Source: Haliotis rubra (Eukaryota). From it: DNA of 64,000 bases. The stretch lies in the NCBI RefSeq assembly GCF_003918875.1, contig NW_025767547.1, positions 62,001 through 126,000 of the forward strand, given 5' to 3'. The translations under genes were made by a program, and so were the position numbers. A model generated the notes under the pieces. The model made no database searches, was not told the DNA's origin, and saw nothing but the letters and a program-made list of their open reading frames with translations. Shown here one piece after another: positions 1-64,000 of this stretch. Position 1 is the first letter of the stretch, and each line of letters begins with the position of its first letter.

Positions 1-58
1 CGTTAATTGAATGAGAGGGATGTGATAATATAATATACTATAGTTACATCAATGTACC

Positions 59-178
59 TCGTCAAGCACGCCGTGAAGCGTAGGAATATGTATCACTTCA
101 CTTCCTTACTACTAGTTTAATCCGCCATCATGAAGTGAAGTGATACATATTCCTACGCCACAAGGCGTGCTTGACGAT
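59..178. mobile_element. Palindromic MITE-like element (~45-bp imperfect inverted arms)
   Basis: cgtcaagcacgcc..gcgtaggaatatgtatcacttcacttc is inverted as gaagtgaagtgatacatattcctacgc..ggcgtgcttgacg. Confidence 0.6.
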
Positions 179-202
179 CACAGGATATAGTTCCGGATTA
201 AA

Positions 203-325
203 CTTGTCACGCCGAACACCCGGGTTCGAGTCCCTGCATGTCTGAAGCCCATTTCTGGTGTCCCCAGTCACGATATTGATGGAATGATGCTAAAAGTCGG
301 GTAAAACTGAACTCACTCACTCACT
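203..325 (+). mobile_element. tRNA-derived SINE, family 1 (5'-truncated), abutting the cGLR-A stop codon
   Basis: B-box gggttcgagtccc, body gaagcccatttctggtgtccc and (ACTC)n tail; many copies in the window. Confidence 0.85.
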
Positions 326-330
326 TATGT

Positions 331-3074
331 TTACGAATATTGGTCGGTGACTCTAGAAAACAGGATTTCCATGGATCTGACCAAGATGTACATGAACTCT
401 CTGTCCTTCCAACGCACCGTGCTCATCATATTCCGGACGTTAGGCAGGAAGAAATGGGGCACCGTCATCTCGCCAGTCAACATTTTCTTGAACTTGCCCA
501 GACAGAAGTGTAACCTATGTTCCTGAGTTTCATCCTCCCACACATGGAACCCGGCGCTGAGGTCGTACAACAACGTCCACATCAACGTCCTGATGTGGTA
601 AGTTGTGAAACATAACCGAAATGAGGCATCCCTCAAGTAATGTTGTTTGGTGTGTTCAGCGACTTGCTGGATCATCTGTGATTTTCCTGTGACCGTGAGG
701 CCCTGTTGGCCCTTGGCAATCTCCATCACTCGTTTCATTGTTCGGAGGATAGGCTTCCAGCTGTCTTTGTTCCCGTGCAAAGTGAGTTTGTTCTCAGCGA
801 GGGAGAACGACATCTGCCACTGATTGTCTGCATGGTGTGCTGAAAGAAATATGAGCAATTTAGTATTTGAACCGATGTTGTGATATTATGCAAAGAAGAA
901 GATTCGATAGACATTACCCACTTGGCATTTTCAAATGAAGTCGTACTTAGGAATAACTGAGAAGACCCTACCTGGACAGCACTTTGTTGTAATGTTGAAT
1001 CCTTTTTCCTTGATGTCAGAAAGGTTGATGAAATGGGATATTTCCTTGAGATTTTCGCATTTGCTTAGATCCCGAGCAGTCGAAGACGGTGGCCACTGTG
1101 GTATGTTGATTGCTGGGACGATGTCCACGTCGATGTCAAGGGTGCCGTGGAAGGTTGTGGTGCCGGTGTAGGTGATGCCGAATGATGGGGAGTTTTGGTG
1201 TTTTAGGTTCCCTGTGAGAAAGAAATGTCATCTATACCACTAAAGTGAAGGAACCACTTAGGCAAGGAACGACAGAGGTGATGACACAGTTTTCATGAAC
1301 GTGTATTTCCATCATTACCAAGCCTTTATAATTACTGAAACACTGATCAGTAGGTCTTGTGGTTTGGGATGCATCACCCCTTGGGGTGAAAACATCATAA
1401 CACATACCACATCTTCTTCTTACTCTTACTCAACTGAGTAAATCGATTCTCATGTTGATCACTAGATTGTCCAGACTTGATTATTTACAGACCGCCGACA
1501 TATAACTGAATTATTGCGGAGTGCAAAGTTAAACACGAAATAAACACACTTACTCTTACACCTGCGATTTCTGCGCACAAATTCGCCCATCAGGTCAAAG
1601 AAATACTGCCTATACTCCCCAGGGTTGAGGAAGCTATCTTTGCACAGACTGTTAAGAGCTGAAGACGTATTTTCAACTCTGACCTTGCAGTAGCCAGGAT
1701 AACAGTCCCTATACACTGGCTGAAGAGGTGAATCAACTTCCGGAATGAATAAACAATCCATTTCATTGGGTCGAGACACCTTAAACAAGAAAACTGGAGG
1801 CTGAGCAGTGCACCTACAGGTAAACATGATTATGAAAGATCTTTCTGTAAACTGTGAGATATTTCTATTTGGCTAACACTTTGATCTTAAGTGTGGTGGT
1901 GCTTCTATAATCCTCTGAGAAAATATTACGACATGTATCAGTAACATGTGCTTATCATATGTTGTCGCAATTCACACTTAATCTACTGCAACTATGATTT
2001 CAGTGAACACACGAGATGTGAGTTGTTATACCTTCAGTGTCCATATGCTGGTGTAGAATGTTTGTGTAATACTAAGTACTTTGATGAAAAGATATTGCTG
2101 AGTGTGGCGTTAAACAACAAACAAACTAAACAGCAACGAACACTCACCTTAGTTCTGTCGTAATATGAACCTCCCCGAAACACGGTCCACGTCCAAGGCG
2201 TCTTCGATTTGAGAAAGGTACAGATATCGTTCTGCAACTCTGTAAAAATCGGTGCCACATCCCCGATTTCATTTTGTTTCAGTGTCACCTCATATTTGAA
2301 GAACTTCAAAATATCACTCCTTGGATTCTTTGAATGTTTCAGTGTTTTAGTACTGACCATGTGCTCAATAAAATCTTCCATCTTTGCCACGACATCTCCA
2401 CGCATCACGTTTGAATGGGGCATGTGTTGTCCGGTAGTTGGGTTACCGGATCTTAAGGGTGTGGTATTCACACATGGAGACATTCTTGGGCGACTTCTAC
2501 CATCACATTTGTTGTGGTTACTCAAATCCACAAACCACTTGTTGTCATCATTTGTCCTTTGCCTTACAGACTGGTGTCTACCATGACATATCTTGTGTTC
2601 ACCTAAATCCACAAACCACTTGTTGCAGTCACGACATTGTTGTTTGTCATCATTTGTCCTTTGCCTTACAGACTGGTGTCTACCATGACATATCTTGTGT
2701 TCACCTAAATCCACAAACCACTTGTTGCAGTCACGACATTGTTGTTTGTCATCATTTGTCCTTTGCCTTACAGACTGGTGTCTACCATGACATATCTTGT
2801 GTTCACCTAAATCCACAAACCACTTGTTGCAGTCACGACATTGTTGTTTGTCATCATTTGTCCTTTGCCTTACAGACTGGTGTCTACCATGACATATCTT
2901 GTGTTCACCCAAATCCACAAACCACTTGTTGCAGTCACGACATTGTTGTTTGTCATCATTTGTCCTTTGCCTCACAGACTGTTCTCTACCATGACATATC
3001 TTGTGTTTACCTAAATCCACAAACCACTTGTTGCAGTCACGACATTGTCGCTTTCCGTCATTCTTCTTTGACAT
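331..3074 (-). CDS. cGLR: cGAS-like receptor A (Mab-21/CD-NTase) with N-terminal zinc-finger-like repeat array, ~633 aa
   Basis: Hand-spliced exons 3074-2148, 1779-1554, 1211-972, 839-331; all introns GT-AG, phases 0/1/1, frame open. Motifs GGSYYDRTK|VSRPNEMD, SPSFGITY..DIDVDIVPAI, WQMSFSLAENKL, WKPILRTMK, TTYHIRTL and PHFFLP match cGAS GSYYE..PNEFD, SVDI, WRLSFS..E, K..LK.MK, SSYHVKT and YFIP. Confidence 0.93.
2496..3047 (-). repeat. Coding 102-bp tandem repeat (34 aa, C-x2-C-x9-H-x2-C): 5 full units plus 1 truncated
   Basis: QCRDCNKWFVDLGEHKICHGRHQSVRQRTNDDKQ repeated; the last unit lacks KQQCRDC. Confidence 0.95.
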
Positions 3075-3258
3075 GGTTGGCTTGATTCGTTGTACAACAA
3101 TGCGTACTCAATATCTGCCGTATGGATCGGGGGTTAGTTTAGACACTGTTGACTGTGTAGATTCGCTCGGAAAAGAGGCAGTGGGTCTGAGATCCTAACC
3201 AACATAACACTGGGCGTTCACGGTTGAATAATTGTCTACGTTCGTTTCTTAAGGTTAC

Positions 3259-3420
3259 CTGTCCTGATGCATGACTTCACGTGTGATTCCGAGAATAGGT
3301 CACCGGCAACCCACGCAGGTCGAGCGAGGCGTTCCTTGGTTGGGGCGTGGTCGACTGTGTGCCATAGTAACCAACGTGGATTGTTGCTGACGTAACATCA
3401 CTGACAATGAAATTATTGAT
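3259..3420 (-). promoter_or_regulatory. Putative promoter / non-coding first exon of cGLR-A
   Basis: Minus-strand donor CAG|GTAACC at 3259/3258; STAT-type TTCCGAGAA at 3287-3295; GC box ggggcgtgg at ~3342; conserved in paralogous copies at ~5540-5660 and ~35490-35640. Confidence 0.4.
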
Positions 3421-4141
3421 TCAGTGAATCGACCAAGTCGGTTTGCTCATTACATGGTATCTTTGCTGTTTGTTATTGATTCATAAACACCAAGTCGTAT
3501 CATAAATGCACAGAAATGTCTTATAAAGTGTTTTATCGCACACATGTATTAACAACCACAAAAAACAATACGTCTTTCTCGTTTACAGTGAGTACTATCA
3601 CACTGTCAGAACGACTAGTTATAGTGAACTGTCGACATATGCAGATCCCTAGTTTCTCGTTTTCAGTACTCACAGGCGGAGTCGAGCTTGTTCTCCTGTC
3701 TGCCATTGACTGTGGTTGAACACTCTCACTGAAGTATTTCTCTCATTCATAACATTATACATTTAATGTCTGTCACGTGACACCGCAATGTTTGGGCGTA
3801 TTTTATGCTATCATGTTGCTCGCCAAGCATGATCTCCGCCGTCAGCAATAATACTAGCACATGCTACTGATCAATACATTACACCCCCACAAGGTCTTCG
3901 TGGGCTTTCTGTTGAGGCGGAAGAAGAGATGTACAGAGTCTTGGAACTCACAAAGGCTGAGGTCGGGTTGTACTTTCTTTTATACGTTCGCAGGAAATCC
4001 AATTTTCCAAGAACTGGTTTAACCAGGTCGCCTACGGGTGTAAACGACTTTAAATATTCATAATTATGTCAACGTCTGCAAAGGATACGGTTTTAACAAT
4101 ATAACATTAAGGCAGACCTTTAGATTACGCTGGGTTGAGGG

Positions 4142-4327
4142 NNNNNNNNNNNNNNNNNNNNNNNNNNNNNNNNNNNNNNNNNNNNNNNNNNNNNNNNNNN
4201 NNNNNNNNNNNNNNNNNNNNNNNNNNNNNNNNNNNNNNNNNNNNNNNNNNNNNNNNNNNNNNNNNNNNNNNNNNNNNNNNNNNNNNNNNNNNNNNNNNNN
4301 NNNNNNNNNNNNNNNNNNNNNNNNNNN
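4142..4327. other. Assembly gap (N run)
   Basis: Ns; the paralogous position in the C block (36410-36530) holds a (GCGT)n microsatellite. Confidence 0.99.
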
Positions 4328-4329
4328 GA

Positions 4330-5100
4330 TCCCAAAAACATAATCTCTAGCCCCATGTGTAGTGTAATTAAGAACGGTTTCGTCAGGTACTATTGTACTA
4401 GCAGAACGAGAACGCTTGCAAAGAGGTTGTTGTTATGGGACTTTTTACCAGTAACTGACATGATTCCAACAGCATCAACAGCATCAATACCGACCTTTGA
4501 CAACGTCGTAGCTGCCGTGGCACGGACACAGTGGTTTGTGTACGTTTGAAATAAACCCGCTATTTTGGAGATTGTTGACATCATTTTTTCAGAGTATTGT
4601 TTCCCATGCGTTGCTGGGAATAGCAATAATCTGGCACAGGGTTGGATAAAGGACAATGAACGAAAGACGTATTTAACGGATTTCTTTTTTCAAGGTACAG
4701 TGGATGTTTAGACTTTTCTCGACTTTCCACCTCATGACGTGTTTTGCCGGACTCACTGTAAGTCATGTGAAACCTTTCAGCCCCAGCATCATCAGGGGAC
4801 AAAACAAAGGAATCATGGCGCAGATCCCAAGACCTACAGTACCACGATGGTCAAACTGAAGGGCTACCTGGAACCACACTTTCCTGACCAAACTAAGGGG
4901 GAGAGTGATGCCACTTCAATTCATATTTCTTAATCTCCCTGTGAAATGGCATCCTGGTGGCGTGTTACGTCTTCGCCAGCTCGTTTAAATTTTGGACACT
5001 TCCAATGAAAACATGGTTTGATGTCATAAATTCTTTAAACAGATGGAAGTCATAGCAGACATTTAATTTTGTCCTGACTTCTTCTCAGAATGGAATTTAG
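4330..5100 (-). mobile_element. Degenerate Crypton-type tyrosine recombinase (DUF3504-like) relic, copy 1
   Basis: Fragments YTNHCVRATAATTLSKVG..IMSVTG and SPDDAGAERFHMTYSES; frameshifted. Confidence 0.7.
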
Positions 5101-5184
5101 TTTTTTAACTGGTTGCATCTCATAATCTTTGCAATTGGGATACGATGACATGTGTTGCATCTTACGACAAACGTGTTGCCGAAG

Positions 5185-5355
5185 GGTAGGGTATCCTAAA
5201 GGTGGTTAAAGCGTCGGCTCGTCACGCCGAAGACCCGGGTTCGAATCCCCACATGGGTACAATGTGTGAAGCCCATTTCTGGTGTCCCCCGCCGTGATGT
5301 TGCTGGAATACTGCTAAAAGCGGCGTAAAAGCAAACTCAGTCAGTCAGTCAGTCA
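5185..5355 (+). mobile_element. tRNA-derived SINE, family 1
   Basis: ggtggttaaagcg..gtcacgccgaagacccgggttcgaatcccc head and (AGTC)n tail; absent from the paralogous C block. Confidence 0.85.
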
Positions 5356-5399
5356 CGCGTTGGAAATCTTGAGGTCTGATGCCCCGGTTGCCCAGATAT

Positions 5400-6112
5400 A
5401 ACAGGTGGTAGATACCCGATAATGAAAATTTCATTCGAGTCCATAAAAGAAAAAGGCAGTGGGTGTGAGCCCTTAACCAACATAACACTGGGTTTCCCCT
5501 GTTGAGTCATTGTCTACTTCCGTCTCTGAAGGTTATTTGTCCTGGTGCATGACGTCACGTGTTATTCTGAGAATAGGTCACCGGCAACCTACGCATGTTG
5601 AGCGAGGCGTTACTTGGTTGGGGAGGGGGGCGTGGGGCGTGAGCGTGATAACATCATTGACAATGAAATTATTGGTACAGTGAATCAACCAGGTCGTTTT
5701 GCTCATTTCATGGTATCTTTCTTCTTTGTTGTTGATCCATAAACATCCATAAGTCGTATCATAAATGCTGCCTTTAGCAGAAATGTCTTATAAAGAGTTG
5801 TACACGCATACATGTATTAATAACCAGAATAAACAATACGTCTTTCTCGTTTACATTTTGTACTATCACACTGTCAGAACGACTAGTTCATACTGACCTG
5901 TCAACATGTTCAGATCCCTAGTTTCTCGTTTTCAGTACTCACAGGCGGAGTCGAGCTTGTTCTCCTGTCTGCCACTGACTGTGGTTGAACACTGTCACGG
6001 AAGTTACTTCCCTCATACAGAATACCATACATTAAGTGTCTTAAGCCTAATTTATGCTGTCATGTAGCTCGCCGAACATGATCTCATCCGCCAACAATAA
6101 TAATAACTGTCC
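5400..6112 (-). repeat. Third, orphan copy of the cGLR-A/C upstream region
   Basis: Aligns by eye to 3170-3860 and 35295-36100; no cGLR coding exon follows it. Confidence 0.85.
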
Positions 6113-8178
6113 CTAGTATGCTACTGACATACTAGCATATGCTACAGACATACTAACATATGCTACAGACATACAAGCATATGCTACTGACATACTAGCA
6201 TATGCTACAGACATACTAACATATGCTACAGACATACTAGCATATGCTACTGACATACAAGCATATGCTACAGACATACTAACATATGCTACAGACATAC
6301 AAGCATATGCTACTGGCATACTAACATATGCTACAGACATACTAGCATATGCTACTGACATACAAGCATATGCTACAGACATACTAACATATCCTACAGA
6401 CATACAAGCATATGCTACTGACATACTAGCATATGCTACGAACATACTAGCATATGCTACAGACATACAAGCATATGCTACAGACATACAAGCATATGCT
6501 ACTGACATACTAACATATGCTACAGACATACTAGCATATGCTACTGACATACAAGCATATGCTACAGACATACTAGCATATGCTACTGACATACAAGCAT
6601 ATGCTACAGACATACTAACTGACATACATGCTACTGACATACTAGCATATGCTACTGACATACTAGCATATGCTACTGACATACTAGCATATGCTACTGA
6701 CATACTAGCATATGCTACAGACATACTAGCATATGCTACAGACATACTAGCATATGCTACAGACATACTAGCATATGCTACAGACATACTAGCATATGCT
6801 ACAGACATACTAGCATATGCTGACATACACAGACATACTAGCATATGCTACAGACATACTAGCATATGCTACTGACATACTAGCATATGCTACAGACATA
6901 CTAGCATATGACATACTAGACATACATATGCTACAGACATACAAGCATATGCTACTAGGCATATGACATACTAACATATGCTACTGACATACTAAGCATA
7001 TGCTACTACAGACATACTAACATATGCTACAGACATACAAGCATATGCTACTGACATACAAGCATATGATACAGACATACTAACATATGTTACAGACATA
7101 CTAGCATATGCTACAGACATACTAGCATATGCTACTGACATACAAGCATATGTTACAGACATACTAGCATATGCTACAGACATACTAACATATGCTACAG
7201 ACATAAGCATATGCTACAGACATACAAGCATATGCTACAGACATACTAGCATATGCTACTGACATACAAGCATATGCTACTGGCATAAAAGCATATGTTA
7301 CAGACATACTAGCATATGCTACAGACATACTAGCATATGCTACAGACATACTAGCATATGCTACTGACATACTAACATATGCTACTAACATACAAGCATA
7401 TGCTACTGACAAACAAGCATATGCTCCTGACATACTAGCATATGCTACTAGACATACAAGCATATGCTACTGACATAGTAGCATATGCTACTGACATACT
7501 AGCATATGCTACTGACATACTAGCATATGCTACTGACATACTAGCATATGCTGCTACTGACATACTAGCATATGCTACTAGCATATGCTACAGACATACA
7601 AGCATATGCTACTGACATAGTAGCATATGCTACTGACATACTAGCATATGCTACTGACATACTAGCATATGCTACTGACATACTAGCATATGCTACTGAC
7701 ATACAAGCATATGCTACTGACATACTAGCATATGCTACTGACATACAAGCATATGCTACTAGACATACAAGCATATGCTACTGACATACTAGCATATGCT
7801 ACTGACTAGCATATGCTACATAATGCTACTGACATGCTACTAACATAGCATAAGCTACTGACATACTAGCATATGCTACTGACATACAAGCATATGCTAC
7901 AGACATACTAGCTTATGTTACTGACATACAAGCATATGCTATTGACATACAAGCATATGCTACTGACATACTAGCATATGCTACTGACATACTAGCGTAT
8001 TTTACTGACATACTAGCGTATTTTACTGACATACTAGCATATGCTTCTGACATACTAGCACATGCGACTGATATACAGGCATATGCTACTGACATACAAG
8101 CATATGCTACTGACATACTAGCATTTGCTGCTGACATACTAGCATATGCTACTGACATACAAGCATACTGACATACTG
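6113..8178. repeat. 21-bp minisatellite (catactagcatatgctactga), ~95-100 units
   Basis: Direct tandem repeat containing the palindrome TAGCATATGCTA. Confidence 0.97.
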
Positions 8179-8224
8179 ACGGAATGCTTATCAGTACATT
8201 AAACCACCACAAGGAGTTGATCAC

Positions 8225-9050
8225 TAACCACAAAAACATAATCTCTTGAGTAATAAAGTACAGTTTTACCATGAACTATTGTACTTACAGAACGAGTACG
8301 CTTGTAACTAAGGGTGTTATATAACTTTGTAATGACTGCACCTTCCTGTGCCCTGTACCTGACATGATTCCGAGAGCATCAACGCCGACGACAGACAACG
8401 TTGGAGCAGATGTAACACGGACACGGTGGTTTGTGTACGTTTGTGTCTCCGCTGGTTTGGAGATTGTTGACATCATTTTTTAAGAGTATTTTTTCCCATG
8501 TGATGCTGGGAACAGTAACACTCTGGTATAGGGTTTGACGTATGGAGGAAAGACGTATTTAACGGATTTCTTTTTTCAAGGTACAATCAGTTTTTAAGGG
8601 ACAGTTTGCATCGTCCGTCTCGTACATCCGAAGATGATTTGACTTTTCTCGACTTTCCACCTCATGACGTGGTTTGTCGGACTCGTTGTAAGCCATGTGA
8701 AATCTTTCAGACCCAGCATCATCAGGGGACAAAACAAAAGAATCATGGCGCAGATCCGGAAGACCTCCAGCACCACGATGGTCAAACTGAAGGGCTGCCT
8801 CGAACCACACTATCCTGACCAAACTTATTAAATTTGAGAGTGTACCACTTGAATACATTTTTCCTAATCTCCTTGTGAAATGGCACCGTGATGGTGTGTT
8901 ACGTCTTCGCAAGCTAGCTTCCATTTGGACAACTCCAATGAAAACATGGTTTGATGTCATAATTTCTTTGAACAGACGGAAGTCATAGCAGACATTTGAT
9001 ATTCCTTTCCAGTTTTTGTGCTGACTTCTTCTCAGAATGAAACTCAGTCC
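8225..9050 (-). mobile_element. Degenerate Crypton-type tyrosine recombinase relic, copy 2
   Basis: VWFEAALQFDHRGAGGLPDLRHDSF..RMYETDDANCP and YTNHRVRVT..IMSGTGHRKVQSLQSY give the R..HxxR..H..Y tyrosine-recombinase order; contains stops and frameshifts. Confidence 0.75.
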
Positions 9051-9974
9051 TTGAACCAGGTACATTTCAAAATCTACGCAATTAGGATACGACGACATGT
9101 GTTGCCTCTTACTACATGCATGGGTTGCTGAAGACAGTCCTACCTGGATCTTAAGTATCAATAACCGCTCTCGCTCGGGGAATACAAAATTTCACACTCG
9201 TTTCATATAAGTCGTATGACACACTTGCCCGTGTAATAATCTGTATTTATGTAGCACCTGTGCACTTGTGCATGCTCAAGTCGCTAATACCCCGGTTATC
9301 ACAAGCTGTCTGTAAGGCGGAAGAAGGCTATCAGTCATATGTCTTATCCATTAACCCATTCAGTGCTGAGTGAACAGAGGCAATTTTCAACAAACTCACA
9401 GTTGCCTGAGGTGAGGCTACATATGTCACGTGGGCATCGTTGTGGGGCCCGACTGAAGTCCTGAAACTCTCAGGAGTCAACCTAACATACACGGTGACCC
9501 ATTCAAGGACTTTCCCTGACAAACGTTGCTTGCCCTAGTCTCTATGCACAAGAGCACACACCACTACAAATATCAAGTAAATGATTGTAAGATTTAAATT
9601 GCGCTACAAAAAACATAGAACGTATACAGCTTTGTGGTTTAGCACAGTACTATTGCCTTCATCTAAATGCGAAAACACCCACCCGTATAAAGTTCGCAGA
9701 GAGTATTTCAGCTAAACGAAAATTTCTCAGCGAAATAAATACCTTTCAACAGCGTTTATGGTTGCTTGGGTAGACATGGAGATACTGACGGAAATCATGA
9801 TGAGCCAGGGACCGTTGGAAAACCAGAAATGGCACCAACTGTACCAATGTGGGGACTCGAACCCCATTTTCGTCGTGACGAGCTCGAGACAATACCCCAC
9901 CGCCATTCACGAAACATACGGCACAAACGCCACAGAACACCCATTCTCGATCTCTACAAGATTCAGTTAGACCT

Positions 9975-10349
9975 GAAAGGCAAAAATGTTGAAAGAATCC
10001 ATGAAATCCGATGATATGGTGTTCTCTGAAAGGCAAATATGATGAAAGGATCCATCAAATCCGATGATATGGTGTTGTCTCTCTGATGATGAATGGATCC
10101 ATGAAATCCGATGATATGGTGTTCTCTGAAAGGCAAATATGATGAATGGATCCATGAAATCCGATGATATGGTGTTCTCTGAAAGGCAAATATGATGAAT
10201 GGATCCATGAAATCCGATGATATGGTGTTCTCTGAAAGGCAAATATGATGAATGGATCCATGAAATCCGATGATATGGTGTTCTCTGAAAGGCAAATATG
10301 ATGAATGGATCCATGAAATCCGATGATGTGGTGTTCTCTGAAAGGCAAA
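9975..10349. repeat. 53-bp tandem repeat, ~7 units
   Basis: atgaaatccgatgatatggtgttctctgaaaggcaaatatgatgaatggatcc repeated. Confidence 0.95.
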
Positions 10350-10957
10350 CATGTCCTGTCCAACCGATAGCGCTGGCAAATTCACAAAATGTGCTCAAAA
10401 TTTATATTAAAAAAGCTATCTTCTGATAAAGCCTGTTATTTCTTTTTTTTTTCTCAGAGATTATGGGTGATAACAAATGGTCTTTTCTGGAAGTTTTGTA
10501 AGGTTGTTTTAGGAACTGGTTCAAAGGCGACAATGTTAGGAGAACGTGTCACTTTAGTATACATGTTGATACTCTCGACAGGTCTGTGAAATATAGATAG
10601 ACATCCCTGACTGTGTTAAGATAATGCAATCGGGAGAAAAACACGAGCTATATATCAAAATCATTGGTCATGGTATTGTATAGAATATGAAGGTATAGGA
10701 GAGACTGTATGGTTCTTATCGGTATGAATTTATCGGCAGAATAAAAAAATGTATACAAAAGTCTTGAGTTTTCAGGTGCTGTAAAATAGAAATATTCGAC
10801 GTTAAAAGGTCCTTGACATAAAAGCAATTCTTGTCCCGGTGACTTTTAAAGAAAATAAACACATGCTCACTTTATTAAAGTGATCTGGAAATTATGCTTG
10901 GTGTAAGGGGAGAACGAGCATTGATAAGACACTTTTGTTCATTACAGACGCCATGTC

Positions 10958-13900
10958 TTCAATACCTGTGCACTACTTGTTGGGTTGACTGTACATCTGG
11001 CTTCAATATATGTATACTACTTGTTGGGTTGACTGTACATCTGGCTTCAATACCCGTGTACTACTTGTTGGGTTGACTGTACATCTGGCTTTAATATATG
11101 TATACTACTTGTTGGGTTGACTGTACATCTGGCTTCAATATATATGTACTACTTGTTGGGTTGACTGTACATCTGGCTTTAATATATGTATACTACTTGT
11201 TTGGTTGACTGTACATCTGGCTTCAATATATATGTACTACTTGTTGGGTTGACTGTACATCTGGCTTCAATACCCGTGTACTACTTGTTGGGTTGACTGT
11301 ACATCTGGCTTCAATATATATGTACTACTTGTTGGGTTGACTGTACATCTGGCTTCAATACCCGTGTACTACTTGTTGGGTTGACTGTACATCTGGCTTC
11401 AATATATGAGTACTACTTGTTGGGTTGACTGTACATCTGGCTTCAATATATATGTACTACTTGTTGGGTTGACTGTACATCTGGCTTCAATACCCGTGTA
11501 CTACTTGTTGGGTTGACTGTACATCTGGCTTCAATATATGTATACTACTTGTTGGGATGACTGTACATCTGGCTTCAATACCCGTGTACTACTTGTTGGG
11601 TTGACTGTACATCTGGCTTCAATATATGTATACTACTTGTTGGGTTGACTGTACATCTGGCTTTAATATATGTATACTACTTGTTGGGTTGACTGTACAT
11701 CTGGCTTCAATATATGTATACTACTTGTTGGGTTGACTGTACATCTGGCTTCAATATATGTATACTACTTGTTGGGTTGACTGTACATCTGGTTTCAATA
11801 AATGTGTACTACTTGTTGGGTTGACTGTACATCTGGCTTTAATATATGTATACTACTTGTTGGGTTGACTGTACATCTGGCTTCAATATATATGTACTAC
11901 TTGTTGGGTTGACTGTACATCTGGCTTCAAATATATGTATACTACTTGTTGGGTTGACTGTACATCTGGCTTCAATATATATGTAATACTTGTTGGGTTG
12001 ACTGTTGACTGTACATCTGGCTTCAATACACCGTGTACTACTTGTTGGGTTGACTGTACATCTGGCTTCAATATATATGTACTACTTGTTGGGTTGACTG
12101 TACATCTGGCTTCAATACCCGTGTACTACTTGTTGGGTTGACTGTACATCTGGCTTCAATATATATGTACTACTTGTTGGGTTGACTGTACATCTGGTTG
12201 ACTTCAATACCCGTGTACTACTTGTTGGGTTGACTGTACATCTGGCTTCAATATATGTATACTACTTGTTGGGATGACTGTACATCTGGCTTCAATACCC
12301 GTGTACTACTTGTTGGGTTGACTGTACATCTGGCTTCAATATATGTATACTACTTGTTGGGTTGACTGTACATCTGGCTTAATATATGTATCCTACTTGT
12401 TGGGTTGACTGTACATCTGGCTTCAATATATGTATACTACTTGTTGGGTTGACTGTACATCTGGCTTCAACATATGTATACTACTTGTTGGGTTGACTGT
12501 ACATCTGGCTTTAATATATATGTATACTACTTGTTGGGTTGACTGTACATCTGGCTTCAATATATGTATACTACTTGTTGGGTTGACTGTACATCTGGCT
12601 TCAATATATGTGTTGGGTTACTACTTGTTGTATACTACTTGTTGACTGTACATCTGGCTTCAATATATATGTACTACTTGTTGGGACTTGACTGTATTGC
12701 TACTTGTTGGGTTGACATCTGGCTTCAACATATGTGTACTACTTGTTGGGTTGACTGTACATCTGGCTTCAATACCCGTGTACTACTTGTTGGGTTGACT
12801 GTACATCTGGCTTCAATATATGTATACTACTTGTTGGGTTGACTGTACATCTGGCTTTAATATATGTATCCTACTTGTTGGGTTGACTGTACACCTGGCT
12901 TCAATATATGTATACTACTTGTTGGGTTGACTGTACATCTGGCTTCAATATATGTATACTACTTGTTGGGTTGACTGTACATCTGGCTTTAATATATGTA
13001 TACTACTTGTTGGGTTGACTGTACATCTGGCTTTAATATATGTATACTACTTGTTGGGTTGACTGTACATCTGGCTTCAATATATGTATACTACTTGTTG
13101 GGTTGACTGTACATCTGGCTTCAATATATATGTACTACTTGTTGGGTTGACTGTACATCTGGCTTCAATATATGTGTACTACTTGTTGGGTTGACTGTAC
13201 ATCTGGCTTCAATACCCGTGTACTACTTGTTGGGTTGACTGTACATCTGGCTTCAATATATATGTACTACTTGTTGGGTTGACTGTACATCTGGCTTCAA
13301 TACCCGTGTACTACTTGTTGGGTTGACTGTACATCTGGCTTCAATATATGTATACTACTTGTTGGGATGACTGTACATCTGGCTTCAATACCCGTGTACT
13401 ACTTGTTGGGTTGACTGTACATCTGGCTTCAATATATGTATACTACTTGTTGGGTTGACTGTACATCTGGCTTTAATATATGTATCCTACTTGTTGGGTT
13501 GACTGTACATCTGGCTTCAATATATGTATACTACTTGTTGGGATGACTGTACATCTGGCTTCAATATATGTATACTACTTGTTGGGTTGACTGTACATCT
13601 GGCTTTAATATATGTATACTACTTGTTGGGTTGACTGTACATCTGGCTTTAATATATGTATACTACTTGTTGGGTTGACTGTACATCTGGCTTCAATATA
13701 TGTATACTACTTGTTGGGTTGACTGTACATCTGGCTTCAATATATATGTACTACTTGTTGGGTTGACTGTACATCTGGCTTCAATATATGTGTACTACTT
13801 GTTGGGTTGACTGTACATCTGGCTTCAATATATGTATACTACTTGTTGGGTTGACTGCACATCTGACTTCAATACCCCTGTACTACTTGTTGGGTTGACT

Positions 13901-14464
13901 GTACATCTGGCTTCAATACCCGTGTACTACTTGTTGGGTTGACTGTACATCTGGCTTCAATATATGTATACTACTTGTTGGGATGACTGTACATCTGGCT
14001 TCAATACCCGTGTACTACTTGTTGGGTTGACTGTACATCTGGCTTCAATACTCGTCTACTACTTGTTGGGTTGACTGTACATCTGGCTTCAATACCCGTG
14101 TACTACTTGTTGGGTTGACTGTACATCTGGCTTCAATACTCGTCTACTACTTGTTGGGTTGACTGTACATCTGGCTTCAATACCCGTGTACTACTTGTTG
14201 GGTTGACTGTACATCTGGCTTCAATACCCGTGTGCTACTTGTTTGGTTGACTGTACATCTGGCTTCGATACCTGTGCACTACTTGTTGGGTTGACTGTAC
14301 ATCTGGCTTCAATATATGTATACTACTTGTTGGGATGACTGTACATCTGGCTTCAATACCTGTGTACTACTTGTTGGGTTGACTGTACATCTGGCTTCAA
14401 TATCTGTGCACTAATTGTTGCGTTGACTGTACAGCTGGCTTCACTACCTGTGCGTTGACTGTAC
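10958..14464. repeat. 44-bp minisatellite, ~80 units
   Basis: Constant tactacttgttgggttgactgtacatctggcttcaata plus a few variable bases (tatgta / cccgtg / tatatg). Confidence 0.97.
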
Positions 14465-14569
14465 ACCCCGAGACGTATCATGTCAACCTCACACACATCT
14501 TTCCAGGAATCCTATTACTGTATGCTGATTGATCATGAGTCCCTTTTATAGCTGCAACTTCTGGTCTTG

Positions 14570-15625
14570 TATATCATTAAGTATATTGGGTTGCAGTCTT
14601 TCACTTTCTGGAGGACTCGATCTCAAATTGAGAGTTAGATTACCACAAGGCTGTTGCGAGTTGTTATGGTAAATGCGTCTTGCAAATATGTTGACTTGTT
14701 ACCTGTCTACAGGGGAATTAAATAGTGTGGCGTAATGGGAATTCAGGGCAATGTCACGTAACTCCCTGCCTCTTGAAGTGAGTCAGTGGGTTTGGTTTTA
14801 CGCCGCTTTTTGTAATATTCCACCAATATCACGGCGGGGGACACCAGAAATGGGCTTCACGCTTTGTACCCATGTGGGGAATCGAACCCGGGTCTTCGGC
14901 GTGACTAGCGAACGCCTTAACCACTAGGCTATCCCGCCTTCCCCCTGTCTCTTGGAAACAAGTTTTCTTATAGCAGGAAAATGATAACATTTTTGTGATG
15001 GGAGGTATGTGAATAGCTGACAGATACATTTAGTATCTTTGGCCTCGAACATCAAATGATCTAAAAAGTACTGTTCATCCCGTAGGTTACATAGAAGCCC
15101 CTTGTCGAAGTGAATATGAGGCATAGTTTTGGCAGTGGTAAATGGGCTGCCATTCCGTATAGCACCAGATGATGTTGTTATGTGCTGGTTTGATGGGTCC
15201 TTTCAGCAAAATGTCATGTGCAAATACATTTTTCCACAGCCTCTGAGGCCAACTATGACCGCATTGGAAAGGATGGTATACTTGAATTGTTCAGGCGCAT
15301 ATTGTGGCGGCGGCAGTAAAGTGAATCGCGATGGATATACTTCAGTGACTTTGTTGAGACGATGTTTAGTTCTCTGGTGACGTAACATAACGTCTTTTCT
15401 TAAAAATACTTTCCCCCACTCAGGACATGATGTTGACTCCATGGTTTAAAGACAGCAACTGAGGGTACAGCTGTTGAATTCCTTAGGATAGCCCATCCAT
15501 TTGACAAATACTTCCTTCTGACCTTTACTCTTTCTGGTTTGCAAGGTTTTTTCAACCCGCCTCATAGTATCCCCAAACTTGTAGACTTTCTGCATTTCAC
15601 TTACATTAAAACTAATTTGATCCTA
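14570..15625 (-). mobile_element. Polinton/Maverick relic: integrase C-terminus with chromodomain, followed by C2H2 finger and packaging ATPase
   Basis: Hand translation gives SFNVSEMQKV..RVEKTLQTRKSKGQKEVFVKWMGYPKEFNS (chromodomain). Next come CPEWGKVFLRKDVMLRHQRTKH, AVIVGLRGCGK (Walker A), IIWCYTEWQPIY, FLDHLM (Walker B), SHHKN..ENLF, RDIALNSHY..FNSPVD and RLQPNI. The relic is degenerate and split by a SINE. Confidence 0.8.
14778..14945 (-). mobile_element. tRNA-derived SINE, family 1, inserted in the Polinton ATPase
   Basis: Reverse complement of the family 1 consensus; flanked by a degenerate duplication ccctg(c/t)ctcttg. Confidence 0.85.
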
Positions 15626-15695
15626 TTTATTAGATAGACGAATACTTAGTTATTTAAGGATTTGTAAACTGATAGTTATGATCAACGTATGGAGG

Positions 15696-15853
15696 AGTGA
15701 GTAAGTTAGGCTTTACGCTACTTTTAGCAATATCCCAGCAATATTACAGCGGGGGACACCAGAAATGGGCTTCACACAATGTGCCCACGTGGGGAATCGA
15801 ACGAGGGTCTTCAGTGTGAAGAGCGAACGCCTTAACCATTAGGCTACCCCACC
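15696..15853 (-). mobile_element. tRNA-derived SINE, family 1
   Basis: Reverse complement of the consensus (ggggaatcgaac, accagaaatgggcttc). Confidence 0.85.
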
Positions 15854-15914
15854 AAAGTAGGGAGGAGAACGGTCATCGACACGACGTCTTGTTCATTATG
15901 CAACATAACAATTA

Positions 15915-16295
15915 GTTCCGTTACATCACGGAATATATATGGAAGGAAAGCCATGAGTGATGTAGGGTATGCTGATGACACACGCAGAAACAACCAAGAG
16001 ATTCATCATAGGCTCCTGGCATGTCAAACACGGATCGATGATAATAAATCGACAAGAAGATCGTGGGCGTGGGCTTTCCAGGTAAATTTCTCCGATATAT
16101 AGATTGGCTGTTCCTGGAATTCACTGAAGACTGACGTATATATACCGAGTATGTATACCGAGACGCAAGGTAAGATCTCGCCTCTGTTCGTTCCTACCTT
16201 CCTTCATTCGTTCGTTCGTTCGTTCCCTTCGTTGTTTGGTTGGTTGTCACTCGATCCACTGAAGGCGGACGTACCGAGACGCAAGGTAAGGTCTT
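15915..16295 (+). promoter_or_regulatory. Putative promoter and non-coding first exon(s) of cGLR-B
   Basis: kB-like GGGCTTTCC at ~16071, STAT-type TTCCTGGAA at 16111-16119, and donors GCAAG|GTAAG at 16169/16170 and ~16285. A degenerate copy lies at 20065-20140 and a candidate acceptor ttgcag at 21348. Confidence 0.35.
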
Positions 16296-17866
16296 GAGCT
16301 GTTTTTTGGGGACGATCGGAAAGATCGGAAACATATTATTCCTTCCAGGATTATCGGTTCCTTACTGACAACCGACAACCACGAGTCAATTCGAAAACAT
16401 ATGAGTACCTTTCTTTAGCTTTAATATATTTTTTGACAACCAGTGCAGTTCTAACGCTAAACGTGTTTCTTTTCACAGTATCGCGGAGAGTGTTTGTCAA
16501 AAATATATATTTGGTGAATCAATGATATGGTTAACGTGAAATGCATTTGACTAAATTGTATTTATTGAACTAATAAAACTTTTAATTAATATATTATTGC
16601 TATACATAAAACAGTCATGTGTTACCATCTTATCACGTTGGTATTCTATTCATATTTGGCCACACTGACTCATTATCAATTAAAGTATGTAATTTCTAAA
16701 TTTGAATATTTTTGTTTGTTGAATTTGTTATTTATTTTCTAATACATTTGTTATGCTGTAACAATGTTTTCAGTAACTATTCCAAATTATAAACTATTTT
16801 TACCTGTTAACATTTATATTTGATAGGAACTAGTTAATAGATATAATTAATGGAGACAATTGGCTTTATGCAATGTATAATGCATGTGTATAATACTTGA
16901 GTTTTTTAACATAAATAGTTTGTTAACTAGTCGGTAGGCTTAACATATAATTTTATTCTCTTTCAAGCCTAAGGGATGACTGTATTAACTTTACTGGATA
17001 GATGACAGAGATTTGCATGTGTCAAATTGGTTTTCTTTGACGTGCTGTAAATATATTGATAATGACATAGTGTAATTATTTCAGTTACTACTGTCAGATA
17101 TTCAAAACAAAAATGTCAAAACCCTCAGCCAGATGAATTTTCATCATGAAACAATAATTTATCAAATTATGTAAACATTATTTTAGTGCGGTAACATATA
17201 AAACAGGTTGATGGACAATATTAATTACACTTTGTACTGTCATGTATGTTATGAGCCATGTACTATGATGTACAGTACATGCGTGTTACTTAGTTCTTGG
17301 TTATGCAGGGGTGAGGTTCTGCTGTGCTGTAAGCAACATATTAAGCAGCGCACAGCACCTTCGAGTCACAAGTAGACAAAATGCAAGACCAAATACATTC
17401 AAATATGGGGCAATCACTCAAAGACTTTTCCTGTATTGTAAAATATACTGACCAAATACATTTCCTGTATTGTAAAATATACTGACCAACACATGGGAAA
17501 ACTAAATATGTATACATAATGTATACTATGTCATGACTGTAGATTCTGCAGACACAGGCTGATAGCAGCATGAGTATGATTACTTGTCATGAAATATAAT
17601 GTTCTTCACCTACTTTTTGTAACTTCTATATTCCAAATATTCTGCCATTAAGGCCATGTTGGGTAACTGGCATTCTCCAATGTTTTAAAATAATTGAAAG
17701 GAATAATGTGTACTGGTTATTGTGCTATGAACCAGTGTTGAAATCTGACAGCAAATACAAAGAAATTCATATCTCAACAACGATTTTATGCCATGTAGAA
17801 ATACATGTCTGTGCCATTGATAAGTTTAATTTTCATTGGCAAGCATGTTTCTTTTTCATGGAAACC

Positions 17867-18027
17867 GGGGTAGTAGGGTGGCCTAGTGGTTAAACTGGTA
17901 ACTTGTCACACTGAAGGCCCAGGTTGATTGCCCAGGTGGGTGCAAACTGTAAAGCCCATTTCTGCTATCCCCACCATGATGTTGCTAGAATATTGCTAAA
18001 AGCGGTGTAGAACCGATCTCACTCACT
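17867..18027 (+). mobile_element. tRNA-derived SINE, family 1 (diverged)
   Basis: gcctagtggttaaa..aagcccatttctg..gctaaaagcgg..ctcactcact. Confidence 0.8.
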
Positions 18028-19648
18028 TGGAAACCTTTGCTATATACACTGAAAATCTAATCTCATACCTTCATCGTTACATATTTTATGTTAAATCAAT
18101 ATCATCGCTAAAATCAGAAATCTTCCAAACCATTCAATTTGTACTTGGTTTATCCACACTTAAAAACAATAAACAAGTTTTAAAAGTATTCTGTAATTTT
18201 ATTCCAAGTGCATAATTACTCAAAACATTCTTTGCATTTCCCAGATGTTAAACCTGAAAAATAATGTAACAGTATGAACTGGAATATTTTCATGGTCACA
18301 CGTCTAAATTCTCACTGAATTATATGAGAGTCCCAAGATGTCCCAAGACGTTCCACAACACCTTGCTGATGGCAAGCATTTCCTGTTCAAGCAAGTGTCT
18401 AAAGTATGATGTGTAGGGCTATAATATGTTTTATAACTGTATATGCAACTCTTGCTGTATATTCTTTGGCAATGTATTGCTTGACCACCAGATGTTAAAA
18501 GAAATCTGAAGAATCTGTTTCAGTTTGAGTTGCTCTAGATGTCAATGATAATTGGGGTGATACAGACATTCCTCCTTCTTTCTCCTCTTAAAGATGTACA
18601 TCTGCTCCAACTGAAAAAAATACATAACACATGTGAGACCAAGTATGATATACTTCTAAAATGTAAACAGTTCCTTACAATGCTGATATCAAGATAGTAT
18701 TGATAAATTAAGCATGTTGATGTTATGTTTAACTGAACACAATAAACAAATGCTAAATGGGGTCGTATTAATCAAGCTCATATAAAAGAATACATTTGTG
18801 AGAGACACCGATTCAGAGCTATTCACATCAATCAAAGTGTGGATATAATCATAATTGTTTACATGCTATTAAATTACTATTTAATGCATTACATTTATTT
18901 TTTTAGAATTACACCTTGGATTTCATTGCACATACATGTATCTTCTAGATATTTCCAAATTGCAAGATATTGTATATATTGACACACTTCCCGATAAAAT
19001 GTTTTTTGCACAACTTTACAAATATTGACCAAAAAAACTCACATGTTTGTGAGGTTTAAGTAGGATATTAAATGCGATCAAACGACTCACCAATCTGCAC
19101 ACATGTCAACTCCACCCTTACTGTGCCTGCCATGCTTAAACTATACCAGCCTTTAAATGAATACAAAGAAACCGATGTAACAAATAAACTTACCTGGACT
19201 AATGAATGATTCAAAGAACCAGAAATGAAGACGACGCTGTGACAACTCTGCAGCTTTTGGCAGGTATCCACGTGCTATTCATGCAACATAGCCATGATAC
19301 GTTTATAGTCTGTTACATGACATAGTTTTCTGAGTCACACAGCGAGTGTAGAGTATGATGACCCACGGCGTGCCCCATGTAACAGCGTTATCGCCATTGC
19401 CGAAAAACGTTTGTCACCGGAAGTACTAAACAACGTAAGGTCTCGCGAAGTGCCGTGACCTACTTACGGGTACTATTGGTTAAAGGTTGTTGTAGTCACA
19501 CATGGTATTCTGAGGCGCCGAGTTACTCTAAACTAGAATTATATTCAGTGTTAAATAGTCCGGTGGCATCAGAGCCACTCATGTTTAGTAGATCTTGAAA
19601 ATAAGATAGACGAATGCTTAGTCATTTGAGGATTGGTAAGCGTATGGT

Positions 19649-19993
19649 GAGGTGAGGTGAAATTGGGTTTAACGTCGTACTTGAGAATATTTCGCTCATA
19701 TGACGACGTGCATGCGTGTGTATGTGTATGTGTGGCTGCTTGTACTAGCCCAGACTTAAGCTGGTTTTATAGTGCTAGCCCACTGAGATACCATGCCGCA
19801 GTGAAGCATGAATACCCCACCCAGACACATTATACTGACTCCGAGGCGACCAGTACCCATTAATGCCGAGCGCCAGGCAGGCACCAACAAGTACCATATT
19901 TTAACGTGTTTTGGTATGACGCGGTCGGGGATCGAAAACGCGACCTTCCGCTCTCCGGGCGGACGCTCTAACCACTACACCACGGAGGCGGTC
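19649..19993 (-). mobile_element. Full-length tRNA-headed SINE (distinct family) with 14-bp TSD
   Basis: TSD ggtaagcgtatggt on both sides; minus-strand head gaccgcctccgtggtgtagtggttagagcg..gttttcgatcccc. Confidence 0.85.
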
Positions 19994-20804
19994 GGTAAGC
20001 GTATGGTTATCCTTAAAGCAGGGACTAGAAGAGTCATCAACACGACTCTGCCCATTATGTAGCAGTTACATCACGGAATACAGATTGATGTTCCTGGTAT
20101 TCTGGGAAGGCGGACGTACCGAGACGCAAGATAAGGTCTTGCAGCTGTTCGTTCGTTCATTCGTTTGTTCTCTTCGTTGGTTGGTTGGTAGGTTGGTTGA
20201 TTGATAGATGTGAATAGGCCAGCAATATAGGTTGAATTTTGAATAATTTTCTTTGACGTTTCATTGCATCCTTTTTATACTTTTAATTTAATTTTAACAC
20301 GATGTTTTGGGCTTTGTCACCCTATCTATTGCTTAAGTCTCCTCTATTGACAACCAGTTGCTGTCCCCTTTCCTAAACTTCTCCCATTAGATGAAGTTCG
20401 ATGTGCCTGTGTGACTATCGTTGAGGTATTCCTCTGTATGTAAGGTATGTTCACTGTGACGTAATAGGCAAACGGACAACGGGTGTGGATATTAGAAGTG
20501 CCCTGTGCGGCTTCTGTTCCTGTTTTGTATGATAGCCAGCTGAGATACACAGGTCCTCTTTGAGCTTCTGTTCTTATGTTGTATGAAAGCCAACTAAATA
20601 CACAGGTCCTCTGTGTGGCTTCTGTTCCCAATTTGCTTGAAAGCCAACTGAGATAAGCAGGTCCTTTTTGTGGCTTCTGTAGTTAATTTGTTGTCAAGAG
20701 TTCTATAAGGACACCCCGCTCAGACATGTTAAACTGACTCAAATCTGACCTTGTTTTATCCCCTTGATGTCGAGCCCTAGAGAGTTACCATCTATGAACG
20801 TAGT

Positions 20805-21030
20805 TTAGTTGGTTGGCTGGCTGGTTGTTTAGCGCCGCACTCAGCAATATTCCAGCTACATGGCGGCGGTCTTTTAATAATCGAGTGTGGACCAGACAAT
20901 CCAGTGATCAACAGCATGAGCATGACATGTGTCAACCATGCAGCGAACCTGACCACCCGATCCCATTAGTCGCTTCCTACGACAACCTTTTGTTGCTGAA
21001 GATCAGTTCTAACCTGGATCTTCACGGGTA
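20805..21030 (-). mobile_element. SINE-like family 2 (non-tRNA structured head; tail shared with family 1)
   Basis: Same family at 26250-26430, 29085-29277, 29995-30160, 44212-44455, 50148-50465, 54180-54440 and 55938-56180. Confidence 0.8.
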
Positions 21031-21574
21031 CGTCGTTTAGTACAGACTGACTGACCGAGTAAGGTTTTACGCCGCTTTTAGCAATATCACGGCGGCACGG
21101 CAAAGGGATCCAAGCTTCCCTATTCGTGCAGACACTCAATCTACCAATCCACAGAGGTGGTGTAATTTAAATTCAGATAAAATGAATTTGATTTTGCATG
21201 GACGACTATCAGTCTGCCTTCACTGTGAAATGTACTCTACATTTAGAAAATTACACAGTTTGATCTGATTAATTTTTGAATATTAAGATCTTTTGTTCAT
21301 GATCTACCATACACTGTCTATTCATGATCTATCAAAACTTGGTTGCAGATACCTGTGTTGTACAAAAGCCTAAAATACGGATGCTGAAATACAGACCGAA
21401 AAATCCACTAGAAAAAGGGAGCCCCACCAACTACAGCCACAAACTCGGGTAAACCCACCCATGTATGGCCTGAAATCATCTGTAAAAACCAAACCCCCTG
21501 CAAAATCAAAACCTTCAGTTTAGAAGATATCGCAAATAGGCTACCCTCCTCCGTCTAAACATAAACTATCGCCG

Positions 21575-21975
21575 ACACGAATCAGCCAACAATAACAGCA
21601 TCACGTGCCCATATAATGAAAGGGAGAAGCAAACCTAATTCAAAACAAGGCTTTTCAAAACGTGATGGCACAAATATCCGTTTATCATCGGATAATGTCA
21701 AACGTCCCAAGGTGAAATATCCTCCCCGGTCTAAGGACGGCAAACATGGACTTTCGCCGTCAAAGGACACGAAACAGCCAACAATAACAGCATCACGTGC
21801 CCATACAAAGAAAGGGAGAAGCAAACCTAATTCAAAACAAGTCTTTTCAAAACGTGATGGCACAAATTTCCTTTTATCACCGGATAATGTCAAATTTCCT
21901 AAGGTGAAATATCCTCCGCGGTCTAAGGACGGCAAACACGGACCATCGCCGTCAAAAGACACGAAACAGCCACCA
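21575..21975 (+). repeat. 192-bp (64-aa) K/R/S/P-rich coding tandem repeat, ~2 units
   Basis: KGRSKPNSKQ..KVKYPPRSKDGKH..PSKDTKQP starts at 21619 and again at 21811. Confidence 0.9.
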
Positions 21976-24900
21976 ACACCAAGTCTAAGTCTCGGGACAA
22001 AGAACAGGGCCCCAAAGGCCTCTCCACTCACAGACGACAAAACACCAATGAAGGACCAAGGTAGGACAACGTGGCATAGGCGAACTAAGTCTAAGCCTGT
22101 TGCTAAGTCAAATGCTCATCAGTCTGAGAAAAATGTTGAGGGTTCACCAACAAGGTCATCAAAGAAGGCAGAGAACGGTGAGCATGAAACTGCAGGCGAT
22201 TTAACAACAAAGGAATATGATGGAGAAACATTTTCAAACTCAGACGTGAACCTTAAAATTTCGATCGTAAAAGATTCAGTTCTCTGTATTTTTTTCAAAC
22301 CCGTTGGTTCATTTTGGAGGATAATAGTTTTCTTCCAAAAAATGATCATACTTTGCCTGTCAAAATTAACTTTTCAACCTTTTCCCGACACAAAACGAAT
22401 GAAATGTCCTGACATGATGAGATCCTCTGCCCATAAGCCTGCTAGACCAGTATCTACTGTAGGCGTGAAGCAGGATTCGGGGAAGGCGGCAAGAGATTCT
22501 GACAAAAGAAAATCATGCCATTCACAGAGTGAACAGAAAGGCTATATTGTGGACATAGCGGAGATGGATGCACTGATTACTGAGATGGTAAATAAACAGA
22601 TCATTCGGAGCTCTGACAATCCAAAAAGGGACATCAAGAACTTCTTTCAAAAAGAAGTGAAAATGAAAAAGAAGGATATCGACGTAGCGTTGGGGCATTT
22701 TAGGTGGTTGAGAGAAAAGATAATGCGATTATTAAACAGTGAGATGAACCTTGGAAAATGGACTTTTTGCAATGCAGGGTCTCACTTCGATGGAACTAAG
22801 GTAGGAACGGAATTAACAAAAGCAAAAGGTTTCCTTCATGAGGTTATAACAAACGTAGTTTGGGTTGTATTGAGGATGCAAGGCTGACTATTTTAAGGGT
22901 AATGCTATTTTTGAGGGCATTATCATTTGCAGAAGCCCGAGGTCTTCCATTAACTGCCCCGACAATGGAGGGCAGTTGAAAAAGACCGAGGGCTTCTGCA
23001 AATGATAATGCCCTCAAAAATAGCATTACCGTAGTTATTATTACTAAAATACATGGAATTTGTGTTGAAAAGAAAAAGGAAACAATGAAGGAATTTGACT
23101 GTAAGTTTACCCAAATCAACTTCTGACGGGGTTGACTGCCCGAATGCAATTACGTCATCGAACAATTCAAGTGACGTCACAACAGAAAGTGACGATATTC
23201 GACTTTGGCCTTTGACAAGACCATAGCCTGCAACATGTCAAACTATGTCAGTGTTCGGTTTTGGTCCATCAACAGCCTTAATAGTGCAATGGTTAAGGTT
23301 CGCACCAACAAGAAAGCCAATTTACCGCTATTTAAAGCGGGAATTCGGGTTGCTTTGACTTGTTTGACCCAGAATATCAACAACAGAACTGATCGTGGCC
23401 CGTCGTTAAGGTTGAGCGGTCCAATATCATTTGCAGCGGCCCACAAATTTCTGATAATGGGAGGGCCGTTTCATGATAATTCCATGTATTTTAGCTATAA
23501 GTTCTTTTCTAAGATGCCTAGCGGTTAGAACAAGCGAAAAAAAAATACATTATCAGACAATAAAGGTATAGTTTTTTGATGACGTAACAATTGAATGACG
23601 TTATCCCGTCACTGCGCCATTCTAGTGTGCCCTCTCGTAATCGAACCATTTTACATTACGTCACAATGTAAGCGACGCCACGATGCATGTCAGTTGTCAT
23701 CGACTCGTACGGCCTCCTACAGTAAACTTCACCGTTGCATCCCCTTTCTTGGTTTGCAGTTGCTTCACGCAGCTAACATCACTGGTGGAAACATTACGTT
23801 TATGTTTTACGACGGTTAAAATGTGTCAATTCGACTCACAAGTTTTCAGCGACACGGTAACGTTCGCAATGCTTACATTCCCACAATGCAATCTTGGAAA
23901 GTCGCTTGACTACTCAGCTTCATCTGGATGTACTGATCTAAACTTACGTTGGTAGTAGAAATGCGACGTTCGTATTGCCCCATATGGTTTGATGTAATTA
24001 AAATAATTCAGAGGAGATATTTAATCCGAACGTAAACCGTCATCAAACTGTTATCATTTGTTTTTTTCTGTTAACGTTCGTCTTAACGTAGGGGGGCAGA
24101 CACATCAATAGAACAGCGCGCCAGTTAGCCCTGTGCGAAGATTCTTAGGAATTTAGGCCACCGACACCTTCGTTTGTTTTCTGCCTTAAATTAATCGTAA
24201 TTGTCCTTAGAAAGTATTACATTTGGCATCTTAGAAAAGAACTACAGTTCGCTCTACCACCATGTATAGTGTAATAAAGCACACTTTCGCCCTGAACTAT
24301 TATAACGTATTTATAAAAGCACTCGGATGCAAGCGTCCTCGTACTTTAGCTATAATAGTTCAGGGCGAAAGTGTGTTTTATTACACTATTCATGGTGGTA
24401 GAGCGAACTGTATTTCTTAAATAATAATAATATATTTAAAACGTTAATGATATCTATAACTTTAGATTTGAATACTGCTAGAGTCAGTCAGGTGTATAAG
24501 CCTCTTCCTTTCTCAGGTGGCCCGACCAAATGAATTTGACTGCACAATCTTCCCAGTTCTTAAGACCAAAATTGTGGCTGAGTTTGATGACACCTGTAAA
24601 GCTGGGGCCTGCAAGGTGAAGGTCGTCGGTGATGTGCATGACCACGAGAAGGATCTCCAGCTATTCCTTGATGGAAGCTATGTAAACTCAAAAAGGTTCA
24701 AGGCATACGTCTTTGAGAAGCTTGAACGTGTTCTTCAAACTGATAGAAAGTTAAAGGGTTCGTTGATTTAATTCACTTGTTCAAATTTTATAATGTCCCT
24801 GAATGATATGAACGTTTGAATAGACACATTGTAAACCACACCCAGTATCAAATGAGATACTTGACATATTCAATGCCACCAGGCGGAAATTTAAACAACA

Positions 24901-27531
24901 ACAGATCTGTTTCGTTTCAGATGCTCGCAAATTTTCGTCTACCCAATCTTTCGCGGTGAGCTATGGGGGTATTCCAACTGAAGAAGGGATGAAAAGTATT
25001 GACATTGACTTTGTGCCGTCACTGAACATCAAACACTGGCTTTCAAAGAGCATTTCCCGTGACATCAAGAAAGTCATCCCGGACAAGAGTAAAGCTACAG
25101 TCGTTCAGGAAAAGGGATTCAACGTAACTGCGAAGCACTGGTGTCATGGTTAGTAATGATTGATTGATGGTTTGATTGTTGTTTAACGCCGCACTCAGCA
25201 ATATCCCAGCTATATGGCGCCAGCCGATAAATAATCCAGTCTAGACCAGACAATCCAGTTATCAACATCATAACCTGGGTGCCGTTCCACTAACCTATCT
25301 TAGCCCTATGCCAATCGTAAACCCCTAAAATCCCAATCTTAGCGTGACGATCGGCATACCGTTCCACTAACCGATCTTAGCCTTATGCCAATCGTAAACC
25401 CCTAAAATCCCAATCTTAGCGTGACGTTACGATCGGCATACCGTTCCACTAACCAATCTTACCCAAGTCAATCGTAAAGTTAAGATTCAAAGTCTAAGTT
25501 GCTCATGGCCAATTTAGGATAACTAAAATCAATCGTAGAGAAACCAAAATGGTGGCTTTCCTATTCCATGTGAAAAATAAGAGCGAGCATTTCACCGTGA
25601 GCGTCCCCTAAAATCCCCCATGAAATGAATTTGTATATTTCTGTGATGTAAACAAACACTGCACTGCCTTACAAATGTCAGGCCAGTCTGACCACTGTTG
25701 TCATGGGAACACAACCGAGCGAGTCGGTGTAACACATTGTACAACAATATTGCATGGTTAAGAATAGGGACAGCCGTGAAGTGAACAATGTTCTAAAACA
25801 AAAAGATGAAAATATGTTTGATTTCACGTGCACTTATTTGGTGGGGGGATTCTAAAGGCAGGCCGCGTGTTATTCAAGACCACTGACAGATTCTGCGTAC
25901 GTTATAGAGGATGCCTCCTCACGCCTTGTTTATTCTGATTGACAAGGTTCAGGCACATATTAAAAGCTCTGACACAATTGACATTTTTAAAGTCCAGACT
26001 GAAACCTGTTTTCAGTATATTACTTATAATCTCGGCTGTAAATACTCTCGTGTAAATTATCTGTACATAGCGCTTTGAGCATGCCCCAGGATGTAGAATA
26101 GGCTCACTATAAATATGCATTTATTATTATTATATTATGCCTGATACCCAGCGTTCACACGCACTTGCACCTGAAACCAAGGTGCTCACTACCCTAATAT
26201 TTTGCTCTAGGTTTTTTTCTTTACGTTTACACATGGCTGGAAAAATACCCATGAAGGACCGGGTTAGAATAATGAACTTCAATAACCCATGCTTGTCGTA
26301 AGAGGCCACTAACGGGATCGGGTGGTCAGGCTCGCTGACTTGGTTGACACATGTCATCGGTTCCCAACTGCGCAGATCGATGCTCATGCTGTTGATCACT
26401 GGATTGTCTGGTCCAGACTCGATTATTTATAGTGATCGTAAGACCGGCTACGATCGGCCTAAGATCGGGTAGTGGAACGGGTGTAACTTTAAGCTAAGAC
26501 GATTGTAAAATTGGCGTAACTTGCTAAGATTGATATTAGGTAAGATCGGTTAGTGGAACAGCACCCTGAGCAAAAAGGGATACAATAACGTGTGGCGACA
26601 ACGTCAGCGAGTCTGACCACCCAATCCCGTTAGTCGCCTCTTACGACAAGGATATGTTGCTGAAGGCTATAATTCTAACCCGGATCTTCACGGGTCAGGC
26701 AAACAATGAAATATATATGCGAGCTATAAATATATTGATGGCTCTGAGAAGTGAGACACCTATGATTTGAATTCTTGAAACACTGAGTATACATAAATGT
26801 GTACACACGAAAAGACAAGAAAGATAACCAACCCATCTAATTCAGATGTATGTGAATATATCGAGGATTCGAATAGGAGATTCATCCTCAGTATATTCTT
26901 TGGTCAACATCAGAACTGTTCATGCTCACTTTAGGGTTTCTTTCTGTAAAGATCAACCGTTGAACTGTTTGTTTTGGTAAGCAAATGTACAAATCTGATA
27001 AATTCCTTATTTATCCTTCTTTTTTGAAAAGCCAAAAATCCTGACCTCCTGTGGCAAGTTTCCTGTTCCTATGCTGAGAAGACCATCACCAAATATGCCG
27101 ATAAAGTCTCTTGGAAACCGTCACTTAGGACATTGAAAAGAGTTTTGGAAATTGCGAAAGGCAACAGTGATTCCTGTGCCAAGAGTAACAGCCCAGAGCT
27201 CTTGCAGATCCAAAAAGCAGTGAGGTATGTCCAGAAGCAGAGGCCAGAACTGCGTTCTTCACTGCTGACAACGTATCACATCAGAACCTTGATGTGGTGG
27301 CAGCTGTATGAACTGACATTAGGGGAGCACGTGTGGGGGACAGAAACAATGGCCACAAGATTCCAGGAATGTCTCCGGAAGTTCCAGAAGATGATGACAG
27401 GGGAAATGGTTGTGCCGCACTTCTTCCTTCCCCAGATCAAGAACATTTTACCGCATAAGCTAGGAAAGGAAAGGGAATTCCTCTATGTTATAGCAAGGGC
27501 AACTGAGGTAATATTCAGCAAGAAGCAGTGA
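21616..27531 (+). CDS. cGLR: cGAS-like receptor B (Mab-21/CD-NTase) with basic disordered N-terminus, ~717 aa
   Basis: Exons 21616-22800, 24517-24757, 24921-25148, 27032-27531; GT-AG introns at the same positions and phases as in A and C. Motifs NAGSHFDGTK|VARPNEFD, SIDIDFVPSL, WQVSCSYAEK, WKPSLRTLK, TTYHIRTL, PHFFLP. The start codon is uncertain. Confidence 0.88.
22898..23495. mobile_element. Foldback non-autonomous element in cGLR-B intron 1
   Basis: Perfect 41-bp inverted arms spanning 22898-23030, plus the inverted pair ctaaaatacatggaatt / aattccatgtattttag. Confidence 0.65.
24243..24412. mobile_element. Palindromic MITE-like element
   Basis: ~60-bp inverted arms: tacagttcgctctaccaccatg..gccctgaactattata and its reverse complement. 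Confidence 0.65.
25277..26566. mobile_element. Non-autonomous PIF/Harbinger-like DNA transposon nested in a family 2 element
   Basis: TIRs gggtgccgttccactaacc / ggttagtggaacagcaccc with CTG at both junctions and subterminal repeats; the host element resumes at 26568. Confidence 0.75.
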
Positions 27532-27680
27532 CTCCCAAAACTGGACAAACATTTAAACCATTGGTCAGTCAAGGATACGTACTTATCAGTCCTTGGGGCA
27601 GTGAAGGATGTCGATGCAAGTAAAACAGTCGTGTGATGCTGATACTGTACATTGTCCTCATCTGTCTTATTACAGTTGAG

Positions 27681-27841
27681 GGACACCGGGATGGCCAAAT
27701 GGTTAAAGCGTTCGATCGTCACGCCGGAACCCGGGTTCAATTCCCCACATGGGCACAATGTATGCGTCCCAGATTTGGTGTCAAGAGCCGTGATATTGCT
27801 GTAATATTGCTAAAACGGCGTAAAACTAAACTCACTCACTC
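27681..27841 (+). mobile_element. tRNA-derived SINE, family 1, in the putative cGLR-B 3'UTR
   Basis: Consensus head and (ACTC)n tail; AATAAA at ~28102 downstream. Confidence 0.8.
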
Positions 27842-28581
27842 TTAAAATTTATGCCATGACCCTTACACGTATTTAATGTATGTGTTCTCACTATTTAAGT
27901 CTCAAAGTAACTCTTAATATCGACAAGTTATTATTGCAATCACCCCCAGAATCATCTTAATTGTGAACTTTTCCAAGTAAAGACAAATCAGTTATATGAG
28001 ATACAGCCATGTTTGTCAATTAACCAACGGCTCGCGGCTGGATATGCCGTCTTCTATGGACTTCTAATTGTACCATAGGGCGTAGGTGTACACAAGTACT
28101 GAATAAAGAATGAGGCCGTGAACTGTTTTGTGACGTTCCGTATTTGTATAACAAATATATTCCATGTTCACATGAAACCTGCTTAATGTGATTGTCTTGG
28201 GAAGTAATATCATTATTATTTGGAAATAAAATGATAAAGATAACGTAACACTTTTCTCTTATATTTCTGTTGGGGATGGAGAGTTATTTAAAAAATGGAA
28301 CATAGAGTTCAAAGCTGATGATACTTTAACAAAGTGCATTTATCAAACATGTATCCCGGGCTGGTTATAGCGTTTTGGGGATATCTGTCTCTTCAAACAC
28401 AGAAGTCCATCAGTGGGTCCACAACACTTTATTTGTAAGCTAAGTATGCAATTACATGATAGTGCAGCAACGGCAGGGCAGCATCACAGAGGCGATCGTC
28501 AGCCCAACTGCCAAGCCGCTGTCCGAGGGTCAAATCCCGTTACATTCAGAATTCGTTGTCTATATACTTGACTGTCAGCCT

Positions 28582-28690
28582 GGGCCTAGATTTTCGAAGC
28601 TCTCTTAGCGCTAAGATAGTCGTAAGTTAATGTTAATGTATGGCACTTACGACTATCTTAGCGCTAAGAGAGCTTCGAAAATCTAGGCCC
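28582..28690. mobile_element. Harbinger/Tourist-like MITE (near-perfect palindrome)
   Basis: gggcctagattttcgaagctctcttagcgctaagatagtcgtaagt and its reverse complement, with CTG flanks. Confidence 0.8.
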
Positions 28691-29289
28691 TGCCCTGTAT
28701 CGTAGTACGATACAAGTATGGTCAGCCTGCAGTATCCAGCATGCACCTCAACCACAATGTTAAACTTCCGTGGCCAACCGGCCATATACTCTAAGGTTAA
28801 TTAAGGTTAATTACACGCAGGCAGCTGATCTGTACATGGCTGTGCTGATGGTCATAATAATAAGCTGCTGATATTTCATGTATATTGTCAGCACTGTGAT
28901 CTAGACTTAGGTAACACAACTTTAACTTAACTCAGAGAATATACAAACATGTCTATATTCCCGGGTAAACCCATACCCCATCAAAGTGCCTACGACACAT
29001 GTCGTACTCTAACCCAAAGGGGGAGAAATTTGTCAAAATTATTTGCCCTTCCAACATTTGGCCTGCCTCTAAAATCAGAAGATTGGCGGCGGTCTGTAAA
29101 TAATCGATCTAGACCAGACAATCCAGTGATCAACATCAGGAGCATTGATCTATGTAATTGGGAACCGATGATATGTGTCAACCAAATCAGCGAGCCTGAC
29201 CACACGATCCGGTTAGTTGCCTCTTACGACAAGCATGGTTTTGCTGAAACCCAATTCTAACCCGGATCTTCACGGGTATCTGACTATTG

Positions 29290-29700
29290 GGAAGCTGAAG
29301 TCATCCCTGTACAGTCTGGTGGATAGTGGTTTGTCAAACTTAGACTATTTAAAGAAAGGTTCCACAATAAATGGTACATATTACGCTGATGAATTACGTA
29401 GGCTGCGTCATCAGATCAGAGAAAAGCGCCAAGGTGTCTGGCTCCTCCAAGACAATGGTGCAGTTCATACGGCCCAAGTGGCAGTGAATGCTGCACAGGA
29501 CTGTGGCTTGGAGATCCTCCCTCACCCAGCCTATTCTCAAGATCTTGCCCCTTCTGAGTTCTTCCTCTTCCCTCAACTCAAATCTGTCCTTTGAGACGGA
29601 TGAGGAGGTCATCACGGATGATGAGTTTTTAGGGTCACGTGACAAACAATGGCTTTCGGGCGGGTTAAGTGATGTTCATCGCATCCAGGACGTGTGGCAA
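29290..29700 (+). mobile_element. Mariner transposase relic
   Basis: DYLKKGSTINGTYYADELRRL..LLQDNGAVH..LPHPAYSQDLAPSEFFLFPQLK corresponds to the mariner DNA..H and YSPDLAP motifs. Confidence 0.9.
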
Positions 29701-30901
29701 GGATAGCTTACTATTGGGTTGGTTGGTTGTTGTTTTACGCCGCACTCAGCACTATTCCAGCAATATGGCGGCGGTCTGTAAATAATCGAGTCTGGACCAA
29801 ACAATCCAGGGATCAACAGCATGAGTTGAATCTTTATGCATAGTTTGGTTTGTTTTTTGTTTGGTTAACGTCGCACGCAAGTCGCAAGGTCATCCCGCTC
29901 TGGCACATTAAACTGACACAAATCTGACCTTGTTTTATCCCCTTGGTGTCCAACCCTAGAGACAGCTACCATCTATTGACGTCGTTTAGTTGATAGAGTC
30001 TGGACCACACAAGCTAGTGATCAACATCATGACTATCGATCCACTCAGTGGGGATACGATGACACATATCAACTAAGTCAGAGAGCCTGAACATCCGATC
30101 CGGTTAGTCATGTCTTACGACCAACATTGTTTGCTGAAGATCAATTCTAACCCAGATTTCCATCACCTAATGTCTGTGTCATGTCATAATGAATTTGAAA
30201 AGAAAATACTTCATAACAGCCCTGCATTCGGTTCTCTCCATTTTGAGAGGAAATGATAGGGTTTGACAGCTATATATAGGAAAGTTTAGCACGTGGAATT
30301 CATCTTGTGCATGTCAAGCACGTGCTAAGATACTGTTCTTAAAACACTGTGAGTTTTGTAGAGTTTGTGCGATCCGTTCATTGGGACAACCCTCGTAAAA
30401 CTTTGAATACAGCATTAAACCCCATTTGCCTGACTTCATCTGTGACTTTTATCCGACATCTGCTCATCCATTTCAGAAAATTAATACACAAATGAAAAGA
30501 AGGCGAACATTCATTTATTTCCATCACGATTTAGAGTTCTGGGCAATTTCTTTTCAACTTGTCAAGAACCCAATTTACCCAAACTTACATGACTCTATTT
30601 AATCTAAGCATCAGAGATTTATATGGTGAAATGTATGTATGTGCGTGCGTGTTTTCGTGTATGTGTGCGTGCGTGAGTAAGTGAGTGAGTGAGTGCATGA
30701 GTGAGTGAGTGAGTGGAATATAAACAATGTTTAGTCAATGAAAATACGTAATATTTTGTGGCAGTAATATATCTTTTCAATTTGATTTGATCATCAAATT
30801 CCTGTCTCAAATGGAACGTGTTGATATTTTTGCAACAATTGTCACTTTGGTGAGAGTCTGTTAAACTAGTACTTAAAGGACAAGTTGTCAGCTCTGTTTA
30901 C

Positions 30902-31083
30902 GGGGCCTTGTGGTAGACTAGTGGTTAAAGCATTCGCTTGTCGCGCCGAACACCGAACGCGCCGAACACCCGGGTTCGAGTCCCTTCATGGGTACAATGT
31001 CTGAAGCCCATTTCTGGTGTCCCCAGTCACGATATTGCTGGAATGTTGCTAAAAGTCGGGTAAAACTGAACTCACTCACTCAG
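30902..31083 (+). mobile_element. tRNA-derived SINE, family 1, abutting the cGLR-C stop codon
   Basis: Full-length head; same position relative to the gene as the SINE next to cGLR-A. Confidence 0.85.
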
Positions 31084-31089
31084 TTATGT

Positions 31090-34000
31090 TTACGAATATT
31101 GGTCGGTGACTCTAGAAAACAGGATTTCCGTGGATCTGACCAAAATGTACATGAACTCTCTGTCCTTCCAACGCACAGTGCTCATCATATCCCGGACGTT
31201 AGGCAAGAAGAAATGGGGCACCGTCATCTCGCCAGTCAACATTTTCTTGAACTTGCCCAGACAGAAGTGTAACCTATGTTCCTGAGTTTCATCCTTCCAC
31301 ACATGGAACCCGGCGCTGAGGTCGTACAACAACGTCCACATCAACGTCCTTATGTGGTAAGTTGTGAAACCTAACCGAAATGAGGCATCCCTCAAGTAAT
31401 GTTGTTTGGTGTGTTCGGCGACTTGCTGGATCATCTCTGATTTTACTGTGTCCATGAGGCCCTGTTGGCCCTTGGCAATCTCCATCACTCGTTTTATTGT
31501 TCGGAGGATAGGCTTCCAGCTGTCTTTGTTCCCGTGCAAAGTGAGTTTCTGCTCAGCGAGGGAGAACGACATCTGCCACTGCAGATTGTGTGGATTGTGT
31601 GCTGAAAGAAATACAAGCAATTTAGTATTGGAACCAATGTTGGGATATTATGCAAAGAAGAAGATTCGATAGACATTACCCACATATTCAAATGAAGTGG
31701 TACTTAAGAATGACTCAGAAGACCCTACCTGGACAGCACTTTGTTGTAATGTTGAATCCTTTTTCCTTGATGTCAGAAGGGTTGATGAGATGGGATATGT
31801 CCTTGAGATTTTCACATTTGCTCAGATCCCGAGCAGTCGGAGACGGTGGCCATTGTGGTATGTTGATAGCTGGGACGATGTCCATGTCGATGTCAAGGGT
31901 GCCATGGTAGGTTTTTGGGCCGAAGTAGGTGATGCCGAATGATGGGGAGTTTGGGTGGTTTAGGTTCCCTGTGAGAAAGAAATGTCATCTATACCACCAA
32001 AATGAAGGAACCACTTGGGCAAGGAACGACAGAGGTGATGACACAGTTTTCATGAACGTGTATTTCAATCATTACCAAGCCTTTATAATTACTGAAACAC
32101 TGATCAGTAGGTCTTGTGGATTGGGATGCATCACCCCTTGGGGTGAAAACATCATAACACATACCACATCTTCTTCTTACTTTTACTCAACTGAGTAAAT
32201 CGATTCTCATGATGTTGATCACTAGATTGTCTGATCCAGACTTGATTATTTACAGACCACCGCCATATAACTGAAGTATTGCGGAGTGCAAAGTTAAACA
32301 AGAAAGAAACAAACTTACTCTTACACCTGGGACTTCCGCGCACAAATTCGTCCATCCGGTCAAAGAAATACTGCCTATACTCCCCAGGGTTGAGGAAGCT
32401 GTCTTTGCACAGACTGTTAAGAGCTGAAGACGTATTTTCAACTCTGACCTTGCAGTAGCCAGGATAGCAGTCCCTATACACTGGCTGAAGAGGTGAATCA
32501 ACTTCCGGAATGAATAAACAATCCATTTCATTGGGTCGAGACACCTTAAACAAGAAAACTGGAGGCTGAGCAGTGCACCTACAGGTAAACATGATTATGA
32601 AAGATCTTTCTGTAAACTGTGAGATATTTCTCTTTGGCTAACACTTTGATCTTAAGTGTGGTGCTTCTATAACCCTGTGAGGAAATATCATGCATCAGTA
32701 ATACGTGCTTATCATATGTTGTAGCAATTCGCTCTTAATCTACTGCAAATATAATTTCAGTGAACACACGAGATGTAAGTTGTAATGCCTTCAGTGTCCA
32801 TTTGTTGGTGTAGAATGTTTGTGTATTACTACGTACTTTAATAATAATATAATAATGGCATATTTGTAACGCGCATATATCCATGCTTATGCATGCTAAA
32901 AGCGCACAAATAAAAATGTAAGTAAGGCAAAGAGCTACAGTTCAAAGGCTATCTTGAACATGTGTGTTTTCAGATTGGATTTAAAGGCATGAAAGTCACA
33001 ACAGTCTCTGAAACTCTGTGGGAGACTGTTCCAGGCTATTGATCCTGCATGGACAAAGGACCTGTTTCCATACAGCACTGTCTTCACTTTGGGAAGAACA
33101 AGCAAGTTCTTATCCTGTGAGCGGAGAGATCGGGAAGGTGTGTACACGGTTAGATGATTGGATAGACAGGAAGGCGCAGTTCCAGTGAAAACAAGGCATA
33201 AGAGTTTAAACTTGATCCGGAACTCGACTGGAAGCCAGTGGAGAGTGTACAGTATAGGAGTAATGTGTTCATATTTTCCAGAGCGAGTCACGATGCGGGC
33301 GGCGACGTTCTGCACTCTCTGTAGCTTGGCTATCTGGGTCTTTGATGCGTCGGCCAGTAAACAGTTACAATAATCAAGCTTACTCATTAAAAGTGACAAT
33401 ACAAGAGTCTTGGCAGATTCAACTGTAAGACATTGGCGAATATGTCCAATTTTGCGGAGTGGCGCTTCTTTGGACCAAACAGAATGCATTCTGTCTTGTT
33501 GCTGTTGAGCTTAAGTTTGTTGTGGGTCATCCATGATATAGCGTCATCACAGCAGTAACTCATGTCACTTTGATGAAAAGATATTGCTGAGTGTGGCGTT
33601 AAACAACAAACAAACAAACAAACAAACAACAAAACAGACAAACAAACTAAACAGCAACGAACACTCACCTTAGTTTTGTCGTAATATGAACCTCCCCTAA
33701 ACACCTTCCACGTCCAAGGCGTCTTCGATTTGAGAAAGGTACAGATATCGTTCTGCAACTCTGTAAAATATGGTGCCACATCCACGATTTCAGTTTGTTT
33801 CAGTGCCACATCATCGTTGAAGAAATTCAAAATATCACTCCTTGGATTCCTTGAATGTTCCAGTTTGCAAGTACTTACCATGTGCCCAACAAACTCTTCC
33901 ATCTTTGTCACGACATCTCTATCCATCTCGTTTGAATGGGCAATATGTTGTCCGGTTGTTGGGTTACCGGATCCTAGGGGTGTGGAATTCACACATGGAG

Positions 34001-35126
34001 ACATTCTTGGGCGACTTCTACCATCACATTTCTTGTGGTTATTCAAATCCACAAACCACTTGTTGCAATCAGGACATTGTTGTTTGTCGTCCGGTGACCT
34101 TTGGCTGGCTGTTTGGCCCCTACCATCACATTTCTTGTGGTTATTCAAATCCACCAACCACTTGTTGCAGTCAGGACATTGTTGTTTGTCATCCGGTGAC
34201 CTTTGGCTGGCTCTTTGGCCCCTACCATCACATTTCTTGTGGTTATTCAAATCCACAAACCACTTGTTGCAATCAGGACATTGTTGTTTGCCATCCGGTG
34301 ACCTTTGGCTGGCTCTTTGGCCCCTACCATCACATTTCTTGTGGTTATTCAAATCCACAAACCACTTGTTGCAATCGGGACATTGTTGTTTGCCATCCGG
34401 TGACCTTTGGCTGGCTGTTTGGCCCCTACCATCACATTTCTTGTGGTTATTCAAATCCACAAACCACTTGTTGCAGTCGGGACATTGTTGTTTGTCATCC
34501 GGTGACCTTTGGCTGGCTCTTTGGCCTCTACCATCACATTTCTTGTGGTTATTCAAATCCACAAACCACTTGTTGCAGTCGGGACATTGTTGTTTGTCAT
34601 CCGGTGACCTTTGGCTGGCTGTTTGGCCCCTACCATTACATTTCTTGTGGTTATTCAAATCCACAAACCACTTGTTGCAATCAGGACATTGTTGTTTGTC
34701 ATCCGGTGACCTTTGGCTGGCTGTTTGGCCCCTACCATTACATTTCTTGTGGTTATTCAAATCCACAAACCACTTGTTGCAGTCGGGACATTGTTGTTTG
34801 TCATCCGGTGACCTTTGGCTGGCTCTTTGGCCTCTACCATCACATTTCTTGTGGTTATTCAAATCCACAAACCACTTGTTGCAGTCGGGACATTGTTGTT
34901 TGTCATCCGGTGACCTTTGGCTGGCTGTTTGGCCTCTACCATCACATTTCTTGTGGTTATTCAAATCCACAAACCACTTGTTGCAATCAGGACATTGAAG
35001 CTTGTCATCCGGTGACCTTTGGCTGGCTGTTTGGCCCCTACCATCACATTTCTTGTGGTTATTCAAATCCACAAACCACTTGTTGCAGTCAGGACATTGT
35101 CGCTTTCCGTCATTCTTCTTTGACAT
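31090..35126 (-). CDS. cGLR: cGAS-like receptor C with an 11-unit zinc-finger-like array, ~811 aa
   Basis: Exons 35126-33669, 32544-32319, 31968-31729, 31601-31090; GT-AG introns, frame open. Motifs GGSYYDKTK|VSRPNEMD..DIDMDIVPAI..WQMSFSLAEQKL..TTYHIRTL..PHFFLP. Close paralog of A. Confidence 0.93.
32840..33571 (-). mobile_element. 5'-truncated L2/CR1-group LINE in cGLR-C intron 1
   Basis: NKLKLNSNKTECILFG..SKLDYCNCLL..KLQRVQNVAARIV..HITPILYTLHWLPV; (ATT)n tail; acttt duplicated at the junctions; empty site in cGLR-A intron 1. Confidence 0.9.
34017..35099 (-). repeat. Coding 102-bp tandem repeat (34 aa, C-x2-C-x9-H-x2-C), 11 units
   Basis: QCPDCNKWFVDLNNHKKCDGRGQTASQRSPDDKQ repeated. Exon 1 is 177 aa (5x34+7) longer than in A. 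Confidence 0.95.
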
Positions 35127-36453
35127 GGTTGAGTGGACTTGTTGTACAACAATTTGTACTCACATTTCTGCCGTGTGGATCGGGGGTTAGTTTAGACACT
35201 GTTGACTGTGTAGATTCCCTGTGTAGCAGGTCCGAGATACTACCTTGTCCTTCTCAGTAGGCTCGTGGCAGTCACGTCACACCATGTCTTTGTACAACCG
35301 GTGTTAGAAACCCGATACACTAATGAATCTTTCATTTGATTCCATACAAGAATAACATGCACTGGCGAAGTGTTTTAATGAGATCCTGATGATAAAAAGC
35401 TCGGAAAGAGGCAGTGGGTCTGAGATCTTAACGAACATAACACTGGGCGTTCACGGTTGAATAATTGTCTACTTTCGTTTCTGAAGGTTACCTGTCCTGA
35501 TGCATGACGTCACGAGTGATTCCGAGAATAGGTCACCGGCAACCCACGCAGGTCGAGCGAGGCGTTCCTTGGTTGGGGCGTGGTCGACTGTGTGCCATAG
35601 TAACCAACGTGGATCGTTGCTGACGTTACATCACTGACAATGAAATTATTGATTCAGTGAATCGACCAAGTCGGTTTGCTCATTACATGGTATCTTTGCT
35701 GTTTGTTATTGATTCATAAACACCAAGTCGTATCATAAATGCTGCCTTTAGCAGAAATGTCTTATAAAGTGTTTTATCGCATACTTGTATTAACAACCAC
35801 AAAAAACAATACGTCTTTCTCGTTTACAGTGAGTACTATCACACTGTCAGAACGACTAGTTATAGTGAACTGTTGACATATGCAGATCCCTAGTTTCTCG
35901 TTTCAGTACTCACAGGCGGAGTCGAGCTTGTTCTCCTGTCTGCCATTGACTGTGGTTGAACACTGTCACTGAAGTATTTCTCTCATACAGAACATAATAC
36001 ATTTAGTGTCTGTCACGTGACACCGGAATGTGTGGGCGCATTTTATGCTATCGTGTTGCTCGCCAAGCATAACCTCCGCCGTCAGCAACAATACTAGCAC
36101 ATGCTACTGACATACTGACGGAATGTTTATCAATACGTTACACCCCCACAAGGTCTTCGTGGGTTTTCTGTTGAGGCGGAAGAGGAGGTGTACAGTGTGT
36201 TGGAACTCACAAAGGCTGAGGTCGGGTTGTACTTTCGTATATACGTTCGCAGGAAATCAATTTTCCAAGAACTGGTTTAACCAGGTCGCCTGCAGGTGTA
36301 GATATCGCAAGTCCTCGCCCACTTTAAATATTCATATGTTAACGTCTGCAAAGGATACGGTTTTAACAATATAACATTAAGGCAGACCTTTAGATTACGC
36401 TGGGTTGAGGGACGAGGGGTGGTTTTTGTGGTTTTTGTGGGTTTTTTTGGTTT

Positions 36454-36485
<32 letters not shown>

Positions 36486-36486
36486 C

Positions 36487-36522
<36 letters not shown>

Positions 36523-36529
36523 TGGTCAC

Positions 36530-36800
36530 TGATCCCAAAAACATAATCTCAAGCCCCATGTGTAGTGTCATTAAGAACAGTTTCGTCAGGATCTATTGTA
36601 CTTACAGAACGAGGAAGCTTGCTAAGAGGGTGTTGTTATGTGACTTTTTACCATTAACTGACATGATTCCAACGGCATCAACACCGACCTCCGACAACGT
36701 TATACTGCTGTGGCACGGACACAGTGCTTTGTATAATTTTGTGATAAAACCGCTGTTTTGGAGATTGTTGATATCATTGTTTCAGAGTATTGTCTCCCAT
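36530..36800 (-). mobile_element. Crypton-type relic, copy 3 (internally deleted)
   Basis: Paralogous to 4330-4610; the sequence corresponding to 4610-5115 is deleted. Confidence 0.65.
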
Positions 36801-37308
36801 GGATCTCATATTCTACGCAATTGGGATACGATGACATGTGTTGCATCTTACGACAAGCATGTGTTGCCTAAGACATTCCTGCCCAGATCTTCACGGGTTG
36901 GAGGTCTGATGCCCCGGTTGCCCAGATCTTCACGGGTTGGAGGTCTGGAGGTCTGCTGCCCCAGCTGCCCAGATCTTCACTGGTTGGAAGTCTGGAGGTA
37001 CGATGCCCCGGTTGGATCGTACCTGGGTTCAGTCAGCCACGTGTTGACCTCAGAAGACTAACATGGTTGCCCAATTAAATTACATTTGTGACGTCATTCC
37101 AGTGTCTGCTCGCTCCATTACTTTTCACGAATGGAGCGATGTGTACCAGTTTCAAATTAAAGCCTCCACTTTGTCATTTTGACATTTAATTTTGATAACA
37201 GAAATATTCCCAATACTTTGAATGTAATTTAAGAGGGTAATGTCCTCGTAACTCTGCATTCCTTAAAAATAATGGAGCCGAGGCCCTCGGACATTACCCA
37301 CTACATAA

Positions 37309-37843
37309 GGGGGCGCGGTGGGCGAGCTGGCTAAGGCGCAAGGCTAGTGATCCAGCGAGGTTGAGGTGTCGGGATCGAGCCCACCTGTGACCGGGTGTAA
37401 AAACCTTGGAGTCAACTTTGTGTGCAGACTCTTTCAGTGTTGTCACAACCCCTAGTGTACAGTACACAACTCTGTGCACTTAAAAGAACCCACGAATCCG
37501 TTGGTATTTGACCAGATGGTGGCCACATGAATACGTGCAAACACCTAGTTGCGGGTACAGCAACGTGCAGTGAACATGGACAAAGTACTGTGACTATGTG
37601 TCCCAGTCCACCCAGCTGTGAATGGGTACCTCGTTAGGATGAGAAAGCCACAATAACTCGGTGCGCCTAGTGGCTGCAAGAGTTGTATACTCCCAAGGGA
37701 GTTGAGATTGATAATGTGATGTGCCCTTGAGATTGACATCCAATGATCGAGGGAAAAAATACCAGCGCCTTGAGCATGCACTAGTGTGTGTATATGTGCG
37801 CTATATAAATATCCTATAATAATAATAATAATAATAATAATAA
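37309..37843 (+). mobile_element. Long tRNA-headed SINE with central conserved domain and (TAA)n tail
   Basis: Head ggggcgcggtgggcgagctggctaaggcg..gggatcgagccc; core gtccacccagctgtgaatgggtacc; LINE-type tail agcgccttgag..(taa)n. Confidence 0.75.
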
Positions 37844-39900
37844 TTCATATCTGTCCATGGTCATTTCAGTCTTCAATCCATGAAACATAACCAAAACTCA
37901 GATGGTCTACATATTGTATTTCAAAACATAACCAATAGATATATCATAACTGTGACAGTAAATTGTATTTAAATACTTTTGTCACCACACAATAAAAATA
38001 TGCTGCCTTTATTAAATATATGTCCATTTGTATGATCTACAATCTAATATACACATCTGCACTTCTACATAAAAGCATGAAAAACAGAACTATAAATGAC
38101 AGTGATGACTGGAAGAAACAGCCAAATGATCAACTCACACCCAGTAATCAAAACAGGGCCATCAATTCAACTTTGTCACTGGCTTTAAATAGAAATATAA
38201 TACAAACATACGCCTGACAAATCAATTCAACACTTATGCTATATTTCATTATCTAATAAGTAATTGATAATAATAGACTTTAACAGATAGATATCACAGA
38301 GAATGACTTTGAATATATTCACACTTTCTTCATGTACAAATTTATTTAATTCATTTAAGAGGGTTTTCAATAAGACAATTTTTTAACACACAATCAACTT
38401 CAACACTGAAAACAATTATCCCATTTCTACTATCATTGCTACTGACAAACTAGTATTCGGTGAGTCAGCCATTTTCTGAAATTTCATTTTTCAATGAACA
38501 CAAACAATCTTGTTGCAGAGACTGCTTACCCAGGACAGCTAACAAAATGTGTTGGTCACAGTTGAGCTATCTTCGCTGTCCTTATTTCCTTTCTAACTGG
38601 TGTGATGTGATTACATGAGGAGTTTCTTGGAATACCCTGTGGTTTAGCAAATATTAATTATCATTCCAGCTAAGTTAAAGTATCAAAAACCTTTGGCTGT
38701 TTGTCTTGCAGCCAAACATCAATAACACATTTACACTATCCTAGCGCCATCCCTTCCATCACAATTAGGAGTGTAGACAAGTGGGGGCCGGTATAATCCA
38801 GTTTAAATCTCTAAAGTTGTCAGGACTGTTTTTGATGAGTGAATGAATGGTGTTGGACAATGTGAACTGGTGTAAACAAGTGTTCATCTGTTGAAACCAG
38901 TCTACACCAGTCTGAACCTCTGTAAAGTAGTCAAAGACATCATGACCAGTTTGAACAAGTCTAAGCCATTGTGACCTTTTTGAACCATTATAAATCACTG
39001 TAGGAAATATGAACCACTGCATACCAAAATAGGCCAGTGTAAACCAGTGAAAGGACAATCACTACATTGTTTGATACCATTATCAAATTTTATCAAACAA
39101 TGCATAAATTCTGATGGTCAGAACTTGATAAATTATAGAATTATGTCTTCATATGTGCATAGATGTAAAACTGATGCACATAGGCGTAATCATAAATCCA
39201 TAAAATTTGAAAGATTTGCTGTTACTTTAGGTTGGTTGGTTGTTGTTTAACGCTGCACTCAGCAGTATTCCAGCTATGTCTCAGTATTATTTTAGGACTG
39301 TTTAAGTGCATGTGGCCTTTTTATGCTCATTTATGGTTGAACTCTGCTCATTTTAGAGGCTGGCTGTTAAAAGAAGCTGGGCCCTATATCTATGTGTACT
39401 AGTGAAAAGAAGGGAGGTACAGTTTAGTTAATTGGCGATACTGTTAGGATAAACCCAAGTCATCAGGATCTCCCACCTGTGACATGTATCACAACTAAGA
39501 GGGCCCCTTTCACAATGTAATCACAGTGCTCAGGTAATCCCTTACTTTATGCCAACAGCTTATCGATCATTTTACTGGGAAGATCGATTTGAGGGAGGGA
39601 ACCCTGATGAATATATCTACATGTTGCTGCAACGTATGTTTGTTTCAAACACTACAAAACTGTTCAGGATAAGGCAAAATATAGGAACTTTGATTACCTA
39701 CATCACATTTTCAAGGTAACCCTTGAAAAGAAGGAGTGCGGTGTTTATGACTCTTTTGGCAATACTGCCATGGCAAGAGGACCCCAGAAAAGGATTTGAT
39801 TCCCTACAGGCGTACAAAGACCCATTTCTGGTGCCCACTGTGGTAATACTGCTAAACACAGCATGAAACTCGACATCCTCAATCTAGACTACTTCTTCAC

Positions 39901-42730
39901 TTAACAAGAATCAACAGTGTGTTGGACAAGGTGTACTTTTTCTCCAAGGCTTTCATTAAGTGATTTTATGTCTGCTTCAGTAAGTTTGCAGCCTTCCAGA
40001 ACAAGGTTACACAGAGCAGGAGCTGCAGTCAGCTGTGTGAGACCCTCCAGACTGATCTGACGACAATAGGCAACATTCAGACTCTGTAACTCCTTCAGTG
40101 CCCCAGCTATTGTCCCGAGACTGGACTGGTTCATCTGCCCACATCGTGACAGGTTCAGATTCTTCAGATGAGGTAGGTTACGGCACATGTGATGGATGGT
40201 GAGATCTGAGCAAGCGGTGTCTGACAGCTCAAGATGGGTGAGGTCAGTCAACATGGTAACGATCTTCTCCAAACCTGACTCTGTTACACGGTAGCAGTGA
40301 TTGAGGACAAGATGTTTCAAATTGGGGAACTTCTCTGCGATGTCTGCAAGATCAAAATTGTCAACACGGGAACATTTTGTGAGGTCAAGGTTGGTGAGGT
40401 CAAGGTCAATAGAGGTCTTTAACCAGCGTGGTGTCCATGCACACTGGTTCATTGTTAGATGTTTCAATGAACGTGGGAGGTTTTTGCAGTTTAGATTGTC
40501 TGTGTTACACTTCACCAAGGTCAAGGACAGCATTTTGGGACATCTCTCTTGTAGATCCAGCAGCATTGCATCAGACAAAGAATGTTTCTTCCATTTTGTG
40601 GACTCTGAAAGATCAAGAATATTAATAGTTATCATGGATATGAACCTGTGCTTTCCACACCTCCAATAAAGTACCTGCCTTCTAAAACATTGCAGGGGCG
40701 GTGGGGTAGCCTAATGGTTAAAGCGTTGGCTCGTCACGCCGATGACCCAGGTTTGAATCTCCACATGGGCACAATGTGTGAAGCCCATTTCTGGTGTCCC
40801 CTGCCGTGATGTTGCTGGAATATTGCTAAAAGCGGCGTTAAAACCAAACTCAGTCAGTCAGTCTAAAACATTGCAGTATATGCAGTCATACATAGAAAAA
40901 TCAGAAAAATTCTTCCATAGCCTTCAACCATGTACTGTGGGCACATGTGGCCCAAGGGTCTAAGACACCACACTTTATTGAGCAGAGCTGCTTTCCAGGG
41001 GCACACTGGAAACGTATGATTGTGGTCAGTTAAGCACCTGTATCGGACATCATTTTTGCCACATCTTCACAGAAATCTACGTCTATTGATGCCTGGGGTT
41101 TGGCAGCTGAACATCCTGACCAATCAACACCAAAGAAAGGGCATGAAACTGTTAAAGAATATGCCATCCATAATTGTGTTTACTTTGAATCCCACTGATT
41201 ATGAGGGTCGAAGTTCAATTATATTTTTCATTCTGAGCCACTCCAACTTTTTTGCTGAACCTACACAAACACATCATAATGATGGTGATGATGATGAGCT
41301 TTCTGATATTGAAAACCACAAGACGGCAATGCATGTAGTTAGAACTGGGAACGTTAAAAAGCTTAACTTCAGAATACAAAAAAAACTCCAGATATATTAA
41401 ACATGCTAACTAAAAACAAAGTTTCCATGTAAAAAAAACAATAACAAAAACCCACCGGGGTCTGGTCAGTTGTTAGGGTCGGTCAGTCTGTTGGTCTTCC
41501 GGTTTCAAGAATGCTTTAATGAGGGCTAATCATGGTAATGGGCACTTACTTGGATCACAGAAGCCCCCCAGCTTCATCGTCAGCAGACACTCCGAGAAGT
41601 GAGCCCTCATCACTTTCCACATCTTGTTGAGACTGAGAACATATGGCAGCAGATCAACATGGCGCCACAGGGAGTTGTCTTGGACAATACGGCGCCACCT
41701 TCTACACACTCTGAAAATACAGTTGGATTCTAATCAAGATCAATATTTCACATGCATGTGCATTCTCATTATAATGCCAAATCATTTGTCAAGTCTCACT
41801 TAAGTTGATCATTTTTTACACAAAATCCCATGCTACAGGATTTGCCATTTATTACAAGTTTCAAATTTCCATCAGCACCACTTAGAAGAATGAATACATG
41901 TTGCCAGGTTGAGGCTAGTTCACTTTGGCTGAGTTAATCTCATCCTTCTTATTTGCCAACATCCAAGGGGTCGTTGTCGGCACAGATATGTTCCCCAAGT
42001 ACATATCTGCATACAGAAATGTATCGTAAACACAGTCCAAATACAGAAACGTACCTGGTACCCTAAACCGCGGACGAGTCCATATTCGGCAATACAAAAC
42101 CGAAACCGTATGTTGTTATTCCCGTTCAACTGATTGCGAGTGAGCATTTTGCACCGCGAAATATTCGTTACTGTGTGTAGCCGTTTCTTATATAACGCAA
42201 TCAAATGCATCTAATACAACAGTGTGACAGTTCCGTTCAAGACAACAACACGGAATGGAAGGGTCCTATGGTACGTTTCTGTATTCTGATTGACAATTAA
42301 CGACCCCTTCAGCCCCAATCATGGTCGCTATCACAGTTGGCTCGTTTACAGCTTACCGATAAAGGAGACATACAGTAATGGGGAACCAAGGGCAGAGGAT
42401 ACATTTGAAAACCTACCCTAACGCGAATCCGAATGTATTAAACCTTAACCTAGTACCAGCTAAGACCGCGTAGTATGTGAATCGACAGCCACTGTCGATA
42501 GCCTGCGCAATCACCACTTCCAATTTGTTTAATCCTCCCACAACTACAGTAAGCTGTGCCCGGTAAACTGCATTGTCAAATGAGAGGCAAATATGCGGAC
42601 TTTTCTTACCTGCCGTCCAGAAATACAGCGATATTTGACGGGAAGATAACACACAATATTTCCAGTATGATGTTATAGAGGACTTAAAAATTATCTCATT
42701 TTTGTAATTTGTTTTTAGAAGTGAGTTCAT
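39901..42730 (-). CDS. FBXL12: F-box/LRR protein, FBXL12-like (first exon disrupted as assembled)
   Basis: Exon 2, 41710-41550: VCRRWRRIVQDNSLWRHVDLLPY..MWKVMRAH..LGGF. Exon 3, 40604-39901: cysteine-containing LRRs (LxxLxLxxCxxxT). Exon 1 donor at 42610 carries F-box remnants (IILEIL / YLPVK). Confidence 0.75.
40694..40863 (+). mobile_element. tRNA-derived SINE, family 1
   Basis: Full consensus; TSD ctaaaacattgcag on both sides. Confidence 0.9.
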
Positions 42731-43252
42731 GCTAGCAAGCCACTGGGGCCGCCATTTTGAAAATTATGATCACATGATCAATTGTGATACTTATATGAAC
42801 GCTTCCTTTATTTCACGTACTGAAGCTATGAGACTCTGTTTAAACACATACATATAGTGCATGAAATACCCCACCTACCAGGAATAAAAACATGTTGTTG
42901 TAAACATCTTGTATAGTTGTCGAATAAATCCGTTACCCGATAGCAAGTTTCCCGAAAAAGGGAGGTAACTCAACAACTGTGTGCATGTTCACTTGCAGGT
43001 CAAAGGGCAGCTGTTAAGCCTGTGCGGACATTGTATACAGTCTGCAGAGTGTGTCATCCGTCCGTTCCAAGTCCCAGCTGGTAGCAGCTGTCAAAGTAAA
43101 GTTTCATGTTATCTACAATGCATAGAAGCTAGTCTCTTCTTTAAAAGAAAGTTTTGGTGACGCAAAATTGGCGAACATCATATTAAGCATCTGTTAAATA
43201 CTCATAAGACCTTTAGAGTGAAGGAAAGAGTTTGGAAATTTGTTTGGGGCTC

Positions 43253-43645
43253 AGGGACCGTTCATACTTTATGGCTAGGTGGGGTAATGATGACTTTTTT
43301 TGGAGATGCATGGACAATGTGAATGACCCCCCTAAAAGTTATGTACATAGTAAATGACCCCCCTGCATGTCATGTTCAAAATCAATTACCCCCTGCCCCT
43401 TCCCATAATTTTTAAGCATTATTTCTAATAGTATTTGTGTACAAAATCGCTGACACCCCCAACCCACCCAGTAAATATGTGAAAAAATTGCTGAAACCCA
43501 TCCCACTTGTAGATGTGTAGATGTGTACGAAATTCATGACAAAAAAACCACCACCACTTCCCCAGAACAAAATGGGTGACCCCCCTCCCTCCCCCACCTT
43601 AAAATCATCATCACCTCCCCTAGCCACAAATGATAAACGGTCCCT
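43253..43645. mobile_element. MITE with AGGGACCGTT terminal inverted repeats
   Basis: agggaccgttcat..tggctagg / cctagcca..ataaacggtccct. Confidence 0.6.
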
Positions 43646-45230
43646 TACCAGTAATGGACCTTTCATGATCAGTGTGGAAGCATCCTGTATAATAATAATA
43701 ATAATAATAATACATTCATTTATAGAGCGCGTAAATTGATAGAGTAAATGTGTTCTTTGCGCTAAAAGAAAACCATAATTTTAAAGGTAGTGTAGAAACA
43801 AGTGGGTCTTTAGTTGAGATTTAAAAGATGAGAGACTGGAGCTAGATTTGAGATATCCTGGGAGATTGTTCCATTTTGATGCTGCAGCATATATCAGCAT
43901 ATATCAATAATCCTTTATCCATGTGTACACAATAATGTTTTTTCTGTTATTTCTTTCAGATAGCATTTATTTCATCTTGAGGTTTAATGTATACATCTAT
44001 CAAGACAAGTTGTGAATTCATCCACACCTCAAAAGTCCATGTTTCCACCCTGTAAAAACTTGGGTTAGAATATTTAGTCCCTAGCTCTCTACTGCTTGTC
44101 ATAAATAGATGATAATAAACAACCTTCCGTGTAATACCAATTTTCTTAAAAGAGTTAATGATTTGGTATCATACGAGCGAAAGCAAGTTTGATACTAAAT
44201 CTTTCGCGAGTTTGTGAAGATCCGGGTTAGAATTGATCTTTAGTAACCTATGCATGTCGTAAGAGGCAACTAACAGGACCGGGTGGTCAGGCTTGCTGAC
44301 TTGGTTGATACATGTCATTGTATCCCAATTGCGTAGATCGATGCTCATGCGGTTGATCACTGGATTGTGTGATCAAGACTCGATTATTTACAGACGGCCA
44401 CCATATAGCTGGAATATTGCTGGGTGCAGCGTAAAAGTGAACACTCACTGATTCAGACATGAAGCAAACTAAAACCTCACAGAACAAATCTTCACCTTTG
44501 CTACGACACACTTGTGTGTGTATAGATGTCAGGGAAATCTGATTTGAAAGGGTGCTTGATTCATCAGCAACAATTTTATACTGCTGTATACTTATGCATT
44601 AAGAATTTGTGGATGTTATTTGTTTTCAACGTACAGAAATTAGATATTGTCGTATTTTCTGAGAATTCAAAAGTCTTGACTATGATGAGTTTATTAGAAA
44701 GTGTGCCTCATATTGAAGTGTCTTCCGATCTTGTTGCATTGAGAGGCAGAGGATAGCCAAGTGATTAAATGGTTCGCTTGTCATGCTGAAGACCCAGGTT
44801 CGATCCCTCACATGAGTACATGTGAAGCCCATTTCTGGTGTCACCCACCTCAATATTGTTGGAATATTGCTAAAACGGGCATGAAACCAAACTCACTCAC
44901 TTTGGGTATTTTTGTCTGGGTAAAAGATCTGATTTGAATAAGATTAACTCAAATAGATAGTGTCCAAAATGTTTCAACTGCTGTATGTATAGCAGCTGCA
45001 ACATATTAGGCACTATCTATGTATAGAAATGATGTAGATTGATGCTCATGATGTCAGTCGAGGGTACAGGTAGCCCAGTCATCTAAGGTGATGCAGTGTG
45101 AAGAGTTGCTTCCCCCTTGCCTGTCACAAAAGGCGACTATGCTTGTCGTGAAGAGGCTGACTAACGAGGAGCGGGTGGCCAGGCTCTCTGACTTGGTTGA
45201 CACATGTCATCGGTTCCCAATATAATATAT

Positions 45231-45645
45231 GATAATATAATAATTGATTTATAGAGTGCCTATTTCAAAAGATATTGCTCAATGGCTATGAAGAGAAAAG
45301 ATTGTAGACAATGTCTATGGAAAGAGAGTTTGAACAGATGAGTTTTGAGGGCAGTTTTGAAAGCATCAGCAGATTCTATTTCTTTTAGGGCAGTGGTAGA
45401 ATGTTCCAGAGATGGGCTGCAGCAGAGAACGCTCTTGATCCCATGGCTGTTTTGACGTGAGGCTGTGTAAGCAGTAGGGAGTTTGATGAGCGGAGCAATC
45501 GGCTTGGAACATGGAGATGAATGAGGCTTTTAAGATATTGAGAAAACATGTTTTCATAGATGCAGCTTCTTGTAAGAAGAAGAAGTTTGTATTGAATTCT
45601 GCTTGATACAGGAAGCCAGTGAAGAGTTTGGAGGATAGGTGTCAC
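45231..45645 (-). mobile_element. L2/CR1-group LINE 3' fragment inserted in a family 2 element
   Basis: TPILQTLHWLPVSSRIQYKLLLL..GSRAFSAAAHLWNILP with AT-rich tail; a shorter similar fragment lies at ~43690-43890. Confidence 0.85.
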
Positions 45646-45969
45646 AGTTTGGTAGCGTGGTGCACGGGCAACAACATCGGCGTTCGATGCTCATGCTGTT
45701 GATCACTGGATTGTCTGGCCCAGACTCGATTATTTACAGACCGCCGTCATATAGCTGGAATATTACTGAGTGCAGTGTAAAACTAAACTCACTCACTTAC
45801 TCATTTACTCAAATGGCAGGCATACTTTGTATGTGTCTCACAATGGTGATTTGCAGGAGTCTGACCCACTGCAATTTTCAGTCATTTTACATATTGACAG
45901 TAGCATATACTCATGATTTTATTGATAATCAGTGTTCAAGTGAAATAGTTTGTGTTGAAGTCTAAATAG

Positions 45970-46314
45970 TAGAGCTGGGATGATTCACCGATGCACCGAT
46001 GCACCGATACATCACGATACATTTAAGTTTGATACAGCTATCATATCGCCAACTGGTGCATCGATACAAAACGATACACAACTTTTTTACAAAACAGTAT
46101 TATTTTAAACAGAGAAAAATATGCAAGTATGAAAGAGTTACTTGTTTGTTTATTACAATAGTGTTAATGTTATATACAAATACCTTGCAATATATCATTT
46201 TAAATATTAATACTGTGTCATTGTTGTGAGGTGTATGTATTGTGATATGTATCATATCGCAGGTAAAATATTGCGATACATATCGTATCGTATCGTGACC
46301 TAGTCCCAGCCCTA
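45970..46314. mobile_element. hAT-type MITE
   Basis: TIR tagagctggg / cccagcccta; 8-bp TSD ctaaatag; subterminal CGATA repeats. Confidence 0.8.
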
Positions 46315-47610
46315 CTAAATAGTGATAATTAAAATAACACTTACCGGTATCAAGCAAGTTGCATCCAGATTTCATCATGCATCTTACGATGCAGCACACA
46401 AAGAAGACACATTTCCCTACAAAAGATGATATTATAATTTATCTTTCTTGATCAGTATGAGGATAAGTTCTCATATGTGCTTTTGATTGGCAGAGCATGG
46501 ATTGTGAACCAGTCAATCAAGCTTTCTGAGATGTCATCCGGATGAGAATCAATAACAGGCACCAACCAGCCTGGAAAATTGTCAGAGATTAGTGTACCTT
46601 TATTATCCCTTGTTACAGTGGCATGGATTAGCGAGATTTATGTACTGGAGTGAGTGAGTTTTTATGCATCTTTTTGCAATATTCAAGCAATGTCCAGCAA
46701 GGGACACCAGAAATGGGCTTCAAACATTGTACCGATATGTCGGAACCTGGGTCTGTGACGTGACAAGCAAACGGTTAAACCACTAGGCTACCCCACCCCC
46801 CAATCTTGAACTGGATGTCAATTTGATTCAGTGTCAATGGGGTCAGTTCAAGAGATGTTGAGATTTTGTAGAGTGAACCAGCTGTGGCTTTACACAGAAG
46901 ATTTTTAACAATCATGTGAATAGTTTGTGTAGGGTTGCACAGCTGCAAAAGCAATTGGAAATACATCTAGTAATAAATATTAAATAAGGCATTGTTACAT
47001 TTATTATAACATCATTGGCATATGTTGCTGAACGGCACGCAATATTTGTTAGATTTTAGTTGAAATTTAATTCCAGGAATTTGCTTCATGTGACATACAC
47101 ATATTGAATAGATGAGACAGTAGATAATGAATGTTATATTGTTAGGCAGTCATTGGTAGATGTCAGTTTGGAAAGTAAGTATTTGTCTCCGCTGGGTGGA
47201 AACTCGACACTCCTGTATGGGAAATTTATCCAAAGGCACTATCAAGACAAAATTGCTTAATGGTTTTACAGATTTTCTATGTTTATTGTATGTTTTGTTT
47301 TACTCTTTGTAAAAATTGTTTTAAATGTACATCAGGTTTTCATCTGCAGTCATTGTTTAATATTTACCATACAACCAATTACTTATCTTATGATATTCTT
47401 TTATTCTTTTTTTGGTAAACAGAGTTTGGGGTGTGGGGTGGGGTGGGAAGTGTGGGCAGTGATCAAAATGAAAATTATCAATTGTGTAAAAACCTTTCAG
47501 TTTCAGCATATTTGTGAATACTTGGATTGGTTTCAGCTTTCATGTGTCAAACTGCAATCTCTTTAAAAATGTGACATATGGAACAGTTTTTGATAAAGTT
47601 TTGATGACAG

Positions 47611-50600
47611 ATGTGGCAGAAACTGAGAGAGTCAGCTATCCTGGCAGACGTCCCCAGCATGGAGTCACTCCAACACGCGGCGCCGACAATTGTGGGGTGC
47701 TGTGTTGCTGCATGGGCCGTTAGGGCAGCATGGAGGAAGCATGCATTTAACCAGAAGCTATCCAAGAAGAGAAGCCAGTTAGAAGCTTCCATGAACAAAT
47801 TACGACAACAGCTTTACCAATACCCAGTAAGATATAATTTCATGAATTTGTCCTCTTCCATGAACTATCCTAGAACCGATGCCTTTGATAATGTGAGTTA
47901 TAACACGCCTAGCTCAAAGATGTCTTTCTAGGACTGGGCACAGCTTATTATAAGGATTCATCATTATGCTAACATTGAGACTGAGCTGCCTGTTGTGTCG
48001 CGTGTGTTTGAGACTGAGCCGCCTGTTGTGTCGTGTGTTTGAGACTGAGCAGCCTGTTTGTGTCGTGTGTTTGAGACTGAGCTGCCTGTTGTGTCGTGTG
48101 TTTGAGACTGAGCTGCCTGTTGTGTCGTGTGTTTGAGACTGAGCTGCCCGTGTGTTTGAGACTGAGTTGCCTGTTGTGTGTGGTGTGTTTGAGACTGAGC
48201 TGCCTGTTGTGTCGTGTGTTTGAGACTGAGCTGCCTGTTGTGTAGGTGTGTTTGAGGCTGAGCTGCCTGTTGTGTATGCGTGCGTGTGTTTGAGACTGAG
48301 CTGCCTGTTGTGTCGTGTGTTCAATTTCTGTAGCATCATGTTAAAAATGATACTTCTTCAGGGCTCCAGATAAGGCCGGTATTGGCGCGATGTCACGGAT
48401 ATAAAATAATATGCACGAGGAAGGTAGGAAATAATTTAGAAACGTAAGCAGAATCGCACTACAGCAATGGTGAGACGGTCTTAGAATCATTTACAGGCGT
48501 GTTTATCTGAAAAGTATTGTTTTATTGTTCATTGACCTGTTTTACACAAGAGTAGCAATGTTGTGGTGCATATATGAAACGATCCACAAGATTACTGATA
48601 CACCATTAAATTCCATTCAATTACTCTAAATGTACTGCATTCCCAGTACTCTTATATTGAAAAAATAGACATTACTACTGGTGTTGAAAATTATCTGGAG
48701 CCCTACTTCTTTTTTACCAAGCCAGGCTCTTGGTATAAAGTGGATGAAAGAACAACTGGGTGGCTTTGTGCCTGTGTACTGTGTCTGACTTGGATATTCA
48801 CGTTCAACTGTGGCATAGCTTGCACTATCTCAGTGCAGTATAAAACCAACATTAATCTTGTTCATGGCATACAGCCCCATTCCAACTCATCTATTTGTTG
48901 GTGTTATGTTTTCAGTGGAAATTTGCATGTGGTGAAAAAAAGGAAATTTGTCATATATATCAGCAATTTTGGTGTACTTTGTTCCGCAGATGTACAAAAC
49001 TCCAACATGACCCTTGGCCTGTCAACATATTTATGTTAGTCTGTTTCACCAAAGACTTGTATCACTTTTGCTTGTCTTATCTTTTAAGCTGACTGGTTGT
49101 GGTCAAACAAATTTTGTTGAAACAGCATTAAACCCAACTCACTCACTCACTCACTTCAGCTGAGCCTGACGACAAGAGAGTATATCTTGAGCCTTTCACT
49201 GACAGACCTCCAGCACAAGCTCCAAAGAGGGGACCTGACAGCTATGGATGTGCTCCGAGCTTACCAGTCTCGGGTATGTATGGAGTACCCCTTCACCCAG
49301 AACAAGTATTCGGATTGTAAGTAAGGCTTAGAATTAGTTCTGTTTGGGACCTGACATTGACTATTTGGTGTTGTGAAGGGTCATGAAGTAAACTGACAAT
49401 TATTTTGCTTTTAGGAATCATGTCATTGTCATAATTTGATTAACTAATTTCATTAATATGGAACTACCTCTGCAGCATAGTGGTGTTGCAAAACATCGAG
49501 TCAGTGTCGACAGGGGAATGTGAACGGGCAGCCAGGTTCACAGAATCATCAGTGTATTTGGGATTGTAAACCATTGTGTTGTCATGGTTATGTTTTCAGG
49601 CTTTGGAGGTTGATGAGAAGATGAACTGCGTGGTAGAGCCAATTTTAGAAGCCGAGGTAAGTGATCATGAGTATCATTGTGTCAGCCTTACGTGTCATTG
49701 TATCATTGTGTCGACATCACTGTCAACATAAGCCATTTGTGTCAGTTGTGTCAACATAAGCCATTTGTGTTATTTGTGTCAACATTAGCCAACTGTCACA
49801 ATATCAACTTCAGTCATGTGTATCATTGTGTCAACATCAGTCATGTGTATCATTGTGTCAACATCAGTCATGTGTATCATTGTGTCAACATCAGTCATGT
49901 GTATCATTGTGTCAACATCAGTCATGTGTATCATTGTGTCAACATCAGTCATGTGTGTCATTGTGTCAACATCAGTCATGTGTATCATTGTGTATCATTG
50001 TGTCATTGTGTCAACGTGAGTTGTGTGTGTCATTGTGTCAACATCAGTCATGTGTATCATTGTGTCAACATCAGTCATGTGTATTATTATGTCGTCACTG
50101 ACCATGTGGCCTCAGTATCTATGTTTAATCCTTCCAGGAAATGTTGTACCGGTGAAAGTCCGGGTTAGAATATTGATCTTCAGTAACCCATGCTTGTCAT
50201 AAGAGGCGACTAACGGGATCGGGTGGACAGGCTTGCTGACTTGGTTGACACATGTCATTGATTCCCAATTGCGCAGATCAGTGCTCATGCTGTTGATCAC
50301 TGGATTGTCTGGTCCAGACTCGATTATTTACGGACAGCCGCCATTTGGCTGGAATATTGATGAATGCGGCTTAAAACTTCACTGGCTCACTGGCTCACTC
50401 TGGCTCACTCACTCACTCACTCACTCACCCACCCACCCACTCACTCACTCACTCACTCACTCACTCCAGGACCTTGACCTTGTAGTAAGGGATGTAACTC
50501 TCTCTCTGCAGGAACTGGCAATGTTATGTGACTCCAAGACCGATCCGAAGGGACCACTTCATGGTATTCCAGTCAGCGTCAAGGAAAACATTGAACTGAA

Positions 50601-53600
50601 GGTTGGTGGGTTGAGGTTAAACTGACACTTTTTAACGAGTACTTGTCATAAAAGAGGTACATGTATGTCAGTGTTCGCAGTAGGAAAGAATTTTTGCATT
50701 CCTAAAAGGATAGCCCCGAGAATCTTGCGTGTGCATGCACCAGCATCCCATCATAAAAGTTTGAAATTTAGACATTATTTCCTTGCATGTTAGAGCATGT
50801 TGTCATCGGTCGCAAGTTAAATTAGCTGTGAGAATCTATATTTTATTATGTTGTTTCCTTGAGGGAAAATATATTTTTCCCAGAACACAGAACACAAAAT
50901 GCTTTGCGTGCTAAACACGCAGGTAGATAATATTGTGCGTTAAAGGTAGATTTATTTGTGTGAAACACGCAGGTTTTTGCGTTGACACGAACTCTCTTTT
51001 TACGAAAATGTGTTTATGTGAATCCAACATGTCCTTCTTGTGGCTGCAGGGTTATGACTGCACGGGTGGTATGGAATACTACGTCAACAAGCCGGTAGCT
51101 CAAGATGCAGTGGTTATCCAGGTAACGGCTGCGCCCATACACTTCAGACAGGTTGTGTTTACTTATCACACACTTCAGACAGGTTGTGTTTACTTATCAC
51201 AGACTTCAGACTGGCTGTGTTTACTTATCACACTCTTCAGGCAGGTTGTGTTTAGTTATCACACACTTCAGACAGGTTGTGTTTACTTATCACACACTTC
51301 AGACAGGTTGTGTTTACTTATCACACACTTCAGACAGGTTGTGTTTACTTATCACAGACTTCAGACAGGTTGTGTTTACTTATCACACACTTCAGACAGG
51401 TTGTGTTTACTTATCACACACTTCAGACAGGTTGTGTTTAGTTATCACACACTTCAGACAGGTTGTGTTTACTTATCACAGACTTCAGACTGGCTGTGTT
51501 TACTTATCACACTCTTCAGGCAGGTTGTGTTTAGTTATCACACACTTCAGACAGGTTGTGTTTACTTATCATCACACACTTCAGACAGGTTGTGTTTACT
51601 TATTACACACTTCAGACAGGTTGTGTTTACTTATCACACACTTCAGACAGGTTGTGTTTACTTATTACACACTTCAGACAGGTTGTGTTTACTTATTACA
51701 CACTTCAGACAAGTTGTGTTTACTTATCACACACTTCAGACAGGTTGTGTTTACTTATTACACACTTCAGACAGGTTGTGTTTACTTATTACACACTTCA
51801 GACAAGTTGTGCTTACTTATCACACACTCCAGACAGGTTGGTACTTATTTACTTATCACACACTTCAGACAGGTTGTGTTTACTTATTACACACTTCAGA
51901 CAGGTTGTGTTTACTTATTACACACTTCAGACAGGTTGTGCTTACTTATCACACACTTCAGACAGGTTGTGTTTACTTATTACATGCTTCAGACAGGTTG
52001 TGTTTACTTATCACTTCAGACAGGTCATGTTTACTTATCACACACTTCAGACAGGTTGTGTTTACTTATTACACACTTCAGACAGGTTGTGTTTACTTGT
52101 TTACTTATTACACACTTCAGACAGGTTGTGTTTACTTATTACACACTTCAGACAGGTTGTGTTTACTTGTTTACTTATTACACACTTCAGACAGGTTGTG
52201 TTTACTTATTACACACTTCAGACAGGTTGTGTTTACTTATTACACACTTCAGACAGGTTGTGTTTACTTATTATCACTTCAGACAGGTCATGTGTACTTA
52301 TCACACACTTCAGACAGGTTGTGTTTACTTATTACAAAGTTCAGACAGGTTGTGTTTCTTCATGTACTTACACACACTTCAGACAGGTTGTGTTTACTTA
52401 TTACACACTTCAGACAGGTTGTGTTTACTTATTACACACTTCAGACAGGTTGTGTTTACTTATCACACACTTCAGACAGGTTGTGTTTACTTATTACACG
52501 CTTCAGACAGGCTGTGTTTACTTATCACTTCAGACAGGTCATGTTTACTTATGACACTTCAGACAGGTTGTGTTTACTTATCACTTCAGACAGGTCATGT
52601 TTACTTATCACACACTTCAGACAGGTCATGTTTACTTATCACACACTTCAGACAGGTCATGTTTACTTATCACACACTTCAGACAGGTTGTGTTTACTTA
52701 TTACACACTTCAGACAGGTTGTGTTTACTTATCACACACTTCAGACAGGTTGTGTTTACTTATTACACACTTCAGACAGGTCATGTGTACTTATCACACA
52801 CTTCAGACAGGTTGTGTTTACTCATCGCACACTTCAGTCAGGTTGTGTTTACTTATCACACACTTTAGACAGGTCATTCTTAGTGTTTATGTGATAACCT
52901 ATTCTATGTGTGATTTTTACTCTCAGTGTTTAAATGTGTTTTGTCCTACACTGACACCTCTATATACTTAGTGTTATAATGATCTGTATGTGATCAATCT
53001 TTTTTCTTAGTGATGAAATGCTGACAGTTCCAGTTTGTGTAATATTTTCCAAAGTTTGCTAGCCGTTTGGGCCAGCTATGCCTGAAAGTTACTAGCCCAC
53101 AAAAGGATTCACAGCCCGAAATTTTAATGTAGAAACTAAGCAAAAGATTACAAAAATAGATGAGAAGAAGATATTGTAGACATGACCGGGTTTCGTCATT
53201 AAGGTGCTAATATGATGATTTTTATCAGGCCATAATCTTGCATGGTTTAAAAGCATATTATAATTTAACAAATGAGAGAGAGCGATATATTTACAAAATG
53301 ACCCCATGAAAACTCATTAGCCAGTCGGGCCAGTGACTGGAGATTTACTGGCCCGACTGAATTTTTACTAGCCACAGGCCAGCGGGCCAATGGCTATTTG
53401 GAACACTGGACAGTTCTACACATCCTGGATGATCTCCAGGGTATACGTTCCGATAAATCTCCACTGTACCCTGGATGCATCTACGGCTCGAGCCGATGAT
53501 TTCATTACCTCCCTTGGTTGGCTTTTTTATCCAATCAGGTGTCTACGCTGGGAAGTTGAGCATACCAATCACAACTCACTTTCGCTTTTTAAATCATCTA

Positions 53601-56600
53601 ACCGATTAAACTTGGCAACACAATAATATATCGTTGCCGAGGTACTCTGAAAGAGGTAGAAGGAGTTCTGGCATATATATTTTGGGGGGGTTTCAGACCT
53701 GTCAATTTGTCTGTATGTTTTCCCCCCAAATCTGAATCACACTGCAAACAAACTTTCGCGGCTGCGATCGCTATCTTTCTTGACACTGGCAAGCTCAGTT
53801 GTAACGGTGGCTTATCTGATTGGCTACTGTGAGAATGCGGAGCCAGCAAAGGGAGGTAATAAAATCATCGGCTCAAGCCATAGATGCATCCAGGATATAG
53901 TGGAGATTTATCGGAACATATACCCTGGAGATTATCGAGATGAGTTCTACACTGCAGTGTCCTATGTGATCGCTCTGCACAAATTGATGAAATGTTCTAT
54001 ATATGACAGGTGCTGAAACAACAAGGCGCTATTCCCTTCATGAGGACAAATATCCCCCAAACTTTGTACAGGTATGCTTGATCTTGTACACTAAAAGTGA
54101 TAATACTATAAAAATGAACTTATTATGCAACAGATTCTTCTTATATCAGCTGTTTGCTGGGTATGTGCCCTCACAGTGGCTGGTTGGTTGGTTGGTTGGT
54201 TGGTTGGTTGGTTAATTGGTTGGTTGATGTTTAATGCCGCACTCAGCAATATTCAAGCTATTTTGCAGCAGTTTGTAAATTATCGAGTCTGGACCAGACA
54301 ATTCAGTGATCAACAACATGAGCATCGATCTATGCAATTGGGATACGAAGACGTGTGCCAACCAAGTCAGCAAGCCTGACCACCCGATCCTGTTAGTTGC
54401 CTTTTTAAGACAAGCATGGGTTACTGAAGACCGATCCTAATCGCTCATCCATAACAGGGTGAAAACTTTTATGGACATTTTCAATATGTTGAATTTTTTG
54501 GTGGAGCATCTTAAAGAAGTTCTCATTTTCAGTTACGCTTGCTCTAATCCCATATATGGCGTGACAACACATCCCAAAGATCCCACCAGGAGCCCTGGTG
54601 GGTCATCAGGGGGTGAGGGTGCCCTTCTTGGGGCTGGAGGCTCAATCTGTGGGCTGGGGACAGACATTGGGGGCAGTGTGCGAGTACCTGCTCAGATGTG
54701 TGGTGTGTGCGCCCTCAAGCCCACCAGAGGGAGACTCAGGTATGTTCTTCTGCACTTTGTCCTTGTAATAATAACAAACTGCTGTGCAGTTATTTAAAGG
54801 TTGCTATCAAGCAACACATAAAGGCTGGAAGTCTCCAAGTAACTTGTGACCTAAATATGTTGTGACAAAATTGCCATCCTCAAAGGATATTATGAATACA
54901 GTTTAAAGGGATGTTTATAAGTCATTCATGAAATAATTTCCAAGTGTCACATCTTAGTTCGTGCACGATTCAAATCTCAAAACAACACAATAGAACTCCC
55001 CACAGCAAAGCCTAAAGTGTAAGAGTAAACTGAGTTGTGCCTATGTTTTGAAGACAAAACTTCTGTGATGTGTAAAAATATGTTGTGATTCATCTCACTG
55101 TTGCAGTTATATGTAAAACTATACAAACAAACGATCGTGTTTCAAATTCATTTATTAAGCGATTCAACACACTTGCATTACGAAATAAACACTATCAGTA
55201 CACACAATGTCTGATGCAGAACTTAACCAGGTCAGTGTGTGTTTGTTTTTAGTCCTGAGGGCCACTTCACTGTGAATCCCGGACAGACACTAGGTGAGTG
55301 TGACACCCATATGTGACGTTAGCCGTGTGTTCTTGTACTACAGGAAGGGAGCTGACATGTTTGGGGACCAGTTATTTTCTAAAAATCTGTCAAAGGCGAT
55401 GATGCATTGCTATGTGTTTGTAACCATGTTCTAATAATAGTAACAACTCTAAACTCAACTCGATCATGTTTCAAATTCTTCGACATTACAGTTAACTACT
55501 GTTAAGAAGTCAAAGGCAAAACTAATTCATCAATAGTTCACCATAACCGTAGTTCATTTTATGCATTTCAACTAGAAATGCAGCAAGTGGTTGACTCAAA
55601 AATACCAAAGTTCATTAATCCGGCAGTTGATTATAACCATGTTCGTTGTAAATGTAGCTTCCTGTAAACATATTTTGTGGCAAAATTTTGTTAACTAACA
55701 TGCTTGAGGTAAATGTTTGGCAACTTAAAGACATGAAAAACGTCCAGTACCCTTCGATTGTGCATGCATTTTTATGAAGGATGCATTCAATTTTAGAATG
55801 TTTAGTATACTAAAGAAGGATTCATATTTGTGTTGTATATCTTCTCCATAGTGTAAAGGATATTGATTTATCTTCCTTGACCACTGGTCAGGGTTTGAGA
55901 ACCTGCTATGTATGATAGCTGTTTGTTCATCCTCCATCCTTGAAGGTCCGGGTTAGAATGAACCTTCAGTAACCCATGCTTGTCGTAAGAGGCGACTAAC
56001 TGGATTGGGTGGTCAGGCTCGCTGGCTTGGTTGACACATGTCATCGGCTCCCAATTGCGTAGGTGCATGCTCATGCTGTTGATCACTGGATTGTCTGGTC
56101 CAATCTCGATTATTTACAGACCACCGCCATATAGCTGGAATATTGCCGAGTGCGGCGTAAAACTAAACTCACTCACTCAGTGGTTCATCCTCCCTGACCA
56201 GAGAACTTTGAGGTTGTGAGTACTGATGATATATTAAAGGCCGTTGCTTCATCACTCTGTCCACAGTTGAGGTAGTGAACGACCACTACATATAAAAGCA
56301 GTTGCTTTATCCCCCCTGTCCACAGTTAAGGTTATGAGCATCTGCTGTGGTTACAGGCTGTTGCTTTATCCCACCTGTCCTCAGTTGAGGGTGTAGGATC
56401 TGATGAGTATAAAGACAGTTATCCCTCTCTTATGACCATTGTTCAAGAATTGTGATTGAATAAAAGCATCTGGGCCTACTTCCACAAAGTGATCTTAGTG
56501 CTAACCATCTTAAGTCTATATTAGAGTGTGGTATGTATCATCGTAAGGCTTTAGTTGCACAGGCCCCCACTGCAGGTCAGAAAATCGATAAACTAGGCCC

Positions 56601-59600
56601 CAGTTTAGTATCAACACCCCATACTATATAATACATAAAGGTTCATCACAGAAATACGGTGACATGATCGAAAACCGGACAATTACACACATGTCAATGA
56701 ATATATCGTATTTTAAAGGTCTCACAAGTATCAAAAGCTTTTGTCCATATCTCCGATGTATGTAGGAGGCATATACATGGGCTTTCCGTGGGGATGCATT
56801 TGATGGTTTTTATTAAATCGCCAAAGACCGAGTTGCTGTGCCAGAAGTATACAAAACTAGCTTGTCTGCGATTGACTTCACTACCTCCGGCGATCTGATT
56901 GGCTAACACATTACACTGAATGAATGTGTTTCTTTAAAAAATATTTGTACTCGTTTTTAAAATTATTCTTACCAAGATAAAACATCAGATAGTGACATCT
57001 TGGATGATAGACGTTTGAGTTTCCCTCTCATTTTCGCACGTGCATTTGTTGTCATTTTATTTACCAATTTGATTGAGCTGACGACCTAGTTTTGTACACT
57101 TCCGGCACAGCAACTCGGTCTTTGGCGATTTAATAAAACCCATCAAATGCATCCTGACGGAAAGCGCATGTATATGCCTCCTATATACATCGGAGATATG
57201 GACAAAAGCTTTTGATACTTGTGAGACCTTTAAAATACGATATAGTCATTGACGTGTGTGTAATTGTCCGGTTTTCGATCATGTCACCGTATTTCTGTGA
57301 TGAACCTTTATGTATTATATAGTAGGGGGTGTTGATACTAAACTGGGGCCTAGTTTATCGGTTTTCTGACCCGCAGTGGGGGCCTGTGTTTAGTTGCTAT
57401 GTATAAAGGCTGTTACTTTATCCACCTCCCCTATCCTCAGTTGAGATTCTGAGCATCTGTTATGTACGGAGGCTGTTGTTTTATCTCCCCCACTCCTATC
57501 CTCAGCTGATATTTTGAGCATCTGTGATGTATAAAGGCTGTTGCTTTATCCTCCCTGTCCACAGTTCAAGGTGTAGTTGGTCCTATGGCACAGGATGTGG
57601 AGGGTCTGGTTAAACTCACAGAGGCTCTCATGGCCCCTGAGATGTTCGCCCGTGACCCTCAAGTTGTCCCAATTCCTTTTAGGAAAGAGGTGATTATGAC
57701 CATTGTTCTTTTCTATGAAAGCCCATTTCTGGTGTCACCCACTGTGATATTGCTGGAATGTTGTAGTGTCTAACTAAACTAACACTCACTACCATCATTT
57801 GCCAACCCAGATATTTTATGGCCACAATTAGAATATTACTGATTTTGGATCTCCAGCAAAAATGGCTGGTTTGATAAGGACTTTTGAACCAGAATAATGT
57901 GACATCTTAATGAAAATCTTCACTTCAAGATGTTTGACAGAAAAAAATTCCATTAATGTTCAGAAAACCCATGATCTATACTGTTATTGCTATTGTAACT
58001 AAATAAAGTCCGAGTCCTTCATTACATGTGACCCTATGTGATGTGTCTCATTACATGTGACCCCATGTGATGTCTCATTACATGTGACCCTATGTGATGT
58101 GTCTCATTACATGTGACCCCATGTGATGTCTCATTACATGTGACCCTATGTGATGTGTCTCATTACATGTGACCCTATGGGATGTGTCTCATTACATGTG
58201 ACCCCTTTAGATGTGTCTCATCACATGTGATCAAATGTGAATGTGTCTCATTACATGTGACCCAGTGTGATGTGTCTCATTACATGTGACCCAGTGTGAC
58301 TCATTACATGTGATGTGTCTCATTACATGTGATGATGTGTCTCATTACATGTGACCCTATGGGATGTGTCTCATTACATGTGACCCTATGTGATGTGTCT
58401 CATTGATGTGTCTCATTACATGTGACCCCTTTAGATGTGTCTCATCACATGTGATCAAATGTGAATGTGTCTCATTACATGTGACCCTATGTGATGTGTC
58501 TCATTACATGTGACCCTATGTGATGTGTCTCATTACATGTGACCCTATGGGATGTGTCTCATTACATGTGACCCTATGGGATGTGTCTCATTGACCCATG
58601 TGTCTCATTACATGTGATGTGTCTCATACATGTGACCCATGTGACCCTATGGGATGTGTCTCATACATGTGACCCAATGTGATGTGTCTCATGTGACCCT
58701 ATGGGATGTGTCTCATTACATGTGACCCTATGTGATGTGTCTCATTACATGTGACCCTATGTGATGTGTCTCATTACATGTGACCCTATGTGATGTGTCT
58801 CATTACATGTGACCCTATGGGATGTGTCTCATTACATGTGACCCTATGTGATGTGTCTCATTACATGTGACCCCTATGATGATGTGTCTCATTACATGTG
58901 ACCCTATGTGATGTGTCTCATTACATGTGACCCTATGTGATGATGTGTCTCTCATTACATGTGACCCTATGTGATGTGTCTCATTACATGTGACCCTATG
59001 GGATGTGTCTCATTACATGTGACCCTATGTGATGTGTCTCATTACATGTGATGATGTGTCTCATTACATGTGACCCTATGTGATGTGTCTCATTACATGT
59101 GACCCTATGATGTGTCTCATTACATGTGACCCTATGTGATGTGTCTCATTACATGTGACCCTATGTGATGTGTCTCATTACATGTGACCCTATGTGATGT
59201 GTCTCATTACATGTGATGTGTCTCATTACATGTGACCCTATGGGATGTGTCTCATTACATGTGACCCTATGTGATGTGTCTCATTACATGTGACCCTATG
59301 GGATGTGTCTCATTACATGTGACCCTATGTGATGTGTCTCATTGACCCATGTGACTCCTACATGGGATGATGTGTCTCATTACATGTGACCCTATGTGAT
59401 GTGTCTCATTACATGTGTGATGTGTCTCCCTATGTGACCCTATGATGTGTCTCATTACATGTGACCCCTTATGGGATGTGTCTCATTACATGTGACCCTA
59501 TGGGATGTGTCTCATTACATGTGACCCTATGTGATGTGTCTCATTACATGTGACCCTATGTGATGTGTCTCATTACATGTGACCCTCATGGGATGTGTCC

Positions 59601-62600
59601 TATGTGACATGTGACCCTATGGGATGTGTCTCATTACATGTGACCATGTGACCCATGTGACCCTATGTGATGTGTCTCATTACATGTGACCCCTTTAGAT
59701 GTGTCTCATTGCAATGTGGATGTGTCTCATTACATGTGACCCTATGGGATGTGTCTCATTACATGTGACCCTATGGGATGTGTCTCATTACATGTGACCC
59801 TATGTGATGTGTCTCATTACATGTGACCCTATGGGATGTGTCTCATTACATGTGACCCTATGTGATGTGTCTCATTACATGTGACCCTATGGGATGTGTC
59901 TCATTACATGTGACCCTATGGGATGTGTCTCATTACATGTGACCCTATGTGATGTGTCTCATTACATGTGACCCTATGTGATGTGTCTCATTACATGTGA
60001 CCCTATGGGATGTGTCTCATTACATGTGACCCTATGTGATGTGTCTCATTACATGTGACCCTATGGGATGTGTCAATCTGTGACCCTATGGGATGTGTCT
60101 CATTACATGTGACCCTATGTGATGTGTCTCATTACATGTGACCCTATGTGGATGTGTCTCATTTGACATGTGACTCCTATGTGGATGTGTCTCATTACAT
60201 GTGACCCTATGTGATGTGTCTCATTACATGTGACCCTATGTGATGTGTCTCATTACATGTGACCAAATGTGATGTGTCTCATTACATGTGACCCAATGTG
60301 ATGTGTCTCATTACATGTGACCCTATGTGATATATCTCATTACATGTGACCCTATGTGATGTCTCTGACAGATGTATGAGAGCACATGCCCCCTGAAGAT
60401 TGGATTTTACACTTGGGACGGCAACATTCGTCCAGTCCCCGCTACCATCAGAGCAGTCCATGTCGCCAAGACGGCCCTGGAGAAGATAGGACACAAGGTG
60501 CACTATTGTCAATTGACTATACAGTGATTGGGGGTTGTCAGTTCACACAATAGTGAATGTGGTTGTCAGTTGACACAATAATGAATGTGGTTGTCAATTG
60601 ACTATACAGTGAATGTGGTTGTCTGTTGACTGGACAGTGAATGGGGTTGTCTGTTGACTGGACAGTGAATGTGGTTGTCAATTGACTGGACAGTGAATGT
60701 GGTTGTCAATTGACTGGACAGTGAATGGGGTTGTTTGTTGACTGGACAGTGAATGTGGTTGTCAATTGACTGGACAGTGAATGTGGTTGTCTGTTGACTG
60801 GACAGTGAATTGGGTTGTCAGTTGACTGGACAGTAAATGTGGTTGCCTGTTGACTGGACAGTGTATGTAGTCGACTGGACAGTGAATGTGGTTTACTGGA
60901 CAGTGAATGTGGTTGTCAGTTGACTGGACAGTAGATGTGGTTGCCTGTTGACTGGACAGTGAATGAGGTTGTCAGTTGACTGGACAGTGAATGTGGTTGT
61001 CAGTTGACTGGACAGTGAATGTGGTTGTCAGTTGACTGGACAGTGAATGTGGTTGTCAGTTGACTGGCCGGTGAATGGGGTGGTCAGTTGACTGGACAGT
61101 GAATGTGGTTGTCAGTTGACTGGACAGTAAATGTGGTTGCCTGTTGACTGGACAGTGAATGTGGTTGTCAGTTGACTGGACAGTGAATGTGGCTTTCTTT
61201 TGACTTGCCGGTGAATGTGGTTTTCCTTTGACTGGCCGGTGAATGTGGTGGTCTGTTGACTGGACGGTGAATGAGGTGGTCTGTTGACTGGCCGGTGAAT
61301 GGGGTGGTCTGTTGACAGCGAATGTGGTTGTCAGCTGACTGGACGGTGCATGTGGTGACAGTGAATATTGTTGTCCCTTGATTCAACAGTGAGTGTCAGG
61401 TTGTTCCTCAGGCACCAGACCTAGACCTACCAGTCTTGAGACTTTGTTCCTGCAGTCTGATAGTTGGACAATGATTGTCAGTAGGACAATTCTAGATGAC
61501 TATATCCTCATTCATTCCCTTGGTAGCAGAGCCACTCTGAATACGGTTGACCACTCTGTTGTATGTTTCTCCAGGTTGTGAGCTTCTCGCCTCCACAGAT
61601 AGCCACGGTTTTCCCGTCTATGTTCGTGGCCCCAATGGGAGGAGATCGATGTCAGTCAGTCATGGAGCGAATGTGAGTACATGGTGTTCATCTTGTCAAC
61701 ATCCATTACATATCAATAGACATGTACTTTACAATCCTCGGGATTCACACATGTACTTCCTTCTGACATTATGTTTTATGCTGAGCAAAAATACAGCCGA
61801 ATTAGCAAAAGAATTTGTATAAATTATCGTTTTAGACACCTTGCTCTAATTACTCAAGACGAGAAATCTTAATACTTAATTGTTTTGGTTTGTTTTTCAT
61901 TTTACTTATCTCCTGAGTCACATATTATGGTGAATACGGTAATGGCTAGTGTCAGTGACTGTCATCATATTTAACAAGGTTTTTCTGAAGTTACTAAACT
62001 TCTGAGTCGAATATTATGGTGAATATGGTAATGGCTAGTGTCAGTCATGCCGTATACGTATATGCACTTGATGTCATGGTCTGATGAATATGCAGATGCG
62101 GTCACTTAGCAATCACTTCTTTCACGCTAAATACATTACTGCAATGTGTTTGCTCATGTGTGGACAAATTATGCCTGCAGTTGTTTGTTTTGGGGTGTTT
62201 CTGTTGCAAATAAACCTGTCAGTTTGCTCAAACACAATATTCATCGCAGTTGTTTAATCCATGAAAGAAATTAAAGAAATTCTTCCTGTGTGGAGGGAAA
62301 ACACTACATCGTGGTACCTGTAACACTTCATCGTGGTACCTGTAACACTACATCGTGGTACCTGTAACACTACATCGCGGTACCTGTAACACTACATGGC
62401 GACACCTGTAACACTACATCGCGGCACCTGTAACACTACATCGTGGCACCTGTAACACTACATCGTGGCACCTGTAACACTACATCGTGGCACCTGTAAC
62501 ACTACATCGTGGCACCTGTAACACTACATCGTGGCACCTGTAACACTACATCGTAGCACCTGTAACACTACATCGTGGTACCTGTAATATTTTTGTCCTG

Positions 62601-63328
62601 TTTCAGGGCTAACGATCACGTAGATGAAAGTCTTACGCTAGTGTATGCAGCATGTTCTATTCCCACGTGGTTGGTGACCCTCATATCCAAAGCTCTTCAA
62701 CCTCTGGTGAGTAACCTTAGCACATTTGGGACGATATTTCTCTGTGGCCGATATCAAAGTTGTGTTCCAAATTTGGGATATCACTTTCTTGTTCTCAAGT
62801 GGAGATATCACAGTTGTTTTCCTCAGTGGGGGATATCACGGAGTAGTATATCATAGTAGAATTTCTAAGTTCATGGTACTACAAAGTAGTATTTCCAAGT
62901 GGTGGATATTATATGTGTTTTCTGGGTGGAGAATATTACAGAGTAGATCTAGTATTCCTAAATGAGGGATATTACAATGTATTTTCTCTAAGTGGGAAAT
63001 ATTACAAAGTATTATTTCTACATGGATGATATTACAGACTAACATGTGCAAATGGGTGATATCATCCAGTCTTATCCATGGGCAATCCATACCACCATAT
63101 TTAATGACAGATGTTGTCCTTTCAGGACCCTGTTTTGGCGAAATCCTTCCAGAAGTTTACAGGAGTGAAGTAGGTTACCTGTTCGTTGTTCTTGGTGGAC
63201 TTTTATGACAATGAGTTGAACATTTATGTAAATGAGAATTGTATGAAATAACTGGAACAGAATAAATACTTTTGTAAATATTTTTCAGGTCAGTGTATGA
63301 CTGGTACAAGGTAGCAGTCAGAATCCAG
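47611..63328 (+). CDS. FAAH: Fatty-acid amide hydrolase 1-like amidase (partial; continues past the window end)
   Basis: Exons 47611-47826, 49160-49273, 49600-49656, 50512-50601, 51050-51121, 54010-54071, 54533-54739, 55253-55293, 57565-57689, 60372-60497, 61575-61672, 62607-62706, 63126-63169, 63289-63328; phases are consistent. N-terminal hydrophobic helix; GIPVSVKE (catalytic K), [10 protein letters not shown] and [12 protein letters not shown] (Ser-cisSer-Lys triad). Confidence 0.92.
47975..48322. repeat. 31-bp minisatellite
   Basis: gagactgagctgcctgttgtgtcgtgtgttt repeated. Confidence 0.95.
48359..48704. mobile_element. hAT-type MITE
   Basis: TIR cagggctccagataa / ttatctggagccct; acttctt on both flanks. 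Confidence 0.7.
49670..50090. repeat. 27-bp minisatellite
   Basis: tgtgtcaacatcagtcatgtgtatcat repeated. Confidence 0.93.
51137..52878. repeat. 31-bp minisatellite
   Basis: cacacttcagacaggttgtgtttacttatca repeated. Confidence 0.97.
53421..53942. mobile_element. MULE-type MITE with ~95-bp TIRs
   Basis: 9-bp TSD agttctaca; long TIR catcctggatgatctccagggtata..cctccctt. Confidence 0.8.
56558..57388. mobile_element. Foldback MITE with ~300-bp TIRs
   Basis: cacaggcccccactgc.. / ..gcagtgggggcctgtg; 8-bp TSD tttagttg. Confidence 0.85.
58018..60366. repeat. 29-bp minisatellite
   Basis: catgtgaccctatgtgatgtgtctcatta repeated. Confidence 0.97.
60505..61367. repeat. 28-bp minisatellite
   Basis: gactggacagtgaatgtggttgtcagtt repeated. 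Confidence 0.95.
62300..62587. repeat. 22-bp minisatellite
   Basis: acactacatcgtggcacctgta repeated. Confidence 0.95.
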
Positions 63329-63337
63329 GTCAGTGAT

Positions 63338-64000
63338 GAGTTGGATGGCATGGATTGTTGTCAGATGGGATTGAGTTGGGTGGCATGGATTGTTGTCAGA
63401 TGGAATCGAGTTGGGTGGCATGGATTGTTGCTAGATGGGATTGAGTTGGGTGGCATGGATTGTTGTCAGATGGGATGGAGTTGGGTGGCATGGATTGTTG
63501 TCAGATGGGACTGAGTTTGGTGGCATGGATTGTTGTCAGATGGGGACTGAGTTGGGTGGCATGGATTGTTGTCAGATGGGGACTGAATTGGGTGGCATGG
63601 ACTGTATTCAGAAGGGATGGAGTTGGGTGGCATGGATTGTTGTCAGATGGGGACTGAGTTGGGTGGCATGGATTGTTGTCAGATGGGACTGAGTTGGGTG
63701 GCATGGATTGTTGTCAGATGGGGATTGAGTTGGATGGCATGGATGGATGTCGAATGGGGACTGAGTTGATGGCATGGATGGATGTCAGATGGGGACTGAG
63801 TTGGGTTGCATGGATTGTTGTCAGATTGGATTGAGTTGGATGGCATGGATTGTTGTCAGATGAGATTGAGTTGGATGACATGGATTGATGTCAGATGGGA
63901 TTGAGTTGGTGGCATGGATTGTTGTCAGATGGGATTGAGTTGGATGACATGGATTGATGTCAGATGGGATTGAGTTGGTGGCAAGGATTGTTGTCAGATG
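63338..64000. repeat. 35-36-bp minisatellite
   Basis: gagttgggtggcatggattgttgtcagatgggatt repeated. Confidence 0.95.

What the first reader, a model, noticed from the sequence alone, without database searches (positions are those of the whole stretch)
331..35126. Cluster of three cGAS-like receptors with a shared enzyme core and swapped N-terminal sensor modules
Seen: three genes have the same four-coding-exon layout. The phase-0 intron splits the active site at GSxxDxTK|VxRPNExD in each, and the E-x-D..D triad is intact. Their N-termini differ: 5+1 zinc-finger-like units in A, a basic disordered region in B, and 11 units in C. None has the H-C-C-C zinc thumb that vertebrate cGAS carries after WRLSFS..E. 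Established: animal cGLRs (Mab-21/CD-NTase fold) make cyclic dinucleotides for STING when they bind dsDNA or dsRNA, and the family is expanded in molluscs. Inference: this is an innate-immune locus in which exon 1 acts as an exchangeable ligand-sensing cassette on a common nucleotidyltransferase.
Basis: partly seen in the sequence, partly recalled or inferred. Interest (0 to 1): 0.9.

Follow-up and report, generated by a model that had tools for sequence, protein, structure and literature searches.

The report
Abalone cGAS-like receptors with zinc-finger arrays
Three intact genes for cGAS-like innate-immune enzymes sit together in the blacklip abalone genome. Two of them carry 5 or 11 tandem copies of a small zinc-finger unit in front of the enzyme, an unstudied variant of a known receptor family rather than a new kind of system.

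Summary
The window is Haliotis rubra, contig QXJH01000820.1. It has three Mab-21/cGLR genes with the same four coding exons and intron phases 0/1/1. The first intron falls after GSxxDxTK, and the GS and E-x-D...D catalytic residues are intact.

- **Gene models.** C equals NCBI XP_046552478 and B equals XP_046552484. B's exon 3 starts at 24921. A is not annotated on its own, but RNA contigs from four runs show it spliced as modelled.
- **Fold.** The predicted core (pLDDT 91.7) matches oyster Cv-cGLR1 (8GJW) best, then cGAS. There is no zinc thumb.
- **Gap.** The gap at 4142-4327 lies about 1 kb upstream of A's ATG, outside any coding exon.

Exon 1 also encodes about 110 residues of the enzyme core, so it is not a separable cassette. 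A and C are young duplicates (dS about 0.07) that differ by expansion of a 102-bp unit. One to several N-terminal fingers occur in most clades of the sampled molluscan relatives, and Cg-cGLR1 also has N-terminal fingers. The four-exon layout is shared with a bivalve. What the fingers bind is unknown.

A published survey found no STING in H. rubra. I rate this a new variant of a known kind, of moderate interest.

The parts
2148..3074 (-). Gene A exon 1: ATG, finger array, linker, and the first part of the NTase core up to GSYYDRTK
   Evidence: Model. RNA contigs are at least 99% identical over 2148-2571 and carry the A letter at 45 of 47 A/C diagnostic sites.
2496..3047 (-). Gene A finger array: 5 complete 34-aa C-x2-C-x9-H-x2-C units plus one unit lacking the CxxC half
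   Evidence: TRF: period 102, 5.0 copies, 98% matches at 2542-3048.
1554..1779 (-). Gene A exon 2, starting VSRPNEMD (catalytic E315, D317)
   Evidence: Joints 2148|1779 and 1554|1211 appear in RNA contigs of 4 runs, with GT..AG on the - strand.
972..1211 (-). Gene A exon 3, with catalytic D414 in IDVDIVP
   Evidence: The contig across the exon 2/3 joint has 0 differences from A over 18 A/C diagnostic sites.
331..839 (-). Gene A exon 4: WQMSFSLAE and the C-terminal helix bundle, ending in the stop codon
   Evidence: The RNA joint to exon 3 sits at the same position, but with variant 20-nt starts and an A/C-mosaic exon 4.
4142..4327 (.). Assembly gap in the 5' flank of gene A, outside all coding exons
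   Evidence: Its flanks are colinear with the upstream region of C.
3165..4141 (-). Upstream flank of A, duplicated upstream of C (35399-36411) at 91.5% identity
21616..22800 (+). Gene B exon 1: basic low-complexity N-terminus (a 192-bp unit x2.1 at 21574-21976) plus the first part of the core up to GSHFDGTK
   Evidence: The product equals XP_046552484 (LOC124262090 isoform X3).
24517..24757 (+). Gene B exon 2, starting VARPNEFD
24921..25148 (+). Gene B exon 3 (corrected start), with catalytic D505
27032..27531 (+). Gene B exon 4: Mab-21_C helix bundle and the stop codon
   Evidence: Pfam Mab-21_C, E = 1.2e-9.
33669..35126 (-). Gene C exon 1: ATG, 11-unit finger array, linker, and the first part of the core up to GSYYDKTK
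   Evidence: The product equals XP_046552478.
34018..35100 (-). Gene C finger array: 11 complete units
   Evidence: TRF: period 102, 10.6 copies, 96% matches.
32319..32544 (-). Gene C exon 2
31729..31968 (-). Gene C exon 3
31090..31601 (-). Gene C exon 4 and the stop codon

Best explanation
This is a cluster of three cGAS-like receptor (cGLR) genes of the molluscan cGLR clade in Haliotis rubra.

A and C are young, same-strand duplicates about 30 kb apart. B is an older paralogue on the other strand between them. Each encodes a complete Mab-21/CD-NTase enzyme that most likely makes a cyclic (di)nucleotide signal once a bound ligand orders its GS activation loop.

In front of the enzyme, A and C carry a beads-on-a-string array of a 34-aa mini C2HC zinc finger (5 intact units and 11 units) joined by disordered polar linkers. 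B carries a strongly basic disordered tail instead.

The N-terminal differences did not arise by exon exchange. They arose by tandem expansion, homogenisation and loss of a finger that recurs across the sampled molluscan relatives and is probably ancestral to them. All of this happened inside an exon that also encodes the start of the core.

My working model is that the N-termini are multivalent tethers. They would raise avidity for a polymeric ligand and so set the activation threshold, as the basic N-terminus of human cGAS does for DNA. I put long double-stranded nucleic acid first at about 45%, and a protein or ubiquitin-type polymer at about 30%.

Shown: gene structures, splicing of A, catalytic motifs, fold, duplication history, and the distribution of fingers among relatives.

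Inferred: enzymatic activity, zinc binding, what the fingers bind, and the downstream receptor.
For: - **Family.** Pfam Mab-21 scores E = 4.9e-14 on the C-type protein, and Mab-21_C hits B. phmmer against PDB gives 8GJW Cv-cGLR1 at E = 3.6e-28, followed by cGAS.
- **Fold.** The AF2 core model has pLDDT 91.7 and pTM 0.90. The Foldseek top hit is 8GJW (E = 9.3e-21, TM 0.85 by target), followed by dozens of cGAS chains.
- **Catalytic residues.** The GS pair and the second acid (D95) are invariant and the other two acids nearly so across 32 relatives. They are present in A, B and C.
- **Expression.** Four RNA runs show all three A introns removed at the modelled GT..AG sites, on A-type sequence. 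B and C equal NCBI models.
- **History.** A and C are sisters, next to a single H. rufescens orthologue with 7 fingers. B groups with orthologues carrying 1 or 0 fingers. Nucella (1-3) and Potamilus (3-5) relatives also have fingers.
- **Divergence.** A versus C gives dS of about 0.07-0.09 outside the array. Units are 96-98% alike within an array but 79% alike between arrays.
- **Finger motif.** The C, C and C ligands are invariant and H is at least 90% conserved across 26 diverse units.
- **Layout.** The same four-exon layout and the same intron after GS..TK occur in the bivalve Potamilus.
- **Precedent.** The characterised dsDNA sensor Cg-cGLR1 (UniProt P0DXB9) has N-terminal zinc fingers, and a Mytilus coruscus homologue has a long C2H2 array.
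- **Charge.** B's core has pI 9.5 and its tail pI 10.3. A's core has pI 8.9 and C's 8.4. Li et al. report pI above 8.5 for nucleic-acid-sensing cGLRs (PMC9980059).
Against: - No biochemical data exist for any of the three proteins.
- The finger matches no Pfam zinc-finger family at the level of a single domain. Only the CPxCgKxF knuckle half aligns to C2H2, C2HC_2 or UBZ profiles.
- The AF2 model of three units has low confidence (pLDDT 57) and predicts only short hairpins.
- Each unit is nearly neutral in charge (net +1 to +2), which is weak for a nucleic-acid binder.
- The array consensus shows dN/dS of about 0.5 with both rates raised. That does not demonstrate selection on binding specificity.
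- Outside the array, omega between A and C is 0.6-1.2 on few substitutions, so relaxed constraint on one copy cannot be excluded.
- STING was reported absent from H. rubra protein sets (PMC11103948), so the canonical output pathway is in doubt.
- The residue before GS is G or A rather than Q/T, and the spacer to the third acid is 96-101 residues rather than 50-90 as in the published motif. Cv-cGLR1 itself has S before GS.
- Array copy numbers come from an assembly of a 102-bp tandem repeat and may be imprecise.
Confidence: 0.7

Rival explanations
1. Exon 1 is a modular, exchangeable ligand-sensing cassette that has been swapped between paralogues sharing a common enzyme.
For: The N-termini differ sharply while exons 2-4 of A and C are 92-97% identical. 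The intron after GS..TK is at the same place in all three genes.
Against: - Exon 1 also encodes about 110 core residues, and that part diverges in step with the rest: about 31-35% identity between B and A/C, and dS of 0.09 between A and C.
- A and C carry the same unit, expanded to different copy numbers.
- Fingers occur in most clades of the sampled relatives, and B's H. asinina orthologue keeps one.
- No chimeric history appears in the tree.
Confidence: 0.07
2. The finger arrays are not ligand sensors. They are protein-interaction, ubiquitin-binding or localisation modules that scaffold or restrain the enzyme.
For: - The units are nearly neutral in charge.
- There are weak partial matches to UBZ and C2HC_2 profiles.
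- Li et al. note protein-interaction domains (TPR, ankyrin, death domains) fused to some cGLRs (PMC9980059).
Against: No significant single-domain match to any ubiquitin-binding finger was found. The dsDNA-activated oyster Cg-cGLR1 also carries N-terminal fingers, and the best profile matches are to DNA-binding classical fingers. Nothing here is decisive either way.
Confidence: 0.3
3. The arrays are functionally neutral repeat expansions, and one duplicate (A, with fewer units and one broken unit) is drifting towards loss of function.
For: - Omega is 0.6-1.2 between A and C.
- A's sixth unit has lost its CxxC half.
- NCBI does not annotate A separately.
- Other first-stage notes, which I did not check, describe decayed cGLR copies elsewhere in this genome.
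Against: - A has an intact 633-codon frame with all catalytic residues, and it is transcribed and correctly spliced in four runs.
- All 16 complete units keep all four metal ligands.
- Fingers are retained across gastropods and bivalves.
Confidence: 0.13
4. A and C are two haplotypes of one gene, placed side by side by an assembly error.
For: The flanks are highly similar, and the contig has a gap next to A.
Against: - A and C lie on one contig, separated by 28 kb of unique sequence that includes gene B.
- Intron identity is only 92-96%, and there are large indels.
- The arrays are 79% identical.
- A-type transcripts, together with exon-4 sequence carrying many C-type letters, are found in the same RNA runs.
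Confidence: 0.03

Closest known systems
Oyster cGLR1 enzymes: Cv-cGLR1 (PDB 8GJW) and Cg-cGLR1 (UniProt P0DXB9). They are dsDNA-activated 2'3'-cUA synthases (Li et al. 2023, PMC9980059).
   Same: These are the best sequence and fold matches. They share the GS...E-x-D...D site, the WxxSFxxAE segment and the lack of a zinc thumb. Full-length Cg-cGLR1 also has N-terminal zinc fingers.
   Different: - Core identity is only about 24-37%.
- The oyster fingers are two longer C-x2-C-x12-H-x4-H (Di19/C2H2-like) units, not a homogeneous tandem array of 5-11 C-x2-C-x9-H-x2-C units.
- The residue aligned with the R of WRxSF is Q in A, B and C.
- Ligand and product are unknown here.
Vertebrate cGAS
   Same: Same fold (Foldseek E about 1e-15) and the same catalytic triad. 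It has a long N-terminal extension before the core, and B's basic disordered tail resembles the cGAS N-terminus in composition.
   Different: A, B and C have no H-C-C-C zinc thumb. Sequence similarity is very low (E about 0.03). A and C have finger arrays instead of a basic tail. They are not orthologues of cGAS.
Other molluscan cGLRs with N-terminal fingers: Haliotis rufescens, H. cracherodii and H. asinina, Nucella lapillus, Potamilus streckersoni, and Mytilus coruscus 'MB21D1'
   Same: Same architecture, with fingers followed by a Mab-21 core. The Potamilus gene has the same four-exon layout.
   Different: They have 0-7 fingers, against 11 in C. Unit sequence and the H-to-C spacing vary (x1 to x3). 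The KWFVDL-type unit is confined to the Haliotis orthogroup.
Classical C2H2 and C2HC zinc fingers (Pfam zf-C2H2, zf-C2HC_2, zf_UBZ)
   Same: They share the CPxCgKxF knuckle and the L-x2-H motif. The profile of the units aligns best to designed and consensus C2H2 fingers.
   Different: There are three fewer residues between F and L, and the last ligand is Cys only 2 residues after His. No single-domain match is significant. The fold prediction was inconclusive.

Membership tests
cGLR (criteria of Li et al. 2023, PMC9980059) | Active-site motif: G[S/G] activation loop, [DE]h[DE]h, and a third [DE] about 50-90 residues on | tested here: met
   GS, E-x-D and the third D are present in A, B and C, and the GS pair and second acid are invariant, the other two acids nearly so, in 32 relatives. 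There are two loose fits: the residue before GS is G or A (not Q/T), and the spacer is 96-101 residues.
cGLR (criteria of Li et al. 2023, PMC9980059) | Homology across both the NTase core and the C-terminal helix bundle | tested here: met
   Pfam Mab-21 hits the C-type protein (E = 4.9e-14). Mab-21 and Mab-21_C both hit B. The Foldseek alignment to 8GJW spans 388 columns of the 412-residue model.
cGLR (criteria of Li et al. 2023, PMC9980059) | Predicted structural homology to known cGLR or CD-NTase enzymes | tested here: met
   The model has pLDDT 91.7. The top hit is 8GJW at E = 9.3e-21 with TM 0.72 (by query) and 0.85 (by target), followed by cGAS. Only C's core was modelled.
cGLR (functional definition) | [quoted passage not shown] | not testable with these tools
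   This needs recombinant protein assays.
cGLR-STING pathway | A STING receptor encoded in the same genome | not tested
   No STING sequence was available as a tool reference to use as a query. PMC11103948 reports STING absent from H. rubra protein sets. An unchecked first-stage note claims decayed TIR-STING modules elsewhere in the genome.
Vertebrate-type cGAS | H-x5-CC-x6-C zinc thumb between the WRLSFS..E segment and the next helix | tested here: not met
   Only about 8 residues lie there, with no Cys (LHGNKDSW in A and C). The model shows a 6-residue loop.
Classical C2H2 zinc finger | C-x2-4-C-x12-H-x3-5-H spacing and a significant profile match | tested here: not met
   The spacing is C-x2-C-x9-H-x2-C. 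Pfam and PDB profile matches cover only the knuckle half, and no single stretch is significant.
Pfam zf-C2HC_2 / zf_UBZ | Domain-level profile match | tested here: inconclusive
   Summed partial matches appear in some relatives (E = 8e-10 for P0035), but with 0 qualifying stretches. The Haliotis units are not among them.

The most novel reading that the evidence does not exclude
The tandem mini-finger array is a tunable multivalent 'ruler'. Its copy number (5 versus 11) and unit sequence would set which polymeric ligand, and what length of it, switches the cGLR on. These expressed, intact cGLRs would signal in an abalone lineage that lacks canonical STING, which implies an unknown receptor for the nucleotide product.
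Probability: 0.12. Interest if true: 0.8.

Novelty: new variant of a known kind. Interest (0 to 1): 0.5.

Why it matters
cGLRs are a major family of animal pattern-recognition receptors. What their N-terminal extensions do is largely unexplored outside human cGAS.

This locus offers a natural comparison. Two enzymes about 93% identical beyond the finger array differ in having 5 or 11 copies of a small finger, and they sit next to a paralogue with a basic tail. That makes the contribution of N-terminal valency to ligand binding and activation directly testable.

Fingers also precede the characterised oyster dsDNA sensor and many other molluscan cGLRs. Neither 'zinc' nor 'finger' appears in the text or held supplements of the family-defining paper.

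H. rubra is a farmed species hit by abalone herpesvirus, and it was reported to lack STING. Where these enzymes signal therefore has practical as well as evolutionary interest.

Tried and rejected
- **B's exon 3 start.** My first model started it at 24846 and gave 742 aa. I rejected it because 24921 has a proper polypyrimidine tract and reproduces the NCBI protein exactly.
- **Pfam on single exons.** It gave only noisy summed zinc-finger hits and weak Mab-21 hits. Full-length references were needed.
- **Look-ups that found nothing.** The look-up of encoding contigs found no record for isoform X2 or for the Nucella protein.
- **Word-based homologue searches.** Both the exon-1 core part and the array found only the Haliotis orthogroup. 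The exhaustive representative search was needed to see the wider family.
- **AF2 on three finger units.** It gave pLDDT 57, so I ran no fold search on that model.
- **ESM Atlas look-up of the array.** It returned only generic C2H2-like clusters below the tool's reliability threshold.
- **Positive selection on the arrays.** Not supported. Both dS (0.41) and dN (0.21) are raised, which fits an older or faster-mutating array or gene conversion of the flanks.
- **The 10 kb beyond the window start.** It holds no further cGLR exon and no finger motif.
- **Literature searches.** Searches for cGLR with C2H2, zinc finger, abalone or gastropod found nothing on this architecture.
- **STING in this genome.** I could not test for it, because no STING sequence was available as a tool reference.


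Full report
**Where this is.** The window is Haliotis rubra (blacklip abalone), assembly GCA_003918875.1, contig QXJH01000820.1, record positions 62001-126000.

**Observation.** A six-frame motif scan found GS..D.TK and RPNE.D three times: twice on the - strand near 2.1 kb and 33.7 kb, and once on the + strand near 22.8 kb. A tblastn of the three products against the window found no fourth copy.

Hand-built GT-AG models give complete frames:
- A (- strand): 3074-2148, 1779-1554, 1211-972, 839-331; 633 aa.
- B (+ strand): 21616-22800, 24517-24757, 24921-25148, 27032-27531; 717 aa.
- C (- strand): 35126-33669, 32544-32319, 31968-31729, 31601-31090; 811 aa.

C is letter-for-letter NCBI XP_046552478 (LOC124262089 isoform X1). 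B is XP_046552484 (LOC124262090 isoform X3). Intron phases are 0, 1, 1 in all three genes, and intron 1 falls exactly after GSxxDxTK.

**The gap.** The N run at 4142-4327 lies 1.07 kb upstream of A's start codon, and no modelled exon touches it. The sequence on each side is colinear with the paralogous flank of C: 4141 aligns to 36411, and 4328-4608 aligns to 36531-36801. The two sides are therefore consistent with being continuous, and nothing in this report depends on it. I did not look up or fill the missing letters.

**Transcription of A.** NCBI does not annotate A as a gene. It folds A's exons 3-4 into isoform X2 of the C locus, across 31 kb and across gene B.

I laid Logan contigs of four RNA runs on 250-2600 at 97% likeness or better. 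All four runs show joints at 2148|1779 and 1554|1211, with GT..AG on the - strand. They also show a joint from 972 into exon 4.

Over the non-repeat part of exon 1 there are 47 sites where A and C differ, and the contigs carry the A letter at 45. The contig across the exon 2/3 joint is identical to A over 18 such sites. One contig runs from the core part of exon 1 into the last finger units (to 2571). So A is an expressed gene, spliced as modelled, and its fingers are on the same RNA as the core.

The exon 3/4 joint carries two variant 20-nt starts. The one long exon-4 contig is an A/C mosaic with private changes. This could be an allele, a conversion tract, another paralogue or a chimeric contig.

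B and C were not tested with reads. They rest on the NCBI models.

**What the proteins are.**
- Pfam Mab-21 hits the C-type protein (E = 4.9e-14). Mab-21 and Mab-21_C both hit B.
- Against PDB sequences, the best match is 8GJW, the Crassostrea virginica cGLR1 (E = 3.6e-28). Another cGLR1 and cGAS follow.
- An AlphaFold2 model of C's core, built on 32 relatives, has pLDDT 91.7 and pTM 0.90.
- Foldseek puts 8GJW first (E = 9.3e-21, TM 0.85 by target), then mouse, human and pig cGAS.
- The GS pair and the second acid are invariant, the other two acids nearly so, in the family alignment. They are present in A, B and C.
- After W-Q-x-S-[FC]-S-x-A-E there are about eight residues and no cysteine before the next helix, so there is no zinc thumb.

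By the three sequence and structure criteria of Li et al. 2023 (PMC9980059), these are cGLRs. There are two loose fits: G or A before GS, and a 96-101-residue spacer.

**The N-termini.** C has 11 complete 34-aa units and A has 5. A also has a sixth unit that lost seven residues, including its CxxC. The DNA period is 102 bp.

Units are 96-98% identical within an array but 79% identical between arrays, differing at 11 of 34 residues. This indicates homogenisation within each array.

A profile of 26 diverse units from relatives keeps C, C and C invariant and H in at least 90%. Against PDB and Pfam, only the CPxCgKxF knuckle half aligns, best to classical C2H2 fingers, and no single stretch is significant. 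AlphaFold2 on three units was uninformative: pLDDT 57, hairpins at the CxxC, linkers below 50.

I therefore call it an unclassified C2HC mini-finger. It looks like a classical finger shortened by three residues between F and L, with Cys as the last ligand. Zinc binding is inferred from the ligand pattern alone.

B's first 310 residues are basic (pI 10.3, net +39) and contain a 192-bp unit repeated twice. They also contain an odd hydrophobic stretch near 22260-22360 that I could not explain.

**History.** An exhaustive search of 1.84 billion representatives found only 52 relatives by single-sequence search. The named ones are all molluscs: Haliotis species, Nucella, Potamilus, Magallana/Crassostrea, Saccostrea, Mytilus and Solemya.

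In a maximum-likelihood tree of 26 cores:
- A and C are sisters, next to a single H. rufescens orthologue with 7 fingers.
- B groups with H. asinina (1 finger) and H. cracherodii (0 fingers) proteins.
- Other Haliotis, Nucella and Potamilus clades have 1-5 fingers.

The Potamilus gene has the same four coding exons, with exon 1 ending after GSYSDETK. The layout and an N-terminal finger are therefore old features shared with these relatives.

Outside the array, A and C differ at dS of about 0.07-0.09. Omega is 1.2 (exon-1 core part) and 0.6 (exons 2-4), on few changes. In the array consensus, both dS (0.41) and dN (0.21) are raised. That points to a different mutational or conversion history, not to demonstrated positive selection.

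Duplicated DNA runs at least from A 210-4608 to C 30960-36801.

**Against the cassette idea.**
- Exon 1 contains the first ~110 residues of the enzyme core as well as the N-terminal module.
- A and C differ by copy number of one unit.
- B is an old paralogue throughout, including its exon-1 core part.

Nothing indicates exchange of exon 1.

**How it probably works.** By homology, ligand binding orders the GS loop and the enzyme cyclises NTPs. This follows established cGAS/cGLR knowledge and PMC9980059.

The N-termini most plausibly add multivalent binding to a polymeric ligand. Support for this is indirect:
- The closest characterised enzymes are dsDNA-activated (PMC9980059).
- Full-length Cg-cGLR1 (UniProt P0DXB9) itself starts with two zinc fingers, and a Mytilus homologue has a long C2H2 array.
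- Core pI values are 8.4-9.5.

Against it, the units are close to neutral in charge and match no known nucleic-acid-binding finger.

**Downstream.** Agius et al. 2024 (PMC11103948) found no STING in H. rubra, H. laevigata or H. midae protein sets, though it is present in H. rufescens and H. discus hannai. A first-stage note claims decayed TIR-STING modules elsewhere in this genome (unchecked). I could not test either claim. Where the signal goes is therefore the largest open point.

**Novelty.** cGLR radiations in molluscs, and cGLRs fused to other domains, are published. The proteins here are in NCBI as 'uncharacterized'. Searches of the text and held supplements of PMC9980059 for 'zinc' and 'finger', and library searches combining cGLR or cGAS-like receptor with C2H2, zinc finger, abalone or gastropod, found no description of this architecture. 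Finger-bearing cGLRs are nonetheless plainly present in public sequences. I rate it a new variant of a known kind, of moderate interest.

Noticed in passing
window 790-839 (start of A exon 4) and 31549-31601 (C): The loop just before WQMSFS is hypervariable. The reference A reads AHHADN and C reads AHNPHNL. RNA contigs show two further versions (AHHPHNL and VHHHGNL) joined to A-like exon 3. This suggests extra alleles or paralogues, or gene conversion.
   Followed up: partly
window 331-35126 (NCBI LOC124262089): NCBI isoform X2 joins C exons 1-2 to A exons 3-4 across 31 kb and across gene B. Isoform X3 lacks exactly one 34-aa unit, and a 102-nt GT..AG 'intron' can be drawn at AG|GT within the repeat. 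Both may be artefacts of paralogue similarity or of copy-number polymorphism.
   Followed up: partly
window 21616-27531, and upstream of the window start (L001): A 773-aa isoform of gene B is annotated with its 5' end more than 31 kb upstream, beyond the window start and beyond L001. The 9.7 kb I could read there has no cGLR exon and no finger motif.
   Followed up: partly
window 22260-22360: B's otherwise polar, basic exon 1 contains an in-frame hydrophobic stretch of about 35 residues (VLCIFFKPVGSFWRIIVFFQKMIILCL...). It could be a membrane-like segment or unspliced junk kept by the gene model.
   Followed up: no
window 1435-1513 and 2067-2145 (A introns); related copies near 20861, 32180-32300, 44290-44598 and 54104-54376: A short interspersed repeat (it translates as ...[19 protein letters not shown]) has very high RNA contig depth, and contigs run off into unrelated sequence. 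It is probably a SINE-like element transcribed elsewhere.
   Followed up: no
window 32851-33567 (C intron 1) and 29217-29591: C's intron 1 carries an insertion of about 700 bp that is absent from A, holding a 191-codon open frame with no Pfam match. Between B and C lies a mariner/DDE transposase fragment (Pfam Transposase_1, E = 2e-7).
   Followed up: partly
window 6117-8167, 9973-10353, 10957-14443, 47975-48321, 49721-50093, 51139-52874, 58019-60366, 60506-61356, 63337-64000: There are many long minisatellites with periods of 21-44 bp, up to 3.5 kb long. Two large ones lie between A and B.
   Followed up: no
window 39901-42730 (- strand): An F-box/LRR protein gene (315 aa in the NCBI annotation) lies 5 kb upstream of gene C. 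Pfam gives LRR_4 and Zer-1-like LRR hits.
   Followed up: partly
window 50203-54794 (+ strand): Exons of an amidase-signature (FAAH-like) gene (Pfam Amidase, E = 4e-30 at 54441-54794), with a 1.7-kb 31-bp minisatellite in an intron. A first-stage note places another cGLR between two FAAH paralogues 7.5 kb beyond the window end. I did not check that.
   Followed up: partly
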